From the IMG/VR virus record IMGVR_UViG_3300010885_076238, positions 140,312 through 204,311 of that record: DNA of 64,000 nucleotides. One strand, given 5' to 3'. Shown here in pieces: positions 1-64,000 of the stretch (positions within the stretch are counted from its first letter, which is position 1; each line of letters opens with the position of its first letter). The notes below the pieces were generated by a model that made no database searches, was not told the DNA's origin, and saw only the letters and a list, made by a program, of their open reading frames with translations. The position numbers were made by a program, and so were the translations under genes.

Positions 1-675
1 TCCTACGGGCATCGATCCGGCGACATTGATGAGAATAGTTTGTTCAAGATCAAGATGAATGATGATCGTGTTATGACTAAGGCCGATAGTGTTAGTAACA
101 AGAAGATTGCCATCTGTCTTCTTGTTGATGAAAGTGGTTCTATGGGCTGCGATAATCGAGTCGAAGAGGCTTGTAACACGGCCATTGTCATGGCAGAGAG
201 TCTTCGTGGTATGGAAGGTATTTCGGTATCCATCTACGGCCACTCTGCGGAAGAGTCTCATAAGTATCGCAATGTTACATTGCGTGAGTATTACTCTCCC
301 CGACAGAATAATCTCGCTGCCTGTATGGAAATTAGTGCCCGCGCTCAGAACCATGATTCATATGCTATCCTGCATACTGCTAACATTTTCAATCGTGACT
401 ATCTCGACTATGATCGAAAGATTCTGTTCGTTATTAGTGACGGTGAACCGGCTGGCAGCGGCTATGGCGGCGCTCCTGCTAGGAAGCATATGCTGAACGT
501 CAGTCAGGCTTGTGCTAAGAAGGGTGTTGAAGTGTATGGTGTTGGTGTAGCCAATGCTTTCACGCAGGCTGCTGGCGTGTCGATGTATGGCGATAATAAG
601 TTCGTAGTTCTCAGCGACGTTCGTAGTTCGCTTGGAATTATGAGTCGGTTCATCCGCCAGATTGCGATGAAATAA
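1..675 (+). CDS. vWA-domain protein (CobT/NorD-like), 3' part; gene starts before the window
   Basis: MIDAS motif LLVDESGSM and VISDGEP; the frame is open upstream of the ATG at 40. Confidence 0.8.
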   Translation, partial: SYGHRSGDIDENSLFKIKMNDDRVMTKADSVSNKKIAICLLVDESGSMGCDNRVEEACNTAIVMAESLRGMEGISVSIYGHSAEESHKYRNVTLREYYSPRQNNLAACMEISARAQNHDSYAILHTANIFNRDYLDYDRKILFVISDGEPAGSGYGGAPARKHMLNVSQACAKKGVEVYGVGVANAFTQAAGVSMYGDNKFVVLSDVRSSLGIMSRFIRQIAMK

Positions 676-740
676 AAGTTACCCCCAGGCGTTATCCAAA
701 TAGATCACTAACCCCTAGAATAGAAAGGAGAATAAAAAAA

Positions 741-1010
741 ATGACACGACTTGATACCAAGCAGTTTGCAGAAGTTCTGGATGTTTCATACGTGGTTGCT
801 GCTGGTCTGGTGAAGCATCTTGTTTCCACCGGACAGGCTACCCTCGTTGAGAAGCGTAAGAGCGAGAAGACCGAAAAGAATCCTGCGGGTCTCGGAAAGC
901 CCACTCGTATTTACGAGGTTGCTGACTCTGTGACTCTCAGTCTTCTGCCGCGTGAAGTTGCTACTGTTACCGTTGATGAGACCGTCGATGCTGTTGCTGA
1001 AGCGGCCTAA
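741..1010 (+). CDS. Small winged-HTH-like protein, paralog 1 of 3
   Basis: AEVLDVSYVVAAGLVKHL...GKPTRIYEV shared with 8960 and 12985; AGGAG RBS. Confidence 0.7.
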   Translation: MTRLDTKQFAEVLDVSYVVAAGLVKHLVSTGQATLVEKRKSEKTEKNPAGLGKPTRIYEVADSVTLSLLPREVATVTVDETVDAVAEAA

Positions 1011-1016
1011 CGTCAC

Positions 1017-1073
1017 ACCACCAAGAGAGGGGCGAGAAGTTCCAATACGATTCTCGCCCCTCTTCGATGGTGG
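1017..1073 (+). terminator. Long hairpin after the HTH gene
   Basis: gaggggcgagaa...ttctcgcccctc inverted repeat. Confidence 0.6.
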
Positions 1074-1101
1074 TTGACAAATAAAGTTTCTGGACTATAA
1101 T
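1074..1101 (+). promoter_or_regulatory. sigma70-type promoter
   Basis: TTGACA-N16-TATAAT, both hexamers perfect consensus. Confidence 0.7.
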
Positions 1102-1106
1102 ATGAA

Positions 1107-1250
1107 AGTGTAGGTGCAATCTTTGTGTAGCTACGACAGTCAAGTAGAACTTAATATTAGTGGACATGAAAGCGGGTAAAACCGCCTAGTTAAGAAAAAT
1201 ATGGTGGGCATTCGGGGGAGGATAAATTAGTTTTTATCCTCCCCCTGCGT
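1107..1250 (+). ncRNA. Candidate small RNA between a sigma70 promoter and a terminator
   Basis: No plus-strand ORF; internal hairpin gcgg-gtaaaa-ccgc; ends in hairpin gggggaggataaa...tttatcctcccc followed by a T-run. Confidence 0.45.
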
Positions 1251-1286
1251 TTTTAAATAAAAATAATTTCCATCCGTTATACTTCT

Positions 1287-1589
1287 ATGAACACAAGCAC
1301 CATAAAAGAATACGAGCAGGCATTGATTGAGTGGATCGACACCCTCACGCTCAATGGCAAGTCTGGCCGAAGGGCCGTGTTCGTTGAGAGAAGCCTCAAG
1401 CGAAGGTACAAATTGACGGTGCAGAAGGCCGTTAGAATGTCCCCCAGTCAAATTCCAACCAACTGGTTCAAGGGCTTAGATGAGTTCAAGCTGCTCACAC
1501 TGTGGCATCTGACAAACAATATCAGTCGAAAATTTAAGACTGAAATTCCAGAGCAGTTCAAATTCCGAAAACTTTTGGCGGAGCTGTAA
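1287..1589 (+). CDS. Hypothetical protein
   Basis: ORF directly after a CGTTAT promoter. Confidence 0.6.
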   Translation: MNTSTIKEYEQALIEWIDTLTLNGKSGRRAVFVERSLKRRYKLTVQKAVRMSPSQIPTNWFKGLDEFKLLTLWHLTNNISRKFKTEIPEQFKFRKLLAEL

Positions 1590-1656
1590 AAGTTTTCGGA
1601 ACAAACACCTGATGTTTATAGGCTACCAATAAATAAAAATTATTCTATTTCGTTAT

Positions 1657-2139
1657 ATGATTATGAGCGGCGTAGCAGATATTGAGTATGTGGAATTTGT
1701 CGGAGTTTTAGCCAAGGGAATAGGCAAGAAGCATAAGCGTGATATAGTTTTGTCTTGCGATCTTACGGGTCTGTTGAATCGCCAAGGAATAAGCGGCGGA
1801 AGCTGTTATCAAATTGTCACCAATGACAAAAAATTAATTCAAAAATCACGGGAAACTCTATCGGATTGTTGGATCGACAAAGACTTCAAGAAAAATTTAC
1901 GATCCAACATCAAGAACCACCTCCCAGAGAAACTTTATAATTATCTGGTAATGAGGAGCTTGGATGAAGAAGCCAATCTAAAAGATTTGCTAAATTATAG
2001 TGGTTGGGAAGTTTTAGAGTTGTTGCTGGAGACTGTTAGTCACGAAAGCGATTTCCGCAAATTCTTCGTCAAGATAAGCAAGGATAATTTAGAAATAATT
2101 CCTGCCGATGGTCAAGACAAAGTTAGCATTTCTTGGTAA
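1657..2139 (+). CDS. Hypothetical protein
   Basis: ORF after box + promoter. Confidence 0.6.
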   Translation: MIMSGVADIEYVEFVGVLAKGIGKKHKRDIVLSCDLTGLLNRQGISGGSCYQIVTNDKKLIQKSRETLSDCWIDKDFKKNLRSNIKNHLPEKLYNYLVMRSLDEEANLKDLLNYSGWEVLELLLETVSHESDFRKFFVKISKDNLEIIPADGQDKVSISW

Positions 2140-2141
2140 TT

Positions 2142-2429
2142 ATGCGATTATTAATTAGAAATCCCTACCGTATTAAAAATAATTTCAAGAACCTGTTTTG
2201 CAGGTATTGCCATATTTTTGGTCATAAATATTTTGAGTTCGAAATACTAAGGGATAATTATTATTTATTTGAAGCCGAAGCTAAGTGGACAACCAAACGA
2301 GATCATGCAGGAATTAAAATAATAATTGGAATTTTTGGTTATGCCATTGGAGCAACCATTTACGATAATCGACATTGGGACACTAAAAAAAATTGTTGGA
2401 TTGAATCGCCGCTGGTAAAACCAAAGTAG
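2142..2429 (+). CDS. Hypothetical protein
   Basis: ORF coupled to the upstream gene. Confidence 0.55.
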   Translation: MRLLIRNPYRIKNNFKNLFCRYCHIFGHKYFEFEILRDNYYLFEAEAKWTTKRDHAGIKIIIGIFGYAIGATIYDNRHWDTKKNCWIESPLVKPK

Positions 2430-2594
2430 ACTCGGCGGGCCATAAACCCCCTAATGCGTACCTGAGCAGATCGCCTTCGTGGTGGATGGTGATACAGGTG
2501 CATTACAAAAGCCGAAATGTACCTAGTTGTCTGGTAATCAGTAGGGCTAAACCCCGAATGCCAGTCCCAAAAGGACAAGGGACAACCGGCGATT
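2404..2594 (+). ncRNA. Unassigned multi-stem structured RNA candidate
   Basis: Closing stem aatcgccg/cggcgatt; internal stems tcggc/gccga, taatgc..acctg/caggt.gcatta, gttgtc/gacaac, gtcc/ggac. Confidence 0.55.
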
Positions 2595-2640
2595 TTTTCT
2601 CTTGAAAATTAAAAATTTAACGCTATAATAATCATGTGAC

Positions 2641-2713
2641 GGCCCCATCTTCTAGAGGCCTAGGAAAGCGGACTTTCACTCCGCTAACATGGGTTCGAAT
2701 CCCATTGGGGTCA
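2641..2713 (+). tRNA. tRNA-Glu(TTC)
   Basis: Cloverleaf; anticodon arm GCGGA-CTTTCAC-TCCGC; GGTTCGAATCC T-arm; TTGAAA-N16-TATAAT promoter at 2602-2629; no encoded CCA. Confidence 0.95.
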
Positions 2714-2725
2714 CTATAATTCATC

Positions 2726-2986
2726 ATGCTCAATCACGAAGGCAAAGTTTTCAATCCTTACTCTTTCAAAGAGCTTACTGGTTGGGAATTAGAGATTGTT
2801 GCTTTTTTAGATGATCAATATGATGCCAAAGCCAAGGATTATTTACTTGGAGACTTGAGTTGGGCAGATTACGTTCAGTCTAAAGAGCAAATCATATCGG
2901 ACTTTTTTACAAAAAGGTACGGTAAAATTTATCTCGACCGTCTGCCTGATAATTTGAAAAATAAAATATTGGCTTATTCGTTATGA
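2726..2986 (+). CDS. Hypothetical protein, ...NKILAYSL C-terminal family
   Basis: C-terminus shared with the next two genes. Confidence 0.65.
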   Translation: MLNHEGKVFNPYSFKELTGWELEIVAFLDDQYDAKAKDYLLGDLSWADYVQSKEQIISDFFTKRYGKIYLDRLPDNLKNKILAYSL

Positions 2987-2990
2987 AACT

Positions 2991-3200
2991 ATGAAATCCG
3001 ATATTGATCTTTTTTTGAAGCCAGTTTGTGAAGAATATAACAAAAACCAAAGTGAAATGTCATTAAAATTAATTTTGGATCTGGTCACTTGTTTGCCAAA
3101 CAAAAAAGAACCGATATTTGATCCAAAGTTTGTTTTTCAACTTATTCATAAAGAATTGCACGAAGAACTAAAAAATAAAATATTGGCTTATTCGTTATGA
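2991..3200 (+). CDS. Hypothetical protein, ...NKILAYSL family
   Basis: Same C-terminus. Confidence 0.6.
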   Translation: MKSDIDLFLKPVCEEYNKNQSEMSLKLILDLVTCLPNKKEPIFDPKFVFQLIHKELHEELKNKILAYSL

Positions 3201-3532
3201 AATATGAAACAAGTACGAACATTAGAGACTGGCTGCCTACTTGGCTTAAGTATGACAAAGTAGAAAATATAAAATTCTATAACGGAATTCCAGCAGTAGA
3301 ATTTGTGAATGAACTTCTTGATTGGGTAGATAATTCCAAGCTGGGCGATCTTAGAAAGAAAAAATACACACACTTCATCATATATCATGCAGTTCAAGCC
3401 CTAACCAGAGAAGTGAAAAATCTCCAGATAGCTTATAAAGAATTAGTTGATTACATTAATTGGCTAAGTAAGAAGCTTAAGAAACCTCTTCCCGAAAATG
3501 CTCGTAATCAAGTAATCGCATATAGCCTGTAG
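3197..3532 (+). CDS. Hypothetical protein, ...NQVIAYSL family
   Basis: Related C-terminus LPENARNQVIAYSL. Confidence 0.65.
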   Translation: MKYETSTNIRDWLPTWLKYDKVENIKFYNGIPAVEFVNELLDWVDNSKLGDLRKKKYTHFIIYHAVQALTREVKNLQIAYKELVDYINWLSKKLKKPLPENARNQVIAYSL

Positions 3533-3708
3533 TCATGTTATACTGTGTAACATGATTGAATTCATATTTTCTTGTTTTTGTATTATTATTTGCGGAATTT
3601 CTGGCTATTTAATTGGCGAATTTATTAAATTAAACACCTGATGTTTATCTGAGTCTGACCTGTCCGCTAATATACAAAAATAATAAAAAAGCCAATTCGT
3701 TATGAATT

Positions 3709-3969
3709 ATGGCAAATACTTCCGTTCTTGAAGAGTTGAAGAAGTTCATTCCCTACGCTGTGCAAAACAGTGTTAGAAGGAAAGAGCGCCAAGGATCTGA
3801 GCAGTGGATGAAAGAGTTTGACGAGCAATTAATTAATATGTATTTGACCGGAGTGAAGAAGCGTAAGAGCGATAAGGCTCTATGCGAATATGCCAAGTTG
3901 ATTGCTACTGCAAATGGCGTTGAACTTCCTGACAACATTAAATATTTTCTAATTTTATTGAACATATAA
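3709..3969 (+). CDS. Hypothetical protein
   Basis: ORF after promoter; LPDNIK C-terminal motif. Confidence 0.6.
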   Translation: MANTSVLEELKKFIPYAVQNSVRRKERQGSEQWMKEFDEQLINMYLTGVKKRKSDKALCEYAKLIATANGVELPDNIKYFLILLNI

Positions 3970-4002
3970 AATAAAAATTAGTGTCGTTCGTTATGACATT
4001 AT

Positions 4003-4075
4003 GGGGCGTTCGTCTAACGGTCAAAGACGCCAGTCTTATTAACTGGACATGGGTGTTCGATTCACTCACGCCCTA
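4003..4075 (+). tRNA. tRNA-Ile(TAT)-like with pyrimidine at position 37
   Basis: Acceptor GGGGCGT/ACGCCCT, D-stem GTCT/AGAC, anticodon arm CCAGT-CTTATTA-ACTGG, T-arm GGGTG-TTCGATT-CACTC. Confidence 0.8.
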
Positions 4076-4089
4076 CTAGGAGATTTACT

Positions 4090-4386
4090 ATGTGTGAAGA
4101 TTGCGAAAAGAAGTGGGCTGAAAGCATCTTTGAAGACGATGAGTTTCGTGGCAAGATTCTTGATGACTTTGAAATCCAACACTTTTGTGATGGGACATTC
4201 AGATTCAACAGCGTTATTGCAACTGACTTTGCAAAATTTCTAAAGGAACAAGGAGACGAACACGGTCAGTGGGAAGAAGATTCTTCTGAAGAAGAAAAGA
4301 TCGAATCGGCTACTGGCGTTGTTCATCGTTTGTTGGACATAGTCGGAGAAAGCCAGCAGCATCTTGCTAAATTTTCTTTGAATTAA
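4090..4386 (+). CDS. Acidic hypothetical protein
   Basis: AGGAG RBS; D/E-rich. Confidence 0.65.
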   Translation: MCEDCEKKWAESIFEDDEFRGKILDDFEIQHFCDGTFRFNSVIATDFAKFLKEQGDEHGQWEEDSSEEEKIESATGVVHRLLDIVGESQQHLAKFSLN

Positions 4387-4470
4387 ATTGCAAAAGGCTG
4401 GCTGGTTTTGTTGCAAAAGGCCGTATAAAATAAAAAGAAAATAATTTCGTTATGGTCTTAGAGGTGAAAT

Positions 4471-6189
4471 ATGGCGGATAGTGCGATTCTAAACAGATAC
4501 GATGGGCCTTGTTGTTCTTGTGGCAATTTTGTGCCATCTTCTGGAACTGAGCAAGGCTATGCCGTAAAGGAAAGCGGTCGTTGGAATCGTTACTGCAAAC
4601 TGTGCAGTCCGATCAAGCTAAAGACTGACCGCAAGCTTACAAAAGATGGTCGAATCTATATGCCATTCGACCGATCCGCTCTTGATATACTCAGGAGTGT
4701 TCCTGGTGCTTGGTTTGACCGTCAAGAAGTTTGTTGGCATGTGAGTTTGAAAGAGGGGGATCGTGCTCGTCTTTTGGAAATCGCTGCTGCTCTTGAATTG
4801 GAAGTAGACCCAGAACTCCAGAATATTGAGTTGTCTCAGCAATCTATCGATGCCGCTGACAGTGGTCTTTATCCATTTCAGGTTCATGGCGTCGATTGGC
4901 TGAGTAAGGGTTCCCATCGTCTTCTAGGAGACGATATGGGTTTGGGCAAGACTGTTCAAACCATCATGGCTCTTCCCAAAGATGCAGCAGCCATTGTTGT
5001 TGCACCTGCCAGCGTAAAATACAATTGGAAGAAAGAAGTAGAAAAGTGGAGGCCTGATCTGGAGGTTGCAATCATCCCTAATGAGAAGGGATTTAGGTTG
5101 CCTAGATTTGGCGAGGTTGTAATTTGCAATTATGAGACGCTCCCAGAATATCTGGAGCCTAAGAAGATTACTCCTACTTCTAAGAGTTGGGAAGTCGCCG
5201 TGACTTGGCCATCGTCAGAGATGGCTAAACATTCTAAGAATATCACCCTGATCGTTGACGAGGCGCAAAAAGTAAAAAACTATAAGACTAAACGATCCAA
5301 GCGTATCAAAGGCTTGAGCATGAGTGCCAAAAATATTTGGGCATTGACCGGCACTCCGTTGGAAAATCGCCCAGAAGATTTGTTCGGAATTCTTGAATCT
5401 CTTCAAATGCAGATGAAAGTATTCGGTGGATGGGGCAAGTTTGTCAAGTATATGAACGGCAACAAAAACAGATGGGGCGGATATGAATGGGGCAAGCCTA
5501 GTCCTATCGTTCCTGAGTTGCTCCGTCGTGTTATGCTTCGACGCAAACGCGAAGATGTCCTCCCAGACCTTCCGTCCAAAACTTACTCATATGTAAAGGT
5601 TGATCTTCCTAAGCATTTGAAGAAGTATATGGATGATCTCTGGGCCAGATATGAAGGCACTATCAGAGAAAAGAATCTTCCGCCGTTCGAAGAGTTCTCT
5701 AAAATTCGTGCCGATCTCGCAGCATCCAGAATTGACGCTGTCATTGAGCTAGTAGAGGAGCATGAGGAGGACGAAATTCCTCTTGTTGTATTTTGTTCGC
5801 ATCTTGAACCGTTGAATAAATTGGCGGAACGTGATGGGTGGAAGAAGATTACTGGAGATATTTCGCCTATCGAACGTCAAAAGATTGTCGATGAATTTCA
5901 GTCTGGGAAACTCAAGGGAGTTGCCGTCAGCATCAAAGCCGGTGGTGTCGGTATTACTTTGACTAAAGCATGGAAAGCAATCTTCGTTGACCTTGATTGG
6001 GTTCCGGGCGCAAACCAGCAAGCCGAAGACAGAATCTGCCGTATCGGTCAAGAATCAAATAAAATTGAAATCGTTCGAATGGTGAGCGATCACGCTCTCG
6101 ATATCCACGTTCTTGATCTAATCGATTGGAAGATGCGTATCATCGAACAGTCGGTTGACGCTAGTGTGACAAGTGTAAAAAAAAAGTAG
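4471..6189 (+). CDS. SNF2-family (SMARCAL1/HARP-like) helicase with N-terminal Cys cluster
   Basis: LLGDDMGLGKT, IVDEAQ, LTGTPLEN, QAEDRICRIGQ motifs. Confidence 0.92.
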   Translation: MADSAILNRYDGPCCSCGNFVPSSGTEQGYAVKESGRWNRYCKLCSPIKLKTDRKLTKDGRIYMPFDRSALDILRSVPGAWFDRQEVCWHVSLKEGDRARLLEIAAALELEVDPELQNIELSQQSIDAADSGLYPFQVHGVDWLSKGSHRLLGDDMGLGKTVQTIMALPKDAAAIVVAPASVKYNWKKEVEKWRPDLEVAIIPNEKGFRLPRFGEVVICNYETLPEYLEPKKITPTSKSWEVAVTWPSSEMAKHSKNITLIVDEAQKVKNYKTKRSKRIKGLSMSAKNIWALTGTPLENRPEDLFGILESLQMQMKVFGGWGKFVKYMNGNKNRWGGYEWGKPSPIVPELLRRVMLRRKREDVLPDLPSKTYSYVKVDLPKHLKKYMDDLWARYEGTIREKNLPPFEEFSKIRADLAASRIDAVIELVEEHEEDEIPLVVFCSHLEPLNKLAERDGWKKITGDISPIERQKIVDEFQSGKLKGVAVSIKAGGVGITLTKAWKAIFVDLDWVPGANQQAEDRICRIGQESNKIEIVRMVSDHALDIHVLDLIDWKMRIIEQSVDASVTSVKKK

Positions 6190-6625
6190 TAGTAGATAAA
6201 AAAGAACCAGAGCTAGATGCTAAGACGTTACGAGAATTAGACGAACAATATTCAAAAGAAAAATCAGATAGAAAGAATCTCCAAGAAACAATAAATTTCA
6301 TGAAGTCTCTTCTAGATGACGATGACGAATGAATGCCTTGCACAAATTTTAATTACTAAAGTCCAACTTAAGAATAATTTTTAATTTACTTAATTTGGGC
6401 GTTAGTAATTAATAATTTATATGACGAATACCTGATGTTTATTAACTGATTTTTCTTTTCGAAAATAAGTCAAGTTTACGCAAACCTTTGTGGCATAAGG
6501 ACTTACGACAAAAAACTTTAACTTATTCATCCTAAGTCCTTATGTGACAGTAGTTTACGTCAAATCAAAGATTGCAAAAATAAAAATATATATTGATCGT
6601 TATCTGGGAACAAGGAGAAAATTTT

Positions 6626-7012
6626 ATGGGCTTGGACATGTACGCTTACGCTGTTGACCCCAAGGAATGTGAGAATTTTGATGAATTCTCGTGCAAATTC
6701 AAAGGCGAATACAAGCCAGATGAAATTTATTACTGGCGCAAACATCATGATTTGCATGGATGGATGGAAAATCTGTACCGTAGCAAGGGCGGTCTTGAGG
6801 AGTTCAACTGCCAGAAGGTGATGCTGACTGTGGATGATTTGAATGAGCTTGAGAAGGCACTTATCTCTAAAGGATTGCCTAGCACCACAGGATTTTTCTT
6901 CGGAAATAATCCTCCTGATGAAGAAACTTTGAACGAAGACCTTCTTTTTGTTGCTAAGGCCAGAAAAGTAATAGAAGAAGGAAATGTTGTATACTACGAC
7001 AGTTGGTGGTAA
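6626..7012 (+). CDS. Conserved phage hypothetical protein (MGLDMY...WRK...YDSWW type)
   Basis: AAGGAG RBS before ATG 6626; familiar phage motif pattern. Confidence 0.75.
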   Translation: MGLDMYAYAVDPKECENFDEFSCKFKGEYKPDEIYYWRKHHDLHGWMENLYRSKGGLEEFNCQKVMLTVDDLNELEKALISKGLPSTTGFFFGNNPPDEETLNEDLLFVAKARKVIEEGNVVYYDSWW

Positions 7013-7043
7013 AATAATAAAAAATAAGGAGCGTTATAAGATT

Positions 7044-7625
7044 ATGGACACTAAACTTTTTGATAGTCTGACCCGAGGTTGTTTTGAAGAACGATTTTTC
7101 GCCTATATGAAGGCTGTTGGTCTTGATCTAGTAACTGTCGCCTACAGTGGTGGTGGCGATAGTGGAGGAATGGACTATATGGAGTTCGATCCAGCCGTAA
7201 ACGACAAGATCAAGGACGGGATCAAGAATGATTTAGAAGAGCAACTTTGCAACCCAATTTATAGTAAGCATGGAGGCTTTGCCGATGGCGGCGGGTATCA
7301 TGTAAATGGTCAAGTGGTTTATGACGCTAATACTCAAACTGTCAACATTAGCGGAACAGACCATATAACCACCTACACTTATGAAGAAGGGCTAGAAGAC
7401 GAAGAGGCGGATGAAGAGACCAGACAAGAAGACTGGGAAGAGTGCGTTTATAGTAGGAGCGCAAAGCATCCCAAAAGTAAGGAATCCGACTACCTGTTTG
7501 CCTATCTATACGCCAGAGATTTTCTTGATAAGAAGTTGCCGGAAGACCTTCATAATAAAATGATGACCGAAGCGTCCATCAACGAAGATGAACACGCTAT
7601 AAAATATATGATAGAAATAAAATGA
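7044..7625 (+). CDS. DUF6878-like protein
   Basis: YSGGGDSG motif. Confidence 0.55.
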   Translation: MDTKLFDSLTRGCFEERFFAYMKAVGLDLVTVAYSGGGDSGGMDYMEFDPAVNDKIKDGIKNDLEEQLCNPIYSKHGGFADGGGYHVNGQVVYDANTQTVNISGTDHITTYTYEEGLEDEEADEETRQEDWEECVYSRSAKHPKSKESDYLFAYLYARDFLDKKLPEDLHNKMMTEASINEDEHAIKYMIEIK

Positions 7626-7834
7626 TGCGATATAACATTGACACTACGAATGGCGACCTTGTTCAAATCGACCTTGCTGGTGATTCTTGGATTGCCTCTG
7701 ACGACACTTCAATCCTTGTCACTTTGATAAAGTTCAACACTGACCCTTCTCAAAGTCTTTCTCTTTCCGTTACTAAGAAGGACTTGGAAAAAATAGTTTC
7801 TAATTTAAATATCATCCTGCCTAATAATAATTAA
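7622..7834 (+). CDS. Hypothetical protein
   Basis: ATGA overlap with the upstream gene. Confidence 0.55.
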   Translation: MMRYNIDTTNGDLVQIDLAGDSWIASDDTSILVTLIKFNTDPSQSLSLSVTKKDLEKIVSNLNIILPNNN

Positions 7835-7853
7835 TCTAAAGAGTTATGTAAAT

Positions 7854-8084
7854 ATGAGATATCGAGATCAAATTAAAGAAGCCCGTAAGTGGTCGTATGT
7901 TGAAGCCGGATTCAGCGAGGAACTTCCTCCTGATGAGCGACAGGTCGCTCTTGAACGAGCGAATGCTTTGTACGAAGAAGCTGTCAAAGAGTTAGAAGAA
8001 CTTGAGGCAGAAGAAGACGAGAGCTATAGTAAGTACGAACGCAAGTATATCAAGACTAAGAAACGTTGGGATAATGCAGCATGA
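7854..8084 (+). CDS. Hypothetical charged protein
   Basis: ORF ending in -NAA. Confidence 0.6.
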   Translation: MRYRDQIKEARKWSYVEAGFSEELPPDERQVALERANALYEEAVKELEELEAEEDESYSKYERKYIKTKKRWDNAA

Positions 8085-8308
8085 TCTGCACAAATTCCAA
8101 GGAAACAAAATAAAATAAAAAATAATTTGTTTCCTCTACGGAATTAGGCTCCTATAATTAATATTTTATAGGGTCGAAACACCTGATGTTTATTTTTGGT
8201 GCAGCACTTTCTACTACTTATAGAGAGGCGGTCAAAAATAATTTTCCTCTTCGACCGTTATGCAGTATGGCAGCGATTGAGACTGCCAAGCTCAACTGGG
8301 AACATGAA

Positions 8309-8551
8309 ATGTATCTGGTTCTGATGATTAGCAACAACCGCGTCACCTACGCAAAGGCGTTTGACCAGTGGGATTCGGCTGTGCTGTGTGCTGACAACGT
8401 GGTTATGGATATTGCCGGGGTTTCAAACGATATGCTCGATTGGGAGAACGGCGATTACCGCACGGTCTACGAGCATACAAACGGCACTACAGTGACGATT
8501 GAGACGCTGGACGGGCCGGGAGCTAAGAGTTCGGAAATTCTTGGTTCGTAA
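8309..8551 (+). CDS. Hypothetical cassette protein
   Basis: Start re-assigned downstream of promoter and leader hairpin. Confidence 0.6.
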   Translation: MYLVLMISNNRVTYAKAFDQWDSAVLCADNVVMDIAGVSNDMLDWENGDYRTVYEHTNGTTVTIETLDGPGAKSSEILGS

Positions 8552-8626
8552 GAAATAATTTTCGATCTAGTTCGTTATCCCAATGTGGCAGCGATTGAGA
8601 CTGCCGCAGCAACCGGAGCAAAAAAG

Positions 8627-8872
8627 ATGAAGAAAAATGTTTGGTTGAGTTCTGACCCCGCAAACACCGAGGGCGGAGACATGGGCTTCTGGTGGAATCG
8701 TGGTTGCAACAGCATTGCCGCTGTCTCTGTTGATGAAACCGGGCTGCGTTTCGATGGCAGCGACTTCACGGTCGTCATCGACAACCCAGGCCAGACCAAC
8801 GAGAGCGTGAAAGTGCTGGTCAACGACGTGGTCGTCTTCGGTTCTGTCAAGACCAAGGCCAAGGCGAGTTGA
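8627..8872 (+). CDS. Hypothetical cassette protein
   Basis: GGAG RBS after the leader hairpin. Confidence 0.6.
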   Translation: MKKNVWLSSDPANTEGGDMGFWWNRGCNSIAAVSVDETGLRFDGSDFTVVIDNPGQTNESVKVLVNDVVVFGSVKTKAKAS

Positions 8873-8878
8873 GTCCTA

Positions 8879-8910
8879 CCCTCCCCTGCCCATCAAGGGC
8901 AGGGGAGGGA
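8879..8910 (+). terminator. GC-rich hairpin between cassettes (no U-tract)
   Basis: ccctcccctgccc-atcaa-gggcaggggaggg. Confidence 0.55.
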
Positions 8911-8959
8911 GCTAGAAAATAATTTTCAATCCAGTTCGTTATACAAGTAGGAGAAAAAA

Positions 8960-9322
8960 ATGAGAATTACTGCTAAAGAAGCTGCTGATCGTTTGCGTGT
9001 GAGTTATGTAGTTGCTGCGGGCATCATGGCCCACCTAGAAGAGACAGGCGCAGCGAAGGTTGTGGAAAAGAAGTTCCATGCCAGCGGGAAGGGAAAGCCG
9101 ACTCGCGTGTATGAAGTTGAACAGCATACTGTGCTGAACTTCGGAGACGTTGCTGCTGCTGCCGCCGCACCCGTAGTCGAGCCAGTTGTAGTCGAGCCAG
9201 TTGTGTTCACGACTCCGGTTGTCGAGGCTCCGGCTGTTGTCGAGGTTGTCGAGGAGAAGATCGAAACGCTCGACCATGTAGCGGCTGCGTTGGCTCGACT
9301 CAAGGCCGACAACGCCGCGTGA
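8960..9322 (+). CDS. Small winged-HTH-like protein, paralog 2
   Basis: TAKEAADRLRVSY...GKGKPTRVYEV with a low-complexity V/E/P linker. Confidence 0.75.
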   Translation: MRITAKEAADRLRVSYVVAAGIMAHLEETGAAKVVEKKFHASGKGKPTRVYEVEQHTVLNFGDVAAAAAAPVVEPVVVEPVVFTTPVVEAPAVVEVVEEKIETLDHVAAALARLKADNAA

Positions 9323-9363
9323 AATAAAAATTGATTTATTTCGTTATCTGATTAGGAGAAACA

Positions 9364-9750
9364 ATGACCACTACAAATCGTTCCCCCTACACTGCCGCTG
9401 TACTTGAAGCCGACAGTCACACCACCCTAATGGGATGGGTTCGTGACAATCACGAAATCCCCGGCGATTTTCTGCTCAAGGGACACCATTGCACTGCCGA
9501 CACTAAGCCCGCCGCAAAAAGCTTGGCAGGCCATATGGTCGGCCAGCGTGTCGAACTGCGTGTTGTTCGATTCGGTCGGCTTGAAGGAATTATGGCAGTA
9601 GAAGTAGAAACTGTGATGCCATCGAAGAATACTCGAAAGCACGTTACGATTTGCCATGCACCCGATGTCAAGCCCATGATGTCAAACAGCATAGTCGAAT
9701 GGGTTGATGTGCAGCCGTTCATCCTGTACGGGGTAGTGCAGGAGGTGTAA
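9364..9750 (+). CDS. Hypothetical protein (possible 2H/PNK-associated-like fold)
   Basis: HHCT and HVT motifs; RBS AGGAG. Confidence 0.55.
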   Translation: MTTTNRSPYTAAVLEADSHTTLMGWVRDNHEIPGDFLLKGHHCTADTKPAAKSLAGHMVGQRVELRVVRFGRLEGIMAVEVETVMPSKNTRKHVTICHAPDVKPMMSNSIVEWVDVQPFILYGVVQEV

Positions 9751-9837
9751 AGGCGAACACCTAATGTCTATAAAGCGGTTGGCTAGATAGCATAAAATAA
9801 AAATTGATTTATTTCGTTATCTGATTAGGAGAAATTC

Positions 9838-10014
9838 ATGGAAAATTTCGTAGGAAAAACTGTTGCGTCGGTAGAGTACCCATCCAAGTACGCCCGAGTA
9901 GTTTTGACCTTTACTGATGGCACGAAGTTGCTTATAAAGGAAGTTGGGTACGAAGGTGAACTTGAGGTTCGAGTCGATGGAACTGTTGTGGAAGGCGAAG
10001 AGGATGGAGAGTAA
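9838..10014 (+). CDS. Small hypothetical protein (58 aa, absent from the ORF track)
   Basis: Promoter + AGGAG + MENFVGKTVASVEY... Confidence 0.6.
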   Translation: MENFVGKTVASVEYPSKYARVVLTFTDGTKLLIKEVGYEGELEVRVDGTVVEGEEDGE

Positions 10015-10025
10015 GTAAACACCTA

Positions 10026-10343
10026 ATGTCTATAAAAATGCAGTGGATTAGTTTTTTCGGCCCGCGCCGTCCAATCAACGGACAAAAGATTTTCTACTAC
10101 GGCGAGCATATCGGCGTTTGGAGTGGAACGTACAGCCTAGACTGGAATGATCCGGTTAGCCCCCATAGGATAATTTGTGGGGAAAAGCCAAGCAAGGAAA
10201 CCTCCGATGTATTGGCTGAGTACGGCTTGAACAATATCACCATGATTGTAGATCGAATGGATGCTCCTTGGTGGATGCCAGACGAGGGTCAGCCCAAGCC
10301 AGAAAAGCCAGATCAAAATTACCCGCCAGAATATCCAAAATAA
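10026..10343 (+). CDS. Hypothetical protein
   Basis: ORF overlapping the box at 10017. Confidence 0.6.
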   Translation: MSIKMQWISFFGPRRPINGQKIFYYGEHIGVWSGTYSLDWNDPVSPHRIICGEKPSKETSDVLAEYGLNNITMIVDRMDAPWWMPDEGQPKPEKPDQNYPPEYPK

Positions 10344-10380
10344 TTTTTAGTTCGGTTCGTTATACAAATAACAATACAAT

Positions 10381-10509
10381 ACGCGGCCTGCTGAAGTAGG
10401 TGGAACGTAACCACCTATACCAGTTCTGTGCGAGGAACTGGCAGGGGTAGTAGGGCAATCGCAAGCCCGAAATGAGAAAAGCCACAGCAATTACCACCGT
10501 GGCCCGCGT
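10381..10509 (+). ncRNA. Structured RNA 1 of cluster
   Basis: Closing acgcgg/ccgcgt; hairpins taggtgg/ccaccta, ccagttc/gaactgg, gggc/gccc, gccac/gtggc; follows a promoter. Confidence 0.65.
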
Positions 10510-10524
10510 AAAAATAATTTATTA

Positions 10525-10628
10525 CAATGCGTAGGTTAAGCGTTGAGCAGCCAGCGGTTGGCGGGAGTACTACCACAACCGTCCGTTAGACCAGCATAGG
10601 AAAGTGTGGGTAAAATCCCGCCGCATTG
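10525..10628 (+). ncRNA. Structured RNA 2 of cluster
   Basis: Closing caatgcg/cgcattg; internal cggttg/caaccg. Confidence 0.55.
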
Positions 10629-10650
10629 ATAATTTTAGTTATGTGATTAG

Positions 10651-10787
10651 AGAGAACAAGACAGGGGACGCAAGGTTGTTCGCGGCTGTCGAAGGCCAAG
10701 ACGGTTCGCTAAATAGACCTACGTTGAAGCAACATAGATCGCGTTCTGTGGCCGGTGCGACTCCGGGCGTCTCCTGTCCTGTTCTCT
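10651..10787 (+). ncRNA. Structured RNA 3 of cluster, with tRNA-like acceptor/T-arm end
   Basis: ~20-bp closing stem agagaaca-a-gacaggggacgc/gcgtctcctgtc-c-tgttctct; T-arm-like ccgg-tgcgact-ccgg. Confidence 0.65.
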
Positions 10788-10822
10788 TGAAAAATAATTT
10801 TCCTTTCTGTTCGTTATGTGAT

Positions 10823-10939
10823 TGTGGTGGGTTGCAAGGCCGGATGAACGGCTCCCCAATGGCTGTCATGAAAGCCGGGAAGTTGAATAGGTGGTCAAGT
10901 CGATGGTTTCAAACCAAAGGCGAATCCACTCACCCACAT
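10823..10939 (+). ncRNA. Structured RNA 4 of cluster
   Basis: Own CGTTAT promoter; closing tgtgg.tgggt/actca.cccaca; T-run at the end. Confidence 0.5.
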
Positions 10940-10961
10940 TTTTTCTTCTAATTTCTATATA

Positions 10962-11029
10962 CAGCAGAGAGAACTCGCCAAGAGGCCCAACGGCCACACT
11001 GGGAGAATTGGAGTAAGGAGCCTCTGCTG
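10962..11029 (+). ncRNA. Structured RNA 5 of cluster, or leader of the next gene
   Basis: Closing cagcagag/ctctgctg. Confidence 0.4.
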
Positions 11030-11047
11030 GGTTTCAAAGGAGTAAAT

Positions 11048-11203
11048 ATGTCAAAGCAAGAAATGATCGAAATTGTGGATTCTCAGGTCAAGTACGGACT
11101 GCCCAGAGAGGAAGCAATCCGCCTACTAGCTTTCTTTATGGACGAAGATGATCCAGAGAACAACGCAGAGATTTGGTTTCAGCAAAAAATCGGCGGCGGT
11201 TGA
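11048..11203 (+). CDS. Small hypothetical protein
   Basis: AAGGAG RBS, MSKQEMIEIVDSQ... Confidence 0.55.
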   Translation: MSKQEMIEIVDSQVKYGLPREEAIRLLAFFMDEDDPENNAEIWFQQKIGGG

Positions 11204-11248
11204 AAATAATTTCTGCCCTAATTCGTTATAAAATCAAGGAGATCATCA

Positions 11249-11473
11249 ATGACACTTGCAGAAGCCCGCAAGATGGCCCAAGAAGATGCTGACGATTATC
11301 AAGTCGTCGTCAATCTGATCTATGACAAACTCGCTGAGTACCCTGTGACTGACGATGGCGAGGACAACCGATACGGATTCTGTGCAGTAGGTGCTATGGA
11401 CATTATGTTTCCAGAATACCTCAAGGATTACTGGAACGTAGTGGGCGTGGTAAGCCCCAAGGGAGGAATATGA
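11249..11473 (+). CDS. Hypothetical protein
   Basis: Promoter + RBS. Confidence 0.65.
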   Translation: MTLAEARKMAQEDADDYQVVVNLIYDKLAEYPVTDDGEDNRYGFCAVGAMDIMFPEYLKDYWNVVGVVSPKGGI

Positions 11474-11658
11474 AAATGTTAGGAAGTTGCCATTGCGGAT
11501 CAGGCCAGCCTAGTTGGTGGGAAAACGATGCCAGAGGAATCCCTCTTGCAAGAATTTGCGAAAAGTGCAAAGAGGAAAAGCTGTCTAAGTACCGACCAGA
11601 AGTTCTGTCTAACTCAAACTACGAGGCAGACGAACCTATAGAGCCAGAAGATTACTAA
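11470..11658 (+). CDS. Small Cys-rich protein (CxCGSG...DARGI...CxxC)
   Basis: Zn-binding-type motif; coupled gene. Confidence 0.7.
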   Translation: MKMLGSCHCGSGQPSWWENDARGIPLARICEKCKEEKLSKYRPEVLSNSNYEADEPIEPEDY

Positions 11659-11673
11659 ACGGAGAGAATAATT

Positions 11674-11901
11674 ATGCAGGCGGACATAGCCACCTTGACC
11701 GTCAAGGCGAGGCAAAAGGCTCGCAAATGGGTCAAGGAAAGGCTGAAAATGCACCCCGGCAAGTTCGTGGTCAAACAAGGTGAGCAGTCTTGTCCTTGCT
11801 GGAACGGGGAAAACGCTATTCAGTTAGAGAACACGACCGACAGATGGAGCGGTTGGTTCCCCGTAACAGACATAGAAATCTCTAGCGACAATGAAAAATA
11901 A
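11674..11901 (+). CDS. Hypothetical protein
   Basis: GGAG RBS. Confidence 0.6.
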   Translation: MQADIATLTVKARQKARKWVKERLKMHPGKFVVKQGEQSCPCWNGENAIQLENTTDRWSGWFPVTDIEISSDNEK

Positions 11902-11927
11902 TTTTCACTTTTACTCGTTATCTATAT

Positions 11928-12158
11928 ATGGAACATTTAGGACATCAAAAATGGTGGTGCGACGTTTGCGACTCCAGGCAAGTGGATAGCAAAGATTCCA
12001 CAACTGGTTCGTACTATCAAGTAGCTGGCATGGAACATCCAGCCAGATCAAAAGAAGAAAAATGGACATCCATTATTTTCGCTGTCTGCTGCGAGTGTGA
12101 ACCAATCAAGGCTTTGCACAAAATCAAAGTCGAAAACCAAGTCGTTCGTAAAAATTAG
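11928..12158 (+). CDS. Small Zn-finger-like protein
   Basis: CxxC...CCEC. Confidence 0.55.
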   Translation: MEHLGHQKWWCDVCDSRQVDSKDSTTGSYYQVAGMEHPARSKEEKWTSIIFAVCCECEPIKALHKIKVENQVVRKN

Positions 12159-12284
12159 CTAATATACAAAATATTAATTAGCCAATAATTATTATTTTCA
12201 ACACCTGATGTTTATATGGAAACTAGACGGGGGCAATAAAATAATTTTCATTTCAAATCGTTATGTTCTTAGGAGGACAATGAA

Positions 12285-12467
12285 ATGAAAATTTGCACCA
12301 CCGATTCTATCTTGGAAAGCATCACTCAAAACAAGTTTGATGATGAATCCAATTCTCGTTCTGGCCGCATGAGTGGCGAAATGATGCGAATTGCCGACGA
12401 AGTCGAGCAAGAGCTAGAGGACGAGTTCATGGACGAGTGTGACGAGAGCAACAGGGAAGCGGCGTAA
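12285..12467 (+). CDS. Small acidic protein
   Basis: AGGAGG RBS; ends in -EAA. Confidence 0.6.
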   Translation: MKICTTDSILESITQNKFDDESNSRSGRMSGEMMRIADEVEQELEDEFMDECDESNREAA

Positions 12468-12555
12468 AGCCAGCATTTCCAAGGGTTTGCTGCTTGTCTC
12501 TTTTTTTTGGAAGCGCCGACCGACATTGGTCGTAGTTATCTCACAGGAGGAACCT

Positions 12556-12906
12556 ATGTATCGAAATTATGAAGAATACGAATCTGCTTTCGACAAGTTG
12601 CTAGATAACGCTCCTGCAAACGTCAAAATCAAAAAAAAGACGAGACAGGAGTTCGATTACGAAAATTATCGTGACAAGATCGAATGGTATTTGATGGAGG
12701 AATGGGGCACTGAGCCTTTCCACGAAATTTTCTTCGGCCATATCAGTGAGATCGAATCGGACGAGCCTACTCCCGAAGATTTTCGTGCAGAGGAATTGCA
12801 TGGCTGCGTCTATGACATCATCGACAGTTGCTACGAGAAGAAATTCAGCGTGAATCAGGCAGCGTCGAAAATTTATTTGTATTTGAAAAAAGAGAAGGCC
12901 ATCTAA
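12556..12906 (+). CDS. Acidic hypothetical protein
   Basis: AGGAGG RBS before ATG 12556. Confidence 0.65.
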   Translation: MYRNYEEYESAFDKLLDNAPANVKIKKKTRQEFDYENYRDKIEWYLMEEWGTEPFHEIFFGHISEIESDEPTPEDFRAEELHGCVYDIIDSCYEKKFSVNQAASKIYLYLKKEKAI

Positions 12907-12984
12907 TCAGGGCAAAATTTTTTTCGGTTCGGATCGTTATACCAATACAGGCCATGTGGCCTACTAACAAGGAGAAAAAGAAAA

Positions 12985-13341
12985 ATGCGTTTGACTGCGA
13001 AAGAAGCCGCCGAAAGGCTGAGTGTGAGTTATGTGATTGCCGCCGGTATTATGTCTTATCTTGAGGACACTGGTAAGGCCAAGGTTGTAGAGAAGAAGTT
13101 TCATGCAAGTGGGAAGGGTAAGCCAACCCGTGTCTATGAAGTAGATCAACTTACAGTGATTGACTTTGGTGATGCCGTTGCAAAGCCAGAAGTCGTGACG
13201 GTGACGGAGACAGTTGCAGTGACGGAGACGGTTGCGGTGACGGAGACGCTTCCAGCCGTGGCAGAGATTGCAGAGGATCGCGTCGAAACGCTGGATCATG
13301 TCGCTGCGGCTCTGGCTAGGCTGAAGTCTGAGGCTGCGTAA
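12985..13341 (+). CDS. Small winged-HTH-like protein, paralog 3
   Basis: N- and C-termini near-identical to 8960; VTETVA repeats in the linker. Confidence 0.75.
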   Translation: MRLTAKEAAERLSVSYVIAAGIMSYLEDTGKAKVVEKKFHASGKGKPTRVYEVDQLTVIDFGDAVAKPEVVTVTETVAVTETVAVTETLPAVAEIAEDRVETLDHVAAALARLKSEAA

Positions 13342-13522
13342 TACGCGCCCATAGGAATCCATCCCCCTCTGCTTCTCAATCGCGGAGGGGGGTGGATAAA
13401 CCTAAATTTGTGCTACTATAATAATACAACAATCGGCCGTCCGGCCGTGCCGCCACAAGCGCCACGGGTTGATTCCCCACGGGAGCCAGCCATCAAAGAC
13501 CGGCCCGCCGATTATTGCACAA

Positions 13523-13606
13523 GCCGAAGTGGCGGAATTGGCAGACGCGCCAGACTCAAAATCTGGTGTCCAAAAAGACGTGTGGGTTCAATTCCCACCT
13601 TCGGCA
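13523..13606 (+). tRNA. tRNA-Leu(CAA)
   Basis: GCCGAAG/CTTCGGC acceptor, CCAGA-CTCAAAA-TCTGG, long variable arm. Confidence 0.95.
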
Positions 13607-13691
13607 GTAACACCTACCGTTTATTATTAATTAATAATAAACCTATAAAATAATTAGTTCGCTCAATCGTTATTTGGTATGGAGGAAGGAT

Positions 13692-13868
13692 ATGTTTAGC
13701 AGGGAAGATTTACTTACAATTTTAGCGTGTTTGGAATGTAAAGAATACAACACGCAAGGCAAGATAGATTCAAGAGTTCCAGTAGAGGACGGCAAGAACG
13801 TCATCGACATCGTTGATATGTTGAACAGGATCGAAAAAATCAAAACTGTTATCAGGGATCAATTGTAA
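13692..13868 (+). CDS. Small hypothetical protein
   Basis: Promoter + GGAGG RBS. Confidence 0.55.
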   Translation: MFSREDLLTILACLECKEYNTQGKIDSRVPVEDGKNVIDIVDMLNRIEKIKTVIRDQL

Positions 13869-13937
13869 ATTCCTAAAATAATTAGTTCGCTCAATCGTTA
13901 TTTGGTATAGGGAAGATTTACTAAAAGAGAGAGTCTT

Positions 13938-14177
13938 ATGATTTTCAAACTGTTCAATGGAGCAAAAACTACAGAGGCTTGGAATCCTAATAGCCCTGAG
14001 TTTATTGACGATTGGAAACCGGAAGAACACATCATCAAGTGTCAGGCGGTTCAAGTTACTTACTGCAATCATATCAAAGTTCATGTTGACGATGATATGA
14101 TCGAGTTTCACTGGGACGAAGATGGCTTTATTGAACACGATGGCGTGTTTTATGGCGATTTCATCGTAGAAGGATAA
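13938..14177 (+). CDS. Hypothetical protein
   Basis: Promoter duplicated from 13647. Confidence 0.6.
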   Translation: MIFKLFNGAKTTEAWNPNSPEFIDDWKPEEHIIKCQAVQVTYCNHIKVHVDDDMIEFHWDEDGFIEHDGVFYGDFIVEG

Positions 14178-14184
14178 ATTACAA

Positions 14185-14856
14185 ATGTCTAACAACTATG
14201 TCACAATGAACATAAGAATGTATGCCTCCAAGCCAGATAAGGTTATGGAGCAAGTCATTCTAAATCTTGGATGGGAATGGTACTCAGCAAGCAAGGCTTG
14301 TGAATACGCCAGAAAAGTTATAAAGGGCAGATGGATCAAAGGCGAAAGAAAGATCAAGAAAAATCCATACTCCGCCTACTTTTATGCTCGCCATGTTATC
14401 GGAGGAAGATGGCCCGAAGCAGAAAATTTTATCTTGAAGGATGAACACGCCTCTTACTTGTACGCTAAGTATGTTCTCAAAGGCAGGTTTGAGAAAGCAG
14501 AGAAAAAGAGAGGGCTTTTCAAGTCGCCTAGAGAAATATACTTCTACTCCAAATACGTTATGAAGTCTAGGTGGAAAGAAAAAGAAAAGTCTATGGTAGA
14601 CTTTGTTGTAAAAAATACCTGGGGCTTTGAGAAGGTTTTCGACTACTGTATTCAGATCAGAAAAGAAAGATGGCCCCAAATTGAAGGCGAAATTGTAAAG
14701 TCCAGCAAAGAATACATCGGTCGTTATTTCAAATTATTGAAAGAAAAGGACAAGGAAGAATTTTATAATAAAGTTCTCGCCCAGTCTCTCGTAGAACCAA
14801 GAAGTTCTTGGCAACGAAACGAAGCCAGAGAATTTATCAAAACTATGAAAAACTAG
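14185..14856 (+). CDS. Helical repeat protein (YA..V.KGRW.EAE repeats)
   Basis: About five internal ~25-aa repeats. Confidence 0.7.
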   Translation: MSNNYVTMNIRMYASKPDKVMEQVILNLGWEWYSASKACEYARKVIKGRWIKGERKIKKNPYSAYFYARHVIGGRWPEAENFILKDEHASYLYAKYVLKGRFEKAEKKRGLFKSPREIYFYSKYVMKSRWKEKEKSMVDFVVKNTWGFEKVFDYCIQIRKERWPQIEGEIVKSSKEYIGRYFKLLKEKDKEEFYNKVLAQSLVEPRSSWQRNEAREFIKTMKN

Positions 14857-14878
14857 TTTGAACATACTATTATAAAGT

Positions 14879-15139
14879 ATGTATTCTGAAAAACATTGCA
14901 TCATTACAATAAATGGCGACGAGTGTACCGTAGAGGGAAAATGCCTACTGACCGATAAACGTCAATTTGTAAAAGTAGCAAAGGAAGATTATGAAAAATG
15001 GGTCAGGGGAGAAGGAGCTATAAAAACTCTTATGCCCTATCTAACCGAAAGCGAAATGAACTTTCTTGAACACGGCGTTACAGATGAAGGTTGGGGAAAA
15101 GTAGTAAGTCCAAAAATTTCAATCCCAAAAGCAGAGTAG
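14879..15139 (+). CDS. Hypothetical protein
   Basis: PYLT..E..FL..G.T..GW pattern. Confidence 0.6.
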   Translation: MYSEKHCIITINGDECTVEGKCLLTDKRQFVKVAKEDYEKWVRGEGAIKTLMPYLTESEMNFLEHGVTDEGWGKVVSPKISIPKAE

Positions 15140-15328
15140 CCCGCACAAATTTAGACGGCAATATCTTATAAATATTCTGCCTCGCATTCGTTACGACTAA
15201 AAACATATAAAATAATAATTGTCATAAAAATAAAAATCACCTGATGTTTATATGGTCAGCAGAAGGATAAAAATAATTTTCGATCCAGTGCGTTATGGAA
15301 ATATAAGTTCCACAACCGGAGAAAAGGT

Positions 15329-15574
15329 ATGACAAAGAGAGAGCAGCAGACGGTAAAAAGGATGCTGGAAACGGGCCGCGTGATTGATTTCCGTGACGAA
15401 CGCCGACCGGGGGAAGTCGCGGAGGATGGCAACGGCTTGTGGGCATACCTCAAACCTGGCCTGAGATGCAGTCTGTCCGACACCCACATTTGCCACGAAT
15501 ATACGGTGGCTGACCTAGCTCGTGCCGTCAAGTGGGCTGAACCGTGCAATTGCAACGAGTGCAATATAAAATAA
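15329..15574 (+). CDS. Hypothetical Cys-containing protein
   Basis: Promoter + RBS. Confidence 0.6.
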   Translation: MTKREQQTVKRMLETGRVIDFRDERRPGEVAEDGNGLWAYLKPGLRCSLSDTHICHEYTVADLARAVKWAEPCNCNECNIK

Positions 15575-15612
15575 TTTTCGATCCAGTGCGTTATCCCAGC
15601 AGAGGAGACAAT

Positions 15613-15768
15613 TATGCCAAACTGGTTTGAAGATCCCGCCGTTTTGGATAAGTGGACGATCATTGAAGTTCAGTTGGATGAAGCCGACTGTCAAGAATAC
15701 AACGAGTACCTTGACTGGCTTGAGGCAACAACCGGCGAACAAGAGATGCCAGAAGATTTTTCTTACTA
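15613..15768 (+). CDS. Small acidic protein (51 aa)
   Basis: Promoter + GAGGAG RBS, MPNWFEDP... Confidence 0.6.
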
Positions 15769-15819
15769 GTAAAAAATAATTTTCGATCCATTTCGTTATA
15801 GAAAACAGGAGAAAAAATA

Positions 15820-16140
15820 ATGATTACTGCAAAAAATGCGTTAGAAGCACTTTGTCGTGATGGACTCGCTACAAGTTGGACGAGGAAAACTGAGGGTAGC
15901 GGAAGGCTTCGCTACACAGATTACACTGTGAAAAGCGATGCCTTTTCCCTCTCAAACGAAACCTATGGACAAAGAAGTTTTTTATACTTTCGATGCAAAA
16001 GCCCAGAACTTACTTATCAAATAATCAAAGTTCTTCGTGAAAATGGAGGCAACCCAGGAACTAGTTGGAATGGTGGGCCTGAACAGGGACACATCGAAAT
16101 GCAAGTCAGTAGGTTCAAAGGTTGGCATTGGTGGGAGTAA
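15820..16140 (+). CDS. Hypothetical protein
   Basis: Promoter + AGGAG. Confidence 0.65.
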   Translation: MITAKNALEALCRDGLATSWTRKTEGSGRLRYTDYTVKSDAFSLSNETYGQRSFLYFRCKSPELTYQIIKVLRENGGNPGTSWNGGPEQGHIEMQVSRFKGWHWWE

Positions 16141-16405
16141 GAAGCACAAAAATAAAAATAAAGTCTAGCCCAACCTGCCCAATACATATTCATACAGAAT
16201 GGCAGGTTGGGCTTAGGTGCTTAAACACCTAGTGTTTATTATAAGAATAAATAAAAAATTGGGGTTGGGCGCATTTCTATCGCTCTTATCGCTGTGACAA
16301 TTTGATAACGATTCTTTTCAAAAATAATTTTCCCAAAAATTATTTTCCCTTTCGACCGTTGTGCAGTATGGCCGCGATTGAGACGGCCAAGCCAAATCGG
16401 GAAAC

Positions 16406-16987
16406 ATGAAAATGGATACGATGACTTCGGATCAGTTGGTTGACCGTCTGCTTGATCTGCGTGGTGCGAAGTGCGGCTTTCGCATGGTCGCTGAAACCCC
16501 GACCCGTCTGAATAAGACGATTCGTGATGCGGCGGGCAATCGCGTTCCGAACCCCGCCTACGGCACTACAAAGTTGTCGGAAGTGGAAGTGACGCTGAAC
16601 CCGATCCATCAGAACAACGTAAACGCTCAGAAAAAGCGTGAGGGACACGATCCCGATTACGTTGCTGGGCCTTGCCAGTGGGGCAAGCGTCTGTTTCGGG
16701 AGGATGGTACGGTCGTGCCGATTCGGATTCACGACGGCAAGCCGCATAGCATGGTCGTGAAGTTTGAGAGAACGATCCAACGCGAGTTCCTCCGCGACGG
16801 CAAGCCGGTTGATGCGGCATCGGCCGCAGAGATTGCAAAGCAGTTGGCAGAGAAGAATGAAAAGGCCAACGACGCTGCGGAAGAAAAGCAGGGCGTGGAA
16901 AAGCCGGTGATCCACTTGACCTACAGTTTCGAGAACATTCGTCAAGTCACGCTCGACGGCGTGGTTTACGAAATCACTAAGGGTTGA
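16406..16987 (+). CDS. Hypothetical cassette protein
   Basis: Promoter, leader hairpin, high-GC codon usage, downstream hairpin at ~16996-17026. Confidence 0.7.
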   Translation: MKMDTMTSDQLVDRLLDLRGAKCGFRMVAETPTRLNKTIRDAAGNRVPNPAYGTTKLSEVEVTLNPIHQNNVNAQKKREGHDPDYVAGPCQWGKRLFREDGTVVPIRIHDGKPHSMVVKFERTIQREFLRDGKPVDAASAAEIAKQLAEKNEKANDAAEEKQGVEKPVIHLTYSFENIRQVTLDGVVYEITKG

Positions 16988-17101
16988 CCGATCCGGCCCC
17001 TCCCCCTACTGGGGGAGGGGTTAGGGGATAAAGAATAATTTCCGATCCGGTTCGTTATCTAGTATGGCCGCGATTGAGACGGCCAAAAAAGGAGAGCGAT
17101 C

Positions 17102-17338
17102 ATGACCTACCTTCACGACATTCACCCCGCCGCGACGATCATCGAAAGCCCGTTCACCGGCCACAACGGCAGCGGAGTCGATGGATACGGCGGGAAAATC
17201 AAAACCGGATTCAAGGTCAGAATCAACAATCGACTCCATAGGCTCTACTGTATGTGCTGGTCGAACTCTGGCACACTTTGGGTCAACGTGGGCGGGAAGC
17301 AGATCATCGTTCACGAGCATCGGCATCCAAGGGAATAA
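17102..17338 (+). CDS. Conserved phage hypothetical protein (GYGGKI.T...RLY..CWSNSGT)
   Basis: Promoter, leader hairpin, AGGAG. Confidence 0.7.
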   Translation: MTYLHDIHPAATIIESPFTGHNGSGVDGYGGKIKTGFKVRINNRLHRLYCMCWSNSGTLWVNVGGKQIIVHEHRHPRE

Positions 17339-17545
17339 AATCCCATTCATCAAACACCTGATGTTTATATAGCGGCGGACGAGCCGCGCCGAGCCTGGGC
17401 TGGGCGCATTTCTATCGCTCTTGTCCCTCTGACATTTTGATAACGAATTAGATGGAAAAAAATTTTGGCCAAAATTATTTTGGCTTTCGACCGTTATGCA
17501 GTATGGCCGCGATTGAGACGGCCAGCCTTAGTGGGAGATTGAATC

Positions 17546-18487
17546 ATGGCTCATAAAGTCGAAAACATGTTCTACGTTGGCGAGACGCCTTGGCATGGTC
17601 TGGGCGTTGCTTTGGAAGAGGCTCCGATCATTTCCGACGCCATTACGGCGGCGGGTCTGGATTGGACTGTCGGACTCCGCGACCTTTTCACGGCAGACGG
17701 CGTAAAGGTGCCGAATCGTGCGACGGTTCGCGAGACGGACGGAAGTGTGCTGGGCGTTGTCGGCCCGCGTTACACTCCGCTCCAAAATGCGGCGGCTCTC
17801 GACTGGTTTCAGCCGTTCATCGACAGCGGAGAGGCTTCGCTTCACACTGCCGGTAGCCTTGACGAGGGTCGCAAGGTCTGGGTGCTTGCCCAGTTGAACC
17901 GCGACCCCAGTGTGATCGTTCCGGGCGACGACGTTCGCAAGTTCATTCTCTTGTCGAATTCGCACGACGGCACGACGGCGGTTCGTCCGGGTTTCACGCC
18001 GATTCGCGTTGTCTGTGCGAATACGCTCGCGGCGGCTCATTGCTCGACCGCCAGCAAGTTGATTCGCGTTCGTCACACTCGCAAGATTGCGACGAATTTG
18101 GAAAAGGTTCGCGAGTTGATGAACGCCGCGAACGCGGAATTCGAGGCGACTGCCGACCAGTATCGGCATCTTGCCAGCAAGGCGTTCAACCAGACCGACG
18201 TTCGCAAGTACGTCAAGGTGCTGCTCGACGTTGAGACGGTTTCGGATGCCGACCTGCCCACTCGCACCAAGAATACCATCGAGGAAATTCTTGGACTGAT
18301 CGAGGGGCCGAAGCAATCGATGCCGGGCGTTCAAGGCACTTGGTGGGCCGCGTACAACGGGTTCAACGAATACTTGAACTACAATCGCGGTCGCACGACC
18401 GACAACCGTATGAACAGCCTATGGTTCGGCATGGGTGCGACCGACAACCGCAAGGCTCTCGACCTTGCCCTTAGCTTGTCGGCCTAG
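17546..18487 (+). CDS. DUF932 (LGT_TIGR03299)-family protein
   Basis: PWHGLG, Y.PLQN, NSHDG, TPIRVVCANTL, GTWWAAYN motifs. Confidence 0.9.
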   Translation: MAHKVENMFYVGETPWHGLGVALEEAPIISDAITAAGLDWTVGLRDLFTADGVKVPNRATVRETDGSVLGVVGPRYTPLQNAAALDWFQPFIDSGEASLHTAGSLDEGRKVWVLAQLNRDPSVIVPGDDVRKFILLSNSHDGTTAVRPGFTPIRVVCANTLAAAHCSTASKLIRVRHTRKIATNLEKVRELMNAANAEFEATADQYRHLASKAFNQTDVRKYVKVLLDVETVSDADLPTRTKNTIEEILGLIEGPKQSMPGVQGTWWAAYNGFNEYLNYNRGRTTDNRMNSLWFGMGATDNRKALDLALSLSA

Positions 18488-18607
18488 TGCGAACGATGCC
18501 CCCTACCCGAAAGGGTAGGGGGGATTCATCGTAAAATTATTTTCGGTTTGATTCGTTATCTAGTATGGCCGCGATTGAGACGGCCAAGCCAATCGGGAGA
18601 CCTAATC

Positions 18608-18796
18608 ATGATCATCGCCGCCATCCTCGCCGCCGCGTACGTCGCTTTCGGCATCGCCGGGACATCGTACGTCAACCGTTGGATTCGCAACGCTGACGAC
18701 GGGGATGCAGGCTGCGGCCTGTCGAGCCTGCACATTCTCAACCCCATCATGGTGGTGGTTGGAGCGAGAATGATGCTCGACAAGCTGTCCTCCTAG
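18608..18796 (+). CDS. Small membrane protein, copy 1
   Basis: Hydrophobic N-terminus; paralog of 25015. Confidence 0.7.
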   Translation: MIIAAILAAAYVAFGIAGTSYVNRWIRNADDGDAGCGLSSLHILNPIMVVVGARMMLDKLSS

Positions 18797-18926
18797 CGGG
18801 GGGCAGCCGCCCAACTCAACACCTAATGTTTATTGGCAAAGGTGAGCAATAAAAAATAAATTCCCAGCTAATTCGTTATCTAGTATGGCCGCGACAGTGA
18901 CGGCCAAGCCAATCTAGGAAATAACG

Positions 18927-19268
18927 ATGGCTCGCAAGCGTAGGTCAGACCGTAATCACGCGGTCTATCAGATTGTTTGCAAACCAACTGGAGAGCGTTA
19001 CATCGGACTGACGGTAGTGCGTGGAAGAGCCGTTCAGAAGAGCGTGAAGATTCGTTGGGACGGCCATGTTCATCACGCCGTAGTAGAGAGAGACAACCCG
19101 CTTCAACGTAGAATTCGTGAGTTTGGCCCCGAAGCATTTTCTCACGAACTGCTTCAAGTTGTGAGAGGCAAGCAGCCCGCTCATGACATTGAAAGGGGCT
19201 TGATCGTCAATATGAAGCCCGAACTGAATGTGGAGTGTACCGGCAAGAAACAAGCAAATCGTTCCTAA
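18927..19268 (+). CDS. GIY-YIG nuclease-like protein
   Basis: VYQI...YIGLT...RW..H...E...PELN. Confidence 0.75.
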   Translation: MARKRRSDRNHAVYQIVCKPTGERYIGLTVVRGRAVQKSVKIRWDGHVHHAVVERDNPLQRRIREFGPEAFSHELLQVVRGKQPAHDIERGLIVNMKPELNVECTGKKQANRS

Positions 19269-19324
19269 TTTTTTCGACTCTCATTCGTTATACAAATGTA
19301 GCCACCACCCCAAGCAGGAAAAAA

Positions 19325-19528
19325 ATGACTATCACAGAAGTCATCACGCCCGGCCCAGGCGGATTCAAATTTCTCAACATGACGAACGAGAAGTTCGACT
19401 CGTTCACCGCAGACGAAATCATTGCCGCTGCGGAAGCGGCCGGTCTGTGGACATACTACGAACTGGACGACGACGGGAAGCTGACCGGCTTGGCGATCAC
19501 CACGAAAGAAAGAGAGCCAAACGGATAG
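19325..19528 (+). CDS. Small hypothetical protein
   Basis: Promoter + AGGA. Confidence 0.6.
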   Translation: MTITEVITPGPGGFKFLNMTNEKFDSFTADEIIAAAEAAGLWTYYELDDDGKLTGLAITTKEREPNG

Positions 19529-19763
19529 CGGGCTTTGGCCCAATGCTCTAACACCTAATGTTTATAATCAACAGTGAGTTGCTTGCCAAAACCAAAGGAG
19601 CCGGACATGGAAACTTTTGAGCAGTGGTGCAAGAGGATGCAAGAAGAACACGATCAATGGATTTCAAGTCCCGAAGGACAAATCTGGATCAAGGGCTAAA
19701 AATTATTTTCGGTTTGATTCGTTATCAAGTATGGCCGATCATTCAACACCTAAGGAACAAGTC

Positions 19764-20078
19764 ATGAAAGCCAAAGAAGTGCAGATTGGACAGGAGTTCT
19801 ACACCAACTACGCGAGCATGGAACACTGCAAGCCGCTGTCTAACGTTCATCGTTGGAAAATGATCGCTCCAGAGCATCGGTTGGCGCAGCTTGTGCTTGT
19901 CACCGGGGACGTTTGCGATCACACTCGCATCATCGATGAAAAGGAAGAAGTGTTCGCCACAGCCGGTGAAGCTTGGCAAGATTGTGCGACTCAACTCAAC
20001 GCGATCATCGAAAAGATTCGTGAAGCCGTCAAGGATTGCGAGTCCAAAGTTCCCCGCCAGTGCAAGGAATCCGCGTGA
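19764..20078 (+). CDS. Hypothetical protein
   Basis: Promoter + AAGGA; start re-assigned. Confidence 0.6.
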   Translation: MKAKEVQIGQEFYTNYASMEHCKPLSNVHRWKMIAPEHRLAQLVLVTGDVCDHTRIIDEKEEVFATAGEAWQDCATQLNAIIEKIREAVKDCESKVPRQCKESA

Positions 20079-20137
20079 AAAAGGGGGCTTGGGAAACCAA
20101 GTCCCCAATAATTAACACCAAATGTCTATTATAGAGT

Positions 20138-20422
20138 ATGAGACTATTTATTGATGACATCAGAACTCCATCCGAAGACTACATCGTTCTCCGGTCTTCT
20201 GAGGATGCCATTCAATTCATAAAGCAAAATGGCTGGCCTGAGTTCATCAGTTTTGACCACGATCTTGGCGGCGACGATACCACTATGGTCTTTCTCAAAA
20301 GGCTTGTAAACGAAGTATGGGACGGCAAAACCATGCCGCCAGACTATATCGTTCATAGTGCCAACCCAATTGGATCGAAGAACATCGTGAGTTTCATGGA
20401 AAGCTGGAAGAAGTCAATCTAA
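20138..20422 (+). CDS. Cyclic-phosphate-processing receiver-like domain protein
   Basis: LFIDDIR...ISFDHDLG...VHSANPIG signature. Confidence 0.8.
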   Translation: MRLFIDDIRTPSEDYIVLRSSEDAIQFIKQNGWPEFISFDHDLGGDDTTMVFLKRLVNEVWDGKTMPPDYIVHSANPIGSKNIVSFMESWKKSI

Positions 20423-20496
20423 AAAATTTTTTTTACTTTCATTCGTTATACCAATATGGCAGCAATTGAGACTGCCGGATTACTAGGATTGCTCTA

Positions 20497-20574
20497 ATGT
20501 TTGGACTCGTTTCTATGATTTTGTTTAGCGTCGGAACTATTGGATTTTTCTACGTCACTAAGGAGGGCAACTAA
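20497..20574 (+). CDS. Putative 25-aa membrane peptide
   Basis: After leader hairpin + AGGA; MFGLVSMILFSVGTIGFFYVTKEGN. Confidence 0.45.
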   Translation: MFGLVSMILFSVGTIGFFYVTKEGN

Positions 20575-20726
20575 TGTTTATCGTAATTGAGCAGAAGGAA
20601 GACGGCACGACTCAGATTCTTTCGCCCGTAATCAACGACCAGAAAGAAGCAGAAGTAGAGGCTGCTTGGATTTCCCACCTGAACGGTTGGAGTTGCACAG
20701 TAAAGCAAGTGGATCAAGCCGCTTGA
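20574..20726 (+). CDS. Small hypothetical protein (50 aa)
   Basis: AAGGAGG RBS; TAATG coupling; ends in -QAA. Confidence 0.55.
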   Translation: MFIVIEQKEDGTTQILSPVINDQKEAEVEAAWISHLNGWSCTVKQVDQAA

Positions 20727-20858
20727 AACAATCGGCAGTAAACCTGCCACCCAACCCAAAAGGTTGGGCCATTAGCAAATACCTAATGTTTATTGTTGAA
20801 TCGAACCTGATAAAAATAATTTTCGATCTAGTTCGTTATAGATTTAGGAGGACGTTTT

Positions 20859-21071
20859 ATGACTAAGCCCGTTGAAATCTCAACCAAGGAAATGTGGGAA
20901 CTCTCAGCAGTGGGAGCCTGCATTCTTCTAGCTGTTCAAGAGATGGAAGAAGATGCTGTCGGCAGGCAAAAGGTGATCGAAGCGGGAAACCGTTTGTTCG
21001 ATCTCATGGGCAAAATTGGAGAACGAGATGATTGGTCATCCAGAAGCCCAAAAGGAGAGGAAAAAGTATGA
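20859..21071 (+). CDS. Hypothetical protein
   Basis: Promoter + AGGAGG. Confidence 0.6.
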   Translation: MTKPVEISTKEMWELSAVGACILLAVQEMEEDAVGRQKVIEAGNRLFDLMGKIGERDDWSSRSPKGEEKV

Positions 21072-21234
21072 AAAAAACTGTCGGAGCAACCAAGGCTCAC
21101 GCATCATGCGGATATTGCAAACACTTGCGCAAGTTCGGAAAGCGACTTGCCAATAAGGCTTCTCGCAAACACGGAAATAATTTTCGATTCAATGCGTTAT
21201 CAAATATAGAGAATCCCAACCCCGGAGAATAATC

Positions 21235-21465
21235 ATGTTCAAGAAGAAAACCGATGGTCGATTCCGTGTCGAGCTGAAGTATAAGAACGGCAGCGAAGCA
21301 TTCATGGTCAGCAACGACTACCAGCAAATCTGCCGCCTGTACGAGCTTGCCAGAACTCCCATTTGCGAAAATTTCACACAGTCGATCTACGAAGTGATCT
21401 TGTTCGACGGCGATAAGCCCCTTGCAAACTGGACTAACTCAGCCGCATTAGTCAAAGTGGCTTGA
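21235..21465 (+). CDS. Hypothetical protein
   Basis: Promoter + GGAG. Confidence 0.6.
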   Translation: MFKKKTDGRFRVELKYKNGSEAFMVSNDYQQICRLYELARTPICENFTQSIYEVILFDGDKPLANWTNSAALVKVA

Positions 21466-21473
21466 CAATCCTA

Positions 21474-21550
21474 GGCGATTCTGGGTAGGGCCGGTCTCAT
21501 GAGCCGGATTGGGTAGCACCCCCCGCGTGGTTCGATTCCACGACTCGCCA
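21474..21550 (+). tRNA. Atypical D-arm-less tRNA-like RNA, anticodon CAT
   Basis: Acceptor GGCGATT/ACTCGCC-A, anticodon arm CCGGT-CTCATGA-GCCGG, T-arm CGTGG-TTCGATT-CCACG; only 10 nt in place of the D-arm. Confidence 0.65.
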
Positions 21551-21585
21551 TTTAGAATGCGGTAAAATGCAACAAGGAGCAAACC

Positions 21586-21825
21586 ATGAATACTGAATTT
21601 TATGTGGGCGAACACCGTGGTATCTGGGTAGGCCCAGTCATCCGAAATAAACAGACGAATCATCCTGTGGCATTCGTCGCAGCCGGATCAGAACACTTTT
21701 CCGAAATATTATCCCTAGCACCAGAAATGCTTGAAGCACTACGGAAAATCAGGAATAACTCAGACAACGCGGAAGTCAACAAAATCGCATCAGAAATCCT
21801 ACTCAAGGCAACCAAACACGCCTAA
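21586..21825 (+). CDS. Hypothetical protein (APEMLEAL motif)
   Basis: AAGGAG RBS; common phage motif. Confidence 0.65.
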   Translation: MNTEFYVGEHRGIWVGPVIRNKQTNHPVAFVAAGSEHFSEILSLAPEMLEALRKIRNNSDNAEVNKIASEILLKATKHA

Positions 21826-22011
21826 TCGTCAACACCTAATGTTTATTTCCCGAACGGGACAATTCAGACAAAAATCAGGCAATTTATAATAATTATTCCC
21901 GCTCGGGAAAGTTAGGTAATCTGTGCAAGCCCATAAAAGAAAATAAAAAATCCAAGGCCCGATTGACGATAGATAAGGTACGGGACAGAAAACCATTCAA
22001 AGGAGTGAATC

Positions 22012-22278
22012 ATGTTGGCTTGGATCGGAATCGCAATAACCGCCGTTGGAATGATTTTTAGTAGCTATGAGTTCGTGAAAAAAAATCCAGAACTCTTGCC
22101 CAAAGTTCAAAACGTACAACTGCTGGCCCATCGTCAACGTCAATCAGCGTTCATGTACAGTCAAGTAAATTTGGCCTATGATGTTGTGAACGGAAAACAT
22201 TGGTTTCAACACCCAGACGGTCAGTGGAGAGAATTCCCACCAAAACCCTCTCAAGTCGATATGCAAAACAGCCGATAA
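22012..22278 (+). CDS. Membrane-anchored hypothetical protein
   Basis: N-terminal hydrophobic helix; AAGGAG. Confidence 0.6.
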   Translation: MLAWIGIAITAVGMIFSSYEFVKKNPELLPKVQNVQLLAHRQRQSAFMYSQVNLAYDVVNGKHWFQHPDGQWREFPPKPSQVDMQNSR

Positions 22279-22902
22279 ATAAAATAAGGAAAGGAATCCA
22301 AAATGAAAAAAATCAACTGGAACCAAATCGTCAACGCTCTTATTCTTGTCAAAATAGGACAAGACTTAGGAACCAACTCGCAACTTACCCAATCCATCCA
22401 TCATATCATCGACGTTATTGCTACGTTCGCTAATGCCTTTGTAAGAATATAAAATAATTTCTCGATCAGTTCGTTATACAATAGTGGCCGTCCCATTCTC
22501 AGGAGAGCAAACATGAACACTGACACCAACTGGACTTACGAGCGCGAGGGAGCCAAAGAGATGATCGCAAGGCTCGAAGAAGAAATTCAGAATTCGACCT
22601 CCAAGCAGGATCGAATCAACAAACAGGAAGAAATACAAAGACTCCAATCGTAAAGAGTCAAAAAATAATTTTCAATCCCGTTCGTTATACAATAGTGGTC
22701 AACTAAAGGTGCTGACTGAAAGTGACACACGGCGGACAAGGTGGCCGACCGCAGGATCAGCACCACTCTAAAGGATCAAAAATGTATCTGACTCTCAATG
22801 ATTGGATGATGCTCGTTGGACTGATTTCTTTCGCAGGATTCTGTTCCTACACTGCCCACGAAATTCAAGGTGCAATCCACAACTACTTACATGGAGAATA
22901 TA

Positions 22903-23247
22903 ATGATTTTTGAAGTTGAAATGCTCGCGTTCGGAAAACCAGGAGAAGTTCGCAAGGTCAATGTTCCCGATGAGGCTCTAACTCGCGCAAAAGAAGATAC
23001 AGACAATATTCTTGAAGCCGCGTTTTATTACGGCCAAAACGATTTCCAGCCGCAAAACCACCCGTCAGTAAGTGCTGGCGATGTGATCCGCTGGAAAGAA
23101 GAAAACTATCTGGTTGCTGGTATGGGTTTCAAAAAGCTGACCGATGAACAACTAAATGATTATCGATCTCTCGACCAAAACGATAAGTTCATCGGAAGAT
23201 GCCAAATTGAAATAGGCGAACCAGTAGTAGGACGCAGAAACAAGTAA
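22903..23247 (+). CDS. YodL-like protein
   Basis: PSVSAGDVI...YLVAGMGFKKL resembles the YodL signature. Confidence 0.6.
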   Translation: MIFEVEMLAFGKPGEVRKVNVPDEALTRAKEDTDNILEAAFYYGQNDFQPQNHPSVSAGDVIRWKEENYLVAGMGFKKLTDEQLNDYRSLDQNDKFIGRCQIEIGEPVVGRRNK

Positions 23248-23442
23248 CCTGCACAATTCCATCAAACCATCAAAGCCCTAATAAATAATAAATATCGCTT
23301 ACGAAAGTGATATTTATAGGGCTTTATCTAACACCTAATGTTTATAAAACATCGCTAGTCGAAAAAAATAATTTTCGATCCAGTGCGTTATGCCAATGTG
23401 GGCAGCAATTGAGACTGCCCCCGTTTTCAGGAGGTTTGAATC

Positions 23443-23652
23443 ATGGGTGACGAAGATTCCTTTCTCGATTCGCGTTGGGAAGAAATTTGCGAGTATGAAG
23501 ACTCGTACGAGCAAGAGGATTGCTTCGATGACTTCGACGATGAAGATGATGAATACGATTGCTTCAGCGAAGACGACAACGACGACTTTGAAGACGACTT
23601 CGCTGACGACAACTACGACGACTACGACGACTTCTACGAGGAAGCCGCGTGA
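23443..23652 (+). CDS. Extremely acidic small protein (DNA-mimic candidate)
   Basis: More than half D/E with spaced F/Y; promoter, leader hairpin, AGGAGG. Confidence 0.7.
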   Translation: MGDEDSFLDSRWEEICEYEDSYEQEDCFDDFDDEDDEYDCFSEDDNDDFEDDFADDNYDDYDDFYEEAA

Positions 23653-23797
23653 AAATAGGGGGCTTGGGAAACCAAGCTTCCCCCAACTATCAACACCTAA
23701 TGTTTATAATGCCAACCCGCCGGAAACTTCTCGAAGAAAAATAATTTTCCATTCAAATCGTTATAAATCATCGGCCCAAAACCCTGAGGATCAAATC

Positions 23798-24343
23798 ATG
23801 AGCTACGAAAACGCCCCCGCCACCATCATGCTCGCGACCCACTGCTGCTGCTGCGGTCGCCCACTGGTCGATGCTATCTCTGTTGAGATGGGTATCGGCC
23901 CCGATTGCCGTCAAGGTCGCACCGATGGCATTTCCAAAGAACAGCAAGAAATCTGCAACAAACTCACCCATGCCGCCGCTCTTGCCGCGCAGGAAGGTCA
24001 AGTCGAGAAGGTTCGCGCGATTGCCGCCGAAATTGCCGCTCTAGGTCTGACTGAATTGGCCGATAAGGTTCAGCACCGTTTCGTCAACGCTGAAAGATTG
24101 GCAAAGATCAATATCATTCAGACCGGCGACCGTCTGACCGTTACAACCCCGTGGAAACGTAGCAGCGACTTTGTTGCCGCATGGAGAACCATTCCCGGCA
24201 GACGATATGGCGGGGCCGGTAAGAACATCATCCCCCTTAGCAGCAAGGGTGAGTTGTGGAATCTGCTACAGAAGTTCTTCCCCGGCCAATTCGGCAAGGG
24301 GCCAAAGGGACTGTTCAGAGTCCCTAAGAACGAGGCGGCTTGA
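23798..24343 (+). CDS. DUF6011-like Zn-ribbon protein
   Basis: CCCCGRPLVD..S...GIGPDC; start re-assigned after the promoter at 23737. Confidence 0.75.
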   Translation: MSYENAPATIMLATHCCCCGRPLVDAISVEMGIGPDCRQGRTDGISKEQQEICNKLTHAAALAAQEGQVEKVRAIAAEIAALGLTELADKVQHRFVNAERLAKINIIQTGDRLTVTTPWKRSSDFVAAWRTIPGRRYGGAGKNIIPLSSKGELWNLLQKFFPGQFGKGPKGLFRVPKNEAA

Positions 24344-24567
24344 CTGCCTGCACAAATTATATGCCCCCGAAATCCAAATGGAGAGTAGGGGTCGCGTTAT
24401 ACAGAAAAAACTTTAGAAATAAATATTAATACCTAATGTTTATTTTTATTCGCGCCGGTAGCCGGTAGCCGGTCGAGTTCGCCGGTAGTAAAAAAATAAT
24501 TTCCGATCCGGTTCGTTATACCAATATGGCCGCGATTGAGACGGCCAGCCAATCGGGAGGATGGGAC

Positions 24568-24858
24568 ATGGCGACTTGGATCAACGGCGACCCGGTGAAT
24601 GTTGTTGCAGGCATGATCAGGAGCCGCTGGTTGCTTCTGCCCGCAACTTGGTTTGAATCAGGCATGGGCGTCAAAGTGGACGACGAACGCAAATTCGTCC
24701 ATGTGATCGACCGACGCGGAAAGCCCGTGGGCAATCCCATAAAGTTTTGGGATGATGCTCCGGCCGGTGGCGGATCAAAAGAAGATGCCATCAACGAGTG
24801 CAAAGCATTCGGAGAGACATACGCACAAATTTTCCGCCCCCGAAATCCACAAGGATAG
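24568..24858 (+). CDS. Hypothetical cassette protein
   Basis: Promoter, leader hairpin, GGAGG. Confidence 0.6.
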   Translation: MATWINGDPVNVVAGMIRSRWLLLPATWFESGMGVKVDDERKFVHVIDRRGKPVGNPIKFWDDAPAGGGSKEDAINECKAFGETYAQIFRPRNPQG

Positions 24859-25014
24859 TAGGGGTCGCGTTATACAGAAACGGCAGAAAATATTTGGCCT
24901 GCCACTTAACACCTAACGTTTATTTTTGATGGTGGGCAGCAAAAAATAATTTTCGGTTTGGTGCGTTATCTAGTATGGCCGCAATTGAGACGGCCAGCCA
25001 ATCGGGAGCTTGTC

Positions 25015-25209
25015 ATGATCGCCATCGTCATCGTCACCGCCGCGTACGTCGCTTTCGGCATCGCGGGGTACTCGTACGTCAACCGTTGGATTTGCCACGG
25101 CCTTGACGACGGCAATGAGTCTGGAACTGGCCTGTCGTGCTTGCACATTCTCAACCCCATCATGGTGGCGGTTGGAGCGAGAATAATGCTCGACAAGCTG
25201 TCCTCCTAG
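25015..25209 (+). CDS. Small membrane protein, copy 2
   Basis: Paralog of 18608 in a duplicated cassette. Confidence 0.7.
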   Translation: MIAIVIVTAAYVAFGIAGYSYVNRWICHGLDDGNESGTGLSCLHILNPIMVAVGARIMLDKLSS

Positions 25210-25343
25210 CGGAGGGCAGCCGCCCAACCAAACACCTAATGTTTATAAGTGAGCGAACGCGCGGCTCCCGAATAATTTTCAATTTCATTCGTTATCCAGT
25301 ATCGCCGCACTTGTGACGGCAGGCCGACCATAGGAACCAACCC

Positions 25344-25649
25344 ATGACCACCACTCGCGAAACGCTTCTGGCCGAGTTTGCCTCCGTCTACAGCCGCACA
25401 GGCTGGAGGGTCGCCGCTTCTCTCGACGGCATGACCGTGGATCAGTTGCAGACCACGCTCGACGGTCTGTACGAAGCCATCAGTGAGGAAAGGGAAAAGA
25501 TGGACGCTTGGTTCGCAAGACAGAACGAGGATGCTGAAATGTCTGCCCGTGAGTGGGAGCAGTTGCAGGCAAAAGCCGATGCTGAGGCTGCTGCCGAAGC
25601 TGAGTGGTCGAAGTGGCAACACCACTACGACAGGCTGGTAGGGGTGTGA
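25344..25649 (+). CDS. Hypothetical acidic helical protein
   Basis: Promoter, variant leader hairpin, AGGA. Confidence 0.65.
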   Translation: MTTTRETLLAEFASVYSRTGWRVAASLDGMTVDQLQTTLDGLYEAISEEREKMDAWFARQNEDAEMSAREWEQLQAKADAEAAAEAEWSKWQHHYDRLVGV

Positions 25650-25778
25650 CCCGCCTCATATCGAAACACCTAATGTTTATAATGGGCCTGAGTTAGCCGA
25701 AAATAATCCGCCCACCCAACCGTTATCAGTGTAGCGACCGCATATGTGACGGTCTCGCCTACCCTTGGAGTTCCTGCC

Positions 25779-26207
25779 ATGTACACCACTCCCTCCTTCG
25801 TGAAGAACGTTCTCCCCGCTGGCAAGATCCCCGGCATGGAAGCCCACTACAGCGATCTGTCCGACTTGAGCATCACCATCCCCTTCGCACTCATGGGATG
25901 GGACGATGGCCTCGACTGTGGCTACCAAGACTCCCCGCCCACTGATTACGTTGTAGGGGCTTTCGAGAATCGTGATGAGGCTGAGGATCAGCTTGCTTCC
26001 TGTGTGCAAAACAACCCAGCCGGTATCTATTGGATCGTGGAGAGCTATCAGGAGCCGCTGTACAGCTTCAATAGCGTCAGCTGGGACGGAATCAATAGGG
26101 ATGCCTATCTGTCCATGTCGCTCACCCGCGAGGATGTCATACGCCTTGAGAGCAGGCTGGTAAGGGAGAAGACCCAGAGCGACCATACAGTTGTGCGACT
26201 GGCCTAA
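25779..26207 (+). CDS. Hypothetical protein
   Basis: Promoter, variant leader hairpin, GGAG. Confidence 0.6.
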   Translation: MYTTPSFVKNVLPAGKIPGMEAHYSDLSDLSITIPFALMGWDDGLDCGYQDSPPTDYVVGAFENRDEAEDQLASCVQNNPAGIYWIVESYQEPLYSFNSVSWDGINRDAYLSMSLTREDVIRLESRLVREKTQSDHTVVRLA

Positions 26208-26314
26208 TGCACAGCACGACTGCACAGAACCAAGGCATCCTGCTGCCAGAACGGCAAGCAGGGCCGCAATCAAACACCTACGGTCTATTATATAATCGAA
26301 CACCCAATGTTTAT

Positions 26315-26570
26315 TAAAAAACCAAGATCAAACCTTAAAAATATTTTACAAAAATTTTAATTAAGAAATTATATTTAAAAAACCTACAGGTTGGGTCCCT
26401 ACCCAGGGGGGTTCCACAGCTAACGCACCCCTTTTTATAAAAAAGATTTTACAAAATTAATAATTCATAAACTTTCCATCAAAACTATTAGACTTGGTTC
26501 CCCCAAAACATGTTGCAAAAATTTTAATTAATTAAATATTTTGTAAACCTTATAGAGTTGGTTCCATGAA
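26315..26570. repeat. AT-rich non-coding boundary with three imperfect ~55-bp repeats
   Basis: TTTTACAAAA(A)TTTTAATTAA...AAACCT..AG..TTGG(G/T)TCC at ~26345, 26447, 26512. Confidence 0.55.
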
Positions 26571-26600
26571 TCATTGTGAAGAAAATGTATATATAATATT

Positions 26601-27026
26601 ATGGATTTCAAATCATTTGATAAGAAAATAGTTGCAGCAGCTTCTGTAATTTATAATTCTGACAACAAGCTTCTTTTATTAAGAAGAGGACCAACAGCTC
26701 CTTGGATGCCGGGCAAATGGAATCTTCCTGGTGGCAATATTGATGAAAATGAAAGTGGTTTGCAAGCGGCGAAAAGAGAAGCAAAAGAAGAAATCAATAT
26801 TATTATAAATAATGCTCGTAGTTTAGGAATTGTTACTGAACAAGATTGGGGCGTTGCTTTCTTTTGTTGTTTAGATAATGAATGGTCGGGAAATCCCACA
26901 TTATCTGTTACTAATGGAATATTAGAAAATGATGATTTAGTATGGGAACTTCCAGAAAGTGCTCTTAAATATTCACTAGTTCCTACGGTAGATACAGCTA
27001 TAATCCGATCAATGAGATATTTATGA
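26601..27026 (+). CDS. NUDIX hydrolase
   Basis: PGGNIDENESGLQAAKREAKEEINI Nudix box. Confidence 0.9.
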   Translation: MDFKSFDKKIVAAASVIYNSDNKLLLLRRGPTAPWMPGKWNLPGGNIDENESGLQAAKREAKEEINIIINNARSLGIVTEQDWGVAFFCCLDNEWSGNPTLSVTNGILENDDLVWELPESALKYSLVPTVDTAIIRSMRYL

Positions 27027-27745
27027 TTAACGAAAGCCCAGATGCTATAAAACATAGAGAAGATATCGATAGTCCTTCTTATGGAGATCAAGACAGCGTA
27101 ACTTTTTCTTTATTTGATAACTTTACTGTCTACAGCCTAAGATACAACACAAGTCATGGAGACTTATACAAATTTGTAAGAATATACAGTAAGCCTTCAG
27201 ACATAGAATTATTTAAGTGGAGTGAGAACAGAGGCAAATATAGTTGGTATCTTGATCCAGAACAATTCAAGAAAAATTATGAAATATATCATAAAGGTGA
27301 ACTAACAGATAACGAAAAGAACAAAATTATAAATTTTGATATTTTTGAATTAGATAGAAGTCCAATACTAAAAGAATTTCCTAGTGTTATTCAGGGAAGA
27401 GCATGGACCGAGAGTAAAATGATTAGCTTCTGGAATGATTTGGTTTATATAGCTTCTAGAAAAGATGATATAATAAAATTTATTAATTTAATAGGAGGTA
27501 ATCCACATGCCTACCAATATGAAATCAAGGATAATTTATATAATTATGATGATTTTGTGTCGGGCAAATATAATGATAATTTAAAATTTGACCGCACAGT
27601 ACTTCATACTTTACCCCCAGATAAAAAGGGAGAAGCTTTAAAGAAAATGGGAGCTGCTCCTAAACAGCCAGTTCCTTTGCAGTTCAAACAAATGTTGCAA
27701 GGTGAGAGTTTTAGAAGTTGGCTGTATAAGCATGAGCAAAAATGA
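27023..27745 (+). CDS. Hypothetical protein, tandem paralog A
   Basis: QGR.W...KMISFWNDLVYIASRK shared with the next gene. Confidence 0.75.
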   Translation: MINESPDAIKHREDIDSPSYGDQDSVTFSLFDNFTVYSLRYNTSHGDLYKFVRIYSKPSDIELFKWSENRGKYSWYLDPEQFKKNYEIYHKGELTDNEKNKIINFDIFELDRSPILKEFPSVIQGRAWTESKMISFWNDLVYIASRKDDIIKFINLIGGNPHAYQYEIKDNLYNYDDFVSGKYNDNLKFDRTVLHTLPPDKKGEALKKMGAAPKQPVPLQFKQMLQGESFRSWLYKHEQK

Positions 27746-28410
27746 TTATAAATGAAAATCCAAATAATATAAAAACAGTTGCGAATACTCATTATGGAGC
27801 CTCTGGTGCTACTGCTTTTGTTTTATTTAATAAATTTTATGTGCATAGTGATTGGGCTTGGGCATCTCATGATACTTTATTAAGATATATTGCTTTATAC
27901 ATTCAACATGAAAAAAAAGAACTAGCTAATCAATTTAGAGAAAAAAATAAAATTAAGCATATTGGCGATCTAACAGGTGAAGAAGTAGATAAACTAAATA
28001 GTGAAAGGGATATTGATCGACATATTATTTTAGAAATTTCACCATATGTTATTCAAGGAAGATTGTGGAGAACCACTAAAATGATTAGCTTCTGGAATGA
28101 TTTGGTTTATATAGCTTCTAGAAAAAATGATATAATAAAATTTATTGAATCATTAAATAATGATCCTAAAAAATATCAATATGAAATAAAAGACAAGTTA
28201 TATGACTATAATCAATTTTTATCTGGAAAGTACACGGATGATTTAGATTTTGACCCAGAGGTTGTTCACATGCTTCCTCCAGATAAAAAGGGAGAAGCTT
28301 TGAAGAAAATGGGAGTACGTCCTAAAGCTCCAGTTCCTTTACAGTTCAAACAAATGGTTCAGGGTGAGAGTTTTAGAAGTTGGCTACAAAAAGGAGAAAA
28401 AAATGGTTAA
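27742..28410 (+). CDS. Hypothetical protein, tandem paralog B
   Basis: C-terminal half near-identical to 27023. Confidence 0.75.
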   Translation: MIINENPNNIKTVANTHYGASGATAFVLFNKFYVHSDWAWASHDTLLRYIALYIQHEKKELANQFREKNKIKHIGDLTGEEVDKLNSERDIDRHIILEISPYVIQGRLWRTTKMISFWNDLVYIASRKNDIIKFIESLNNDPKKYQYEIKDKLYDYNQFLSGKYTDDLDFDPEVVHMLPPDKKGEALKKMGVRPKAPVPLQFKQMVQGESFRSWLQKGEKNG

Positions 28411-28582
28411 TTTTTATGATTTTGAAATGATTATGGAAGGCAAGGGAGATGATGTTGTTAAATGTTCTTGTAAATGCAAAGCATGTAAATATAATTTTTG
28501 TAAAAATTGCAGTTGCAAAGATTGTAAATGTGAAGGTTGCAGATGTGAGAGTAATATTGGAAAAAATAAGAAAAATAACTAA
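28403..28582 (+). CDS. Metallothionein-like Cys-rich protein
   Basis: CSCKCKAC...CKNCSCKDCKCEGCRC; AAGGAG RBS. Confidence 0.6.
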   Translation: MVNFYDFEMIMEGKGDDVVKCSCKCKACKYNFCKNCSCKDCKCEGCRCESNIGKNKKNN

Positions 28583-28590
28583 TTTATAGC

Positions 28591-29202
28591 ATGACTTATA
28601 TATTTCAGCATATTCCTAGAACAGGCGGCATAACGTTATTATCTATTGTCAGGGAGGTTTATGATAATAATGATATAATTATAGATATTGACGGGAATAA
28701 CTTGTGTTACAAAATGCATGATCTTTTTTATTTACAAAAGTCTCCTAAGGCTATTTTTGGACATTTACCGTTTGGTATTCATAAATTATTAGACGGTGAA
28801 TTTTCTTATATAACGGTAATGAGAGATCCGGTAGAAAGAATTAAGAGTGTTATAAATCATTTGAACGAATCAAATATTTTAAATGTTGAAGAATATTTAA
28901 AAAATTATAGTCAGAATGATATGACAAAAGCATTTGTTTATAAGCCACACACCAAGAATGAAGAAGATCACTTAGAAGAAGCTAAAGATAACATTAAAAA
29001 ATATTATACTATTGGATTTACTTCTAATTTTAAAACATTTGTAAAGTCTTTAGGTAAAAAACTAGGTTGGACTCCTTTTTATTATATTAATAAAAATGAA
29101 AGTAGACCCTTGGTTGATTTTACAAAAAATGATATTAAAGAAATAAAAGAAAAAAATCAATTAGATATAAAGTTATATGAATGGGCCAAAAAAGAATTTT
29201 AA
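28591..29202 (+). CDS. Sulfotransferase family protein
   Basis: FQHIPRTGG, RDPVERIKS, N.LD..LY motifs. Confidence 0.85.
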   Translation: MTYIFQHIPRTGGITLLSIVREVYDNNDIIIDIDGNNLCYKMHDLFYLQKSPKAIFGHLPFGIHKLLDGEFSYITVMRDPVERIKSVINHLNESNILNVEEYLKNYSQNDMTKAFVYKPHTKNEEDHLEEAKDNIKKYYTIGFTSNFKTFVKSLGKKLGWTPFYYINKNESRPLVDFTKNDIKEIKEKNQLDIKLYEWAKKEF

Positions 29203-29463
29203 TTTGATATATAATTTTGGAAAAAAAAGGTAAAGATTTTGGTCGCATCACGCCAGAGGTAATTTTATGTCGTCTCAAATATTAGAAGTTTGCGTTCTTG
29301 TGATAAGTATTAGTTTCACATCTGTTGTGGCTATGGGAAGCTTATGCATGGTTTATGGTTTACTTATGGTGTTATTTGGGAAAGATGTTGATTAAATTGT
29401 GGTTTCCGCCTACTAAAAATATTTATTTGAAAAAGACTAGATAAAGAACACTGAGGAGAAAAA

Positions 29464-30012
29464 ATGAAAAATTTTCACGAATGGTTAGAAGAAAAACACC
29501 CTGAATCCCTAGAAGAGGGAATGTTTGGGGACTATATGAAAAAGGTTGCACTCCCAGTAACAGCTGCGATGGGGATGACAGCAGCACTCAGCGGAAACGT
29601 ACCGCAAACAAACAACAATAAGCCCGCCGTCGTCAGGGGTGTTGGACACGCTCAAGGAGCTTCAATGAAGCCACAGTCACAGCTACAAGATCTATACGGC
29701 CCCGAGCGAGATGATAATGGAAGACGATGGACGGATAATGAAGAATTCATGGACTATGCCGTACAGCAAGTTGAAAGACAGCTTGGGGGATCGCAGAGCA
29801 GCAGAATACCCAAACCAGAAGGATGGGACGATTTGAGCGACGACGCACAGTATCAAATATATAACCATGCCATCTACGCACTCGTTCAGCAACATGGCGT
29901 AAAAGACAAGGACGAACTTCAGAGTATGTTTGACAGGGAGACAGCTCAAGGAAGATATGACGGATCAAATCCTTATAGAATCAATTTCAATCCTGCTCAA
30001 TTCAATCGTTGA
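29464..30012 (+). CDS. Putative internal head protein
   Basis: N-terminal MKNFHEWLEE capsid-targeting-like sequence. Confidence 0.6.
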   Translation: MKNFHEWLEEKHPESLEEGMFGDYMKKVALPVTAAMGMTAALSGNVPQTNNNKPAVVRGVGHAQGASMKPQSQLQDLYGPERDDNGRRWTDNEEFMDYAVQQVERQLGGSQSSRIPKPEGWDDLSDDAQYQIYNHAIYALVQQHGVKDKDELQSMFDRETAQGRYDGSNPYRINFNPAQFNR

Positions 30013-30387
30013 ATGAAAACCTTCTATCAATATATTTCAGAAAATCATTTTGATCAATCATTATACACAATTAATGGTAAAAATTATAAAGTTTCTGAGC
30101 TTGCCGATTGGGCAAAGAAAAATCTACGTCCAGTTGCTTTGAATATCTCAGACATTCAAAGTAAGTATATTGATGCAAAAGGTTTGTTTATAGACGTAGA
30201 AAAAGGCGAAGATTGGTACGAAAGATCTATGAATGCAAATCTATCGTTTCCGATTTTAGTGTTGGAAAATCCAGATAACAAGTGGGAAATTATAGATGGA
30301 AACCATAGAGTCTGGAAAGCTTGGAAAACAGGAATGCAAACTATTAATGCATATCTAATTAATCCAAATTCTTTACAGCAAATTTAA
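30013..30387 (+). CDS. ParB/Srx-fold protein
   Basis: PILV...IIDGNHRVWKA; N-terminal MKTFYQYISE. Confidence 0.8.
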   Translation: MKTFYQYISENHFDQSLYTINGKNYKVSELADWAKKNLRPVALNISDIQSKYIDAKGLFIDVEKGEDWYERSMNANLSFPILVLENPDNKWEIIDGNHRVWKAWKTGMQTINAYLINPNSLQQI

Positions 30388-30480
30388 ATAAATTCCCATT
30401 TGGATAAAAAAATAATAGTTGTCAGTCGATTACGCCAATTAATAATTATTTATAAGTATGCTTAGCTGCAAGGAGGTTAA

Positions 30481-31092
30481 ATGGCATACAGTCAACTAGG
30501 TCAAGACGAATGGGTGGTTGGATTATACGGTAAAAACCCAGGATTTTTTGTTGACGTTGGTTTTAATGATGGAATAGTATTTTCTAATACTTATCTTCTT
30601 GAAAAAAAGGGTTGGATTGGCATAGGAATAGATCCATTTCCTTTTAATTATAAAAACAGACCCAGAACAATGATCTATGAAGATCTGGTTTATGACAAGT
30701 CGAACATTACTGTTGATGTTTGTGTTTGTGATGTTTATACTGGCGTTTTTGATGACATTCGCCGCCACAAAGAAAAAACTGTTGGCAAACCCATGGTGAG
30801 TTTAGTAACAAAGACTTTAGAGTCTGTGCTAGATGTTGCAAATTGTCCTAAGTTTATAGAATATTTATCATTAGACACTGAGGGTTCGGAGCATAAGATA
30901 TTATCTTCTTTTGATTTTAATAAATATTGTTTTGGTTGTATAACGGTTGAGCATAATCACGAGAAAGAAAAACGAAAAAATATTAGAAATAAACTAGAAG
31001 AAAATGGATATGAAATTTACAAGCAAGTAAAATTTGATGACTGGTACATCAAGTCTAGTATGAAAGAATATTTCAGTAAAAACCTACTATGA
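30481..31092 (+). CDS. FkbM-family methyltransferase
   Basis: YSQLGQD, FVDVG..DG...SNT, LSLDTEGSE. Confidence 0.88.
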   Translation: MAYSQLGQDEWVVGLYGKNPGFFVDVGFNDGIVFSNTYLLEKKGWIGIGIDPFPFNYKNRPRTMIYEDLVYDKSNITVDVCVCDVYTGVFDDIRRHKEKTVGKPMVSLVTKTLESVLDVANCPKFIEYLSLDTEGSEHKILSSFDFNKYCFGCITVEHNHEKEKRKNIRNKLEENGYEIYKQVKFDDWYIKSSMKEYFSKNLL

Positions 31093-31099
31093 TATTTTC

Positions 31100-31828
31100 A
31101 TGAACAAAGTTTATTATCATACGTTTGCTCCTTCTGAGAATTCCGTTAATATTATTATTGATTATTTTAAGAAATGTTTAGTTGACAATTTTTTTAATAA
31201 AATAGATCAATTTAATGTTATACTCACAGGTGATTTTCAACAAATAGCTTATAATGAGATGAAGAAGTTGTCAGATGATAAAAAAATTAATTTTATTATA
31301 AAGGAAAAGGCTTCTGAGGGTGAAACTTTGCTGCTTCTTTATGACGAAGCTTCTAATGAGGATAAAATTTTATATTTTCATTCGAAAGGAGTAACGCAGA
31401 TGAATAGTTTTTGTTTTAATAATGTAAAAGCTTGGTCGAATAAATTGCTATATTTTTTAGTAGACAAGGCAGAAGACTGTTTAAATTTCTTAGATAATTA
31501 TGATTTAGTTGGAGCTAATTATTGGGGAGAACACACAACAGATGATTGTCACAAGAGTTGCAATCAGGATAAAAAGCCTCCTCCTCATTTTTCTGGTAAT
31601 TTTTGGTGGACGAGGGGCGATTATATAAAAAAGCTTTCTAGGCCGGAGAACTTACAACGTGATTCTCACATAAATGGAAAAACGGATCAGGACCCTGAGT
31701 TCTGGATTTTTTCTACTAGACCGATTAGAATAGCAGCTATGAGCAATATTAAAATAAATCCTTATATTGATCCTAGTCTTTTTGAATCTTACAAGGATGA
31801 AACTCCCACATTTTCATTAATTAATTAA
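31100..31828 (+). CDS. Probable glycosyltransferase-like protein
   Basis: LYFHSKG...HFSGNFWW motif of large-virus glycosylation clusters. Confidence 0.55.
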   Translation: MNKVYYHTFAPSENSVNIIIDYFKKCLVDNFFNKIDQFNVILTGDFQQIAYNEMKKLSDDKKINFIIKEKASEGETLLLLYDEASNEDKILYFHSKGVTQMNSFCFNNVKAWSNKLLYFLVDKAEDCLNFLDNYDLVGANYWGEHTTDDCHKSCNQDKKPPPHFSGNFWWTRGDYIKKLSRPENLQRDSHINGKTDQDPEFWIFSTRPIRIAAMSNIKINPYIDPSLFESYKDETPTFSLIN

Positions 31829-32144
31829 TATGAAACAAATAGAAACAGAGATGAGTCTTGCCAAGAAGTATTTGAATGGGGATTACACAGACGTGCAATT
31901 GAATTACTGGGTAGTTCAGAATAAATTTGACAAACAAAAAATTGAAAATCTTATAGATTGTTTGAGAATGGCAGAGCCTTTTTTGGTCGCTACTAAATTA
32001 ATTATAGCTTTTATTTTGATAAATTATTTATTGGGATTTGCTTTATCTGTTATTTATTTTGTCCAATAATGGAAAAAATTTAATTTTATCTTGGTGGCAA
32101 TTTCATAAATATCTATTAGTACCAACAAGGTACAAGGAGGTATT

Positions 32145-32546
32145 ATGAAAAGGTTACTTGTGGGCTTATTTTTAGTCCTAGGATCAATTTCAGTTGTTTC
32201 TTCTGCTCAGGAGAGAATCATAAAGGTTGTTGATTTGGAAATCACATCTTATGAAGATTCATTAGTTTTGGCTAAGAATCAAGATAAAAAAGTTCTAGTT
32301 TTCTTTTCGGCAGATTATTGTGGATGGTGCAAAAAGCAAAAGGATGTTTTTTTAGAATCTGCTGTTGTGGATAAGATTAATGACTATGTTATTTGCTACG
32401 TTGACATGAGTAAAAAAGATTTGGTGTCAAAGTATAATGTTAGAACTATTCCAGCATATTTTGTTATTGATAAAAATGAAAAAATAATTAAGAAAAATAT
32501 TGGCTATAAAGAAAAGAATGATTTTATTAGATGGCTAGACAACTAA
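32145..32546 (+). CDS. Secreted thioredoxin-family protein
   Basis: Signal peptide, CGWC, TIP cis-Pro motif. Confidence 0.85.
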   Translation: MKRLLVGLFLVLGSISVVSSAQERIIKVVDLEITSYEDSLVLAKNQDKKVLVFFSADYCGWCKKQKDVFLESAVVDKINDYVICYVDMSKKDLVSKYNVRTIPAYFVIDKNEKIIKKNIGYKEKNDFIRWLDN

Positions 32547-32582
32547 TATTTTTTATACTATAATCTATTGAAAGGATTATTC

Positions 32583-33509
32583 ATGAATAAGTTTTTATTT
32601 ATATTTATTATTTTATTATCGAGGCCTGTTTTCTCTCAGGAGAAGACAGGCTTTGCTATTGATCCAAATGCAAATAATGTAGCTGCATTGTTTACAATGA
32701 CAGATGAAGGCGGAAGAACTAAGAATTTAGACTTAATGGACAGCATATTTAAAGATGGATCTTTAGGATTTGAATGTCAACGTTACCATAATGTTTCTTC
32801 TGTATTTATTTATAAAAAATTAACAGAGCTAGCTTTAAAATTAGAAGAGGACGCGACCTTACTGTTATATTTTAATAGTCATGGAGGAGGAAGCGGCGAC
32901 AGGTTTGCTATGACCGCTCAGGGTGGGAGTTTTAAATTTAGTAAAGCTTTAGAATCATTGGGCAAATCTAATAAAAAAATAAAAAGGCTTATATTCCTTG
33001 TGGATACTTGTCATGCTGCTGGAAGTATACAGGATAGTTTAAAGCAGGATGGGGAATTATTAAAAAACATTCAATCAGCAAAGCCTACTGATTATCTTCC
33101 TGAACTTTCTGACGCGGCAGTTTATAATCAGCGTCCATTTAGATCTATATTTGATATTAAAAATAATAAATTAGATTTCGGTGAAAATAGTGGGATTTAC
33201 AGTGAAATACTAATCATTAGTTCTTCTAGTGTTGAGGATCTTTCTATAAGGGGAGCATTTGCTTCTAGGTTGGCAACAACTTTTGGAAAAATTAAAGATA
33301 ATAAGGAAGTAACAGTTGGTCAGTTTTTGAAAAAGTTTGCAGATAGTCATTTGGCAAGTGGTCAACAACCTTATTACAAGATCCTTCCTGATAATTCCAT
33401 GTTTGATGAATTATTATTTGGAATACCTTATGCTAGATTGATTCCGATTGTTGATTGGGACAATGACAATAAAAATAAATCTGATTTCATCCCTTTGCCG
33501 AGATTATGA
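32583..33509 (+). CDS. Secreted caspase-fold (clan CD) protease-like protein
   Basis: LLLYFNSHG...FLVDTCHA His/Cys dyad; signal peptide. Confidence 0.7.
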   Translation: MNKFLFIFIILLSRPVFSQEKTGFAIDPNANNVAALFTMTDEGGRTKNLDLMDSIFKDGSLGFECQRYHNVSSVFIYKKLTELALKLEEDATLLLYFNSHGGGSGDRFAMTAQGGSFKFSKALESLGKSNKKIKRLIFLVDTCHAAGSIQDSLKQDGELLKNIQSAKPTDYLPELSDAAVYNQRPFRSIFDIKNNKLDFGENSGIYSEILIISSSSVEDLSIRGAFASRLATTFGKIKDNKEVTVGQFLKKFADSHLASGQQPYYKILPDNSMFDELLFGIPYARLIPIVDWDNDNKNKSDFIPLPRL

Positions 33510-34117
33510 ACAAAGTTTTTCAAATTGGATTTAATAAATGTGCAACGACTTCTTTTTTCTTGTTATTTGGAAAAACAACAAGACCAAGTGTAAAGTCTAT
33601 CCATTGGGATGTTGGAAGACTTGCTTATAAAATTCACAGAAACCATCTAGAAAACAAGCCTCTTCTTACTGGTTATGAGGAGTACACTTTTTTTAGTGAC
33701 ATAGAGGGGCCAATAGACGGAGACAAAAATTCTCCTTTGATATATGTTCATAAAGAATATTATAAAGATTTAGATAAACAATATCCAGATAGTAAATTTA
33801 TATTGAACACAAGAAATGTTTATGATTGGCTAGAAAGTAGAAAAAAACATTTAAATAGAAAAGACTATCAAATAAGATCGTATTTTGAAAGATGTAAATT
33901 TCATTATAAATTAAATGATCATCAGCTAGTTGAGAAATGGCTTTTGGAATGGGAAGATCATCATAACGATGTTTTAAATTATTTTAAAGATAGGCCAGAC
34001 GATTTATTGATTTATAATATTGATCATGATAATTTAGATAAAATTAAAAAATTCTTTCCCGAAATAAACTTTAGGTGCAAAGAATTTCCTTGGTCTAAAA
34101 AATTTAAGTGCTACTAG
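33506..34117 (+). CDS. Sulfotransferase family protein
   Basis: IGFNKCATTS, YPDSKFILNTR..W..S. Confidence 0.85.
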   Translation: MNKVFQIGFNKCATTSFFLLFGKTTRPSVKSIHWDVGRLAYKIHRNHLENKPLLTGYEEYTFFSDIEGPIDGDKNSPLIYVHKEYYKDLDKQYPDSKFILNTRNVYDWLESRKKHLNRKDYQIRSYFERCKFHYKLNDHQLVEKWLLEWEDHHNDVLNYFKDRPDDLLIYNIDHDNLDKIKKFFPEINFRCKEFPWSKKFKCY

Positions 34118-36117
34118 TAATAAGCATTTTGTGGTATGATGCCATTTCCAAATGAATCAAATGTAACACGATATATTCCATCAGGATGTCTAGTAGGGTA
34201 ATCCCAATAATCTTCATTTCTACTATTTAGTGGATCTGGTCCTTTGTAATAGCCAGCTTTTAGCCATTCGTCTTCAGTAGGAACCCTATACAATGCATTT
34301 TGATTTGCTTGTATGTTTGGCTGATATCCATTCAATGTGTAAGCTCCATCTAAAGTATACTCAAGACCAATAGGAGTTTGTCCCAGAACGGCCATATTAT
34401 GTAACCAATTAGCAAATTTTACAGCACTAAACCAATCTATAAAAACAACAGGTTTATTTCCCATATTTGTTTTTACAGAATATTTACTTCCAATAGAAGC
34501 AGAATTATTAAATAATATTCCCCCAGTGATATCACTACTCATTTTGGAATTATAAAAGTCATATCTGTTTCCTTCATGATCGGCTGCGTTCAAAAATAAT
34601 ACGTATTCGGCATTTGTTACCGGGTATTTCATTATTTTGTACTCATAATCAACTTGTCCAATCAGCTTGTAGGCGTATCCGTATTGAGCTTGTCCTCCAA
34701 CATTATTGGCAGTATAATTTAAATAAGGCGGATTTCCCAAATCTCCGACCGTTAAGAATTCATTTGATCCAGACGTGAAAGAATGATAATCTAAAGGATC
34801 AGTTGAACTGGACAATCTGAATCCAATAACATCACTTTTAATTGGATAACTATTTACCGTTCCGTCCTCATTTAAATTAATTCCTGGGTTGTTGAAGAAC
34901 CTGGCGTTGGTGTGTCCCATAGAAACGTTGCCTCCTGCCCAATGTCCGCTTCTAATTCCTCTTTGATATTGTCGGTTGAACATTTCTAGTGCATCATTCC
35001 ATTCGTAAACAAGACCTCCTTGATCATACGTTCCGTAATATGAAGATCCTCCATTTGTTCCTACTGTGGTGATTTTATTAGATCTACCCAGAACACCTAT
35101 ATTTGAGCAGTGCGGTCCGCGATTACTACCACTAAAAGTAAACTGAACCGTATCGCTTACAACAGAATTAGCTCCTGATGCTATTACAAATCTATATCTA
35201 TCTCTCGTTACAGAATCAAAATAGTCTGCGTTATTTGTGCCAAAAGATTGGCTTCGAGTTGCTTCGAAAATGCTACCATTTTGAAGAAGATTAGAGGCTA
35301 TTGTTGTGTTTTGATCTACAAATTCTCCCAAGCCATTTGTTTGCTTTTGTGTGGTGACTGTTGTGGTGCTTGGAGATGTGGTTGTAAATCTGACAGTAAA
35401 AACCCCACGGTATTCATCGATTGAAGAATTTTGTGGTTGATTTACTATTGTTATGCTAGCTCCCATCGGAGTTTGGGTTGGCGTGGGCGTTGGTGTGATT
35501 GTATCTAAGCATTCTAAGTAATGAAATCCATCGGTAATAGATTTAATTTTATATGTTCCATTATACACTCTAGGGTCCATAATGTCCCAGACAGGGTGTG
35601 TAGGATCCAAATCTTTTTCTGCATTTGAGATGACCACTGATTCTCCGACAATAAATCCTAAATTGCCAATGGTACTATCAATGCTATTATACAATGCAAA
35701 ATAGGGATCTATGAGCAGATCCTCTCGATTAACAATATCCAAGCTGCCATGACAACCCCAATCATTAGAGACTCCTTGAATTATAATTCCACTGGTTTGC
35801 CCTGTGATAGTAGCTCTGGAATACAAATTGTTGTTATTTGGCCATTGATCAAGATTACAATTATCTTCTGGCGTTAGATTTTTCGTTGGCGTCAATGTAG
35901 GGGTTGGTGTTGGTGTTGGCCTTAAGCTTTCAATTACGCAGTTTGAATCATATTCTTCAAAGTACAAATGAACAGTTCCGTACCAATCATCAGTAGTCCA
36001 TAGATAGGGTATAATTTGATATCCCAAGTCTATAGGCTCCCCAAGAGAGTCAGGAAAAAATAATATATGGGCCAACTTTCCATTATAATTGTTTGATGAT
36101 ATTTTTATTGTTTGCAT
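34114..36117 (-). CDS. Large protein with PT linkers and an FGE/SUMF1-like domain (permuted)
   Basis: SYYGTYDQGG.VYEW, GFR, KYPVTNAEY, PTEDEWLKAGYY; TPTPTP repeats. Confidence 0.75.
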   Translation of the reverse strand: MQTIKISSNNYNGKLAHILFFPDSLGEPIDLGYQIIPYLWTTDDWYGTVHLYFEEYDSNCVIESLRPTPTPTPTLTPTKNLTPEDNCNLDQWPNNNNLYSRATITGQTSGIIIQGVSNDWGCHGSLDIVNREDLLIDPYFALYNSIDSTIGNLGFIVGESVVISNAEKDLDPTHPVWDIMDPRVYNGTYKIKSITDGFHYLECLDTITPTPTPTQTPMGASITIVNQPQNSSIDEYRGVFTVRFTTTSPSTTTVTTQKQTNGLGEFVDQNTTIASNLLQNGSIFEATRSQSFGTNNADYFDSVTRDRYRFVIASGANSVVSDTVQFTFSGSNRGPHCSNIGVLGRSNKITTVGTNGGSSYYGTYDQGGLVYEWNDALEMFNRQYQRGIRSGHWAGGNVSMGHTNARFFNNPGINLNEDGTVNSYPIKSDVIGFRLSSSTDPLDYHSFTSGSNEFLTVGDLGNPPYLNYTANNVGGQAQYGYAYKLIGQVDYEYKIMKYPVTNAEYVLFLNAADHEGNRYDFYNSKMSSDITGGILFNNSASIGSKYSVKTNMGNKPVVFIDWFSAVKFANWLHNMAVLGQTPIGLEYTLDGAYTLNGYQPNIQANQNALYRVPTEDEWLKAGYYKGPDPLNSRNEDYWDYPTRHPDGIYRVTFDSFGNGIIPQNAYY

Positions 36118-36174
36118 AATGAATTAATTTATTGAATTTATCAATACAATATATATATAATTTGGAGGTAATTT

Positions 36175-36384
36175 ATGAAATTTTCACTATGGCTCGAAAG
36201 AAGAAATCAAAAATCAGCTACAAAAGAACCAATTAAAAAGAGCGCTTTAGAACTAGCTAAAAGAGCAGCCAGTAAAAATATCCATGATATGCAACATGGA
36301 AGAGCTGGTGCGATGGAGCCTAGAACAATAAATAAGAAATCAAGAGGCGAACAAAATAGACGAGCCATAAGAGACCAGTATTAA
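36175..36384 (+). CDS. Small basic putative internal protein
   Basis: MKFSLWLE; GGAGG RBS. Confidence 0.6.
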   Translation: MKFSLWLERRNQKSATKEPIKKSALELAKRAASKNIHDMQHGRAGAMEPRTINKKSRGEQNRRAIRDQY

Positions 36385-36408
36385 AATGCTCGTGTTCGGA
36401 ACAATTTC

Positions 36409-36657
36409 CTAGGAGATTTTCATTGATTTTCTAAGTATTTCAGCTGCCTTTAGTATAGTTTGAGCTTCTTCTTGTGATATGTTTAGCATTCCTAAAGCCT
36501 GAACAACTCCTCCATCAATTTTATTAGGAGTGAAATCTATCAGATTAAGATCTAATTTTGAATATAAGTTGTCGTTTTTAACAACTCCATTTATTATTCT
36601 TGGTTTTATATTTTCTACTGATCCTGGGCCTGTGCCTTCTGTTGTTGTTGCTGTCAT
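36409..36657 (-). CDS. Hypothetical protein
   Basis: AAGGA RBS. Confidence 0.55.
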   Translation of the reverse strand: MTATTTEGTGPGSVENIKPRIINGVVKNDNLYSKLDLNLIDFTPNKIDGGVVQALGMLNISQEEAQTILKAAEILRKSMKIS

Positions 36658-37179
36658 TTTTTTTCCTTTATAATTTTTCCTGTTGCATTTATTTATTGCG
36701 CTTTGGCCAAAAATTACAAACCAAATATTTTATTATGAATAAATATTTTAAACAATACGACATGAGGTTTGTATTCCATGACAGAACTAAGCAGAATGCA
36801 ATTAATACAAAAAGCAGATGAAATATGTGAATTTGCTAGAAAAATTTTTAATAATAAGCGAGCAGAGTTATTAAGAAAAGCAGCACAATTTTATAAAGAA
36901 GCTACATTATCAGTTATGGCTGAAAAGGTTGAAAAAGAAGCCGCTGATTGGGAAATGTGGGAAAAAGGAGAGTGATTTTAACTTTCGGAAAATTAAATAC
37001 TAGAGTATTTGTATGAACGAACAGCAAATCAAAGATAAAATATCAGAAATAAGAAGTTATATAATATCTGAATATTGCAGTGTAGATCAAGCTAAAGAAC
37101 TGCATCAAGAAATCAAGAAATATGAAGATATGTTAAAAAAAGTTCTCGAAGATAAATAGAAATTTTTAATCTTTACTTA

Positions 37180-37743
37180 TTATACAAAAATTTCACCTTC
37201 GGCGTCGAAGCCGATATTTTGAGCCATAAGTTGTTTGTGTGTTGCTAAAATATCACTGACTGGTTGTAATGAAAAGTTGTTTTGCAATAATCGCCAAGTG
37301 TTTTTTATTTGCGATTGTTTGTGTGCTACTGGGGGTTTTTCTGTGAAGAACTCTCCTTGTCCTTCCCGTCCCAATTCTTCAAAATCAGTTTTTTTAAATG
37401 TTGATATCCAAGGTTTGTAGTCTTTAACAACTTGTACATCTTGTTGTCTAATATACAAAGTTTTCTTTGGTTTAGTAGGAACCAGTATCCAAGGCATATT
37501 CCTAGGTATTAGGTAAGATACAACATTGTGATATTTTCCAGCAAAAGCTCCTGATCTAAAACGTCCGGGTGTTGTTCCTTGTGGTGTTTGTGCCCAATTT
37601 GGAACTTCGTTTGGAACAGATGTTGGACCACTTTCACCATTGTTTGTAATATAAAATTGTCTAAGATTAGAGTGGTCCCCAAAATCTCTTTTTTCTGCGT
37701 CTATTCTGAATACACGATTTTCAAGCCATAATTTAAAGTTCAT
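37180..37743 (-). CDS. Putative internal head protein
   Basis: MNFKLWLE start at 37743. Confidence 0.65.
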   Translation of the reverse strand: MNFKLWLENRVFRIDAEKRDFGDHSNLRQFYITNNGESGPTSVPNEVPNWAQTPQGTTPGRFRSGAFAGKYHNVVSYLIPRNMPWILVPTKPKKTLYIRQQDVQVVKDYKPWISTFKKTDFEELGREGQGEFFTEKPPVAHKQSQIKNTWRLLQNNFSLQPVSDILATHKQLMAQNIGFDAEGEIFV

Positions 37744-37747
37744 AATT

Positions 37748-37963
37748 TTATAAAATATAAGCTTCACCATTTTCAATTAATTTCAATATGAAATCGTAAG
37801 CTTTTCCTGAGTCTTTTCTTTCCATTTTTCTAATCTTATTATGATAAATTGAATCAACGATTATTGTTTTTCGTTCTCCATTTATATTAATGAGTATTCT
37901 TCCGTCTTTTGAATAACCGGTAAAGAGTACATTTTCATTTATAAAATCACGAAAGCTTTTCAT
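37748..37963 (-). CDS. Putative internal head protein
   Basis: MKSFRDFINE. Confidence 0.6.
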   Translation of the reverse strand: MKSFRDFINENVLFTGYSKDGRILININGERKTIIVDSIYHNKIRKMERKDSGKAYDFILKLIENGEAYIL

Positions 37964-38142
37964 TATTTTTTAGTCTTTTTAGTAAACAAATACAAGTTGG
38001 AAACTGTGCGTTCTCAGAATAATTTGATCCGCTAGATGGCATTCCTGTTTCACGAACTGGTTCCCATCCTTCTTCCAATAGTTTTTCAAGACTTTTTATA
38101 GAAGAGTTTTTTTCGTCTAAAACTAAAATTTGATATTTATAT

Positions 38143-38562
38143 TCATATTCCATATTGATCGTAATCTTCCTCTCCTGGGTGTTTTGAAATTCTACTATCA
38201 AGTTGTTTTTCTACATCTTGCTTCCATCCCATTTTATCTATATATTCATTTGTTTTTTTTATTAAATGATCTATATGATCCATGTAAGTGTTATAAGCTA
38301 ATCTAGCACTCATCTTTTTTTTATGATCATGTGATCCTGCTGAGTTTGAGTGATCAATATCTTCTTGAGACATTTTAATCATTTCTAATTCATCAGCATC
38401 TTCACCAAGACCTAACACTCTTAATTTTCTTACAAGATTATTATGATAGCTCTTATCTTGATAAACACCTTTATTTGGTCGGATATCATCCGCTTCCAAT
38501 AAATGAAAAAAAAGGTCAACCCATAAATCTTTTTTATCAAGCCATTCATAAAAGTTTTGCAT
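38143..38562 (-). CDS. Putative internal head protein
   Basis: MQNFYEWL...LLE. Confidence 0.6.
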   Translation of the reverse strand: MQNFYEWLDKKDLWVDLFFHLLEADDIRPNKGVYQDKSYHNNLVRKLRVLGLGEDADELEMIKMSQEDIDHSNSAGSHDHKKKMSARLAYNTYMDHIDHLIKKTNEYIDKMGWKQDVEKQLDSRISKHPGEEDYDQYGI

Positions 38563-38615
38563 ACATTATATATAATTTAATGATTAATTAATATGTTCGC
38601 ATTTATTTCGGAGAG

Positions 38616-38867
38616 ATGATGAGTGCCAAAAATTTTAGTTTTAAATTATGGTTGGAAGAAAACGCAGCACCAGCACCAGCACCAGCACCAGCACCAACTT
38701 CATCAACACCATCATCAACACAAACTTCGGATTCTGGATCTACCCTTTCTAAGGACATAGCAAAGGTGCCGACCAAAGTGGGATGCAGCACTGTTAGTTG
38801 TTGCAGTAAAGATTTTTTCAGAAATTGGCATTACAAAAAAAAGAGAAAAAAGAGGAAGAAAAAATGA
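38616..38867 (+). CDS. Small protein with AP repeat and basic tail
   Basis: FSFKLWLEE, APAPAPAP, KKKRKKRKKK. Confidence 0.55.
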   Translation: MMSAKNFSFKLWLEENAAPAPAPAPAPTSSTPSSTQTSDSGSTLSKDIAKVPTKVGCSTVSCCSKDFFRNWHYKKKRKKRKKK

Positions 38868-39679
38868 AAACGGGTTTCTGTTTTACAGGAGAAGGAGCTA
38901 GAGGAGCAATACAAGCAGGAATAGCCTTGGGTTTGCATAATCAAGGCATAAATGCTGACTTTACAATTGGAATATCATCAGGATCTATTTGTGCTGCTTC
39001 ATATGCGTATCTAGGACCTAAAGGATTAGCTGAAATGTGGTCTAATGTTAATAATATTTTTGATGTTTTTGGAATTAATTATAATTTAATTGGCAAAACA
39101 GGACTATTGAATCAGAAGCCAATGCAAAAAATCTTGCAAAAAGCGATGGAAAACGAACCAATATGTGAAAGCGTTGTTATTAGAATGAATATAGAAGATG
39201 GTTATTTAGACTATGTGTCAAATAAAGATGTATCTTCTAGCGAATTCGCAGAAGCAGTTTTAGGAAGCGTAGCCATTACTGCTTTAGTAGAAGATAGAAA
39301 TGGCTGGGTAGATGCTGGGAGTCGTCAAATAGCCCCTCTAGATCAATGTATAAGGGCAGGTTGTGATAATATCTATGTGATTATGGGTAGGCCTCTTCAT
39401 TTGCCTCCTTGGCAAAAACCTAAAGGTTTATTTAAATTATTTAATATGGCATTTAGGGCGTTCGATATAACCCTCTATGAAATAATGATTAGAGATATAA
39501 ATAGTTGCATAAGGGACAAGTCACACCCCGATTTCAAAAATGTAAATATTTTTTTAGTAGAGCCTAAAGAATTATTTTATGAAAGCGTTGAATTTGCCAA
39601 ATGCAAAAAAGGCGTTGTTTATGGGACAACAGAATACAACAGACATGATAAAAAAGGATTGAGAAAATTTATAAAATGA
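38864..39679 (+). CDS. Patatin-like phospholipase
   Basis: GEGARG, GISSG, DAG motifs. Confidence 0.85.
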   Translation: MKTGFCFTGEGARGAIQAGIALGLHNQGINADFTIGISSGSICAASYAYLGPKGLAEMWSNVNNIFDVFGINYNLIGKTGLLNQKPMQKILQKAMENEPICESVVIRMNIEDGYLDYVSNKDVSSSEFAEAVLGSVAITALVEDRNGWVDAGSRQIAPLDQCIRAGCDNIYVIMGRPLHLPPWQKPKGLFKLFNMAFRAFDITLYEIMIRDINSCIRDKSHPDFKNVNIFLVEPKELFYESVEFAKCKKGVVYGTTEYNRHDKKGLRKFIK

Positions 39680-39942
39680 ACTTCAAAGAATGGCTTATGA
39701 AAGAAGGTTCTAATACCGGATCTAAAACTGGTCTGTACCCTTTGGGATACGGAGGCGTAGGTTTGTATCCTCCATCATGGTACATAACAAGAAGCGCAGA
39801 TGCAATTTATTATTTCACAATTGATGAAAGAATATATAAATCTAAGGATGGAGGTCTTTTTGATATTAGTCATATTCCAGGCAATAATATAAAACAAAAC
39901 TCTGGCGAGGGTGGATCTTGGAACATTACGAAAATAAAATAA
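39676..39942 (+). CDS. Putative internal head protein
   Basis: MNFKEWLMKE. Confidence 0.6.
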   Translation: MNFKEWLMKEGSNTGSKTGLYPLGYGGVGLYPPSWYITRSADAIYYFTIDERIYKSKDGGLFDISHIPGNNIKQNSGEGGSWNITKIK

Positions 39943-39943
39943 C

Positions 39944-40405
39944 ATGACATTATCAATAAGAAAAATTAATTCTAAAGATTATAATGAAATAGAAAATATA
40001 GCAAATCAAAGCTACTCAGAAGATTATTATGAATCTGAAGAAAGTTTCATTAGCAAGATAGAGAAATTTCCAGATGGATGTTATGTCGCTGATCTAGACG
40101 GTGTTGTGGGATACGTAATATCATTTCCTTATTACGTAGGAAAATCTTTTCCCATCAATACGAATTACGAAATAGTAGAAAATCCAAATTGTTGGTATAT
40201 ACACGACCTTTGTGTTGTTGAAAGATTCAGAAACAAAGGTGTTGCAAAAACACTTGCAAAAGAAATAATTAAAAAATCATGGAATGTCGTGGCTCTAACA
40301 GCAGTGCAAAATTCAACTTCTTTTTGGAACAAGTTTGGATTTTTATCTTTTAAAATAGTAAATTACTGTAACCAAAAAGCAGACTATATGATATTAATTA
40401 AATAA
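39944..40405 (+). CDS. GNAT acetyltransferase
   Basis: YIHDLCV...RNKGVAK...FW.KFGF. Confidence 0.88.
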   Translation: MTLSIRKINSKDYNEIENIANQSYSEDYYESEESFISKIEKFPDGCYVADLDGVVGYVISFPYYVGKSFPINTNYEIVENPNCWYIHDLCVVERFRNKGVAKTLAKEIIKKSWNVVALTAVQNSTSFWNKFGFLSFKIVNYCNQKADYMILIK

Positions 40406-40858
40406 AGGAAAAAATGATTGAAGAAATAGATTATTCAGAAGAAGCAAAATTTGATCTGTTCGAATCAGTTAAAAAAGAAAAGACCTCCTGGGCCAGTTGC
40501 ATCATATCAAAAATGCCACCTTCTTATGAAGATGTTAAAATAAAATTAGAAAAGATGGATATGTCAATAACAAAAAAAGAATATGAAAAAATATGCAAAG
40601 AATTAGGATTTAATTTTTAGTCATAAATCTTTTCATAAATTGACTGCCGCTGTATTCGTTTCTTAGTTTTCTAATTTCTAAAATCGCTTCTTTTATTATT
40701 TCTTCTTTTTCTTTATCTTCAAACGTAATTTTACTTAATTTTTCAATTATATCCATAAGACTACCTCTTTAAAAATCTAAAGATACAACACTTTTCACCT
40801 CGAAATCTTCTGATTGAGTATTTCAATTTTTCAACTAATAATTTTAATTTAATAAACA

Positions 40859-41227
40859 TTATTTTATCCAAAATACAAAATCGTTTAGTTCTTCGTCAAA
40901 AGCAGATTCTAAGGCCCCAGAAGAAACCAAATTGACCAAAGAGTTACTAATCATTCTACTATTTAAATTTTCTATAATTTTATATAATGTCTTTTTAGAA
41001 AACTTATAGCCAGACTTGTATTTTTTGATCATAGTCATAGCTATGTTTTTAGTTTCTTCAATTGTTATAATAGAATCGATATTTTTTGGTTTTTCTAATT
41101 TCAATAAATAATCTTCTTTATCTTGAAAGGAATCATTGATTTCAATAAATTTTTCAAACGAGATTTCTCTTACTCGTTGTAAAAAATTATCTATTTCTTG
41201 ATCTTCTATGTAAAACCAATCATTCAT
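40859..41227 (-). CDS. Hypothetical protein
   Basis: ORF in a minus-strand operon. Confidence 0.6.
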   Translation of the reverse strand: MNDWFYIEDQEIDNFLQRVREISFEKFIEINDSFQDKEDYLLKLEKPKNIDSIITIEETKNIAMTMIKKYKSGYKFSKKTLYKIIENLNSRMISNSLVNLVSSGALESAFDEELNDFVFWIK

Positions 41228-41456
41228 CTTTTTTCTTTTTCTTTTTCTTAGGTTTTTCTTCCAAGTCTTGATCTTGTTTCTTTACTTCATTTTTCTTGTT
41301 CACAATAGAAAGAAGTCTGGCTCTTTCTTTTTTTGCTCCAACATCTTTTCCAAAAACAGAGTCTAAAGAAGATATTTGGTCCTGTGGACTTCTTTTATCT
41401 CTTTTTTGCTGTCTATCTTCAGCCTCTTGTTTTTTTAGATCTTTACTCTTTCCCAT
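41220..41456 (-). CDS. Small basic protein
   Basis: R(S/T)PQ.Q...LD...G...GAKKERARL pattern. Confidence 0.65.
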   Translation of the reverse strand: MGKSKDLKKQEAEDRQQKRDKRSPQDQISSLDSVFGKDVGAKKERARLLSIVNKKNEVKKQDQDLEEKPKKKKKKKDE

Positions 41457-41475
41457 ATTTATCCCTTTGTTAATG

Positions 41476-41697
41476 TTATTTCCAAAAACTTTTAATCTTG
41501 GTTTCTTCGTTTTTTGAAACTATTGTTTTTGCCAAAGTAGACAAAATAAAAACAGAAATCCAAGTCTTCCAATTATAAGGAGTGTCTAAATGAAATAAAT
41601 TATTCAATGCCCATATTACTAATAGAGGCGTATAAAATATAAGAAAAAAAGACAATAAAACCAAGCAAAATGTAACTAAAATTTCTTTATTATTCAT
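41476..41697 (-). CDS. Small membrane protein
   Basis: IWALNNLF...Y.WKTW; two hydrophobic segments. Confidence 0.65.
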   Translation of the reverse strand: MNNKEILVTFCLVLLSFFLIFYTPLLVIWALNNLFHLDTPYNWKTWISVFILSTLAKTIVSKNEETKIKSFWK

Positions 41698-43094
41698 TAT
41701 AAACTCCTTATAAAATCTTCCCAGTCCTGGGCAGATTTTTTTTCTTCAAACAAAACTCTAGACTTTTCTAGCAATTCTGTTCTTTTACTTTTATCTTTAT
41801 TTGTGGCTATGCTGACTGCCTTTTCAATATACTCTTCCACAGTATTAACACAGTAATCTTTTTCTAAATTTATTTTTTTATAGAAGCCATAAGTAAATCT
41901 GCCATTAATCTTATTAGTTGGCATAGAAACAACAGGAAGCCCACAGGCAAAACACTCAAGAGTAGAATTCATATTTCCAAAAGGATAGCTTTCTATAAAT
42001 ACATCACTTAGATACAACAAGTTCATATTGTCATTGGAATCTAATCTAGACAGAAATCTTATTCTATTAGCATATTCCAAACCAAGGTTTTTCTCAAGAG
42101 CAGTATAAAATATTAAATCAAAATTAGAAAATCCCAATTTGGTAAGAACAATTAAAGCCTTTTCGTCCTTTTCCAAGATGCCTTTAAATATATCAAACAT
42201 TTCTTTGCCCATCTTAAAAAAAGAAGAATTGCAAAAGTAAATGTTATTATCCTTATGTATTTGGAAATATTCTCTTGGTTTAAAGTTATTTATATAATTT
42301 TCTAGTTGTATTTTCTTATAAACAATCCCCAAAGAATCAAAAAGAATTGGCTTTTCTGTGTAGTTATTTTCCGGCTCTGTTTCATAGTACTTGGAAGTGA
42401 CAAAATAGTCCGCCGTTCCACTCGATTCACTATGTCCAAACGTGGTCACCTGAACAGGCGCAAGTCTAAAAAGCCCTATGCAAGAAGTCATAGCATCCAT
42501 GTTCATATCAGGATAAACTATAACGTCATACCGCCCAGCACCTATTTTTTCTATGTTTTTTTCTATGTTGTCTGTTTGTATTATGTTTTTACAATCTTTA
42601 TAAGACTCCATAACATCATTGCTAACAGGATATTGAGTCATTAGATCAATATGAAAATCAGGAACTTTTGATAAATGCTCTAAAATTCCATGAGTTGATT
42701 TATAAACAGAAGAATTACAATTCATTCTTGAGCTAAAAAACAATATTTTTTTATAAGGCTTATTGTATGGAGTTTCACATTTATATTTTTCATTTATTTT
42801 ATTAATATAATTGCCAAATGAATTTTTATAAATATAAATAAAATCTTCTAAAATATCTTTTATACTCAAGCCATAATAAGCCAAATAAAAAACAGGCAAG
42901 CCATTATTTAATAAATTTATATCAGCCTTCTCTTTTTCATAACTTGGTACGCTATCAACATACTCTTTGAATTTAGCTAAATGCTCTCTTACTTTTAATA
43001 AATGTTGGCCTCTTTCTTTATGATCCATTTCCAAAATGTAATGAGGAATTTGACTAAGAGGCTCAATTGCTTTTGATATTAGATTTTCATTCAT
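41697..43094 (-). CDS. GT41 (O-GlcNAc transferase/HMW1C-like) glycosyltransferase
   Basis: RLAPVQVTTFGHSESSG..DYF, DVFIESYPFG...STLE....GLPVV. Confidence 0.85.
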   Translation of the reverse strand: MNENLISKAIEPLSQIPHYILEMDHKERGQHLLKVREHLAKFKEYVDSVPSYEKEKADINLLNNGLPVFYLAYYGLSIKDILEDFIYIYKNSFGNYINKINEKYKCETPYNKPYKKILFFSSRMNCNSSVYKSTHGILEHLSKVPDFHIDLMTQYPVSNDVMESYKDCKNIIQTDNIEKNIEKIGAGRYDVIVYPDMNMDAMTSCIGLFRLAPVQVTTFGHSESSGTADYFVTSKYYETEPENNYTEKPILFDSLGIVYKKIQLENYINNFKPREYFQIHKDNNIYFCNSSFFKMGKEMFDIFKGILEKDEKALIVLTKLGFSNFDLIFYTALEKNLGLEYANRIRFLSRLDSNDNMNLLYLSDVFIESYPFGNMNSTLECFACGLPVVSMPTNKINGRFTYGFYKKINLEKDYCVNTVEEYIEKAVSIATNKDKSKRTELLEKSRVLFEEKKSAQDWEDFIRSL

Positions 43095-43110
43095 TATAAA
43101 ATTTCTACAG

Positions 43111-43192
43111 TGGTGGATGCTGGATTTGAACCAGCGAAGGCAATGCCATCAAATTTACAGTCTGACCCCTTTGACCGCTCGGGAAATCCACC
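43111..43192 (-). tRNA. tRNA-Tyr(GTA)
   Basis: Cloverleaf with long variable arm; loop CTGTAAA. Confidence 0.93.
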
Positions 43193-43198
43193 GGAAAA

Positions 43199-43269
43199 CA
43201 CGGAAAGAAGGAATCGAACCCTCACCAGCCGCTTTGGAGACGGCAGTTCTACCATTAAACTATTTCCGC
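43199..43269 (-). tRNA. tRNA-Trp(CCA)
   Basis: GCCGT-CTCCAAA-GCGGC anticodon arm. Confidence 0.92.
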
Positions 43270-43327
43270 ACTCGCAACTCTGCGTCAGCCTCCGAGTAAT
43301 ATATTATAATAAAATGCTATAGAAAAA

Positions 43328-43807
43328 TCAACATAATTTTTTGTATCTATTTTTTCTTCCATTTCCCCTATTCCTGCCTTTGAAAGTTGGCAAAGTTGCA
43401 TCGCAATTATTACATATAATTCTAAAATTAGATATTTCGTTATTTTTTGAATTTCCATCAATGTGGTCACTGACCAATGGAATTTTAAGCCCTGTCCATT
43501 CTGATAGGCCGCACATCATACATTTATGTCCGTATTTATGTATTAAATACGCTCTAACTAATCTACGAATGCTACAGTCTGTGTGTGTTTTGTAATTTCC
43601 ACTTTCTACTGTTTCAGTTAGTCTTCTAATATTTTTTTCTTGAAAATTTTTATTTTTATTCCAAGGAATGGATCCTTTCTTTTTACCAGCTAATTTTGAA
43701 TGAGTGTGTTTTATTTTTTGAAGATTGTTTTTACAACACATTTCGTGTGCAACTAGCGAGCCTTTGTTTTCTATTTTTTTATTACAAAATTGACATTGAT
43801 TTTTCAT
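43328..43807 (-). CDS. HNH homing endonuclease inserted in the tRNA cluster
   Basis: CMMC...DHIDGN..NN...N...C.NC; N-terminal C2H-type finger, PWNK motif. Confidence 0.88.
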   Translation of the reverse strand: MKNQCQFCNKKIENKGSLVAHEMCCKNNLQKIKHTHSKLAGKKKGSIPWNKNKNFQEKNIRRLTETVESGNYKTHTDCSIRRLVRAYLIHKYGHKCMMCGLSEWTGLKIPLVSDHIDGNSKNNEISNFRIICNNCDATLPTFKGRNRGNGRKNRYKKLC

Positions 43808-43817
43808 AATGCTTGAG

Positions 43818-43904
43818 CAGAGGCCCAGGGAATCTAACCCTGACCGGTTTTATCCGGTCCGCTTTAGCAAAGCGGTGCAGCAAAACAGTATCTGCCTGAC
43901 CTCT
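43818..43904 (-). tRNA. tRNA-Ser(GCT), atypical D/T loops
   Basis: CCGCT-TTGCTAA-AGCGG, long variable arm, G73; D-loop lacks GG and T-loop is TTAGATT. Confidence 0.85.
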
Positions 43905-43908
43905 AAAA

Positions 43909-44044
43909 CTGGCGAAACAGGATTCGAACCTGTAACCTAGCGGTTAATCCACTGCTGGGGTTTGAACCCAGTAATCTCCAGCCTTTTGGGCTTTAATTCA
44001 GTGGCTTTATACAGCCGCTCGCTCTACCGTTGAGCTATTCGCCA
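43909..44044 (-). tRNA. tRNA-Asn(GTT) interrupted by a 64-nt insert in the anticodon
   Basis: 5' half 44044-44011 ends AGCGG-CT-GT; 3' half 43946-43909 starts T-AA-CCGCT; U1-A72 and G73. Confidence 0.88.
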
Positions 44045-44059
44045 ATAAATCTAATTATA

Positions 44060-44251
44060 TTATAGAGAACATTTTTTTTCAATAGCAGTTTCAGATATAG
44101 CAACTGTATTCAATACTTTATCATATCCACAAATTTCCCAATCTACTTTATAAAATAGTTTATCTTCTATTTTTTCTAATATTTTTGTTTCAACGGTTCT
44201 TTGTCCTATTTTAAGAATAACCAATTCATTAACGGAAAATTTATGATTCAT
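44060..44251 (-). CDS. Small hypothetical protein
   Basis: Coupled ORF with GAGG RBS. Confidence 0.5.
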   Translation of the reverse strand: MNHKFSVNELVILKIGQRTVETKILEKIEDKLFYKVDWEICGYDKVLNTVAISETAIEKKCSL

Positions 44252-44466
44252 TTGTTTGCCTCAAGTACAAAATAATCAGGCTTTGAAGCAAAAACTCTAC
44301 CAAATAAAGTTAGCTTTTCTGCTCGATCAAACGCTTCATTTTTGTCATTTGTTTCATATACTATTTGTGAAAAACTATCAACCACTACATATTTTTTTTC
44401 AGATTTAGGCGTAGAGCAAGAGCAAAAATTTATAATTAATAGAGAAATAATTAAGCGAGAAAGCAT
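44248..44466 (-). CDS. Small putative lipoprotein
   Basis: Hydrophobic N-terminus followed by Cys. Confidence 0.5.
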   Translation of the reverse strand: MLSRLIISLLIINFCSCSTPKSEKKYVVVDSFSQIVYETNDKNEAFDRAEKLTLFGRVFASKPDYFVLEANK

Positions 44467-44520
44467 TTGTTTTCATCCTTGATGGGTTAATGTGAGTATA
44501 CCAGAATAACAATTAAATAA

Positions 44521-44551
44521 AAAGGGAGGATTGTTTTCACAATCCTCCCTT
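44521..44551 (-). terminator. Intrinsic terminator after tmRNA
   Basis: agggaggattg-ttttca-caatcctccct with a T-run on the minus strand. Confidence 0.8.
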
Positions 44552-44553
44552 AG

Positions 44554-44902
44554 TGGAGTCGAGGGGAGTCGAACCCCTGTCCGTAAGCGTACTCAATACG
44601 GCCTCTACACGTTTGTTTCATTGTTCATAAGACTTCATTAACCACAATGAACAAAGGTCTTTGAGTCTTTCAACCTATTTTCTCATATTGGGCTAAGTTG
44701 ACCAGTCCAATACCAGCAGGATTTTACATCAAACTTTTGGACGCTTCCCGCGTGGCTTCCTAAGTTCGTGGTTGCCTTCTCAGGCAGCCATTGCGTAACT
44801 ATTTGTGCCGGTTAAGGCTTTAGTCGATTTTTACGAGGCCATCGACCAACCTCGACGTGCCACCAATATCTCCTATCACTACGTCGATACCATTACGACC
44901 CC
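44554..44902 (-). ncRNA. ssrA: tmRNA; predicted tag (A)GTNSYAMAA
   Basis: 5' GGGGTCG..GGTATCGAC, 3' GGGGTTCGACTCCCCTCGACTCCA with G3.U70; tag ORF GGC ACA AAT AGT TAC GCA ATG GCT GCC TGA. Confidence 0.93.
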
Positions 44903-44913
44903 TTCACGGAATA

Positions 44914-45156
44914 TTATAGTTCATTATCGGCAAAAGTAAACTCTTCTTCTTTAATTAATCCTCTTGAAATTAAATATTCAAAAGTATCAAATAATTTTTT
45001 ACATTTTAGTTCATGCAATTGAGCTATTCCTATAAGAGCGTTTGAAATTTCATCTGCTTCTAGATTGTAATCCAAAATAGATTCGGCCAAAAGACTAACG
45101 TCGTCTTTTGTGTTCCAACACTTCATTATTTGCTCTTCTAAATCAAAACGATTCAT
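44914..45156 (-). CDS. Conserved phage hypothetical protein (RFDLEEQIM.CW)
   Basis: Familiar large-phage motif; AAGGA RBS. Confidence 0.7.
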   Translation of the reverse strand: MNRFDLEEQIMKCWNTKDDVSLLAESILDYNLEADEISNALIGIAQLHELKCKKLFDTFEYLISRGLIKEEEFTFADNEL

Positions 45157-45178
45157 GATTATTCCTTTTTAAAGTTAC

Positions 45179-46342
45179 TCAACAAAATCTTTGATCAAAA
45201 TTGCCAAATAGAAAATCTTGACGCAAAGAAATCATATCCATAATATGAAATTTAGACAATATCAAATTATCATAGAAATATAGATTTTCTTGTTTCTTGC
45301 TAAATTTTATCTTTTGATCATTAGAATCCTCAAAAGCAATTCCATTTTCAAAAATCCATTTCTTGTCATTGAAGTTATAGTTTTCAAAATTAAAATTTAT
45401 ATTAGAAACTATAGTATCAACCACTTCAACAAAACCGTTTTTATTTAATTTAAGAATGCATCTAGAATTTATTTTAGATGCATCTTTTGCATAAAAAACC
45501 CATAAACTATCTTCGAACTTTTGTTCAAATATTTCTATTATTTCTTTAGGATCCTCAAATTCTTTAGATTCTATGAGAAGCTCTTCTAATTGATCGCAAT
45601 TAGCAATATTGCCTATATGTGTGAATCTTGCATTTTCAATTAATCCTGTGTAGCTTTCAAAATTAGGATTAGGAGATAAAAAATAACATTCAGTCACAGG
45701 AACTTTAGCTATTCTAGCTAATAAATATATAACTTCGTCATCAACAATAGAAGATTCTTCGGAACAATTGTTCAAATAATCATTTGCTCTTTCATAATTT
45801 CTAATTTTATCCAAAGCAAATTTCGATAAAACAACATGCTCGCAGCCAGATGCAAAATATGGAATTGTCTTAAATTTATTTAAATCATTTGTTCCAACAA
45901 ATAAATCCATTTTCTTAATTACATTTTGAAGACCTTCGCTGATTTCATTTTTACTTAATAAAATTCTTAGAGAAGTCCTGTCGATATATCTTGGCAAATT
46001 ATAAAAAAAAGATGAAGAACCGGTGATTACAATAGGATCTTCATAATTATAAAAATAATCTAATCGTTTTATTGTTGAATCAATATCGGTGCAAGAATCA
46101 TCGCCAACTTGAAAAGCCCATCTAGATTCAATTTCATTTTTTAAAATATATTCAATAAATCTTGTTGAAGAGCTTCCAGAAAAAATAACCCAATCAAATG
46201 CTTCTGGCAAAAAGGAAGGTCTTGGCTCATTAGATAAAAATGCAACCTTAAATTTAAATTTATTAGATTTAAATCCTATTTTTAAAAAATTAAAAATTTT
46301 ATTTATATCAGAAACAAGAACAAAAAGAGTTAGATCTAACAT
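45179..46342 (-). CDS. Hypothetical protein, possible GT-A glycosyltransferase
   Basis: W.FQVGDDS resembles a degenerate DxD context. Confidence 0.5.
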   Translation of the reverse strand: MLDLTLFVLVSDINKIFNFLKIGFKSNKFKFKVAFLSNEPRPSFLPEAFDWVIFSGSSSTRFIEYILKNEIESRWAFQVGDDSCTDIDSTIKRLDYFYNYEDPIVITGSSSFFYNLPRYIDRTSLRILLSKNEISEGLQNVIKKMDLFVGTNDLNKFKTIPYFASGCEHVVLSKFALDKIRNYERANDYLNNCSEESSIVDDEVIYLLARIAKVPVTECYFLSPNPNFESYTGLIENARFTHIGNIANCDQLEELLIESKEFEDPKEIIEIFEQKFEDSLWVFYAKDASKINSRCILKLNKNGFVEVVDTIVSNINFNFENYNFNDKKWIFENGIAFEDSNDQKIKFSKKQENLYFYDNLILSKFHIMDMISLRQDFLFGNFDQRFC

Positions 46343-46360
46343 TGTGATAAGAATCCTAAA

Positions 46361-46434
46361 TCTAGGTGGAGGGAATTGAACTCTCGACCTCTTGCTCCCA
46401 AAGCAAGCGTTCTGCCAGACTGAACTACACCTAG
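46361..46434 (-). tRNA. tRNA-Pro(TGG)
   Basis: CTTGC-TTTGGGA-GCAAG. Confidence 0.93.
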
Positions 46435-46438
46435 TAAG

Positions 46439-46511
46439 TGGAGAAGATGGGACTCAAACCCACAACCTCCGCGTTGCAAACGCGATGCTCTATCAATTGA
46501 GCTACTTCCCC
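46439..46511 (-). tRNA. tRNA-Ala(TGC)
   Basis: G3.U70; loop TTTGCAA. Confidence 0.92.
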
Positions 46512-46515
46512 TTAG

Positions 46516-46586
46516 TTCCGGGACTACGATTCGAACGTAGAAAAAAAGAACCAAAATCTTTTGTGATACCGTTTCACCATCCCGGA
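46516..46586 (-). tRNA. tRNA-Gln(TTG)
   Basis: AAAGA-TTTTGGT-TCTTT. Confidence 0.9.
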
Positions 46587-46603
46587 GAATTACATGAATC
46601 GAG

Positions 46604-46676
46604 AGCGGGTGATCGGGTTCGAACCGACGACAGTTTGATTGGAAATCAAAAACTCTACCAACTGAGTTACACCCGC
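46604..46676 (-). tRNA. tRNA-Gly(TCC)
   Basis: GCGGGTG acceptor, U73, loop TTTCCAA. Confidence 0.93.
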
Positions 46677-46679
46677 AAA

Positions 46680-46752
46680 AGCTAGCGGTCGGAATTGAAC
46701 CGACGACAGGCAGTTTACAAAACTGCTACTCTACCAACTGAGTTACGCTAGC
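46680..46752 (-). tRNA. tRNA-Thr(TGT)
   Basis: GCAGT-TTTGTAA-ACTGC. Confidence 0.93.
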
Positions 46753-46774
46753 GTCAAATTATATTAGTATGTCA

Positions 46775-49108
46775 TCAACATTCTTTTCTTAAATTTGCAG
46801 CATAAAAATCGAATCTTTCATGTTCTGTTGGGGTTGCTAATAAAACTGCTGCTCTAATATTTTCTTTTAGTAGTTCTTGATAGCAGTGGCTCATTATTGT
46901 TTGTTCAAAAGGATGGGCATATTTTGTTTTCAGATAGCAATTATAATTTCCTTCTTTGGATAATACAATAGGCCAATTACAAATATAAATTTCTCCGGTT
47001 GCATAAGGAACTCCGTCATGAGATTTTATATTTTCAAATTTAAGGCAAGGAGAATTTGGGTCAAATCCGTGTTCGGGAAGCTTGCAATAATTTGGCCATC
47101 TTTCTTGTCTGACTGATTGGGGCACGTTGTACCAAGCCCATTGTTTTTCATTTGTTCCATAGAACTCAGAAAAATTTAGCTTTAAGAAATCAAATTTTTC
47201 TTTTTTAATTATTTCTAAACACTTATTGAATAGATCATCTATGTATCTATTGAATCCTGTTTTGCAGACGTAGTCCTGTGTGTCAACAAAAAACATATCG
47301 TCTTCAAAAAAGAAATAGTGACTTAGGTCTTTTTGTTCATTGAAATGCTCAGCGACCCATTGTCTTCCACCTGTGATGCCTATATTATCTTTCTTGATAT
47401 GTTCGAATCCATATTCTTCACATAACTCTAAATATCTTGGTGTTGTTGACAAGTCTGTTGAATTATCTAATAAAAATTTCTTGGTTTTCTTTAGAAAATT
47501 TTCATCATAACTTACCATTGATTTCAATAGAGTTTCAAATTGTTTTGGAGAATTAAATGTTATAACATATAGTCCTACGCCGTTAGTTTTAGGCTTAGGG
47601 ACTACTTGCGTATACTTTTTGAGTTCTTCAAAAAAGGGCCAAACCAAACCGTTTCCTTCTACCTCGAATCTGTGAATGGTCTCAGGATTCTGATGGCAGA
47701 GTATTGTGAATATGCACTCGTCTGCCCCCATTAAATTTTGTTGCAAGGTTGAATTAAGTGTAGCGTAATATGATTCATTGATTTTATGAATCGCTTCTTT
47801 TTCTCCTCCAAAAAACCCACCACGAGCCACATAGTTTACAAAATCTGTTCTGCAATGTTTTGCCATAGCATTACGTTCAAAGCCATGTATTTCGGTATTG
47901 CCTGTATACGGGTAGGTTATATTCATAAATTCAGCATGGTTTGAAACCATGTAATTTTCTAAATTATTTAAAACTTTATCTTGATGAAAGTACCCGGAAC
48001 CGACAGTGTTTGTTAGTCCTCCATCTATCCAGAAAAAATACTTTGAATTGAATGGATTTAGTACTGCTGAGTCGTTTACCATAAACATTTTTGTAAACAT
48101 CATGGCGTTATAATATCTTAGAGCTGCTTGTGGAGATTCTCTAAGCCATCCTGCCTGGGAGAGCCAATTTTCGTCTTGTCTAATTTCTTGGATTTTATCA
48201 AAAAAGGGATTCCAAGTTTCAAAATCTTTATTTTCTTTTATGAATATTTTGGTTGGTTTTCCTTCTCTTATTTTTTCGACTTCTTCTCTTAGAGAGCTTG
48301 GTATCCAAATACACATTTGGACGTTTGTTGCTAGCATCTCAAAGAATTTTTCTTTATAGTAAGAAAACTCTCTATGCGCCCAACCTTGTAAATTTTCTCT
48401 TTCCAAATCCCAAAGTCCAGTAACAATAGTTATATCTTTGTTTATTTCATTATCATCAACCATTACAACCTCTTTTTTTATATTTCTTCTTATTATTTTA
48501 AGGGCCATAGAAGACCAGCCAGATTCCCATCCACAAGTCGCAATAGTTTCAAATCTATATTTTTTTTCGTCGAAGGAATCGGAAAATGCTTTTATACTAT
48601 GATGTTCCCAACCAGGATAGTTGTGAACATCATCTATAATTAGTACGGCTTCATCTTCTAGCCAATTGAATATAATATCAAAAGCGTTTTTAGAAGAAGA
48701 ATAGAGATCTAGATCAACATGGGCAAATTTTATTTTTTGATTTTTTTCTAGTAGGAATTTTTCAAGAGTATCTTCTATTTTACCTACGATAAATTTATTT
48801 TTTTCAGTATCATTTGGAACATTTGTGTTGAAGTGATCTTTGCTAAAGATTAATTCATCTTTTTCTGTTTTCCAATCTTCAGGTAAGCCAGAAAAAGTAT
48901 CAAATCCATAAACAACATGATCTTTCGTATTGTTGTTTATCATTTGTAGCGTATGACCACTAAAAACGCCCAATTCCATAAAAAGAGAATTTATGTTTAT
49001 GTCTTTTAAGACATGCTTGAAGTAATCTGGCTGATACCTCCAATCTTTGACGGGATAGTCAGGGGCACCAGAATTTTCTATTATTTTAACTATTTCATTT
49101 ACATTCAT
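46775..49108 (-). CDS. Fusion: TylF-like methyltransferase + HtrL/WlaTC-like + GT-A glycosyltransferase
   Basis: ELGVFSG..GFDTFSGLPEDW..HVDLDLYSS; TIVTGLWD..FFWIDGG; FFEDD. Confidence 0.8.
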   Translation of the reverse strand: MNVNEIVKIIENSGAPDYPVKDWRYQPDYFKHVLKDININSLFMELGVFSGHTLQMINNNTKDHVVYGFDTFSGLPEDWKTEKDELIFSKDHFNTNVPNDTEKNKFIVGKIEDTLEKFLLEKNQKIKFAHVDLDLYSSSKNAFDIIFNWLEDEAVLIIDDVHNYPGWEHHSIKAFSDSFDEKKYRFETIATCGWESGWSSMALKIIRRNIKKEVVMVDDNEINKDITIVTGLWDLERENLQGWAHREFSYYKEKFFEMLATNVQMCIWIPSSLREEVEKIREGKPTKIFIKENKDFETWNPFFDKIQEIRQDENWLSQAGWLRESPQAALRYYNAMMFTKMFMVNDSAVLNPFNSKYFFWIDGGLTNTVGSGYFHQDKVLNNLENYMVSNHAEFMNITYPYTGNTEIHGFERNAMAKHCRTDFVNYVARGGFFGGEKEAIHKINESYYATLNSTLQQNLMGADECIFTILCHQNPETIHRFEVEGNGLVWPFFEELKKYTQVVPKPKTNGVGLYVITFNSPKQFETLLKSMVSYDENFLKKTKKFLLDNSTDLSTTPRYLELCEEYGFEHIKKDNIGITGGRQWVAEHFNEQKDLSHYFFFEDDMFFVDTQDYVCKTGFNRYIDDLFNKCLEIIKKEKFDFLKLNFSEFYGTNEKQWAWYNVPQSVRQERWPNYCKLPEHGFDPNSPCLKFENIKSHDGVPYATGEIYICNWPIVLSKEGNYNCYLKTKYAHPFEQTIMSHCYQELLKENIRAAVLLATPTEHERFDFYAANLRKEC

Positions 49109-49132
49109 AAACTAAAGTAGTTTCTATCAGTA

Positions 49133-49360
49133 TTATTTTTCACAATGAGACTTCTCACAAAATGGAAAATTTGGTGTAATAAGAATTAGTTTATTATTTT
49201 TTTTAATATAATATCCTCCATTTTTTAAAGGATTATTTCCAAAAAGTTCTTTTTCAGCTTCTACCCAATACTGTTCAGAATTGCCAAGTTTTCCAGATTG
49301 CTCCCACTTAATATAAGCTAATTCTCTAATTTTTTGTTGCAAATCTTGAAACGTGATCAT
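49133..49360 (-). CDS. DUF2934-like protein
   Basis: IRELAYIKWEQSG......W..AEKEL. Confidence 0.7.
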   Translation of the reverse strand: MITFQDLQQKIRELAYIKWEQSGKLGNSEQYWVEAEKELFGNNPLKNGGYYIKKNNKLILITPNFPFCEKSHCEK

Positions 49361-49460
49361 TTTATTTCGCCTTGAGGTTGTCAAGAACTCGAATCAATCA
49401 GAGTACCAAATTTTTAATTAATTTACAAGCATTGGGCATAAATAAAAATAAAAGGAAAAA

Positions 49461-50777
49461 ATGAATTTTTTATTATACTGTCAAAATAAAGAAAAATACA
49501 ATGAGGCTTTTTTAGACTCTATGACAAAGAGTTTCAAGTCCAGTTATGATCAGTCTCAGCAAGGAATTGATCAAAATTATGAGAAATACACAGATGTAGC
49601 AAAGCAAGCTTTATCAAAGGCTGGCAGCACAGCAAAAATGCTTTCTCAGAAAACGGGAGTTCCTCTTCCTTTAGCAACCGCACTTATAGCAGCTGGAATG
49701 ACCGGAGGACCAACAGCAATTCCATTTGCTGCACTCCTTTATTTTGTCAAACAACCACTAATGAAAGGTGCAAATAAAGCATTTGATTCGACTTGGGATG
49801 CTGGGGCCAAGGCTGTTCAGGGCGTTAGAAATGCTGTTTCTAGAGACCAACCTCAGTCACAGGCCCAATTGCAACCTGAATCTTTTAGGGCATTTATAGA
49901 AGCCGATAGTTGGGGAGATTGGGCAGGAGAGAAATTGGGAGGAGCCGCCGGAACTGTTGCTGGGAATTTAGCAGGATATGGTGGAAAGATTGCCACCTCA
50001 ATAGGCAGTAGAATGAAAGAAATTGGGCAGTACGCTAAAAATAATCCAAAAGAAGTTGCAAGAATGGCATTTTTGGTAGGTGCTGGTGCCGCTATTGGTG
50101 CTGGAGTGGGTAAAATCACTCATGAGGTCAAAGATTTCATAATGGAAAAAATAAAAGACCAAGGAATAGATCCACAAGTTCTTAGCTGGGTGAAACAAAA
50201 TGTGGTATTAGATGATAACGGAAAGTCGGCAACTTCAAGTAGAATTACTTCTAAAGGCGGACAAGAAGTAAATCATCCTTATTTCATCAACGATGACGGA
50301 CACAAAGTTTACGGCGATCAATCAATTTCAACAACAGATAAATTATTGGGAAACAAGGGGGTAAGTAACCCTGGGCCTAGTGATCTTCATGGTCACGGTA
50401 GAGGAATTGGAATGACCACAACTTCAAGTAGTACCGGAGGTTCAAATACACTTACTAGAGTTGGCGTCCCGAGCAGTCCCGATTTAAGAGACACCTATAG
50501 AGATGCTGCAAGAGTTCTGCAAGGAGAGTATAAACCTGGGGTTCTTGGTGGCATTTTAGGAGGGGATGCAGAAAGAAGTGACGCAACAAATGCAATGCTT
50601 CAGTCTTCTCCTACTCCATTAACTTCTAAATTAGATTTAAAACATTACGGTCATAGTGGCTCTGAAGAAATTGCCAAAAGATTGGCTGCTGCAAAAGCAC
50701 AGTTCTCACCAGACACTTATACTAGAGCTGGGGCGATGGCGGGCGGAGCGGTTGGCGGAACAGGCAATAGGAGATAA
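49461..50777 (+). CDS. Gly/Ala-rich putative ejected/internal protein
   Basis: Hydrophobic glycine-zipper helices; internal ESFRAFIEA. Confidence 0.6.
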   Translation: MNFLLYCQNKEKYNEAFLDSMTKSFKSSYDQSQQGIDQNYEKYTDVAKQALSKAGSTAKMLSQKTGVPLPLATALIAAGMTGGPTAIPFAALLYFVKQPLMKGANKAFDSTWDAGAKAVQGVRNAVSRDQPQSQAQLQPESFRAFIEADSWGDWAGEKLGGAAGTVAGNLAGYGGKIATSIGSRMKEIGQYAKNNPKEVARMAFLVGAGAAIGAGVGKITHEVKDFIMEKIKDQGIDPQVLSWVKQNVVLDDNGKSATSSRITSKGGQEVNHPYFINDDGHKVYGDQSISTTDKLLGNKGVSNPGPSDLHGHGRGIGMTTTSSSTGGSNTLTRVGVPSSPDLRDTYRDAARVLQGEYKPGVLGGILGGDAERSDATNAMLQSSPTPLTSKLDLKHYGHSGSEEIAKRLAAAKAQFSPDTYTRAGAMAGGAVGGTGNRR

Positions 50778-51662
50778 TTATCTATTTCTTTTGATATAGG
50801 ACTTAATTACTTGTTGTAAAAAGCTTGTGTTTTCTGTTGGATTATTTTCTAACAAAAATTCATAAGGACCTTCAAAATTATTGTGATAAGTTCCTGGCTC
50901 GAATTTGAAAAATCTTTTATTGAATACTGGGGGAATTCCATTTTTATAATGAATGAATGGAACATCTAAATCTTCAGAGTGCATTAATTCACAAGTTAAG
51001 AAAGAACCTGTTGCACTGTAGAAGCCGATTGATTCTAAGAAAGTATAAATCCAACATGTTTTTTCAATCGGAAAACTTGAATCTTTTGTCTTAATTAGTT
51101 GTTCTAAATTTATAATAAGTTTATCAAAAAATTTAGACAAAAAGTCTCTATTCAAACTTTCATTGAATATAATTGGCATTGAATATGGAAAAGTTTCGAT
51201 AATATTATCTATATCTTCTTCTTTTGCTGCATCTTTTTCAACGAGCCTTTCTTTTACACCAGAACTTCTAATGTATTCTAATGTCAAGTCATTCTTGAAA
51301 ACATTCTGATTATTTATTACAATGTCCGCTTCTTTATTATACTTGTCGATTGGATTTTTCATAATCATATCGGCATGTATAACAGTAAATGGCAGATCTA
51401 TTTCTCCAGATTCAAAAAATCTTTTTATTGTATAGAAACGGTTGGCTGGGGGGAATCCTCTTTCTTTTCCAACGTTTGAATGAATTATCTTTTTGCCATA
51501 TTTAACTATATTTTTTGAATATCCTCTAAATTTTGGCTCGTCGTTTTCGGCAATTGATATAACCAGATTATCTTGAAGCCCTTGCATAAGAAAGCTTTCA
51601 ATTAATAGTTCTAATTGCCAATAAAAATAATTAGAATTCTCAACACTTACTAGATATTGCAT
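50778..51662 (-). CDS. Peptidyl-Ser/Hyp O-glycosyltransferase-like (SGT1/HPAT-like) protein
   Basis: YFYWQ..L..SF, P.NR, IHADMI, IHY motifs. Confidence 0.55.
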   Translation of the reverse strand: MQYLVSVENSNYFYWQLELLIESFLMQGLQDNLVISIAENDEPKFRGYSKNIVKYGKKIIHSNVGKERGFPPANRFYTIKRFFESGEIDLPFTVIHADMIMKNPIDKYNKEADIVINNQNVFKNDLTLEYIRSSGVKERLVEKDAAKEEDIDNIIETFPYSMPIIFNESLNRDFLSKFFDKLIINLEQLIKTKDSSFPIEKTCWIYTFLESIGFYSATGSFLTCELMHSEDLDVPFIHYKNGIPPVFNKRFFKFEPGTYHNNFEGPYEFLLENNPTENTSFLQQVIKSYIKRNR

Positions 51663-51709
51663 ATTTTTTCCCCATAAAAATCTACAATAAAATAGTAATA
51701 AAAAAAATT

Positions 51710-53011
51710 TTATTCCAATTGTTTTTTAAACATTTCTTTAATTTTTTCTTTATTAATAGTTTTAATTAATTGGTTTCTTGCAAAAGGATGCGAATTAGAA
51801 AGTTCAGCAGAATTCCATCCAACTAATTCTTCTCTATTTGGGACAAATTTAGCAAAGGCTTTAACCATTTTTGTCCATTTTGGTTTTAGACTTCTTCCTT
51901 CTACATTGAAGAGTTCGACCCAATTTCTTATTTGTTCTTCTGATAGTCCTGAGATTTTTTTACTTGCAAGTAAATCTTCTAAGTTATCTAAATTGAAATC
52001 TTTGAGTTTCAACAAACAAACAACTGCACATTTTTCTTGACTAGTCCAGTTTGACAAGACATTTTCAACTTCATCTATTGGATTGTCTTGTAATATCCAT
52101 GCTAAGGCCAAGATTTTATCTTTTTTATTAGAAAAATCAGGAGGAACATCTAAATTTAAAGAAACATTTTTAAATATTTTTTCTAAAAGTCCAACTTTGC
52201 TATAGTTTTCCAAATATTTTCTTGGATCAATATCAGGATTGGTGAGTCCTTTCAAGAATTCTTCTCTTATTTTTTCATAAGGAAGACTATCAACTTCTGA
52301 TCTTAATTCTGCTATTGCCTTTTTTATATCTTTATCTAATTCACCCTTTCCGTATTGAGAATAAAATCTTATTGTTCTCATCATTCTTAGTTTATCTTCT
52401 CTAAATTTAGTCTCAGGATTTCCTATAGATTTTATATTGCCATGGACTATATCGTACCATCCCTTTTTAGTTGGATCGTATAATTTATTATTTTCCCCAT
52501 CAGATTTTGATAATTCAATATACAAAGAGTTTATGGTGAGATCTCTTCTTTGGGAATCATGTTCGATGTTATCTGTGTATTGGTCGCCTTTCATAAGTGT
52601 TGAAATTTGAAATTCGTCTCCTTCAACATTAACGATTACATTGTTTCCTTCTATTGTGAAAGATTTCTTATGATTATCTTGAGAAAATCCATAATTTTTA
52701 AGTATGATTGATACTTGTTTTGGAGTGGCATCAGTTGCGAGGTTGTAATTCTTGGGAGTTTTATTTCTCAAGAAATCCCGAACAGAACCGCCTGTTAAGT
52801 ATAGGGATTTTCTAGGCATCTTAATTTCTTTCGAAGTATCTTTCATTAAAGAAATATCACTGCTTTCTTCAAAAGCTTTTATAATTGGCTTCATGTTTGA
52901 TGGTGGTACAAAGCCTTTTTCTAATTTTATAAATTCTTTCTTCCAATCCTTATTTTCGGTTTGTTCCGAGTTTTCTATTTTGGATTCAAGAAATTTCTTA
53001 AAAGATTTCAC
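51710..53011 (-). CDS. Class II CCA-adding/poly(A) polymerase homolog with DxD replaced by NxN
   Basis: GGSVRD..PKNYNLATDATP, RRDLTINSL, EDKLRMMR.IRF; GTG start with GGAGG RBS. Confidence 0.85.
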   Translation of the reverse strand: MKSFKKFLESKIENSEQTENKDWKKEFIKLEKGFVPPSNMKPIIKAFEESSDISLMKDTSKEIKMPRKSLYLTGGSVRDFLRNKTPKNYNLATDATPKQVSIILKNYGFSQDNHKKSFTIEGNNVIVNVEGDEFQISTLMKGDQYTDNIEHDSQRRDLTINSLYIELSKSDGENNKLYDPTKKGWYDIVHGNIKSIGNPETKFREDKLRMMRTIRFYSQYGKGELDKDIKKAIAELRSEVDSLPYEKIREEFLKGLTNPDIDPRKYLENYSKVGLLEKIFKNVSLNLDVPPDFSNKKDKILALAWILQDNPIDEVENVLSNWTSQEKCAVVCLLKLKDFNLDNLEDLLASKKISGLSEEQIRNWVELFNVEGRSLKPKWTKMVKAFAKFVPNREELVGWNSAELSNSHPFARNQLIKTINKEKIKEMFKKQLE

Positions 53012-53760
53012 ATTTCCTCCTCTTCTCTTTGCCAATTATAATCACCACTAGCAGTTTTTTTCTTATTATATTTGAATACGTTAATTAAAATAAAATAACC
53101 ATTTTTTTCCAAATTCATTTGTTTTTCAATGGTTGGATTTTCTATATCGTATATATTTTGCATTTTTTTATCTTTATCTTTTAATCTTAATTGATTATAA
53201 ATTTTAATTTTAGACAAAGCGGTTGTAAATTCTAAAGCAATATTATAAAGAGACATTTTGTAATTTCCAACAATGTCTTTATTTTCTGTCTCTAAACCTT
53301 CATAATAAGGTTGAAACTTATTTTCAAAATTTGAATTATTAAGTTCGCCAACCTGAACTACTCGGGGATCTCTTTCAGGTTCTGGGATTATTTGTGAAAC
53401 TTTAAAGAACGTATGTCTTCTATTAGAAATGGAAATGGGATTCCAACCTTCAGGCACGTTGTCTGGGCCAAATGGCATCTGTAGGACCATGTTGTCTTGA
53501 ACCATTTGATCTTTGGTAAATAAATCAAGTTTTAAAATTGTACTAGCAGCATCAACAGGCCCCGTTTCTTTTCTCATTCTATCGCCCATGGCTTGAACCA
53601 AATTGCCAGCAACTGTTAGTGGAATGCCAGGTTCATTCGAATGGCCGAACGTAGAATAAGGGCTTAGTTTTCCTATTCTTAAATTTTGAAGGTCAGCGGC
53701 AGCAGATCGAACTTTGCCAGTGGCTTCTTTTATTTGTATCCATTCACTAAATTTTTTCAT
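53008..53760 (-). CDS. Putative internal head protein
   Basis: MKKFSEWIQIKE start at 53760. Confidence 0.6.
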   Translation of the reverse strand: MKKFSEWIQIKEATGKVRSAAADLQNLRIGKLSPYSTFGHSNEPGIPLTVAGNLVQAMGDRMRKETGPVDAASTILKLDLFTKDQMVQDNMVLQMPFGPDNVPEGWNPISISNRRHTFFKVSQIIPEPERDPRVVQVGELNNSNFENKFQPYYEGLETENKDIVGNYKMSLYNIALEFTTALSKIKIYNQLRLKDKDKKMQNIYDIENPTIEKQMNLEKNGYFILINVFKYNKKKTASGDYNWQREEEEM

Positions 53761-54074
53761 ATTGGTGGTTGTAATCCTAATTTTAATAATATATATGCAG
53801 CCATTGTCACCCAAATTATTTGCACAACAAAATTAAAAATTGATTTCCAATTTTGATCATGGTCTTTCTGGGAAATTTCTACGGTTTTAATCCTAATTTC
53901 TAATTCATGTATATTGTCATTTAGTTTATCAATGTTTTTATTTTCTAAAATTTTAACAAAAGTGTCTATTTGTGCATGTTTTTCTTCTAATTCTTTTGTT
54001 TTCTTAAATAAAAACTTAATTTTATCTTGGTGCTTATCCAGCGTTTCTTTGTGATTGAAATTTTCTTCTGTCAT
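53757..54074 (-). CDS. Coiled-coil protein with C-terminal TM helix
   Basis: Heptad pattern, then IFNFVVQIIWVTMAAYILL. Confidence 0.6.
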   Translation of the reverse strand: MTEENFNHKETLDKHQDKIKFLFKKTKELEEKHAQIDTFVKILENKNIDKLNDNIHELEIRIKTVEISQKDHDQNWKSIFNFVVQIIWVTMAAYILLKLGLQPPI

Positions 54075-54116
54075 TTGTTCCTTTAAACAATTATTACAGC
54101 ACAATATATATATTAT

Positions 54117-54557
54117 ATGAGCAAAGAAGAAGAAGAACATAAAGAAAATATTATTCCAATTAATAATTTGGAAAAAAAAGAAGAATTATCAATAATTTCT
54201 GATGAAAGCCTGTTAGGGGTTTATGGTGAAATAATGACTAATTTAAGGTCTGATCGTGACCAAGTTGCAGAATTAGTAAATACATTTTCGAACATGGTAA
54301 TAAACGATGGAGATTCATCAACTTCCAGTAAAGAAGCTTTGGTAAATCTTCTTAAGACAAAAATAGACGCTAGCGACAAAATGTCAAAAATTGCAGACCT
54401 GATGACGAGAATAAAATTAAAACAACCAGATACTTTCCAACCTTGGATGAATAAAAATAAAGAATCAAATGGCACCATAAATATCTATGACGCAAGTGGA
54501 GTCAATAGAAAATCGCTAATGGAAAGAATTCAAAAGGAAAAGAAAAATGAAAAATAA
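54117..54557 (+). CDS. Hypothetical helical protein
   Basis: First gene of a plus-strand late operon. Confidence 0.65.
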   Translation: MSKEEEEHKENIIPINNLEKKEELSIISDESLLGVYGEIMTNLRSDRDQVAELVNTFSNMVINDGDSSTSSKEALVNLLKTKIDASDKMSKIADLMTRIKLKQPDTFQPWMNKNKESNGTINIYDASGVNRKSLMERIQKEKKNEK

Positions 54558-55866
54558 TCTTGAAGATTGGCTAGTAGAATTTGAAATTCCTGCAGCAGCG
54601 GCAAATCCAGATTCTCCTATGGGACCTCCTACTGGAAATCCTGACTTTGCAGACACAATGTCAAATGACAATATGCCTCCTGACCCAAATGCCTCCAATA
54701 TGAGCCAAGACGATATGGGTCAAGAACCAGAACAAGAACCAGAAAATGCACCTCCTCCAGAAGAACAAGATAATGTTGAAATTCCAGATATGCCAGAAGA
54801 AAATTCAGAAAGTCAGGATTTTGAAGTTTGGAAATCAAATTATTTCAAAGAAACTATAAAAGGTAACGCAAATGATTTGGTGGACATGATATCACCAATA
54901 AGAGATAGAGAGGAGCTTCAGCCTTATCAAAGAAAGTTTGTAGAAGACAATTATAACATTCAACTAATTAGACTCAACTCTAATATTTTAGAGGCTTCAA
55001 GACTGATTAGAAAAAACATAAGAGAACAACTAGACAAGAATAATCCTGCAACAAGTGTGGTAACGCACGTTGTTAGCGTGTTGGATACAATGCCCCATCT
55101 TAATAACACTTTTATAAAAATGATGGGATATTCAGGTAATAAAGGAGAACTTCACAGAAAGTTCATAGCGGCCTTAACGGGATCCGTTCAGGTTAGCAGT
55201 AGTCCAGATAAAGAAAATATAATTTTCAATGAAAAAGAATATTCTATTAAGATGCCAACCAGATTGAATTCTGAGTGGGGTGACGTTGCTTTAGGAAGTT
55301 GGACTCTAAAAGAAGACGATCCAGAAAAATACCTATCAGAGCCAGAATTGAAGAGATTATCTGAGGGTAGTCCTGAAGAAAGAAATGTTCTAAGAAGAAG
55401 AGTTATAATTGAATCTATCTCCAAACAATTTGAAGAGCAAGCGTTCATTATAGATGTGGTTTCAGATAATGGAACAATTTATCATTTGGGATGGGACATT
55501 TCAAATGCTCTAAGAGGAGCATATACAGAAGGCAAAATTATAGTTAAAAACAACCCATCAGAAAATTCAGAGGCCATGATAAACGACGATGGAGCAATAA
55601 TCCCAGTTTTTGATTTGAAAATTTATTTTACAAGAGAGACAGGAAATCAGGATGAAAACGGCCCTGTTTATGAAGAAGTTGAATTTATGGCAAAAAGAAA
55701 CGGAATGCTTTTCTTGACTGCCGGGTTGGATCTAGTGAAGGAAGCATCTTCTGCAATGCAGGGGATTTCATTCAAAGAAGTTCCATATCAAGGAAATCCG
55801 AGCGACTTGAAATCAATGAGAAGATGTGTTTACAGTGCTCACGACATGTTAATGAGGCAATGCTAA
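54547..55866 (+). CDS. Hypothetical (probably virion) protein with acidic Pro-rich N-terminus
   Basis: 439-aa ORF; WLVE putative maturation site. Confidence 0.65.
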   Translation: MKNNLEDWLVEFEIPAAAANPDSPMGPPTGNPDFADTMSNDNMPPDPNASNMSQDDMGQEPEQEPENAPPPEEQDNVEIPDMPEENSESQDFEVWKSNYFKETIKGNANDLVDMISPIRDREELQPYQRKFVEDNYNIQLIRLNSNILEASRLIRKNIREQLDKNNPATSVVTHVVSVLDTMPHLNNTFIKMMGYSGNKGELHRKFIAALTGSVQVSSSPDKENIIFNEKEYSIKMPTRLNSEWGDVALGSWTLKEDDPEKYLSEPELKRLSEGSPEERNVLRRRVIIESISKQFEEQAFIIDVVSDNGTIYHLGWDISNALRGAYTEGKIIVKNNPSENSEAMINDDGAIIPVFDLKIYFTRETGNQDENGPVYEEVEFMAKRNGMLFLTAGLDLVKEASSAMQGISFKEVPYQGNPSDLKSMRRCVYSAHDMLMRQC

Positions 55867-56342
55867 TGAAATTTTCAAGCTTTATAGATATCAAGAATAA
55901 AAAAATAATAAAAGAATTAAAAATTCTTGAAGAAGTTTTGTCTAAAAATTTTGACATAAAGTCATTTTTAGAAAGTGAAAGTCCTTATATTTACTTAAAA
56001 TGCACGAAACAAGACGTTCCATTTGATGGAGTAAGACTTTATAAAATAGGATCCAATTGGGCCTACAGAGTTCAAAATGAAAGTGATAAAGAACCATACG
56101 GAAAAGCATATCCTTTAGATATAGAAAAAATGTTTGAAGATTTAATTCCAGATATGTCAGAAGAAGAGGCGGGAGAGAGCATTGCAGAAGCTCTAGTTGA
56201 TGAATTTAATAAGTTTTTCAGCAAAAGCTGTCAGATTGAGAAGGAAATTGGAATTGGCCTTTTTGATAAGAAAGATATTACCAATCAAAATCTAATAGTT
56301 GGAAGTAATAGCGGAGATTTTTCAAATAGCATTTATAAATAA
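55866..56342 (+). CDS. Hypothetical protein
   Basis: TAATG coupling; MKFSSFID. Confidence 0.6.
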   Translation: MKFSSFIDIKNKKIIKELKILEEVLSKNFDIKSFLESESPYIYLKCTKQDVPFDGVRLYKIGSNWAYRVQNESDKEPYGKAYPLDIEKMFEDLIPDMSEEEAGESIAEALVDEFNKFFSKSCQIEKEIGIGLFDKKDITNQNLIVGSNSGDFSNSIYK

Positions 56343-56347
56343 TCTTT

Positions 56348-56938
56348 ATGGCAGTTAATAAAGATTTATTATCAAGTATTTTTAAGCCCGTTAATCAAGA
56401 TGTAATTAAAAATCCCAATCCAAGAATTGATGCTAGATTTCCTTTCAAGAGGGGAAATTTAATTACTTTTAATTATACTTTTTGGAAAACCGACCCCTAC
56501 CCTCTCATAATTATTTCAAAAGAAGACAAAGCAAAAGGTTTTATCTGGGGGATAAATTTACATCGTTTATTGCATAACGATATACAAAAATTAGTATTGT
56601 TTTCTAAAGGTGGTAATTTTTCATATAGTAAAAATATTAAAACTTACACTCCATTTAAAGAAGCTTATAGGTCATATAAAATGCAAGGAATTAGGCAAGT
56701 AAAGACTTTAAATAAAGATTTTTTACTAAACATAATAGGAACAATAAGAAATCAAGATCCAGCTCAGGTTGAAATTATAAGAAAAAACGTACAAGAACAG
56801 ATTAGAAAACAAATTAATCCAAAAGCTTACGAAGTTAACGTGAAAACACTAAATAAACAAGAAGATCAATCTCAATCCCAAATAGGAATCGCTCCCGTCA
56901 TAAAGACAGTGCCTGTTGTACAAAATAAAACGGAATAA
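56348..56938 (+). CDS. T4 gp2-like DNA end-protector homolog
   Basis: G.LITFNY....D.YPLII......GINLH.L...AYRSY pattern. Confidence 0.55.
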   Translation: MAVNKDLLSSIFKPVNQDVIKNPNPRIDARFPFKRGNLITFNYTFWKTDPYPLIIISKEDKAKGFIWGINLHRLLHNDIQKLVLFSKGGNFSYSKNIKTYTPFKEAYRSYKMQGIRQVKTLNKDFLLNIIGTIRNQDPAQVEIIRKNVQEQIRKQINPKAYEVNVKTLNKQEDQSQSQIGIAPVIKTVPVVQNKTE

Positions 56939-56941
56939 TAA

Positions 56942-59900
56942 ATGGAAGAATTAAGAGATTCACTTAATAGAATGAAGTCATTTACAAATATGCTAAATGA
57001 CATACAAAAAGAATTAGAATCCGCTACAACGAGCAAGGATAAAATAGAAGAAAATGCTGAATTAAGTTCTGATATGGCTAGTTTGATACAAGAAAGTAAA
57101 AACCTTCAAAAGCAACAAGAAGAAGCAATACCAAAATTAAAAGAAGCGATAGACGAAGCAAAAAAAACATTGGTTGGCGAAGAAGAAATTGAAAACATGG
57201 AAGAATTTAGTGCTGCGATTACAGAACTATCAGGTAAAATTTTAGAAAGCAGTAAAGTTGAAAAGAAAACAATTAGTCAGCAAAAAAAACTCAACATATT
57301 AAATGAAAAATTTAACAAAGTAATATCTGAGGGTCTGGATTCTATTAGAGGAGGTACAATTAAAACTCCCCTTGCTGAAGCGGCACTATCTAGTGCTAGC
57401 CTGGCCGATGTTGGCTCTCCAGTAGTTGCAAGCGCCATTCAAGAATCTCAAGAAAAATTATCGACACCCTCCCCAGTAGATTTTGCTAGAGAAAAAATAA
57501 AAGAACTAAATGTCGAACAATTAAAAGCTAAAATATTAAGTGGCAGTATTGCAGGAGGAGGAATTGGTGGAGGCGGTGGAGGAAAAGGTAAAGGCAAAGG
57601 AGAATTTGGAGATGGAAATGATGATGATATAAATATTAAAGAATATTTAGAAAAACAAAAGTTATCACAATGGAGAGATAAGATTTCTTCTCAAATTTCT
57701 GACTATGTTGTAGGAATTTTAGGAGGAGCGTCTTTAGGACAAAAGCTATTTAGAGGTTCTTTTAAAGATGCTTTAGATTTTAGAGTAGAGATGAGAAAAA
57801 TTGCAATGCAAGTGGAAGGGATCGGCTCTTCAACAAGAGGATTGCAAAATGATTTTACAGATTTAGGCAAAAATATAGTTGCTGAAACCGGACTTCCTTT
57901 AGAAAAATTGCAAGAAGCGGTGCTAAAAAATTCTCAGAAAGGATTGCTATCAATAGGAAAAGGAAATAAGTCCCAAAAAGAAGGCGTAAAAGTTTTAAAG
58001 AGCGGTCTTCATGTTTCTGGAATGATAGGCTCTGATGCCGCTCAAACAGCAGATCTTTTTGGAGACTGGCACAGAACATTAGCTCTAAGTTCAGATCAAA
58101 TGGATCAATTGGCTAGAGATTCAAGATCTGTAGCTAGGGCAACCGGAATTACCGGAGATGAATTATTAGATGCTATGAAATCATCTGAGAAGGTTTTAGA
58201 GAACCTAAGAAACCAAGGAAATCTTACCAATGTCGCAATGAAAAATGTAATCAGAGGAGCGGCAGAAGCTAAAAAGTTAGGTGTAAGTGAATCGTTCAGC
58301 AAAATAACTGATGCGATGACAAGCACTAATAAATTTTTATTCGAAGCTGATGATCAAACAAAAGCTTTCTTGGGATCAATTGCCTCTAGCACAGGTACAT
58401 TTGACAAGCTTATATCAGGAAGAATGACTCAATCTCAAGATGGAATGGCAAGGTTTGCTGAGGGAATGGAAGAACAAATAAAAAGAATGAGCGGCGGCAG
58501 AATAACAAGTTTTGAAAATTTTGATGATCAAATATCAAAAATGTCAGATAGAGACATAACAGCATTGTCTGCGACTATAAAAAAATTGACGGGATTAGAG
58601 CTAGGAGAATTTGGAAAATTAGGAAATGTTTATAAAAAAATGGGAGAAGGTTTGGCTGGGACTTTAAAAGATTTGTCCCAAGTAATGAATAGTTCTACTG
58701 CGACTACTGAGGAAAGAAAAAAAGCTGAGCAGGATTATTCCAAAGCAATAAAAGATGGCGGACTTTCCATGCTAAATAACATCGGGGAAAGAATAAAAAT
58801 TTCTGGCCAGGGCACAAAAGAGTACTTTGAAAACTTAACAAATCCAAAAAATGAATCTCAAATATCGCAACGTAAAGATTTCGACTTGAATGCAGAGGCA
58901 ATTCTAGGCAAATCCATTAAGGGAATGAACCCAGAAGAAATTATGAGGCAAGTTGCCCAAGTCACAAATGAAAAATTACAAAAATTAGCTAAAGATCAAA
59001 ATGTTAGTGTGGAAGACTTTGGCCCAGCTTTAGAAAAAGCCTTTTCTAAAGGAGGGGCTGGGGGGCAAGAATTTAGAGAACTTCTAGGGAAGATGAGCGA
59101 ATCAGAAAAAAAAGTATCCATGAAAGAAAATAAATCTGTGGATCCTTTTGTGCAGCTTGGACAAACCTTAGAAGAAACAAATGAATACTTAAGAAAATTG
59201 AGTGGAGGATTGCTTGGAAAGCTAATAGACGGACTAGGAAGCACAGGATTAATGCTTGCTGCTTTCGGAGGGACATTTGCAGCAATTACTTTCAAACTCA
59301 GAAACTCACTTGAAGACGGAATACTTGGTAAGTTTTTAGGAAAGAGTAAAAATCCCGATGGTACTGAAGGCACTTCTAAACTTAGCTCTGCGTTTTCTAG
59401 ATTTAGCAAAGAATTTAAGAGTGCTAGAAAAGGATTTGGAGGTGAAGGAACCGTCGGGAGTATTGCTAGGTTTAGGGAACTAAGGAACCAAGGACTTTCT
59501 TTAAGAGATGCCAGAGATAAAGTAAAAGAATCAGGCGGGTCTTTTTATAATCCCGCAACTTTATTTCAATCTTTCAAAAAAGGAACAAGCGGATTCATAG
59601 ATGAACTTACAGGAGAGCAAGACTCGATACTTAAATTAAAAAATGGATTTAATAATACGGTATCTACTCTAAAAAGTGCTTCTTCTAATTTTGGAAAAGC
59701 ATTTAAAGAGTCTGGGTCTATAATTGATGGTTTCAAGAATGGAGGCGATGCATTTATAGCAACAATAACAGGAAAAACCGGTGCGATTTCTGGGGCCTTT
59801 TCTAAAGCCACTGCATTTATGGCAGGACCAATCGGTCAAGTATTGAAAAAGGCAATAGGTCCCGCAGTTCTTTTATTGGGAGCTGTAAAAGGAGTGATGG

Positions 59901-62900
59901 AATCAAAAGAAGCAGGCAGAACAAAAACTGAGGGTGCAATTCTAGGAGCTTTGACCGGTGGTGCTAAAACAGGTTCTTTCTTAAGTTCTAGTCTTGGAAT
60001 TAAAAAAGGATCAACGGCAGATAAAACTCTCGGTGTAGGAGGTGCAGCAGTTTGGGGAGCAACAGCAGGAGCTGCCATAAGCTTGTCTTTGGGTGGAATG
60101 GATTTAGGGGCAAGTGCCATAGTCGGAGCTGTGATAGGAGCTTTTGTAGAAATTATAAAAATAGTAACAGCAGGCACTGATATACTAGAAACTATAGTTA
60201 AGCCAGTTCAGGTTTTAGTAGATTATGTTTATTTCATATGTCAAGACATATATGACATTCTAGCGGGCATTGTTACTTTAGATTTGGGAAGAGTATTCAA
60301 AGGAATATTTAATGCAATTGGTAGTACCATAGCATTAATACCAAGATTTCTGATGGGAGCCATAGAATCTATATTTATAGGTGTTCCTAAGTTGATACTA
60401 AGATCTATAAGTATGATTTGGGAAATTCCCAAGATGCTTATGGAATCTATTTTAGGTGGATTAGCCAGCATGGCAAATAATGCTTGGGTAGGTCCTATAT
60501 TCAAGACTTTACATGATGCGTTCAAAGCTTTGTTTGATGGATTTATGGCTGTTTGGACTCCAATATCAGAAATATTCAGTGGGCTTTATACAGTATTTAA
60601 TGATTTAGGAAAAGCTTTATTTGGGGCTAGTGCGGGTGGAGGAATTTTGTCGGGTTTGATGTGGGCCTTACAAAAGGCGGTGTGGGGAGTCGCATATGTT
60701 ATTAGTTGGATTTTATCTCCTCTTATTTTACTTGCAAAAGCTTTGGGTTTTGTTTTGAAAATTGTTGGAGCTTTAATCAAAGGCATCATATATCCATTCC
60801 AATATCTATATGAGGTTCTTGTTGGACATTCAATTGTTCCAGATCTTGTCACTGCTATTATCTCTTGGTTCACAAAGCTACCAGAAAAAATTCCAGGTTT
60901 AATCATGGGAATAGTCTCTTTGTTTGCCAAGCTTCCATTTTTAATTTTTTCATCTCTACTGTCTATTCCAAAAATGATTGGTGCTGCATTTTCAAATGCT
61001 GGGTCTTATTTAGAAGGCTTTTCAACAATACCACTTATTGGACCGATGATAGCTCAGATTGGAAATCTTATAAGATTTATAGGAAATACAATTTCAATAT
61101 TTGCAAATGGTTTGGGTTATTTGGCTTCAATCATTGAAGGTATTTTTACTTTTGATGGAACCAAGTTGCTAAACGGAATAAAAGGAATTGGCAGCACGAT
61201 AATAGCATCAATATCAAACATAGGATCTTTTTTATATAAAACAATTGCCAATGCATTTGCTAATGTTGTTGGACTAATAACCTTCATACCATCTTTAATT
61301 GGCAAGGTCATATCAGGAATTGCCAGCATAATAATTGCAATACCATCTTTACTTGGTAAAGCCATAGCAGGCATTGGCAGTATGATCGTTGCAATACCAT
61401 CTATGATTGCAAAAGCATTTCTAAATATAGGTTCTTATCTTCAAAGTTTTGGAACAGGAAACATATTTTCTGGTTTTATTTCTCAATTAGGTAATTTTTA
61501 TTCTTACATAGGAAATACAATAAGCAATGTTGTAAAGTCTGTTCTAGGTTTTTTCAAGATACTACAAGGAATAGTCACTCTTGATTTTGGGAAAATATGG
61601 GAAGGAATTTCAGCGATTGGATCAGCAATAATTGGACAAATTAAAAACTTTGGGACATTCTTGATTCAAGGAATTAAGAACTTTGGATCTTCTTTATTAA
61701 ATACATTCAAAAAAGTCTCACAGTTTTTCTTTTATATATTAAAGAAAACATTAATAGATTTCCCTAAGTGGCTCTTAGGAAAAGTCATGGAAGTTGCCTA
61801 TTTATTTGGCAACTTCTTGATGGGAGTGCCGAAAATTTTACTAAATGGATTTGTTAATGCAATAAGAGCTGTTGGAAAGTACATTTACGATACTATAACT
61901 TATCCATTTAGAAAAATATGGGAAGGATTAGTTTGGGCAGGTAATAAAGCAAATGAAATTTGGAATGGATTTGTTTCCTACGTTGGGTCATTTTTTAATT
62001 TGGACTCTTGGTCTAGTTGGTTTTCTGGTCTAGGTGAATCAATTTTTGGATCTATCAAATCAGCTCTTGTAGATTTCCCATCTTGGCTTGGTTCTAAAAT
62101 AATTAGTGGATTATCTACAATTGGAGATGGATTGAAATCTGTATTTATGGATTTTCCCATGTGGTTGGGATCAACTATTGCTAGTGGTTTGAAATCTGTG
62201 TTTTTGGACTTGCCAACATGGTTGGGATCAACTATTGCTAGTGGTTTAAAGTCTGTATTTGTCGATTTGCCGATGTGGATAGGATCAACAATAAAAGACG
62301 CTTTTGTTAATTTATTTTCTAGTATACCTTCTGCAATTTATGGTGCTTTCCATTCTGCTGCCTCGGCTGTTGGCTTAGGTTGGCTCGTTGAAAAAATGGG
62401 AGGTGGAGGTGGAGGCAAGGGAAAAACAGCTGAAGCAAACAATGCGTCTGCGGAAGCAGGAAAGACACAGTTCAGTATGGTCAATAGTCTGGTCGGATTC
62501 GGAGCTTTGGGAGCTGCTGTATTAGGCTTCAAAAAAATAATTCCAGGAATCTACAACTCAGCAACTGCCGCTTTCAGCAAAGTTGGATCATTTGTTCCAA
62601 GTTTATCTGCAATTGCTAGTGGCTCTTTTGATAAATTAAAATCATTCGTTCCAAGCTTGTCAAAAATTGCTGGTGGGGCATTCGATAGGTTAAAATCATT
62701 TGTTCCAAGCTTGTCAAAAATTGCCAGTGGAGCATTCGATAAGTTAAAATCATTTGCTCCAGGTTTGTCAAAAATTGCCAGCGTGGCGTTTGATAAAGTA
62801 AAGAATTTCTTTGCACCCATGACAAAAGGATTTTCTAAAGCAATAAAATCAGGAGAAGGAATGTTTTCTTCGATTGGCAGAGGAATTAAGAGTCAATTCA

Positions 62901-64000
62901 TGTCAATGACCAAAGGAAAGCCAATAGGAGAATTAGCAAAAGCAGCGTTTGGCAAAGTTAAAAATCTAGTTCCTAAAAATGTAACCAACTTTGCAAAAAG
63001 TTCATTTGATAAAGTGAAAAATCTAGCTCCTAAGAGCATAACCAATTTCACAAAAAGTTCATTTGATAATGCAAAAAATTTCTTTAGTCCTATGACAAAA
63101 GCATTTTCTAAGGCTATGAAATCTGGGGAGGGTGTGTTTTCCTCCATGAGCAGGGCGGCCAAGAGCCAGTTTATGTCAATGACCAAGGGGAAACCAATAG
63201 GAGAATTGGCGAAAAGTGCGTTTGATAAAATAAAAAATCTAGCTCCTAAGAGCATAACCAATTTCGCAAAAAGTTCATTTGATAAAATAAAAAATCTAGC
63301 TCCTAAGAGCATAACCAATTTCGCAAAAAGTTCATTTGATAAAGTAAAGAGCTTAGTTCCTAAAAACGTAACCAATTTCGCAAAAAGTTCATTTGATAAA
63401 ATAAAAAATCTAGCTCCTAAGAGCATAACCAATTTCGCAAAAGGTTCATTTGATAAAGTAAAGAGCTTAGTTCCTAAAAACGTAACCAATTTCGCAAAAA
63501 GTTCATTTGATAAAGTAAAGAGCTTAGTTCCTAAAAACGTAACCAAATTTGCAAAAGGTTCATTCGATAAAATAAAAAATCTAACTCCCAAAGGCATAAC
63601 GAATTTTGCGAAAAAATCATTATCTAAAGGGTTTGGAGTCGCTAAAGGTCTAGCAGGAAAAGCAGGAGGATTATTATCTAGTGGTGCTGGAATGGCCAAG
63701 GGTCTAGCAGGAAAAGCAGGAGGATTACTATCAAAAGGTGCTGGGGTGGCTAAAGATCTAGCAGGAAAAGCAGGAGGATTACTATCAAAAGGTGCTGGCA
63801 TGGCCAAGGGTCTAGCAGGAAAAGCAGGGGGATTATTATCTAGTGGTGCTGGAATGACAGGAGGATTGTTGTCCAAAGGTGCTGGCATGGCCAAGGGTCT
63901 AGCAGGAAAAGCAGGGGGATTATTATCTAGTGGTGCTGGGGCGGCAGGAGGATTACTATCAAAAGGTGCTGGAGTGGCCAAGGGTCTAGCAGGAAAAGCA
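56942..64000 (+). CDS. Very large tape-measure-like protein (>=2353 aa, runs off the window; missing from the ORF track)
   Basis: ATG 56942 and in-frame reads at sampled points to the window end; coiled-coil N-terminus, hydrophobic amphipathic middle, 18/19-aa repeats. Confidence 0.8.
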   Translation, partial: MEELRDSLNRMKSFTNMLNDIQKELESATTSKDKIEENAELSSDMASLIQESKNLQKQQEEAIPKLKEAIDEAKKTLVGEEEIENMEEFSAAITELSGKILESSKVEKKTISQQKKLNILNEKFNKVISEGLDSIRGGTIKTPLAEAALSSASLADVGSPVVASAIQESQEKLSTPSPVDFAREKIKELNVEQLKAKILSGSIAGGGIGGGGGGKGKGKGEFGDGNDDDINIKEYLEKQKLSQWRDKISSQISDYVVGILGGASLGQKLFRGSFKDALDFRVEMRKIAMQVEGIGSSTRGLQNDFTDLGKNIVAETGLPLEKLQEAVLKNSQKGLLSIGKGNKSQKEGVKVLKSGLHVSGMIGSDAAQTADLFGDWHRTLALSSDQMDQLARDSRSVARATGITGDELLDAMKSSEKVLENLRNQGNLTNVAMKNVIRGAAEAKKLGVSESFSKITDAMTSTNKFLFEADDQTKAFLGSIASSTGTFDKLISGRMTQSQDGMARFAEGMEEQIKRMSGGRITSFENFDDQISKMSDRDITALSATIKKLTGLELGEFGKLGNVYKKMGEGLAGTLKDLSQVMNSSTATTEERKKAEQDYSKAIKDGGLSMLNNIGERIKISGQGTKEYFENLTNPKNESQISQRKDFDLNAEAILGKSIKGMNPEEIMRQVAQVTNEKLQKLAKDQNVSVEDFGPALEKAFSKGGAGGQEFRELLGKMSESEKKVSMKENKSVDPFVQLGQTLEETNEYLRKLSGGLLGKLIDGLGSTGLMLAAFGGTFAAITFKLRNSLEDGILGKFLGKSKNPDGTEGTSKLSSAFSRFSKEFKSARKGFGGEGTVGSIARFRELRNQGLSLRDARDKVKESGGSFYNPATLFQSFKKGTSGFIDELTGEQDSILKLKNGFNNTVSTLKSASSNFGKAFKESGSIIDGFKNGGDAFIATITGKTGAISGAFSKATAFMAGPIGQVLKKAIGPAVLLLGAVKGVMESKEAGRTKTEGAILGALTGGAKTGSFLSSSLGIKKGSTADKTLGVGGAAVWGATAGAAISLSLGGMDLGASAIVGAVIGAFVEIIKIVTAGTDILETIVKPVQVLVDYVYFICQDIYDILAGIVTLDLGRVFKGIFNAIGSTIALIPRFLMGAIESIFIGVPKLILRSISMIWEIPKMLMESILGGLASMANNAWVGPIFKTLHDAFKALFDGFMAVWTPISEIFSGLYTVFNDLGKALFGASAGGGILSGLMWALQKAVWGVAYVISWILSPLILLAKALGFVLKIVGALIKGIIYPFQYLYEVLVGHSIVPDLVTAIISWFTKLPEKIPGLIMGIVSLFAKLPFLIFSSLLSIPKMIGAAFSNAGSYLEGFSTIPLIGPMIAQIGNLIRFIGNTISIFANGLGYLASIIEGIFTFDGTKLLNGIKGIGSTIIASISNIGSFLYKTIANAFANVVGLITFIPSLIGKVISGIASIIIAIPSLLGKAIAGIGSMIVAIPSMIAKAFLNIGSYLQSFGTGNIFSGFISQLGNFYSYIGNTISNVVKSVLGFFKILQGIVTLDFGKIWEGISAIGSAIIGQIKNFGTFLIQGIKNFGSSLLNTFKKVSQFFFYILKKTLIDFPKWLLGKVMEVAYLFGNFLMGVPKILLNGFVNAIRAVGKYIYDTITYPFRKIWEGLVWAGNKANEIWNGFVSYVGSFFNLDSWSSWFSGLGESIFGSIKSALVDFPSWLGSKIISGLSTIGDGLKSVFMDFPMWLGSTIASGLKSVFLDLPTWLGSTIASGLKSVFVDLPMWIGSTIKDAFVNLFSSIPSAIYGAFHSAASAVGLGWLVEKMGGGGGGKGKTAEANNASAEAGKTQFSMVNSLVGFGALGAAVLGFKKIIPGIYNSATAAFSKVGSFVPSLSAIASGSFDKLKSFVPSLSKIAGGAFDRLKSFVPSLSKIASGAFDKLKSFAPGLSKIASVAFDKVKNFFAPMTKGFSKAIKSGEGMFSSIGRGIKSQFMSMTKGKPIGELAKAAFGKVKNLVPKNVTNFAKSSFDKVKNLAPKSITNFTKSSFDNAKNFFSPMTKAFSKAMKSGEGVFSSMSRAAKSQFMSMTKGKPIGELAKSAFDKIKNLAPKSITNFAKSSFDKIKNLAPKSITNFAKSSFDKVKSLVPKNVTNFAKSSFDKIKNLAPKSITNFAKGSFDKVKSLVPKNVTNFAKSSFDKVKSLVPKNVTKFAKGSFDKIKNLTPKGITNFAKKSLSKGFGVAKGLAGKAGGLLSSGAGMAKGLAGKAGGLLSKGAGVAKDLAGKAGGLLSKGAGMAKGLAGKAGGLLSSGAGMTGGLLSKGAGMAKGLAGKAGGLLSSGAGAAGGLLSKGAGVAKGLAGKA
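62560..64000 (+). repeat. Coding tandem repeats (57-bp and 54-bp units) in the tape-measure-like gene
   Basis: FDKIKNLAPKSITNFAKSS (19 aa) and GLAGKAGGLLSKGAGMAK (18 aa) arrays. Confidence 0.85.

What the first reader, a model, noticed from the sequence alone, without database searches (positions are those of the whole stretch)
27023..53760. Family of T4-like capsid-targeting sequences, including C-terminal and internal copies
Seen at N-termini: MKNFHEWLEE (29464), MKTFYQYISE (30013), MKFSLWLE (36175), MNFKLWLE (37743), MKSFRDFINE (37963), MQNFYEWL (38562), FSFKLWLEE (38616), MNFKEWLMKE (39676), MKSFKKFLE (53011), MKKFSEWIQIKE (53760). The same pattern is C-terminal in 27023 and 27742 (ESFRSWL..xE) and internal in 49461 (ESFRAFIE). 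Established: the T4 IPIII targeting peptide is MKTYQEFIAE, cut by the prohead protease after E. Inference: a large co-injected protein cargo, with a position-independent packaging signal.
Basis: partly seen in the sequence, partly recalled or inferred. Interest (0 to 1): 0.6.

Follow-up and report, generated by a model that had tools for sequence, protein, structure and literature searches.

The report
T4-like capsid-targeting tags in a megaphage
A fragment of an uncultured giant phage carries a short tag, nearly the same as the phage T4 "capsid targeting sequence", on at least 13 unrelated proteins in this window, so these proteins are probably loaded into the virus head and delivered with the DNA; no virion has yet been examined.

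Summary
All ten listed N-termini exist at the stated starts. A scoring matrix trained only on a distant relative (LR756511, 595 kb) finds the motif 32 times more often at start codons than elsewhere in this genome (p = 2e-12).

Consensus: M-K-(T/S/N)-F-(K/R)-(E/Q)-(W/F)-(L/I/V), then Glu at about residue 10 or 12. The conserved positions (4, 7, 8, 10) are the ones mapped experimentally as targeting and processing determinants of the T4 IPIII sequence MKTYQEFIAE.

Relatives encode a T4-type head module in T4 gene order: gp20-like portal, gp21-family Peptidase_S77 protease, gp23-like capsid protein. This contig ends about 47 kb short of where that module should lie.

Synonymous codons vary, so selection acts on the peptide. 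Syntenic orthologs in 13 related contigs keep the tag.

The C-terminal copy is invariant in all 15 homologs of its family. The internal copy is conserved in 53 of 55 homologs (the other two are truncated N-terminally); that family also carries an N-terminal copy.

Carriers include a CCA-adding enzyme.

Best reading: T4-type capsid targeting propeptides, greatly expanded in T4-related megaphages. This is a new variant of a known kind. Packaging and cleavage are inferred, not shown.

The parts
29464..29499 (+). N-terminal tag MKNFHEWLEE|K of the 182-aa protein 29464-30012. Glu at residue 10, the same register as T4.
   Evidence: (13.6 bits)
30013..30048 (+). N-terminal tag MKTFYQYISE|N of the 124-aa protein 30013-30387 (phrog_17560). 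The closest copy to T4 MKTYQEFIAE.
   Evidence: 12.3 bits
36175..36210 (+). N-terminal tag MKFSLWLERRNQ of a 69-aa, very basic (pI 11) protein 36175-36384. Orthologs in L050 and L051 keep the tag.
37708..37743 (-). N-terminal tag MNFKLWLENRVF of the 187-aa protein 37180-37743. Its LR756511 ortholog (31% identity) starts MLNFKGWWEN.
   Evidence: (14.2 bits)
37928..37963 (-). N-terminal tag MKSFRDFINE|N of the 71-aa protein 37748-37963.
   Evidence: (12.9 bits)
38527..38562 (-). N-terminal tag MQNFYEWLDKKD of the 139-aa protein 38143-38562. A TATATA box lies 4 nt upstream of the ATG and there is no Shine-Dalgarno sequence.
   Evidence: (14.0 bits)
38616..38660 (+). Near-N-terminal tag MMSAKNFSFKLWLEE of an 83-aa basic protein 38616-38867 (poly-Lys tail). 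The motif starts at residue 7.
   Evidence: (13.7 bits)
39676..39711 (+). N-terminal tag MNFKEWLMKE|G of the 88-aa protein 39676-39942. Orthologs in L049 and L050 (about 70% identity) keep it. Of three weaker matches in LR756511, one keeps the tag (MDFKGWFYTE) and one has lost it.
   Evidence: (13.8 bits)
52976..53011 (-). N-terminal tag (GTG start) MKSFKKFLESKI of the CCA-adding / poly(A) polymerase-family enzyme 51710-53011. The catalytic head domain starts only at residue 70.
   Evidence: tag conserved in the orthologs of 9 IMG/VR loci and LR756511, followed by an indel-rich Glu-rich linker
53725..53760 (-). N-terminal tag MKKFSEWIQIKE|A of the 250-aa protein 53008-53760. Its syntenic counterparts in 12 of the 13 related loci (homology confirmed by tblastn for four) start M(N/K/R)F(K/N/R/S)(E/Q)WL.
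   Evidence: (13.5 bits)
27704..27742 (+). C-terminal copy ESFRSWLYKHEQK, the last 13 residues of the 240-aa protein 27023-27745.
   Evidence: (13.3 bits, rank 11)
28366..28407 (+). C-terminal copy ESFRSWLQKGEKNG, the last 14 residues of the 222-aa paralog 27742-28410. It forms a terminal helix on a floppy tail outside the folded domain.
   Evidence: 15.2 bits, rank 4; E209, F211, L215 invariant in 15 homologs
49878..49901 (+). Internal copy ESFRAFIE (residues 140-147) of the 438-aa protein 49461-50777. Predicted as a short isolated helix between disordered stretches.
   Evidence: (F142 invariant; E140, S141, E147 in at least 90% of sequences)
49461..49505 (+). Diverged N-terminal copy MNFLLYCQNKEKYNE|A on the same 438-aa protein. 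Homologs start MKTFTLYC, MRTFNEWAL or MEFNNWLIE. F3 is at least 90% conserved and E15 is invariant.
55866..55901 (+). Additional N-terminal copy MKFSSFIDIKNK of a 158-aa protein 55866-56342 inside the structural module. Orthologs start MKFSSF(V/I/L)D and MLEFKEFIDKKE.

Best explanation
The window belongs to a 204-kb fragment of an uncultured megaphage whose relatives build their heads with T4-type machinery. The repeated peptide is the clade's version of the T4 capsid targeting sequence (CTS).

Proposed mechanism:
1. The tag is a short amphipathic helix: aromatic at residue 4, aromatic at 7, aliphatic at 8.
2. It docks the protein onto the scaffolding core of the prohead.
3. The gp21-family prohead protease then cuts after a nearby Glu, usually residue 10 or 12 and often in a [LIV]-x-E context, and releases the mature protein inside the head.
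4. The protein leaves the head with the DNA at infection.

The tag has been grafted onto many unrelated proteins: at least 13 in this window, about 20 on the contig, and about 50 in the 595-kb relative. They include small basic proteins and enzymes such as a CCA-adding enzyme. In two families the same helix sits at the C-terminus or inside the chain, preceded by a conserved Glu, so the signal seems to work away from the N-terminus as well.

Shown: the motif, its enrichment at N-termini, selection at peptide level, conservation in orthologs and families, its position outside folded domains, and T4-type head genes in relatives.

Inferred: docking to the core, cleavage, packaging and injection.
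For: 1. Enrichment at start codons with a matrix trained on another genome: odds ratio 32, p = 2e-12.
2. Conserved columns relative to the anchoring Phe (residue 4 in the canonical MKTF form): T/N/S at -1, K/R at +1, E/Q at +2, W/F/Y at +3, L/I/V/F at +4, E at +5 and at +8. T4 IPII and IPIII are MKTYQEFIAE. In T4, targeting maps to residues 4 and 7 and processing to residues 8 and 10 (PMC9026906).
3. The relative LR756511 has Peptidase_S77 (96 bits), a Gp23-like capsid protein (290 bits) and a T4-type portal (249 bits), in the order portal, protease, coiled-coil ORF, capsid protein.
4. The closer relatives G002 and G005 (64-69% identity in the 439-aa marker protein) carry the protease and capsid protein 56-58 kb downstream of that marker. 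That is beyond the end of this contig.
5. Positive control: the megaphage-trained matrix ranks gp61.1, IPII and IPIII as the three best N-termini in T4.
6. Synonymous codons vary (TTT/TTC; five Leu codons), and W/F/Y exchanges need several base changes. Selection is therefore on the peptide.
7. Syntenic orthologs in 13 IMG/VR loci keep the tag while the linker after it is indel-rich.
8. [LIV]-x-E lies within 16 residues after the motif in 35 of 76 carriers, against 20% of controls (p = 7e-7).
9. C-terminal and internal copies are conserved in 15 homologs and in 53 of 55 homologs. In AlphaFold models they form isolated helices on flexible segments.
10. In LR756511 many carriers sit 4-5 nt downstream of a TA[N]ATA box resembling the T4 late promoter. 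The same box precedes the capsid gene.
11. T4 itself has C-terminal propeptides, on Alt and gp21 (PMC9026906).
Against: - No virion or proteome data exist for this phage or any relative.
- The head module is not on this contig. PF03420, PF07068 and PF07230 give no match in it.
- Only 46% of carriers have a T4-like [LIV]-x-E site, and only three window copies have Glu exactly at residue 10.
- Some carriers (CCA-adding enzyme, HAD RNA-repair domain, a primase-like protein) are enzymes that normally act in the cytoplasm.
- About 5% of all genes in the relative carry the tag, far more than the handful in T4.
- T4 gp61.1 has the motif but is annotated only as a hypothetical protein, so the motif alone does not prove packaging.
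- A single-sequence search with T4 gp55 found no late sigma factor.
Confidence: 0.62

Rival explanations
1. The helix is a general docking motif for another hub, not the prohead core. Candidates are a chaperone, an unfoldase or protease (a terminal degron), a replication or transcription factory, or the membrane (as with the amphipathic anchors of MinD, FtsA and MreB). The resemblance to the T4 CTS would then be convergent.
For: - The motif works as a terminal or linker helix at the N-terminus, the C-terminus or internally, as short linear motifs and terminal degrons do.
- Carriers include cytoplasmic enzymes.
- LR756511 encodes a ClpP-like protein near the syntenic region, judged from the translation alone.
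- About 50 carriers is many for head cargo.
Against: - The conserved positions coincide one-to-one with the experimentally mapped T4 CTS determinants.
- The clade has T4-type head genes.
- The Glu-rich flanks (E at +2, +5, +8) argue against binding to anionic membranes.
- A degron cannot easily explain the internal conserved copy.
- Carriers share a late-promoter-like box with the capsid gene.
Confidence: 0.2
2. The conserved 5' coding sequence is an RNA or translation signal. It would serve leaderless late mRNAs (initiation context, regulator binding site) or act as a recombination cassette at DNA level, and the peptide itself would have no function.
For: - In LR756511, 65 candidate ATG starts have a TA[N]ATA box 4-5 nt upstream, implying leaderless or near-leaderless mRNAs.
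- By eye, roughly 40% of the 88 starts with the box 3-7 nt upstream begin with the motif; 18 of them match the stricter pattern.
- T4 internal-protein loci are known to shuffle around conserved CTS-coding DNA (own knowledge, not checked here).
Against: - Synonymous codons vary freely. Conservative amino-acid exchanges (TGG to TTT, TTC or TAC; Leu, Ile, Val, Met) preserve chemistry, not bases.
- Many carriers have ordinary Shine-Dalgarno leaders or are translationally coupled.
- The same peptide is conserved at C-termini and inside proteins, far from any start codon.
Confidence: 0.05
3. Chance, or shared ancestry of paralogs: an AT-rich genome often starts proteins with MK.F, or the carriers are one duplicated gene family.
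For: - The loose pattern F..[WFY][LIM] occurs 92 times in the proteome.
- The two C-terminal carriers are 50% identical paralogs.
Against: - Odds ratio 32 at start codons with an independently trained matrix.
- T4, also AT-rich, gives a single N-terminal hit of 11.5 bits or more in 274 ORFs.
- Apart from that pair, no window carrier matched another by tblastn at E <= 1e-3, and those with Pfam hits fall in different families.
Confidence: 0.02

Closest known systems
Capsid targeting sequence (CTS) of phage T4 internal proteins IPII and IPIII (MKTYQEFIAE), removed by prohead protease gp21 (Mullaney and Black 1996; reviewed in PMC9026906, PMC3012670, PMC5694885)
   Same: - A propeptide-sized tag of 10-12 residues beginning at Met.
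- Aromatic at residues 4 and 7, aliphatic at 8, Glu at 10.
- Carried by otherwise unrelated, fast-evolving proteins.
- The phage clade has gp20, gp21 and gp23 homologs in T4 gene order.
- A megaphage-trained matrix recovers IPII and IPIII in T4.
   Different: - Phe/Trp are preferred over Tyr/Phe.
- A 12-residue form (…W-L-x-h-K-E) is as common as the 10-residue form.
- There are tens of carriers per genome instead of a handful, including enzymes such as a CCA-adding enzyme.
- Conserved C-terminal and internal copies exist.
- Packaging and cleavage are unproven here.
N-terminal propeptides of head and ejection proteins in giant phages phiKZ, 201phi2-1 and SPN3US (cleaved at S/A/G-x-E or A-x-E by a gp21-related protease; PMC5694885)
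   Same: Giant phages with a T4-related prohead protease that cuts after Glu and many internal head proteins. Propeptides are thought to target proteins into the prohead.
   Different: Those propeptides are mostly longer than 100 residues and share no common short motif. Here the tag is short, stereotyped and T4-like, and the capsid protein, portal and protease match the T4 Pfam families directly.
Cargo-loading peptides of encapsulins (own knowledge, not checked here)
   Same: A short terminal peptide, N- or C-terminal, that loads unrelated cargo enzymes into an HK97-fold shell.
   Different: The sequence is different, it binds the shell protein itself, it is not removed by a protease, and there is no DNA or injection.
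C-terminal processing of T4 Alt and gp21 (PMC9026906)
   Same: A precedent that T4-type head proteins can carry a propeptide at the C-terminus that gp21 removes.
   Different: The review describes these as processed ends and does not report a CTS-like sequence there. Here the C-terminal tail carries the same F-x-x-W-L helix as the N-terminal tags.

Membership tests
T4-type capsid targeting sequence (CTS) | Short (10-20 residue) N-terminal peptide starting at Met, with the targeting determinants at residues 4 and 7 (aromatic in T4: Y4, F7) | tested here: met
   All ten listed N-termini, plus 49461 and 55866, have Phe at residue 3-5 (residue 9 in 38616) and W, F or Y three residues later. T4 reference read; determinants from PMC9026906.
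T4-type capsid targeting sequence (CTS) | Processing determinants: aliphatic residue followed two positions later by Glu ([LI]-x-E, residues 8 and 10 in T4), with cleavage after Glu | tested here: inconclusive
   Exact T4 register in 29464 (LEE), 30013 (ISE) and 37963 (INE). IKE at residue 12 in 53760. [LIV]-x-E lies within 16 residues in 46% of 76 carriers against 20% of controls. Other carriers have only K-E or no clear site. Cleavage itself is untested.
T4-type capsid targeting sequence (CTS) | The phage encodes a gp21-family prohead protease (Pfam PF03420, Peptidase_S77) with a T4-type portal and capsid protein | tested here: inconclusive
   No match on this 204-kb contig. It is a fragment that ends inside the structural module. 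The features are met in LR756511 and in the closer relatives G002 and G005, where the protease and capsid protein lie 56-58 kb downstream of the syntenic marker.
T4-type capsid targeting sequence (CTS) | Modular tag on otherwise unrelated proteins | tested here: met
   Carriers include a CCA-adding enzyme, a phrog_17560 protein, small basic proteins and proteins with no family. Apart from the 27023/27742 pair, no window carrier matched another by tblastn.
T4-type capsid targeting sequence (CTS) | Tagged proteins are incorporated into proheads and found, processed, in virions | not testable with these tools
   No cultured relative and no proteome. A fold of scaffold, protease and tag gave no verdict.
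T4-type capsid targeting sequence (CTS) | The signal is N-terminal | tested here: not met
   This applies to two families only. The 27023/27742 family has the tag at the extreme C-terminus in all 15 homologs. The 49461 family has a conserved internal copy at residues 140-147. These are departures from the T4 definition.
phiKZ/SPN3US-type long propeptides | Propeptides mostly longer than 100 residues, cleaved at (S/A/G)-x-E, with no shared short motif | tested here: not met
   The tags are 10-15 residues long and stereotyped. The description of the family comes from PMC5694885.

The most novel reading that the evidence does not exclude
T4-related megaphages use one short helix (F-x-x-W/F-L, flanked by Glu) as a position-independent address label. 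It would load about 5% of their proteome into the capsid for co-injection, including tRNA-repair enzymes (a CCA-adding enzyme, and a HAD RNA-repair domain in the relative). C-terminal and internal labels would be excised by the prohead protease, so that one label can carry or separate several cargo domains. One homolog, P0014, has two QGE-(S/G)-F junctions. If so, the motif would be a sequence-only predictor of the ejected proteome of uncultured giant phages.
Probability: 0.3. Interest if true: 0.8.

Novelty: new variant of a known kind. Interest (0 to 1): 0.62.

Why it matters
- Internal and ejected proteins are a phage's first weapons inside the cell. In T4 they include anti-restriction proteins.
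- For uncultured megaphages there is no virion proteomics, so a short sequence label that marks packaged proteins would make their injected arsenal predictable from metagenomes alone.
- A packaged CCA-adding enzyme, next to a tRNA and tmRNA cluster, would point to immediate repair of tRNAs attacked by host defences.
- A capsid-targeting tag that works at either end of a protein, or inside it, would widen the T4 packaging toolbox used to load foreign proteins into capsids.
- My two full-text searches that combined capsid targeting with huge, jumbo or mega phages found no paper describing such a motif in them.

Tried and rejected
- **Family scans.** Pfam and PHROGs on the carriers gave almost nothing beyond the CCA enzyme and phrog_17560.
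- **Near-identical DNA search.** Megablast of window 27000-40000 against the phage collection found no match.
- **Relatives of the C-terminal family.** The search for related loci with the 27742 protein found none in IMG/VR. The large protein search was needed.
- **Fold searches.** The C-terminal-family model found no known fold with Foldseek against the PDB or with the wide VIA search (best Z 4.6).
- **Complex prediction.** Scaffold-like protein, S77 protease and the first 45 residues of a tagged protein of relative G002 gave no verdict (score 0.00). This is not evidence either way.
- **Late sigma factor.** T4 gp55 as a single-sequence query against this contig, G002 and LR756511 found nothing. 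This says little, because no positive control or profile was used.
- **First T4 control.** The first matrix required Phe at the anchor and therefore could not score the Tyr of T4. I retrained it allowing F, Y or W.
- **Alternative genetic code.** Tested as an explanation for the lower ORF density in window 1-26,000. No stop codon behaves as sense.
- **Literature.** Searches for LR756511 and for the T4 peptide string found nothing useful.
- **Not used.** Read laying and the look-up of sequencing runs were not used.

Full report
**What the window is.** The window is bases 140312-204311 of a single 204,311-bp linear IMG/VR viral contig. It carries 11 tRNA genes and a tmRNA gene. It ends inside an open frame of more than 2,353 codons.

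The only relative in the phage collection is LR756511.1, an uncultured phage of 595 kb. It shares 45% amino-acid identity with the 439-aa protein encoded at window 54547-55866. Thirteen IMG/VR contigs are closer, at 60-77% identity in that protein. Gene order around it is conserved: CCA enzyme, a protein of about 230 aa, the 439-aa protein, a protein of about 160 aa, one of about 190 aa, then the giant protein.

**The observation.** 53011 is a GTG start behind AGGAGG. At 38616 the motif begins at residue 7.

A loose pattern, F..[WFY][LIM], is already five times enriched at residues 2-5 of ORFs, both in this genome and in LR756511.

For an independent test I trained a 10-column log-odds matrix only on LR756511 N-termini and scanned all 59,633 positions of this genome's ORFs.
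- 14 of the 19 best positions are directly at start codons.
- At 11.5 bits or more there are 13 hits in 3,294 N-terminal placements against 7 in 56,339 other positions (odds ratio 32, p = 2e-12).
- T4, also AT-rich, gives one such N-terminal hit in 274 ORFs.

**Anatomy of the motif.** Anchored on the Phe, the enriched columns are T/N/S at -1, K/R at +1, E/Q at +2, W/F/Y at +3, L/I/V/F at +4, E at +5, K/R at +7 and E at +8. This gives M-K-T-F-K-E-W-L-E-x-K-E, with a 10-residue and a 12-residue form.

Synonymous codons vary freely (TTT/TTC about 2:1; five Leu codons; ACA, ACG and ACT). The W/F/Y and L/I/V/M exchanges preserve chemistry rather than bases. Selection is therefore on the peptide.

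Orthologs keep the tag. The CCA enzyme starts MKSFKEF(I/L/V) in the nine IMG/VR loci whose ortholog I aligned and MRTTFLEFMGLKE in LR756511. An indel-rich, Glu-rich linker follows, before the conserved catalytic domain. The syntenic counterparts of the 53760 protein (homology confirmed by tblastn for four loci) start M(N/K/R)F(K/N/R/S)(E/Q)WL in 12 of the 13 loci. The 37743 protein and its 31%-identical LR756511 ortholog both carry it.

**Link to T4.** Read from the T4 record, IPII and IPIII begin MKTYQEFIAE. According to the review PMC9026906:
- the first ten residues of IPIII suffice for incorporation into the head;
- targeting depends mainly on residues 4 and 7;
- processing depends on residues 8 and 10.

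These are the four positions conserved here. T4 gp21 and its giant-phage relatives all cut after Glu (PMC5694885).

The clade has the matching machinery. LR756511 encodes a Peptidase_S77 protease (96 bits), a Gp23-like capsid protein (290 bits) and a T4-type portal (249 bits). Their order is portal, a 616-aa ORF, protease, a coiled-coil 310-aa ORF, capsid protein.

The closer relatives G002 and G005 carry the protease and capsid protein 56-58 kb downstream of the 439-aa marker. In G002 a tagged protein (MTNFKEWLISE|A) sits between portal and protease.

By the same spacing, this phage's head module would lie about 47 kb beyond the contig end. That explains the absence of these families here.

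As a positive control, a matrix trained only on LR756511 and allowing F, Y or W at the anchor ranks gp61.1 (MKTFKEFIKE), IPII and IPIII as the three best N-termini of the whole T4 proteome.

**Cleavage context.** A [LIV]-x-E site lies within 16 residues after the motif in 35 of 76 carriers from three genomes, against 20% of other N-termini or internal windows (p = 7e-7).
- Three window copies have Glu at residue 10, as in T4: LEE, ISE and INE.
- 53760 has IKE at residue 12.
- More than half of the carriers lack a T4-like site, so the specificity of this clade's protease may be looser, or not all tags are removed.

**C-terminal and internal copies.** The 27023 and 27742 proteins are 50%-identical tandem paralogs. 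Fifteen homologs (44-64% identical to the 27742 protein) all end with GE(S/G)F(R/K)x(W/F)L, and E209, F211 and L215 are invariant.

One homolog, P0014, has about 140 extra residues inserted after QGESF and ends again in QGEGFRSWL. The junction-plus-tail unit is therefore repeated.

The AlphaFold model has a confident domain at residues 20-165 and a low-confidence tail whose last helix (209-220) is the motif. No known fold was found for the domain.

The 49461 protein has 55 homologs. The internal SF(R/K)x(F/W)(I/L/V), preceded by LQPE, is conserved in 53 of them; the other two are truncated N-terminally. In the 43-sequence alignment F142 is invariant. The same family also carries an N-terminal copy: F3 is at least 90% conserved and E15 is invariant.

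In the model the internal motif is an isolated helix (140-147) between disordered stretches.

T4 offers a partial precedent, since Alt and gp21 lose C-terminal propeptides. That the conserved Glu before these copies is a cleavage site is my speculation.

**Expression signal.** In LR756511 (42% GC) a TA[N]ATA box lies 4 or 5 nt upstream of 65 candidate ATG starts, against 2 to 13 at other distances. By eye, roughly 40% of the 88 starts with the box 3-7 nt upstream begin with the motif; 18 match the stricter pattern.

The box resembles the T4 late promoter TATAAATA (own knowledge). It also precedes the capsid gene and the 616-aa head gene, there followed by a normal Shine-Dalgarno leader. This suggests that tagged genes are late and often leaderless.

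On this AT-rich contig the signal is not distinctive. Only 38562 shows the clean arrangement. No gp55 homolog was found by a single-sequence search.

**Cargo.**
- Window carriers: the CCA-adding / poly(A) polymerase-family enzyme, whose head domain starts at residue 70; a phrog_17560 protein; two very basic small proteins with pI 10-11; and proteins without any family.
- In LR756511, carriers also include a HAD domain of the 'Swiss Army Knife' RNA-repair type, about 700 bp downstream of the CCA enzyme gene, and an AstE/AspA-like domain.
- Genes between the carriers encode accessory enzymes: FkbM and TylF methyltransferases, a sulfotransferase, a caspase-like peptidase, a patatin-like lipase and an FGE-sulfatase domain protein.

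**Verdict.** The best explanation is a T4-type capsid targeting propeptide, much expanded in a clade of T4-related megaphages and also used at C-terminal and internal positions (confidence about 0.6).

The main rival is a docking motif for some other hub (about 0.2). An RNA-level or translation signal (about 0.05) and chance or paralogy (about 0.02) are largely excluded by codon variation, non-N-terminal conservation and the statistics. The remaining probability is unassigned.

Packaging, cleavage and injection remain inferences. The structure-based binding test gave no verdict.

This is a new variant of a known kind. In my two full-text searches that combined capsid targeting with huge, jumbo or mega phages I found no description of such a motif in them.

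Noticed in passing
LR756511 (loci L012-L041), e.g. record positions 44740, 123909, 192700, 574780; window 38563-38572: A TA[N]ATA box lies exactly 4-5 nt upstream of 65 candidate ATG starts, with no Shine-Dalgarno sequence. It resembles a T4 late promoter placed so that the mRNA would be leaderless. The capsid gene and a 616-aa head gene have the same box, followed by a normal leader.
   Followed up: partly
window 1-26600 (genome 124-167 kb): An island of about 43 kb has 40-52% GC against about 32% elsewhere and lower ORF density. It encodes an SNF2 helicase (4471-6189), a DUF932 protein (17546-18487) and three tRNAs. Just upstream of the window it also encodes VWA, DUF2201 metallopeptidase and AAA_5 proteins. 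No stop-codon reassignment is evident. It may be a horizontally acquired segment.
   Followed up: partly
window 43110-46752: A cluster of eight tRNA genes (Tyr, Trp, Ser, Pro, Ala, Gln, Gly, Thr) and a tmRNA gene (tag GTNSYAMAA) lies on the minus strand, about 5 kb from the tagged CCA-adding enzyme.
   Followed up: no
window 56942-64000: An open frame of more than 2,353 codons runs off the contig end. It has long tandem peptide repeats (…SFDKVKNLAPKSITNFAK… and …GLLSKGAGMAKGLAGKAG…). The repeats probably broke the assembly. Homologs have 1,640 aa in LR756511 and 2,082 aa in G002.
   Followed up: no
T4 record AF158101, 18966-19130 (minus strand): T4 gp61.1, a 54-aa hypothetical protein next to the primase gene, begins MKTFKEFIKE. 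This scores better against the megaphage motif than IPII and IPIII do. I did not check whether it is a head protein.
   Followed up: partly
protein P0014 (homolog of window 27742-28410): This 367-aa homolog has about 140 extra residues inserted between QGESF and a second QGEGFRSWL tail, as if two cargo domains shared one C-terminal tag with repeated junctions.
   Followed up: no
LR756511 531419-533587 (L038 11014-13587, minus strand): The portal ORF has 857 aa and the T4-portal match covers only part of it. The G002 portal has 831 aa. The extra sequence may be an insertion or a large extension. It was not analysed.
   Followed up: no
window 34114-36117 (minus strand); genome 35-1234: Pro-Thr repeat linkers (PTPTPT) join domains in a 667-aa protein with an FGE-sulfatase domain. 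The same kind of linker occurs in the first ORF of the contig.
   Followed up: no
window 54547-54590: The 439-aa conserved structural-module protein starts MKNNLEDWLVEFE (LR756511: MTDRINLEDWLDQF). This is a Leu-for-Phe look-alike of the tag. It is conserved between the two phages and was not scored as a member.
   Followed up: no

What the first reader, a model, noticed from the sequence alone, without database searches (positions are those of the whole stretch)
43909..44044. tRNA-Asn with a miniature tRNA-like intron inside its anticodon
Seen: an otherwise canonical tRNA-Asn (U1-A72, G73) is split at GT|T (or G|TT) by 64 nt (44010-43947): ATAAAG-CCACTG-AATTAA-AGCC-CAAAA-GGCT-GGAGATTA-CTGGG-TTCAAAC-CCCAG-CAGTGG-AT. 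The insert has its own acceptor-like stem (CCACTG/CAGTGG) stacked on a perfect T-arm, plus one small hairpin. Established: bacterial tRNA introns are group I/II (hundreds of nt) and archaeal ones use bulge-helix-bulge motifs; this fits neither. Colicin E5-type nucleases cut Asn tRNA between positions 34 and 35. Inference: a new intron type excised by tRNA-processing nucleases and ligated by an RNA-repair ligase, or a two-elbow decoy tRNA against anticodon nucleases or tRNA-sensing defences.
Basis: partly seen in the sequence, partly recalled or inferred. Interest (0 to 1): 0.9.

Follow-up and report, generated by a model that had tools for sequence, protein, structure and literature searches.

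The report
tRNA-shaped intron inside phage tRNA-Asn
A large T4-like phage carries a tRNA-Asn gene whose anticodon is split by a small, conserved insert shaped like a miniature tRNA; it fits no known intron class and sits next to a homing-endonuclease gene, so it may be a new way of interrupting and repairing a gene.

Summary
Window 44044-43909 (- strand) is a tRNA-Asn(GUU) gene with its own sigma-70-like promoter. It is split after anticodon base U35 by 64 nt (44010-43947) that fold into an acceptor-like stem stacked on a T-arm, plus one hairpin.

It is neither chance nor an assembly error. Eight distinct relatives from independent metagenomes keep the same insert with compensatory base changes, and the exons keep a perfect Asn cloverleaf. 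At least five other, sequence-unrelated inserts occupy the same phosphodiester of other phage tRNA-Asn genes. Most are also tRNA-shaped, and one is a complete tRNA-Gly with CCA.

The insert is not a group I or II intron, not a bulge-helix-bulge intron and not a known ribozyme. Endonuclease genes, mostly HNH (window 43328-43807), lie beside many of these split genes.

Best reading (inferred, untested): homing endonucleases keep the insert in place at the DNA level. At the RNA level, RNase P and RNase Z-type enzymes cut it out and a ligase joins the exons. Two gaps remain: a 5-nt A-rich spacer in this class is unexplained, and no RNA ligase was found in the window. I found no published description.

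The parts
44054..44082 (-). Sigma-70-like promoter (TTGAAA-17-TATAAT) ending 10 nt upstream of the tRNA 5' end
   Evidence: 11 of 12 matches. TATAAT or extended -10 boxes sit at the same place in relatives L001, L007, L009, L046 and L049.
44011..44044 (-). Exon 1 of tRNA-Asn: acceptor 5' strand, D-arm, anticodon-stem 5' strand, loop C32-U33-G34-U35
43947..44010 (-). 64-nt intervening sequence (the whole insert)
44006..44010 (-). A-rich 5' spacer AUAAA (consensus NNAAA in classes A and D); role unexplained
43999..44005 (-). Insert position +1 (G) plus acceptor-like 5' strand CCACUG
   Evidence: helix 1: 100% paired, 2 pairs with double changes. The 1-72 pair is G.A in class A and U-A in L034.
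43973..43998 (-). Extra hairpin (AAUU/GAUU and AGCC/GGCU stems, CAAAA loop) in place of the D and anticodon arms
   Evidence: helices 2 and 3 (for example AAUU/AAUU becomes AACC/GGUU in L006, and AGCC/GGCU becomes AGCU/AGCU)
43955..43971 (-). T-arm mimic: CUGGG - UUCAAAC - CCCAG, with a T-loop of the UUCRANN type
   Evidence: helix 4. The T-loop is conserved in classes A-D and F.
43947..43954 (-). Acceptor-like 3' strand CAGUGG, then A72 and U73; the insert ends right after position 73
43909..43946 (-). Exon 2 of tRNA-Asn: U36-A37-A38, anticodon-stem 3' strand, variable loop, T-arm, acceptor 3' strand, G73; no encoded CCA
43817..43904 (-). tRNA-Ser(GCU), 4 nt downstream and probably co-transcribed
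43328..43807 (-). Free-standing HNH endonuclease gene (159 aa) inside the tRNA cluster; candidate homing endonuclease aimed at uninterrupted tRNA-Asn genes
   Evidence: phrog_10822, E 2.7e-17. Homologues lie next to split tRNA-Asn genes in L007, L036 and L040.
51710..53035 (-). Phage tRNA nucleotidyltransferase (CCA-adding enzyme family). It fits the CCA-less tRNA genes and could also act on the released mimic. Its link to the insert is only inferred.

Best explanation
The insert is a real intervening sequence in a functional phage tRNA-Asn(GUU) gene, and it is under selection. It has the shape of a D-armless tRNA: an acceptor-like stem stacked on a T-arm. It belongs to a wider, previously undescribed set of tRNA-shaped inserts that all sit between U35 and U36 of phage tRNA-Asn genes.

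Proposed RNA route (inferred, not tested): the precursor is made from its own promoter. RNase P cuts 5' of the mimic's position +1. An RNase Z-type 3' processing activity cuts after its position 73, which is exactly the 3' junction. The tRNA body holds the two exon halves together, and they carry 3'-OH and 5'-phosphate ends. In this class the AUAAA tail must first be trimmed off. An ATP-dependent RNA ligase then seals the anticodon loop.

Proposed DNA route (inferred): free-standing homing endonucleases such as the neighbouring HNH protein cut uninterrupted tRNA-Asn genes at or near this site. The insert makes the phage's own copy immune and travels with the endonuclease.
For: Shown by tools:
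- The outer gene is a complete tRNA-Asn once the insert is removed. It has a strong promoter.
- Across 14 distinct split genes, 99.7% of outer stem cells are paired, 17 of 21 pairs show compensatory changes, and G73 is invariant. The exons are therefore under tRNA-type selection. Asn makes up 7.1% of codons in the window's large ORFs.
- The insert's structure is supported by covariation. It occurs once per locus and only in tRNA-Asn.
- Five further, unrelated inserts occupy the same phosphodiester. Classes B to F are tRNA-shaped, with about a 12-layer acceptor/T stack. Classes B, C, E and F start exactly at +1 after U35. Classes A and B end after nt 73, and classes C, E and F after nt 76. Class E ends in NCCA. 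Class F is a full tRNA-Gly(UCC)-CCA.
- Endonuclease genes lie within about 150 nt of the split gene in the window, L007, L003, L036 and L046, and within 75 nt in L040. Remnants of one lie beside it in L004 and L056.
- The same HNH family accompanies three unrelated insert classes, A, E and F.
- Inserts are more alike than their exons between subgroups: 73-87% against 64-72%. L003 against L004 gives insert 90%, exons 71% and nearly identical flanks.

From established knowledge: acceptor/T-arm minihelices are substrates of RNase P and tRNase Z. These enzymes leave 3'-OH and 5'-phosphate ends, which Rnl-type ligases join. Homing endonucleases in phage tRNA clusters and 'collaborative homing' are documented (PMC2988022, PMC2790892, PMC6083498).
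Against: - No transcript data, so neither splicing nor cleavage has been observed.
- A plain RNase P cut in class A (and class D) would leave the conserved spacer NNAAA on exon 1. Precise trimming back to U35 has no known mechanism.
- Class D ends after nt 74, not 73.
- No Rnl1, Pnkp, RtcB or other RNA ligase was found among the window's ORFs of 170 aa or more. Only 64 kb of the 204-kb contig could be read.
- A 210-aa ligase-like protein is encoded by relatives (the contigs of L001, L003, L004 and L007). It resembles the adenylation domain of DNA ligases, and two pattern scans did not find it on the window's contig.
- No endonuclease gene was found beside the split gene in L001, L006, L009, L013, L032, L034 or L038.
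- No insert-free allele of the window-type exons was found, so presence/absence polymorphism is not shown.
- Classes B to G were found with a pattern that fixed CTGT...TAA, so their shared site is partly imposed by the search. Class A was found without any exon constraint.
Confidence: 0.45

Rival explanations
1. The insert is never spliced out. Either the 136-nt chimera itself, or the tRNA halves plus the released roughly 59-nt tRNA mimic, are the functional products. Possible roles are a decoy for anticodon nucleases or tRNA-sensing defences, or for enzymes that bind the tRNA elbow.
For: Both the outer tRNA shape and the inner mimic are conserved. No ligase was found in the window. L013 carries two intact tRNA-Asn genes besides the split one, so there the split copy need not decode. 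Phage tRNAs are known players in conflicts with tRNA-cleaving defences (general knowledge).
Against: The anticodon-loop halves CUGU and UAA and the Asn discriminator G73 are kept even in class A, which was found without any exon constraint. The window holds no other tRNA-Asn, although Asn makes up 7.1% of codons. Unrelated inserts, including a normal tRNA-Gly, occupy the same site, which fits 'removable filler' better than a specific decoy design.
Confidence: 0.2
2. A dedicated, still unknown protein endonuclease (phage- or host-encoded) recognises the tRNA-like fold and cuts both junctions precisely. An RtcB- or Rnl-type ligase then joins the exons.
For: It would explain the exact U35|N junction despite the 5-nt spacer in classes A and D. 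Many window ORFs have no recognisable family.
Against: No candidate gene co-occurs with the insert across the loci examined. In classes B, C, E and F the junctions coincide with canonical tRNA ends, so no special enzyme is needed there.
Confidence: 0.12
3. The insert is a new small self-cleaving or self-splicing ribozyme.
For: There are invariant unpaired nucleotides (AAAG before the stem, GAA after it, a CAAAA loop) and a three-way junction.
Against: No known ribozyme family matches even at E<=10. 64 nt is far below any self-splicing intron. Unrelated inserts, including an ordinary tRNA-Gly, sit at the identical site, and they share only the tRNA shape.
Confidence: 0.08
4. The insert is a selfish DNA scar. 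It only protects against a homing endonuclease, and the tRNA gene is dead.
For: Endonuclease genes are adjacent, and no splicing machinery was identified.
Against: Exon helices keep pairing through many compensatory changes, and the promoter is retained. The insert's RNA structure is also kept by covariation. Neither is expected for a dead gene.
Confidence: 0.07
5. The split gene is an assembly or sequencing artefact.
For: None found.
Against: Identical copies come from independent assemblies (IMG/VR contig, two JGI metagenomes, a Logan run) and diverged copies from other samples.
Confidence: 0.01

Closest known systems
Archaeal and eukaryotic tRNA introns (bulge-helix-bulge, splicing endonuclease plus RtcB or Trl1)
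   Same: A short protein-dependent intron in the anticodon loop of a tRNA; the exons stay together through the tRNA body; a ligase is needed.
   Different: The position is 35|36, not 37|38. No bulge-helix-bulge motif can be drawn. The host is bacterial (tmRNA, sigma-70-like promoter, T4-like phage), and bacteria lack the splicing endonuclease. The predicted ends are 3'-OH and 5'-phosphate, not 2',3'-cyclic phosphate and 5'-OH.
Group I introns in bacterial and phage tRNA anticodon loops
   Same: They interrupt the anticodon loop of bacterial-type tRNA genes and are often linked to homing endonucleases. A genuine one sits in the tRNA next door in L003 and L004.
   Different: The insert is 64 nt against about 200 nt or more, with no group I core (no RF00028 match at E<=10). 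It cannot self-splice by that route.
tRNA-like elements released by RNase P and RNase Z (mascRNA from MALAT1, mitochondrial 'tRNA punctuation', plant t-elements)
   Same: An acceptor/T-arm mimic embedded in a longer transcript serves as the signal for cutting at its two ends.
   Different: Those flanks are not rejoined. Here the mimic lies inside another tRNA, whose halves would have to be ligated. It is also in a phage of bacteria.
Phage T4 anticodon-loop repair (PrrC nuclease, Pnkp, Rnl1)
   Same: A broken tRNA anticodon loop is resealed by a phage RNA ligase in a T4-type phage.
   Different: That is repair of host-inflicted damage at 33|34 of tRNA-Lys, with end healing. No Rnl1 or Pnkp homologue was found in the window or the class A-G loci.
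Collaborative or trans homing, and endonucleases in phage tRNA clusters (F-CphI with the psbA intron; mobE with I-TevIII; SegB in the T4 tRNA region)
   Same: A free-standing endonuclease gene lies next to an endonuclease-less intron in a conserved gene of a T4-like phage, and the history of the intron disagrees with that of the exons (PMC6083498, PMC2790892, PMC2988022).
   Different: In the known cases the intron is a self-splicing group I ribozyme. Here it is a tRNA mimic, and the endonuclease's target is untested.
Split and permuted tRNA genes (Nanoarchaeum, Cyanidioschyzon) and rRNA intervening sequences cut by RNase III
   Same: These are disrupted stable-RNA genes whose pieces are processed by general RNases.
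   Different: They use other mechanisms (bulge-helix-bulge, or no religation), occur in other organisms, and contain no nested tRNA shape.

Membership tests
Group I intron | Conserved P3-P9 catalytic core (Rfam RF00028), about 200 nt or more | tested here: not met
   No match at E<=10 over 42800-47000. The insert is 64 nt. The same model does detect true group I introns in L003 and L004.
Group II intron | Six-domain ribozyme of several hundred nt, usually with a reverse transcriptase ORF | tested here: not met
   64 nt, no Rfam match, no ORF.
Bulge-helix-bulge (archaeal/eukaryal) tRNA intron | Two 3-nt bulges carrying the splice sites, separated by a 4-bp helix | tested here: not met
   No run of 4 consecutive pairs is possible between the junction strands in any of the 7 class A genes tested. 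In classes B, E and F the insert's terminal pair abuts the junction.
Bulge-helix-bulge (archaeal/eukaryal) tRNA intron | A splicing endonuclease (EndA/Sen) is available | tested here: inconclusive
   None among the window ORFs scanned, but only 64 of 204 kb was seen. The host is bacterial-type (tmRNA).
Known small self-cleaving ribozymes (hammerhead, twister, pistol, hatchet, HDV-like and others) | Match to the family covariance model | tested here: not met
   No such family at E<=10.
tRNA-Asn (outer gene) | Cloverleaf with GUU anticodon and G73 after removal of the insert | tested here: met
   Rfam 56.1 bits. ARAGORN calls tRNA-Asn on the joined exons. Helices are kept by compensation.
tRNA (inner module) | 7-layer acceptor stem stacked on a 5-bp T-stem with a 7-nt T-loop (UUCRANN) | tested here: met
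tRNA (inner module) | D-arm and an anticodon arm with a 7-nt loop | tested here: not met
   One hairpin with a 5-nt loop replaces both arms, and ARAGORN finds no tRNA in the insert. It is a tRNA mimic, not a tRNA. Only the class F insert (L036) is a true tRNA.
RNase P / RNase Z substrate | Cleavage at +1 and after nt 73 by the enzymes | not testable with these tools
   Only the geometry (12-layer stack, T-loop) could be checked. The 3' junction coincides with nt 73. The 5' junction lies 5 nt upstream of +1 in this class.
Intron with a free-standing homing endonuclease (collaborative homing) | An endonuclease gene adjacent to an endonuclease-less intron | tested here: met
   HNH at 43328-43807. 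The same holds in L007, L003, L036, L040 and L046.
Intron with a free-standing homing endonuclease (collaborative homing) | The endonuclease cuts the intron-less allele at the insertion site | not testable with these tools
   Needs an enzyme assay. No intron-less allele of these exons was found in IMG/VR.
Intron with a free-standing homing endonuclease (collaborative homing) | The history of the intron disagrees with that of the exons | tested here: met
   Insert identity exceeds exon identity between subgroups. L003 against L004: insert 90%, exons 71%, nearly identical flanks.

The most novel reading that the evidence does not exclude
This is a new mechanistic class of intron in bacterial viruses: tRNA-shaped introns, ranging from whole nested tRNA genes to stripped-down minihelices. 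The cell's own tRNA end-processing enzymes (RNase P and RNase Z) remove them and an RNA ligase joins the exons. They arose and are maintained because homing endonucleases attack the uninterrupted tRNA-Asn anticodon region, and any removable 'filler' makes the gene immune.
Probability: 0.35. Interest if true: 0.92.

Novelty: categorically new. Interest (0 to 1): 0.82.

Why it matters
All bacterial and phage introns known so far are self-splicing ribozymes (group I or II). Protein-dependent tRNA splicing is regarded as an archaeal and eukaryotic trait. A conserved, non-ribozyme, tRNA-shaped insert in the anticodon of functional phage tRNA genes would have three consequences:

- Bacteria and their phages would be able to splice tRNAs with housekeeping RNases and a ligase.
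- It would give a simple route by which an intron can be born: any tRNA-like filler that makes a gene immune to a homing endonuclease.
- Standard tRNA finders would be missing such genes. The default ARAGORN run missed this one, and a quick scan turned up dozens of other interrupted phage tRNAs.

The idea can be tested directly with one 136-nt transcript and commercial or easily purified enzymes.

Tried and rejected
- **Known RNA families:** Rfam at E<=10 around the site gave only tRNA and tmRNA.
- **Cultured phages:** no GenBank phage carries this or the L036 split gene.
- **Bacterial and archaeal genomes:** the general split-Asn pattern gave only archaeal tRNAs with ordinary introns, tandem genes or duplicated halves, and no bacterial chromosome copy.
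- **Insert-free allele:** none with window-type exons in IMG/VR.
- **Extra copies:** the covariance model found no further copy of the insert in other tRNAs of the window or the loci.
- **RNA ligase or healing enzymes near the gene:** Pfam and PHROGs scans of all window ORFs of 170 aa or more, and tblastn with T4 Rnl1 and Pnkp, found none.
- **ORFs flanking the tRNA cluster:** ORF 41697-43094 is an HMW1C-like glycosyltransferase, and ORF 45179-46342 stays unassigned.
- **Mini-ligase lead:** a 210-aa protein near the split gene in L003, L007 and L056 is a stand-alone adenylation domain most like DNA ligases. It was not found on the window's contig, so it is not usable as support.
- **Spliced copies in assemblies:** contigs carrying the HNH gene all have the unspliced spacing.
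- **Alternative pairing:** the minimum-energy fold pairs the exon anticodon-stem strands with the insert stem strands, but this is not conserved in L003 and L004, so I set it aside.
- **Literature:** seven full-text searches found no description of short, non-group-I or tRNA-shaped introns in phage tRNAs. The one paper claiming an 'interrupted tRNA' in a phage concerns a 2.5-kb ARAGORN artefact-like call.

Full report
**What is in the window.** On the minus strand, 44044-43909 reads as a tRNA-Asn gene cut in two. Exon 1 is 44044-44011: acceptor strand UGGCGAA, D-arm, AGCGG, then CUGU. A 64-nt insert follows at 44010-43947. Exon 2 is 43946-43909: UAA, CCGCU, variable loop, T-arm, UUCGCCA, G73. 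The Rfam tRNA model aligns end to end across the insert at 56.1 bits. The default ARAGORN run misses the gene. A strong sigma-70-like promoter (TTGAAA-17-TATAAT, 11 of 12) ends 10 nt upstream. The gene lies in a tRNA/tmRNA cluster. Going downstream on the minus strand from the tmRNA at 44551-44902, the order is two small ORFs, the split Asn gene, tRNA-Ser, an HNH endonuclease ORF, tRNA-Trp and tRNA-Tyr. The window holds no other tRNA-Asn, and Asn is the third most used amino acid in its large ORFs at 7.1%.

**The insert is a structured RNA under selection.** Alone it folds into CCACUG/CAGUGG stacked on CUGGG-UUCAAAC-CCCAG, with one further hairpin. An exon-independent pattern for the insert, and a general pattern for split Asn genes, recovered the same kind of insert in other large uncultured phage contigs and metagenomes. 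The relatives are L001, L003, L004/L056, L006, L007 and L009, plus a reduced relative, L034. A covariance model built from five of them finds exactly one copy per locus, always in tRNA-Asn. On the nine-sequence alignment, 94.4% of stem cells pair, and 7 of 19 pairs show changes on both sides. No shuffle out of 500 reaches this, and shifted registers give 26-50%. That alignment is fitted to the model, which favours the structure somewhat. L001 and L007 end the insert with A, so the split is unambiguously U35|U36 there.

**The exons are under tRNA selection.** Across 14 distinct split genes, 99.7% of outer stem cells pair, and 17 of 21 pairs show compensatory changes. G73, the Asn discriminator, is invariant. 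This rules out a decaying pseudogene. Recurrence in independent assemblies rules out a chimera.

**It belongs to a wider set of inserts.** The general pattern also found sequence-unrelated inserts at the same phosphodiester of other phage tRNA-Asn genes.
- Class B (L008, L046, L049) is a 68-nt mini-cloverleaf.
- Class C (L013) and class D (L034) are 50-nt minihelices.
- Class E (L032, L040) is a cloverleaf with a 5-nt 'anticodon' loop and an encoded NCCA end.
- Class F (L036) is a complete tRNA-Gly(UCC) with CCA. ARAGORN recognises it, and Rfam scores it at 56.8 bits.
- Class G (L038) is not obviously tRNA-like.

In every tRNA-shaped class the stack from the T-loop to pair 1-72 has about 12 layers. 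In classes B, C, E and F the insert starts exactly at +1, right after U35. In classes A and B it ends after nt 73, and in classes C, E and F after nt 76. These are the positions where RNase P and the 3' tRNA-processing enzymes cut (established enzymology: minihelices are substrates, and the products carry 3'-OH and 5'-phosphate). One caveat applies. For classes B to G the pattern itself fixed CTGT...TAA, so the shared site is partly imposed by the search.

**What it is not.** No group I, group II or small-ribozyme family matches even at E<=10. The same library does find true group I introns in the tRNA next to the split Asn gene in L003 and L004. No 4-bp helix of the bulge-helix-bulge type can form at the junction. 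The setting is bacterial: a tmRNA, a sigma-70-like promoter, and T4-type capsid, portal and prohead-protease genes in relative L006.

**The DNA-level side.** The ORF at 43328-43807 is an HNH endonuclease.
- A 68%-identical homologue lies 58 nt from the split gene in L007.
- More distant homologues of the same protein lie beside the class F gene (L036) and the class E gene (L040).
- Another HNH gene lies 40 nt from the gene in L003, with remnants of it in L004 and L056.
- A PD-(D/E)XK endonuclease follows the class B gene in L046.

So one endonuclease family goes with one site but with unrelated inserts. Within the window's subgroup the exons are 94-97% identical and the inserts 70-91%. Between subgroups the exons are only 64-72% identical but the inserts 73-87%. 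L003 and L004 share nearly identical flanks (by eye from the alignment) and a 90% identical insert, yet have entirely different, mutually compensated acceptor and T stems. This discordance, together with the endonuclease genes, matches what is known of free-standing homing endonucleases in T4-type phages, including in their tRNA clusters. It also matches 'collaborative homing' of endonuclease-less introns (PMC2988022; PMC2790892; PMC6083498).

**Most likely mechanism, and its gaps.** I infer that the insert disrupts an endonuclease target in the DNA. I infer that it is tolerated because its tRNA shape lets RNase P and RNase Z-type enzymes cut it out of the RNA, after which a ligase closes the anticodon loop. 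Three gaps remain.
- In the window's class a conserved spacer (AUAAA, consensus NNAAA) separates U35 from +1. It would have to be trimmed precisely, or another nuclease makes the 5' cut.
- No RNA ligase, kinase/phosphatase or RtcB was found among the window's ORFs, or by tblastn with T4 Rnl1 and Pnkp. Only 64 of 204 kb could be read. A 210-aa ligase-like protein is encoded on the contigs of L001, L003, L004 and L007, but it is a bare adenylation domain closest to DNA ligases and was not found on the window's contig.
- There are no expression data. Contigs carrying the HNH gene show only the unspliced spacing.

**Rival explanations and novelty.** The rivals are an unspliced decoy or sRNA cassette, a dedicated unknown nuclease, a new ribozyme, and a dead gene. 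They are weighed in their own section. Seven literature searches found no description of such introns. No cultured phage or reference bacterial genome carries one. I therefore rate the insert as a new kind of intervening sequence. The anatomy and the evidence for selection are firmly shown. The splicing route is inferred.

Noticed in passing
IMG/VR loci L065-L180 (e.g. L075 6628-6745, L087 9980-10106, L142 471-583, L160 3753-4185, L180 611-2311): A scan for a common D-arm placed too far from a T-arm found at least 67 distinct other interrupted phage tRNA genes with well-paired acceptor stems (6-7 of 7). They cover several identities, and some phages carry several. Many carry a roughly 40-nt insert of the form 'hairpin + ACAGCAA' that appears to sit in the 5' strand of the anticodon stem (about 28/29-29/30). 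No Rfam family other than tRNA matches. This looks like a second, larger undescribed class of phage tRNA interruption.
   Followed up: partly
L003 3341-3534 (-) and L004 4391-4584 (+): A true group I intron (Rfam 59-60 bits) interrupts the tRNA (ARAGORN: Arg, tct) directly upstream of the split tRNA-Asn. These phages therefore carry two different intron types in adjacent tRNA genes.
   Followed up: partly
L003 2950-3330 vs L004 4590-4970: The flanks are nearly identical (by eye from the alignment) and the insert is 90% identical, but the acceptor stem and T stem of the tRNA-Asn exons are completely different while still paired. Either the exon helices were replaced, or they are under diversifying selection.
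   Followed up: partly
L036 136-281 and 410-1024 (contig AUXO014497444.1): A complete tRNA-Gly(UCC)-CCA is nested inside the anticodon of a tRNA-Asn gene, followed 129 nt later by an HNH endonuclease ORF related to the window's.
   Followed up: yes
window 44551-44902 (-): Phage-encoded tmRNA (127 bits) with tag peptide GTNSYAMAA. Relative L009 has the same tag. The tag's ending resembles those I recall for Bacteroidota and Chlorobi, which is only a lead to the host.
   Followed up: no
window 51710-53035 (-): Phage tRNA nucleotidyltransferase (CCA-adding enzyme family). This fits the window's tRNA genes, where those I inspected encode no CCA end.
   Followed up: no
L007 9928-10557; L003 9767-10396 (-); L056 1695-2324; L183-L190: A 210-aa stand-alone nucleotidyltransferase (KxNG motif). 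AlphaFold gives pLDDT 84, and the best fold matches are the adenylation domains of ATP-dependent DNA ligases. It turned up on 13 IMG/VR contigs, four of which also carry the class A split tRNA-Asn. Its substrate is unknown.
   Followed up: partly
L046 750-1290 and 831-1241; L046 1998-2261; L049 731-878: Next to the class B split Asn gene, ARAGORN predicts another tRNA interrupted by 464 nt that contain a PD-(D/E)XK endonuclease ORF, and a further tRNA with a 173-nt insert. L049 has a 148-nt tRNA match. These calls were not verified.
   Followed up: no
L008 449-1032 (-); L049 962-1282 and 490-584: ROOL RNA (328 bits) and a drum RNA lie in the tRNA clusters of the class B phages.
   Followed up: no
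L013 9588-9661, 9667-9747, 10371-10492: This phage has two uninterrupted tRNA-Asn genes as well as the split one.
   Followed up: no
L006 7204-9702 (-): A T4-type portal protein gene carries an intein splicing domain, another mobile element in these phages.
   Followed up: no
window 27000-43100: A dense block of modification-type genes: FkbM methyltransferase, two sulfotransferases, an FGE-sulfatase-domain protein, a caspase-like peptidase C14 (32568-33509), a patatin phospholipase (38825-39679), an HMW1C-like protein glycosyltransferase (41697-43094), and a methyltransferase/HtrL fusion at 46775-49108.
   Followed up: no
window 43947-44044 (-): The insert's stem strands (CCACU ... AGUGG) resemble the exon anticodon-stem strands (CCGCU ... 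AGCGG) in swapped order, so the minimum-energy fold pairs exon with insert. This is not conserved in L003 or L004. It may hint that the insert arose by duplication in a window-type gene.
   Followed up: partly
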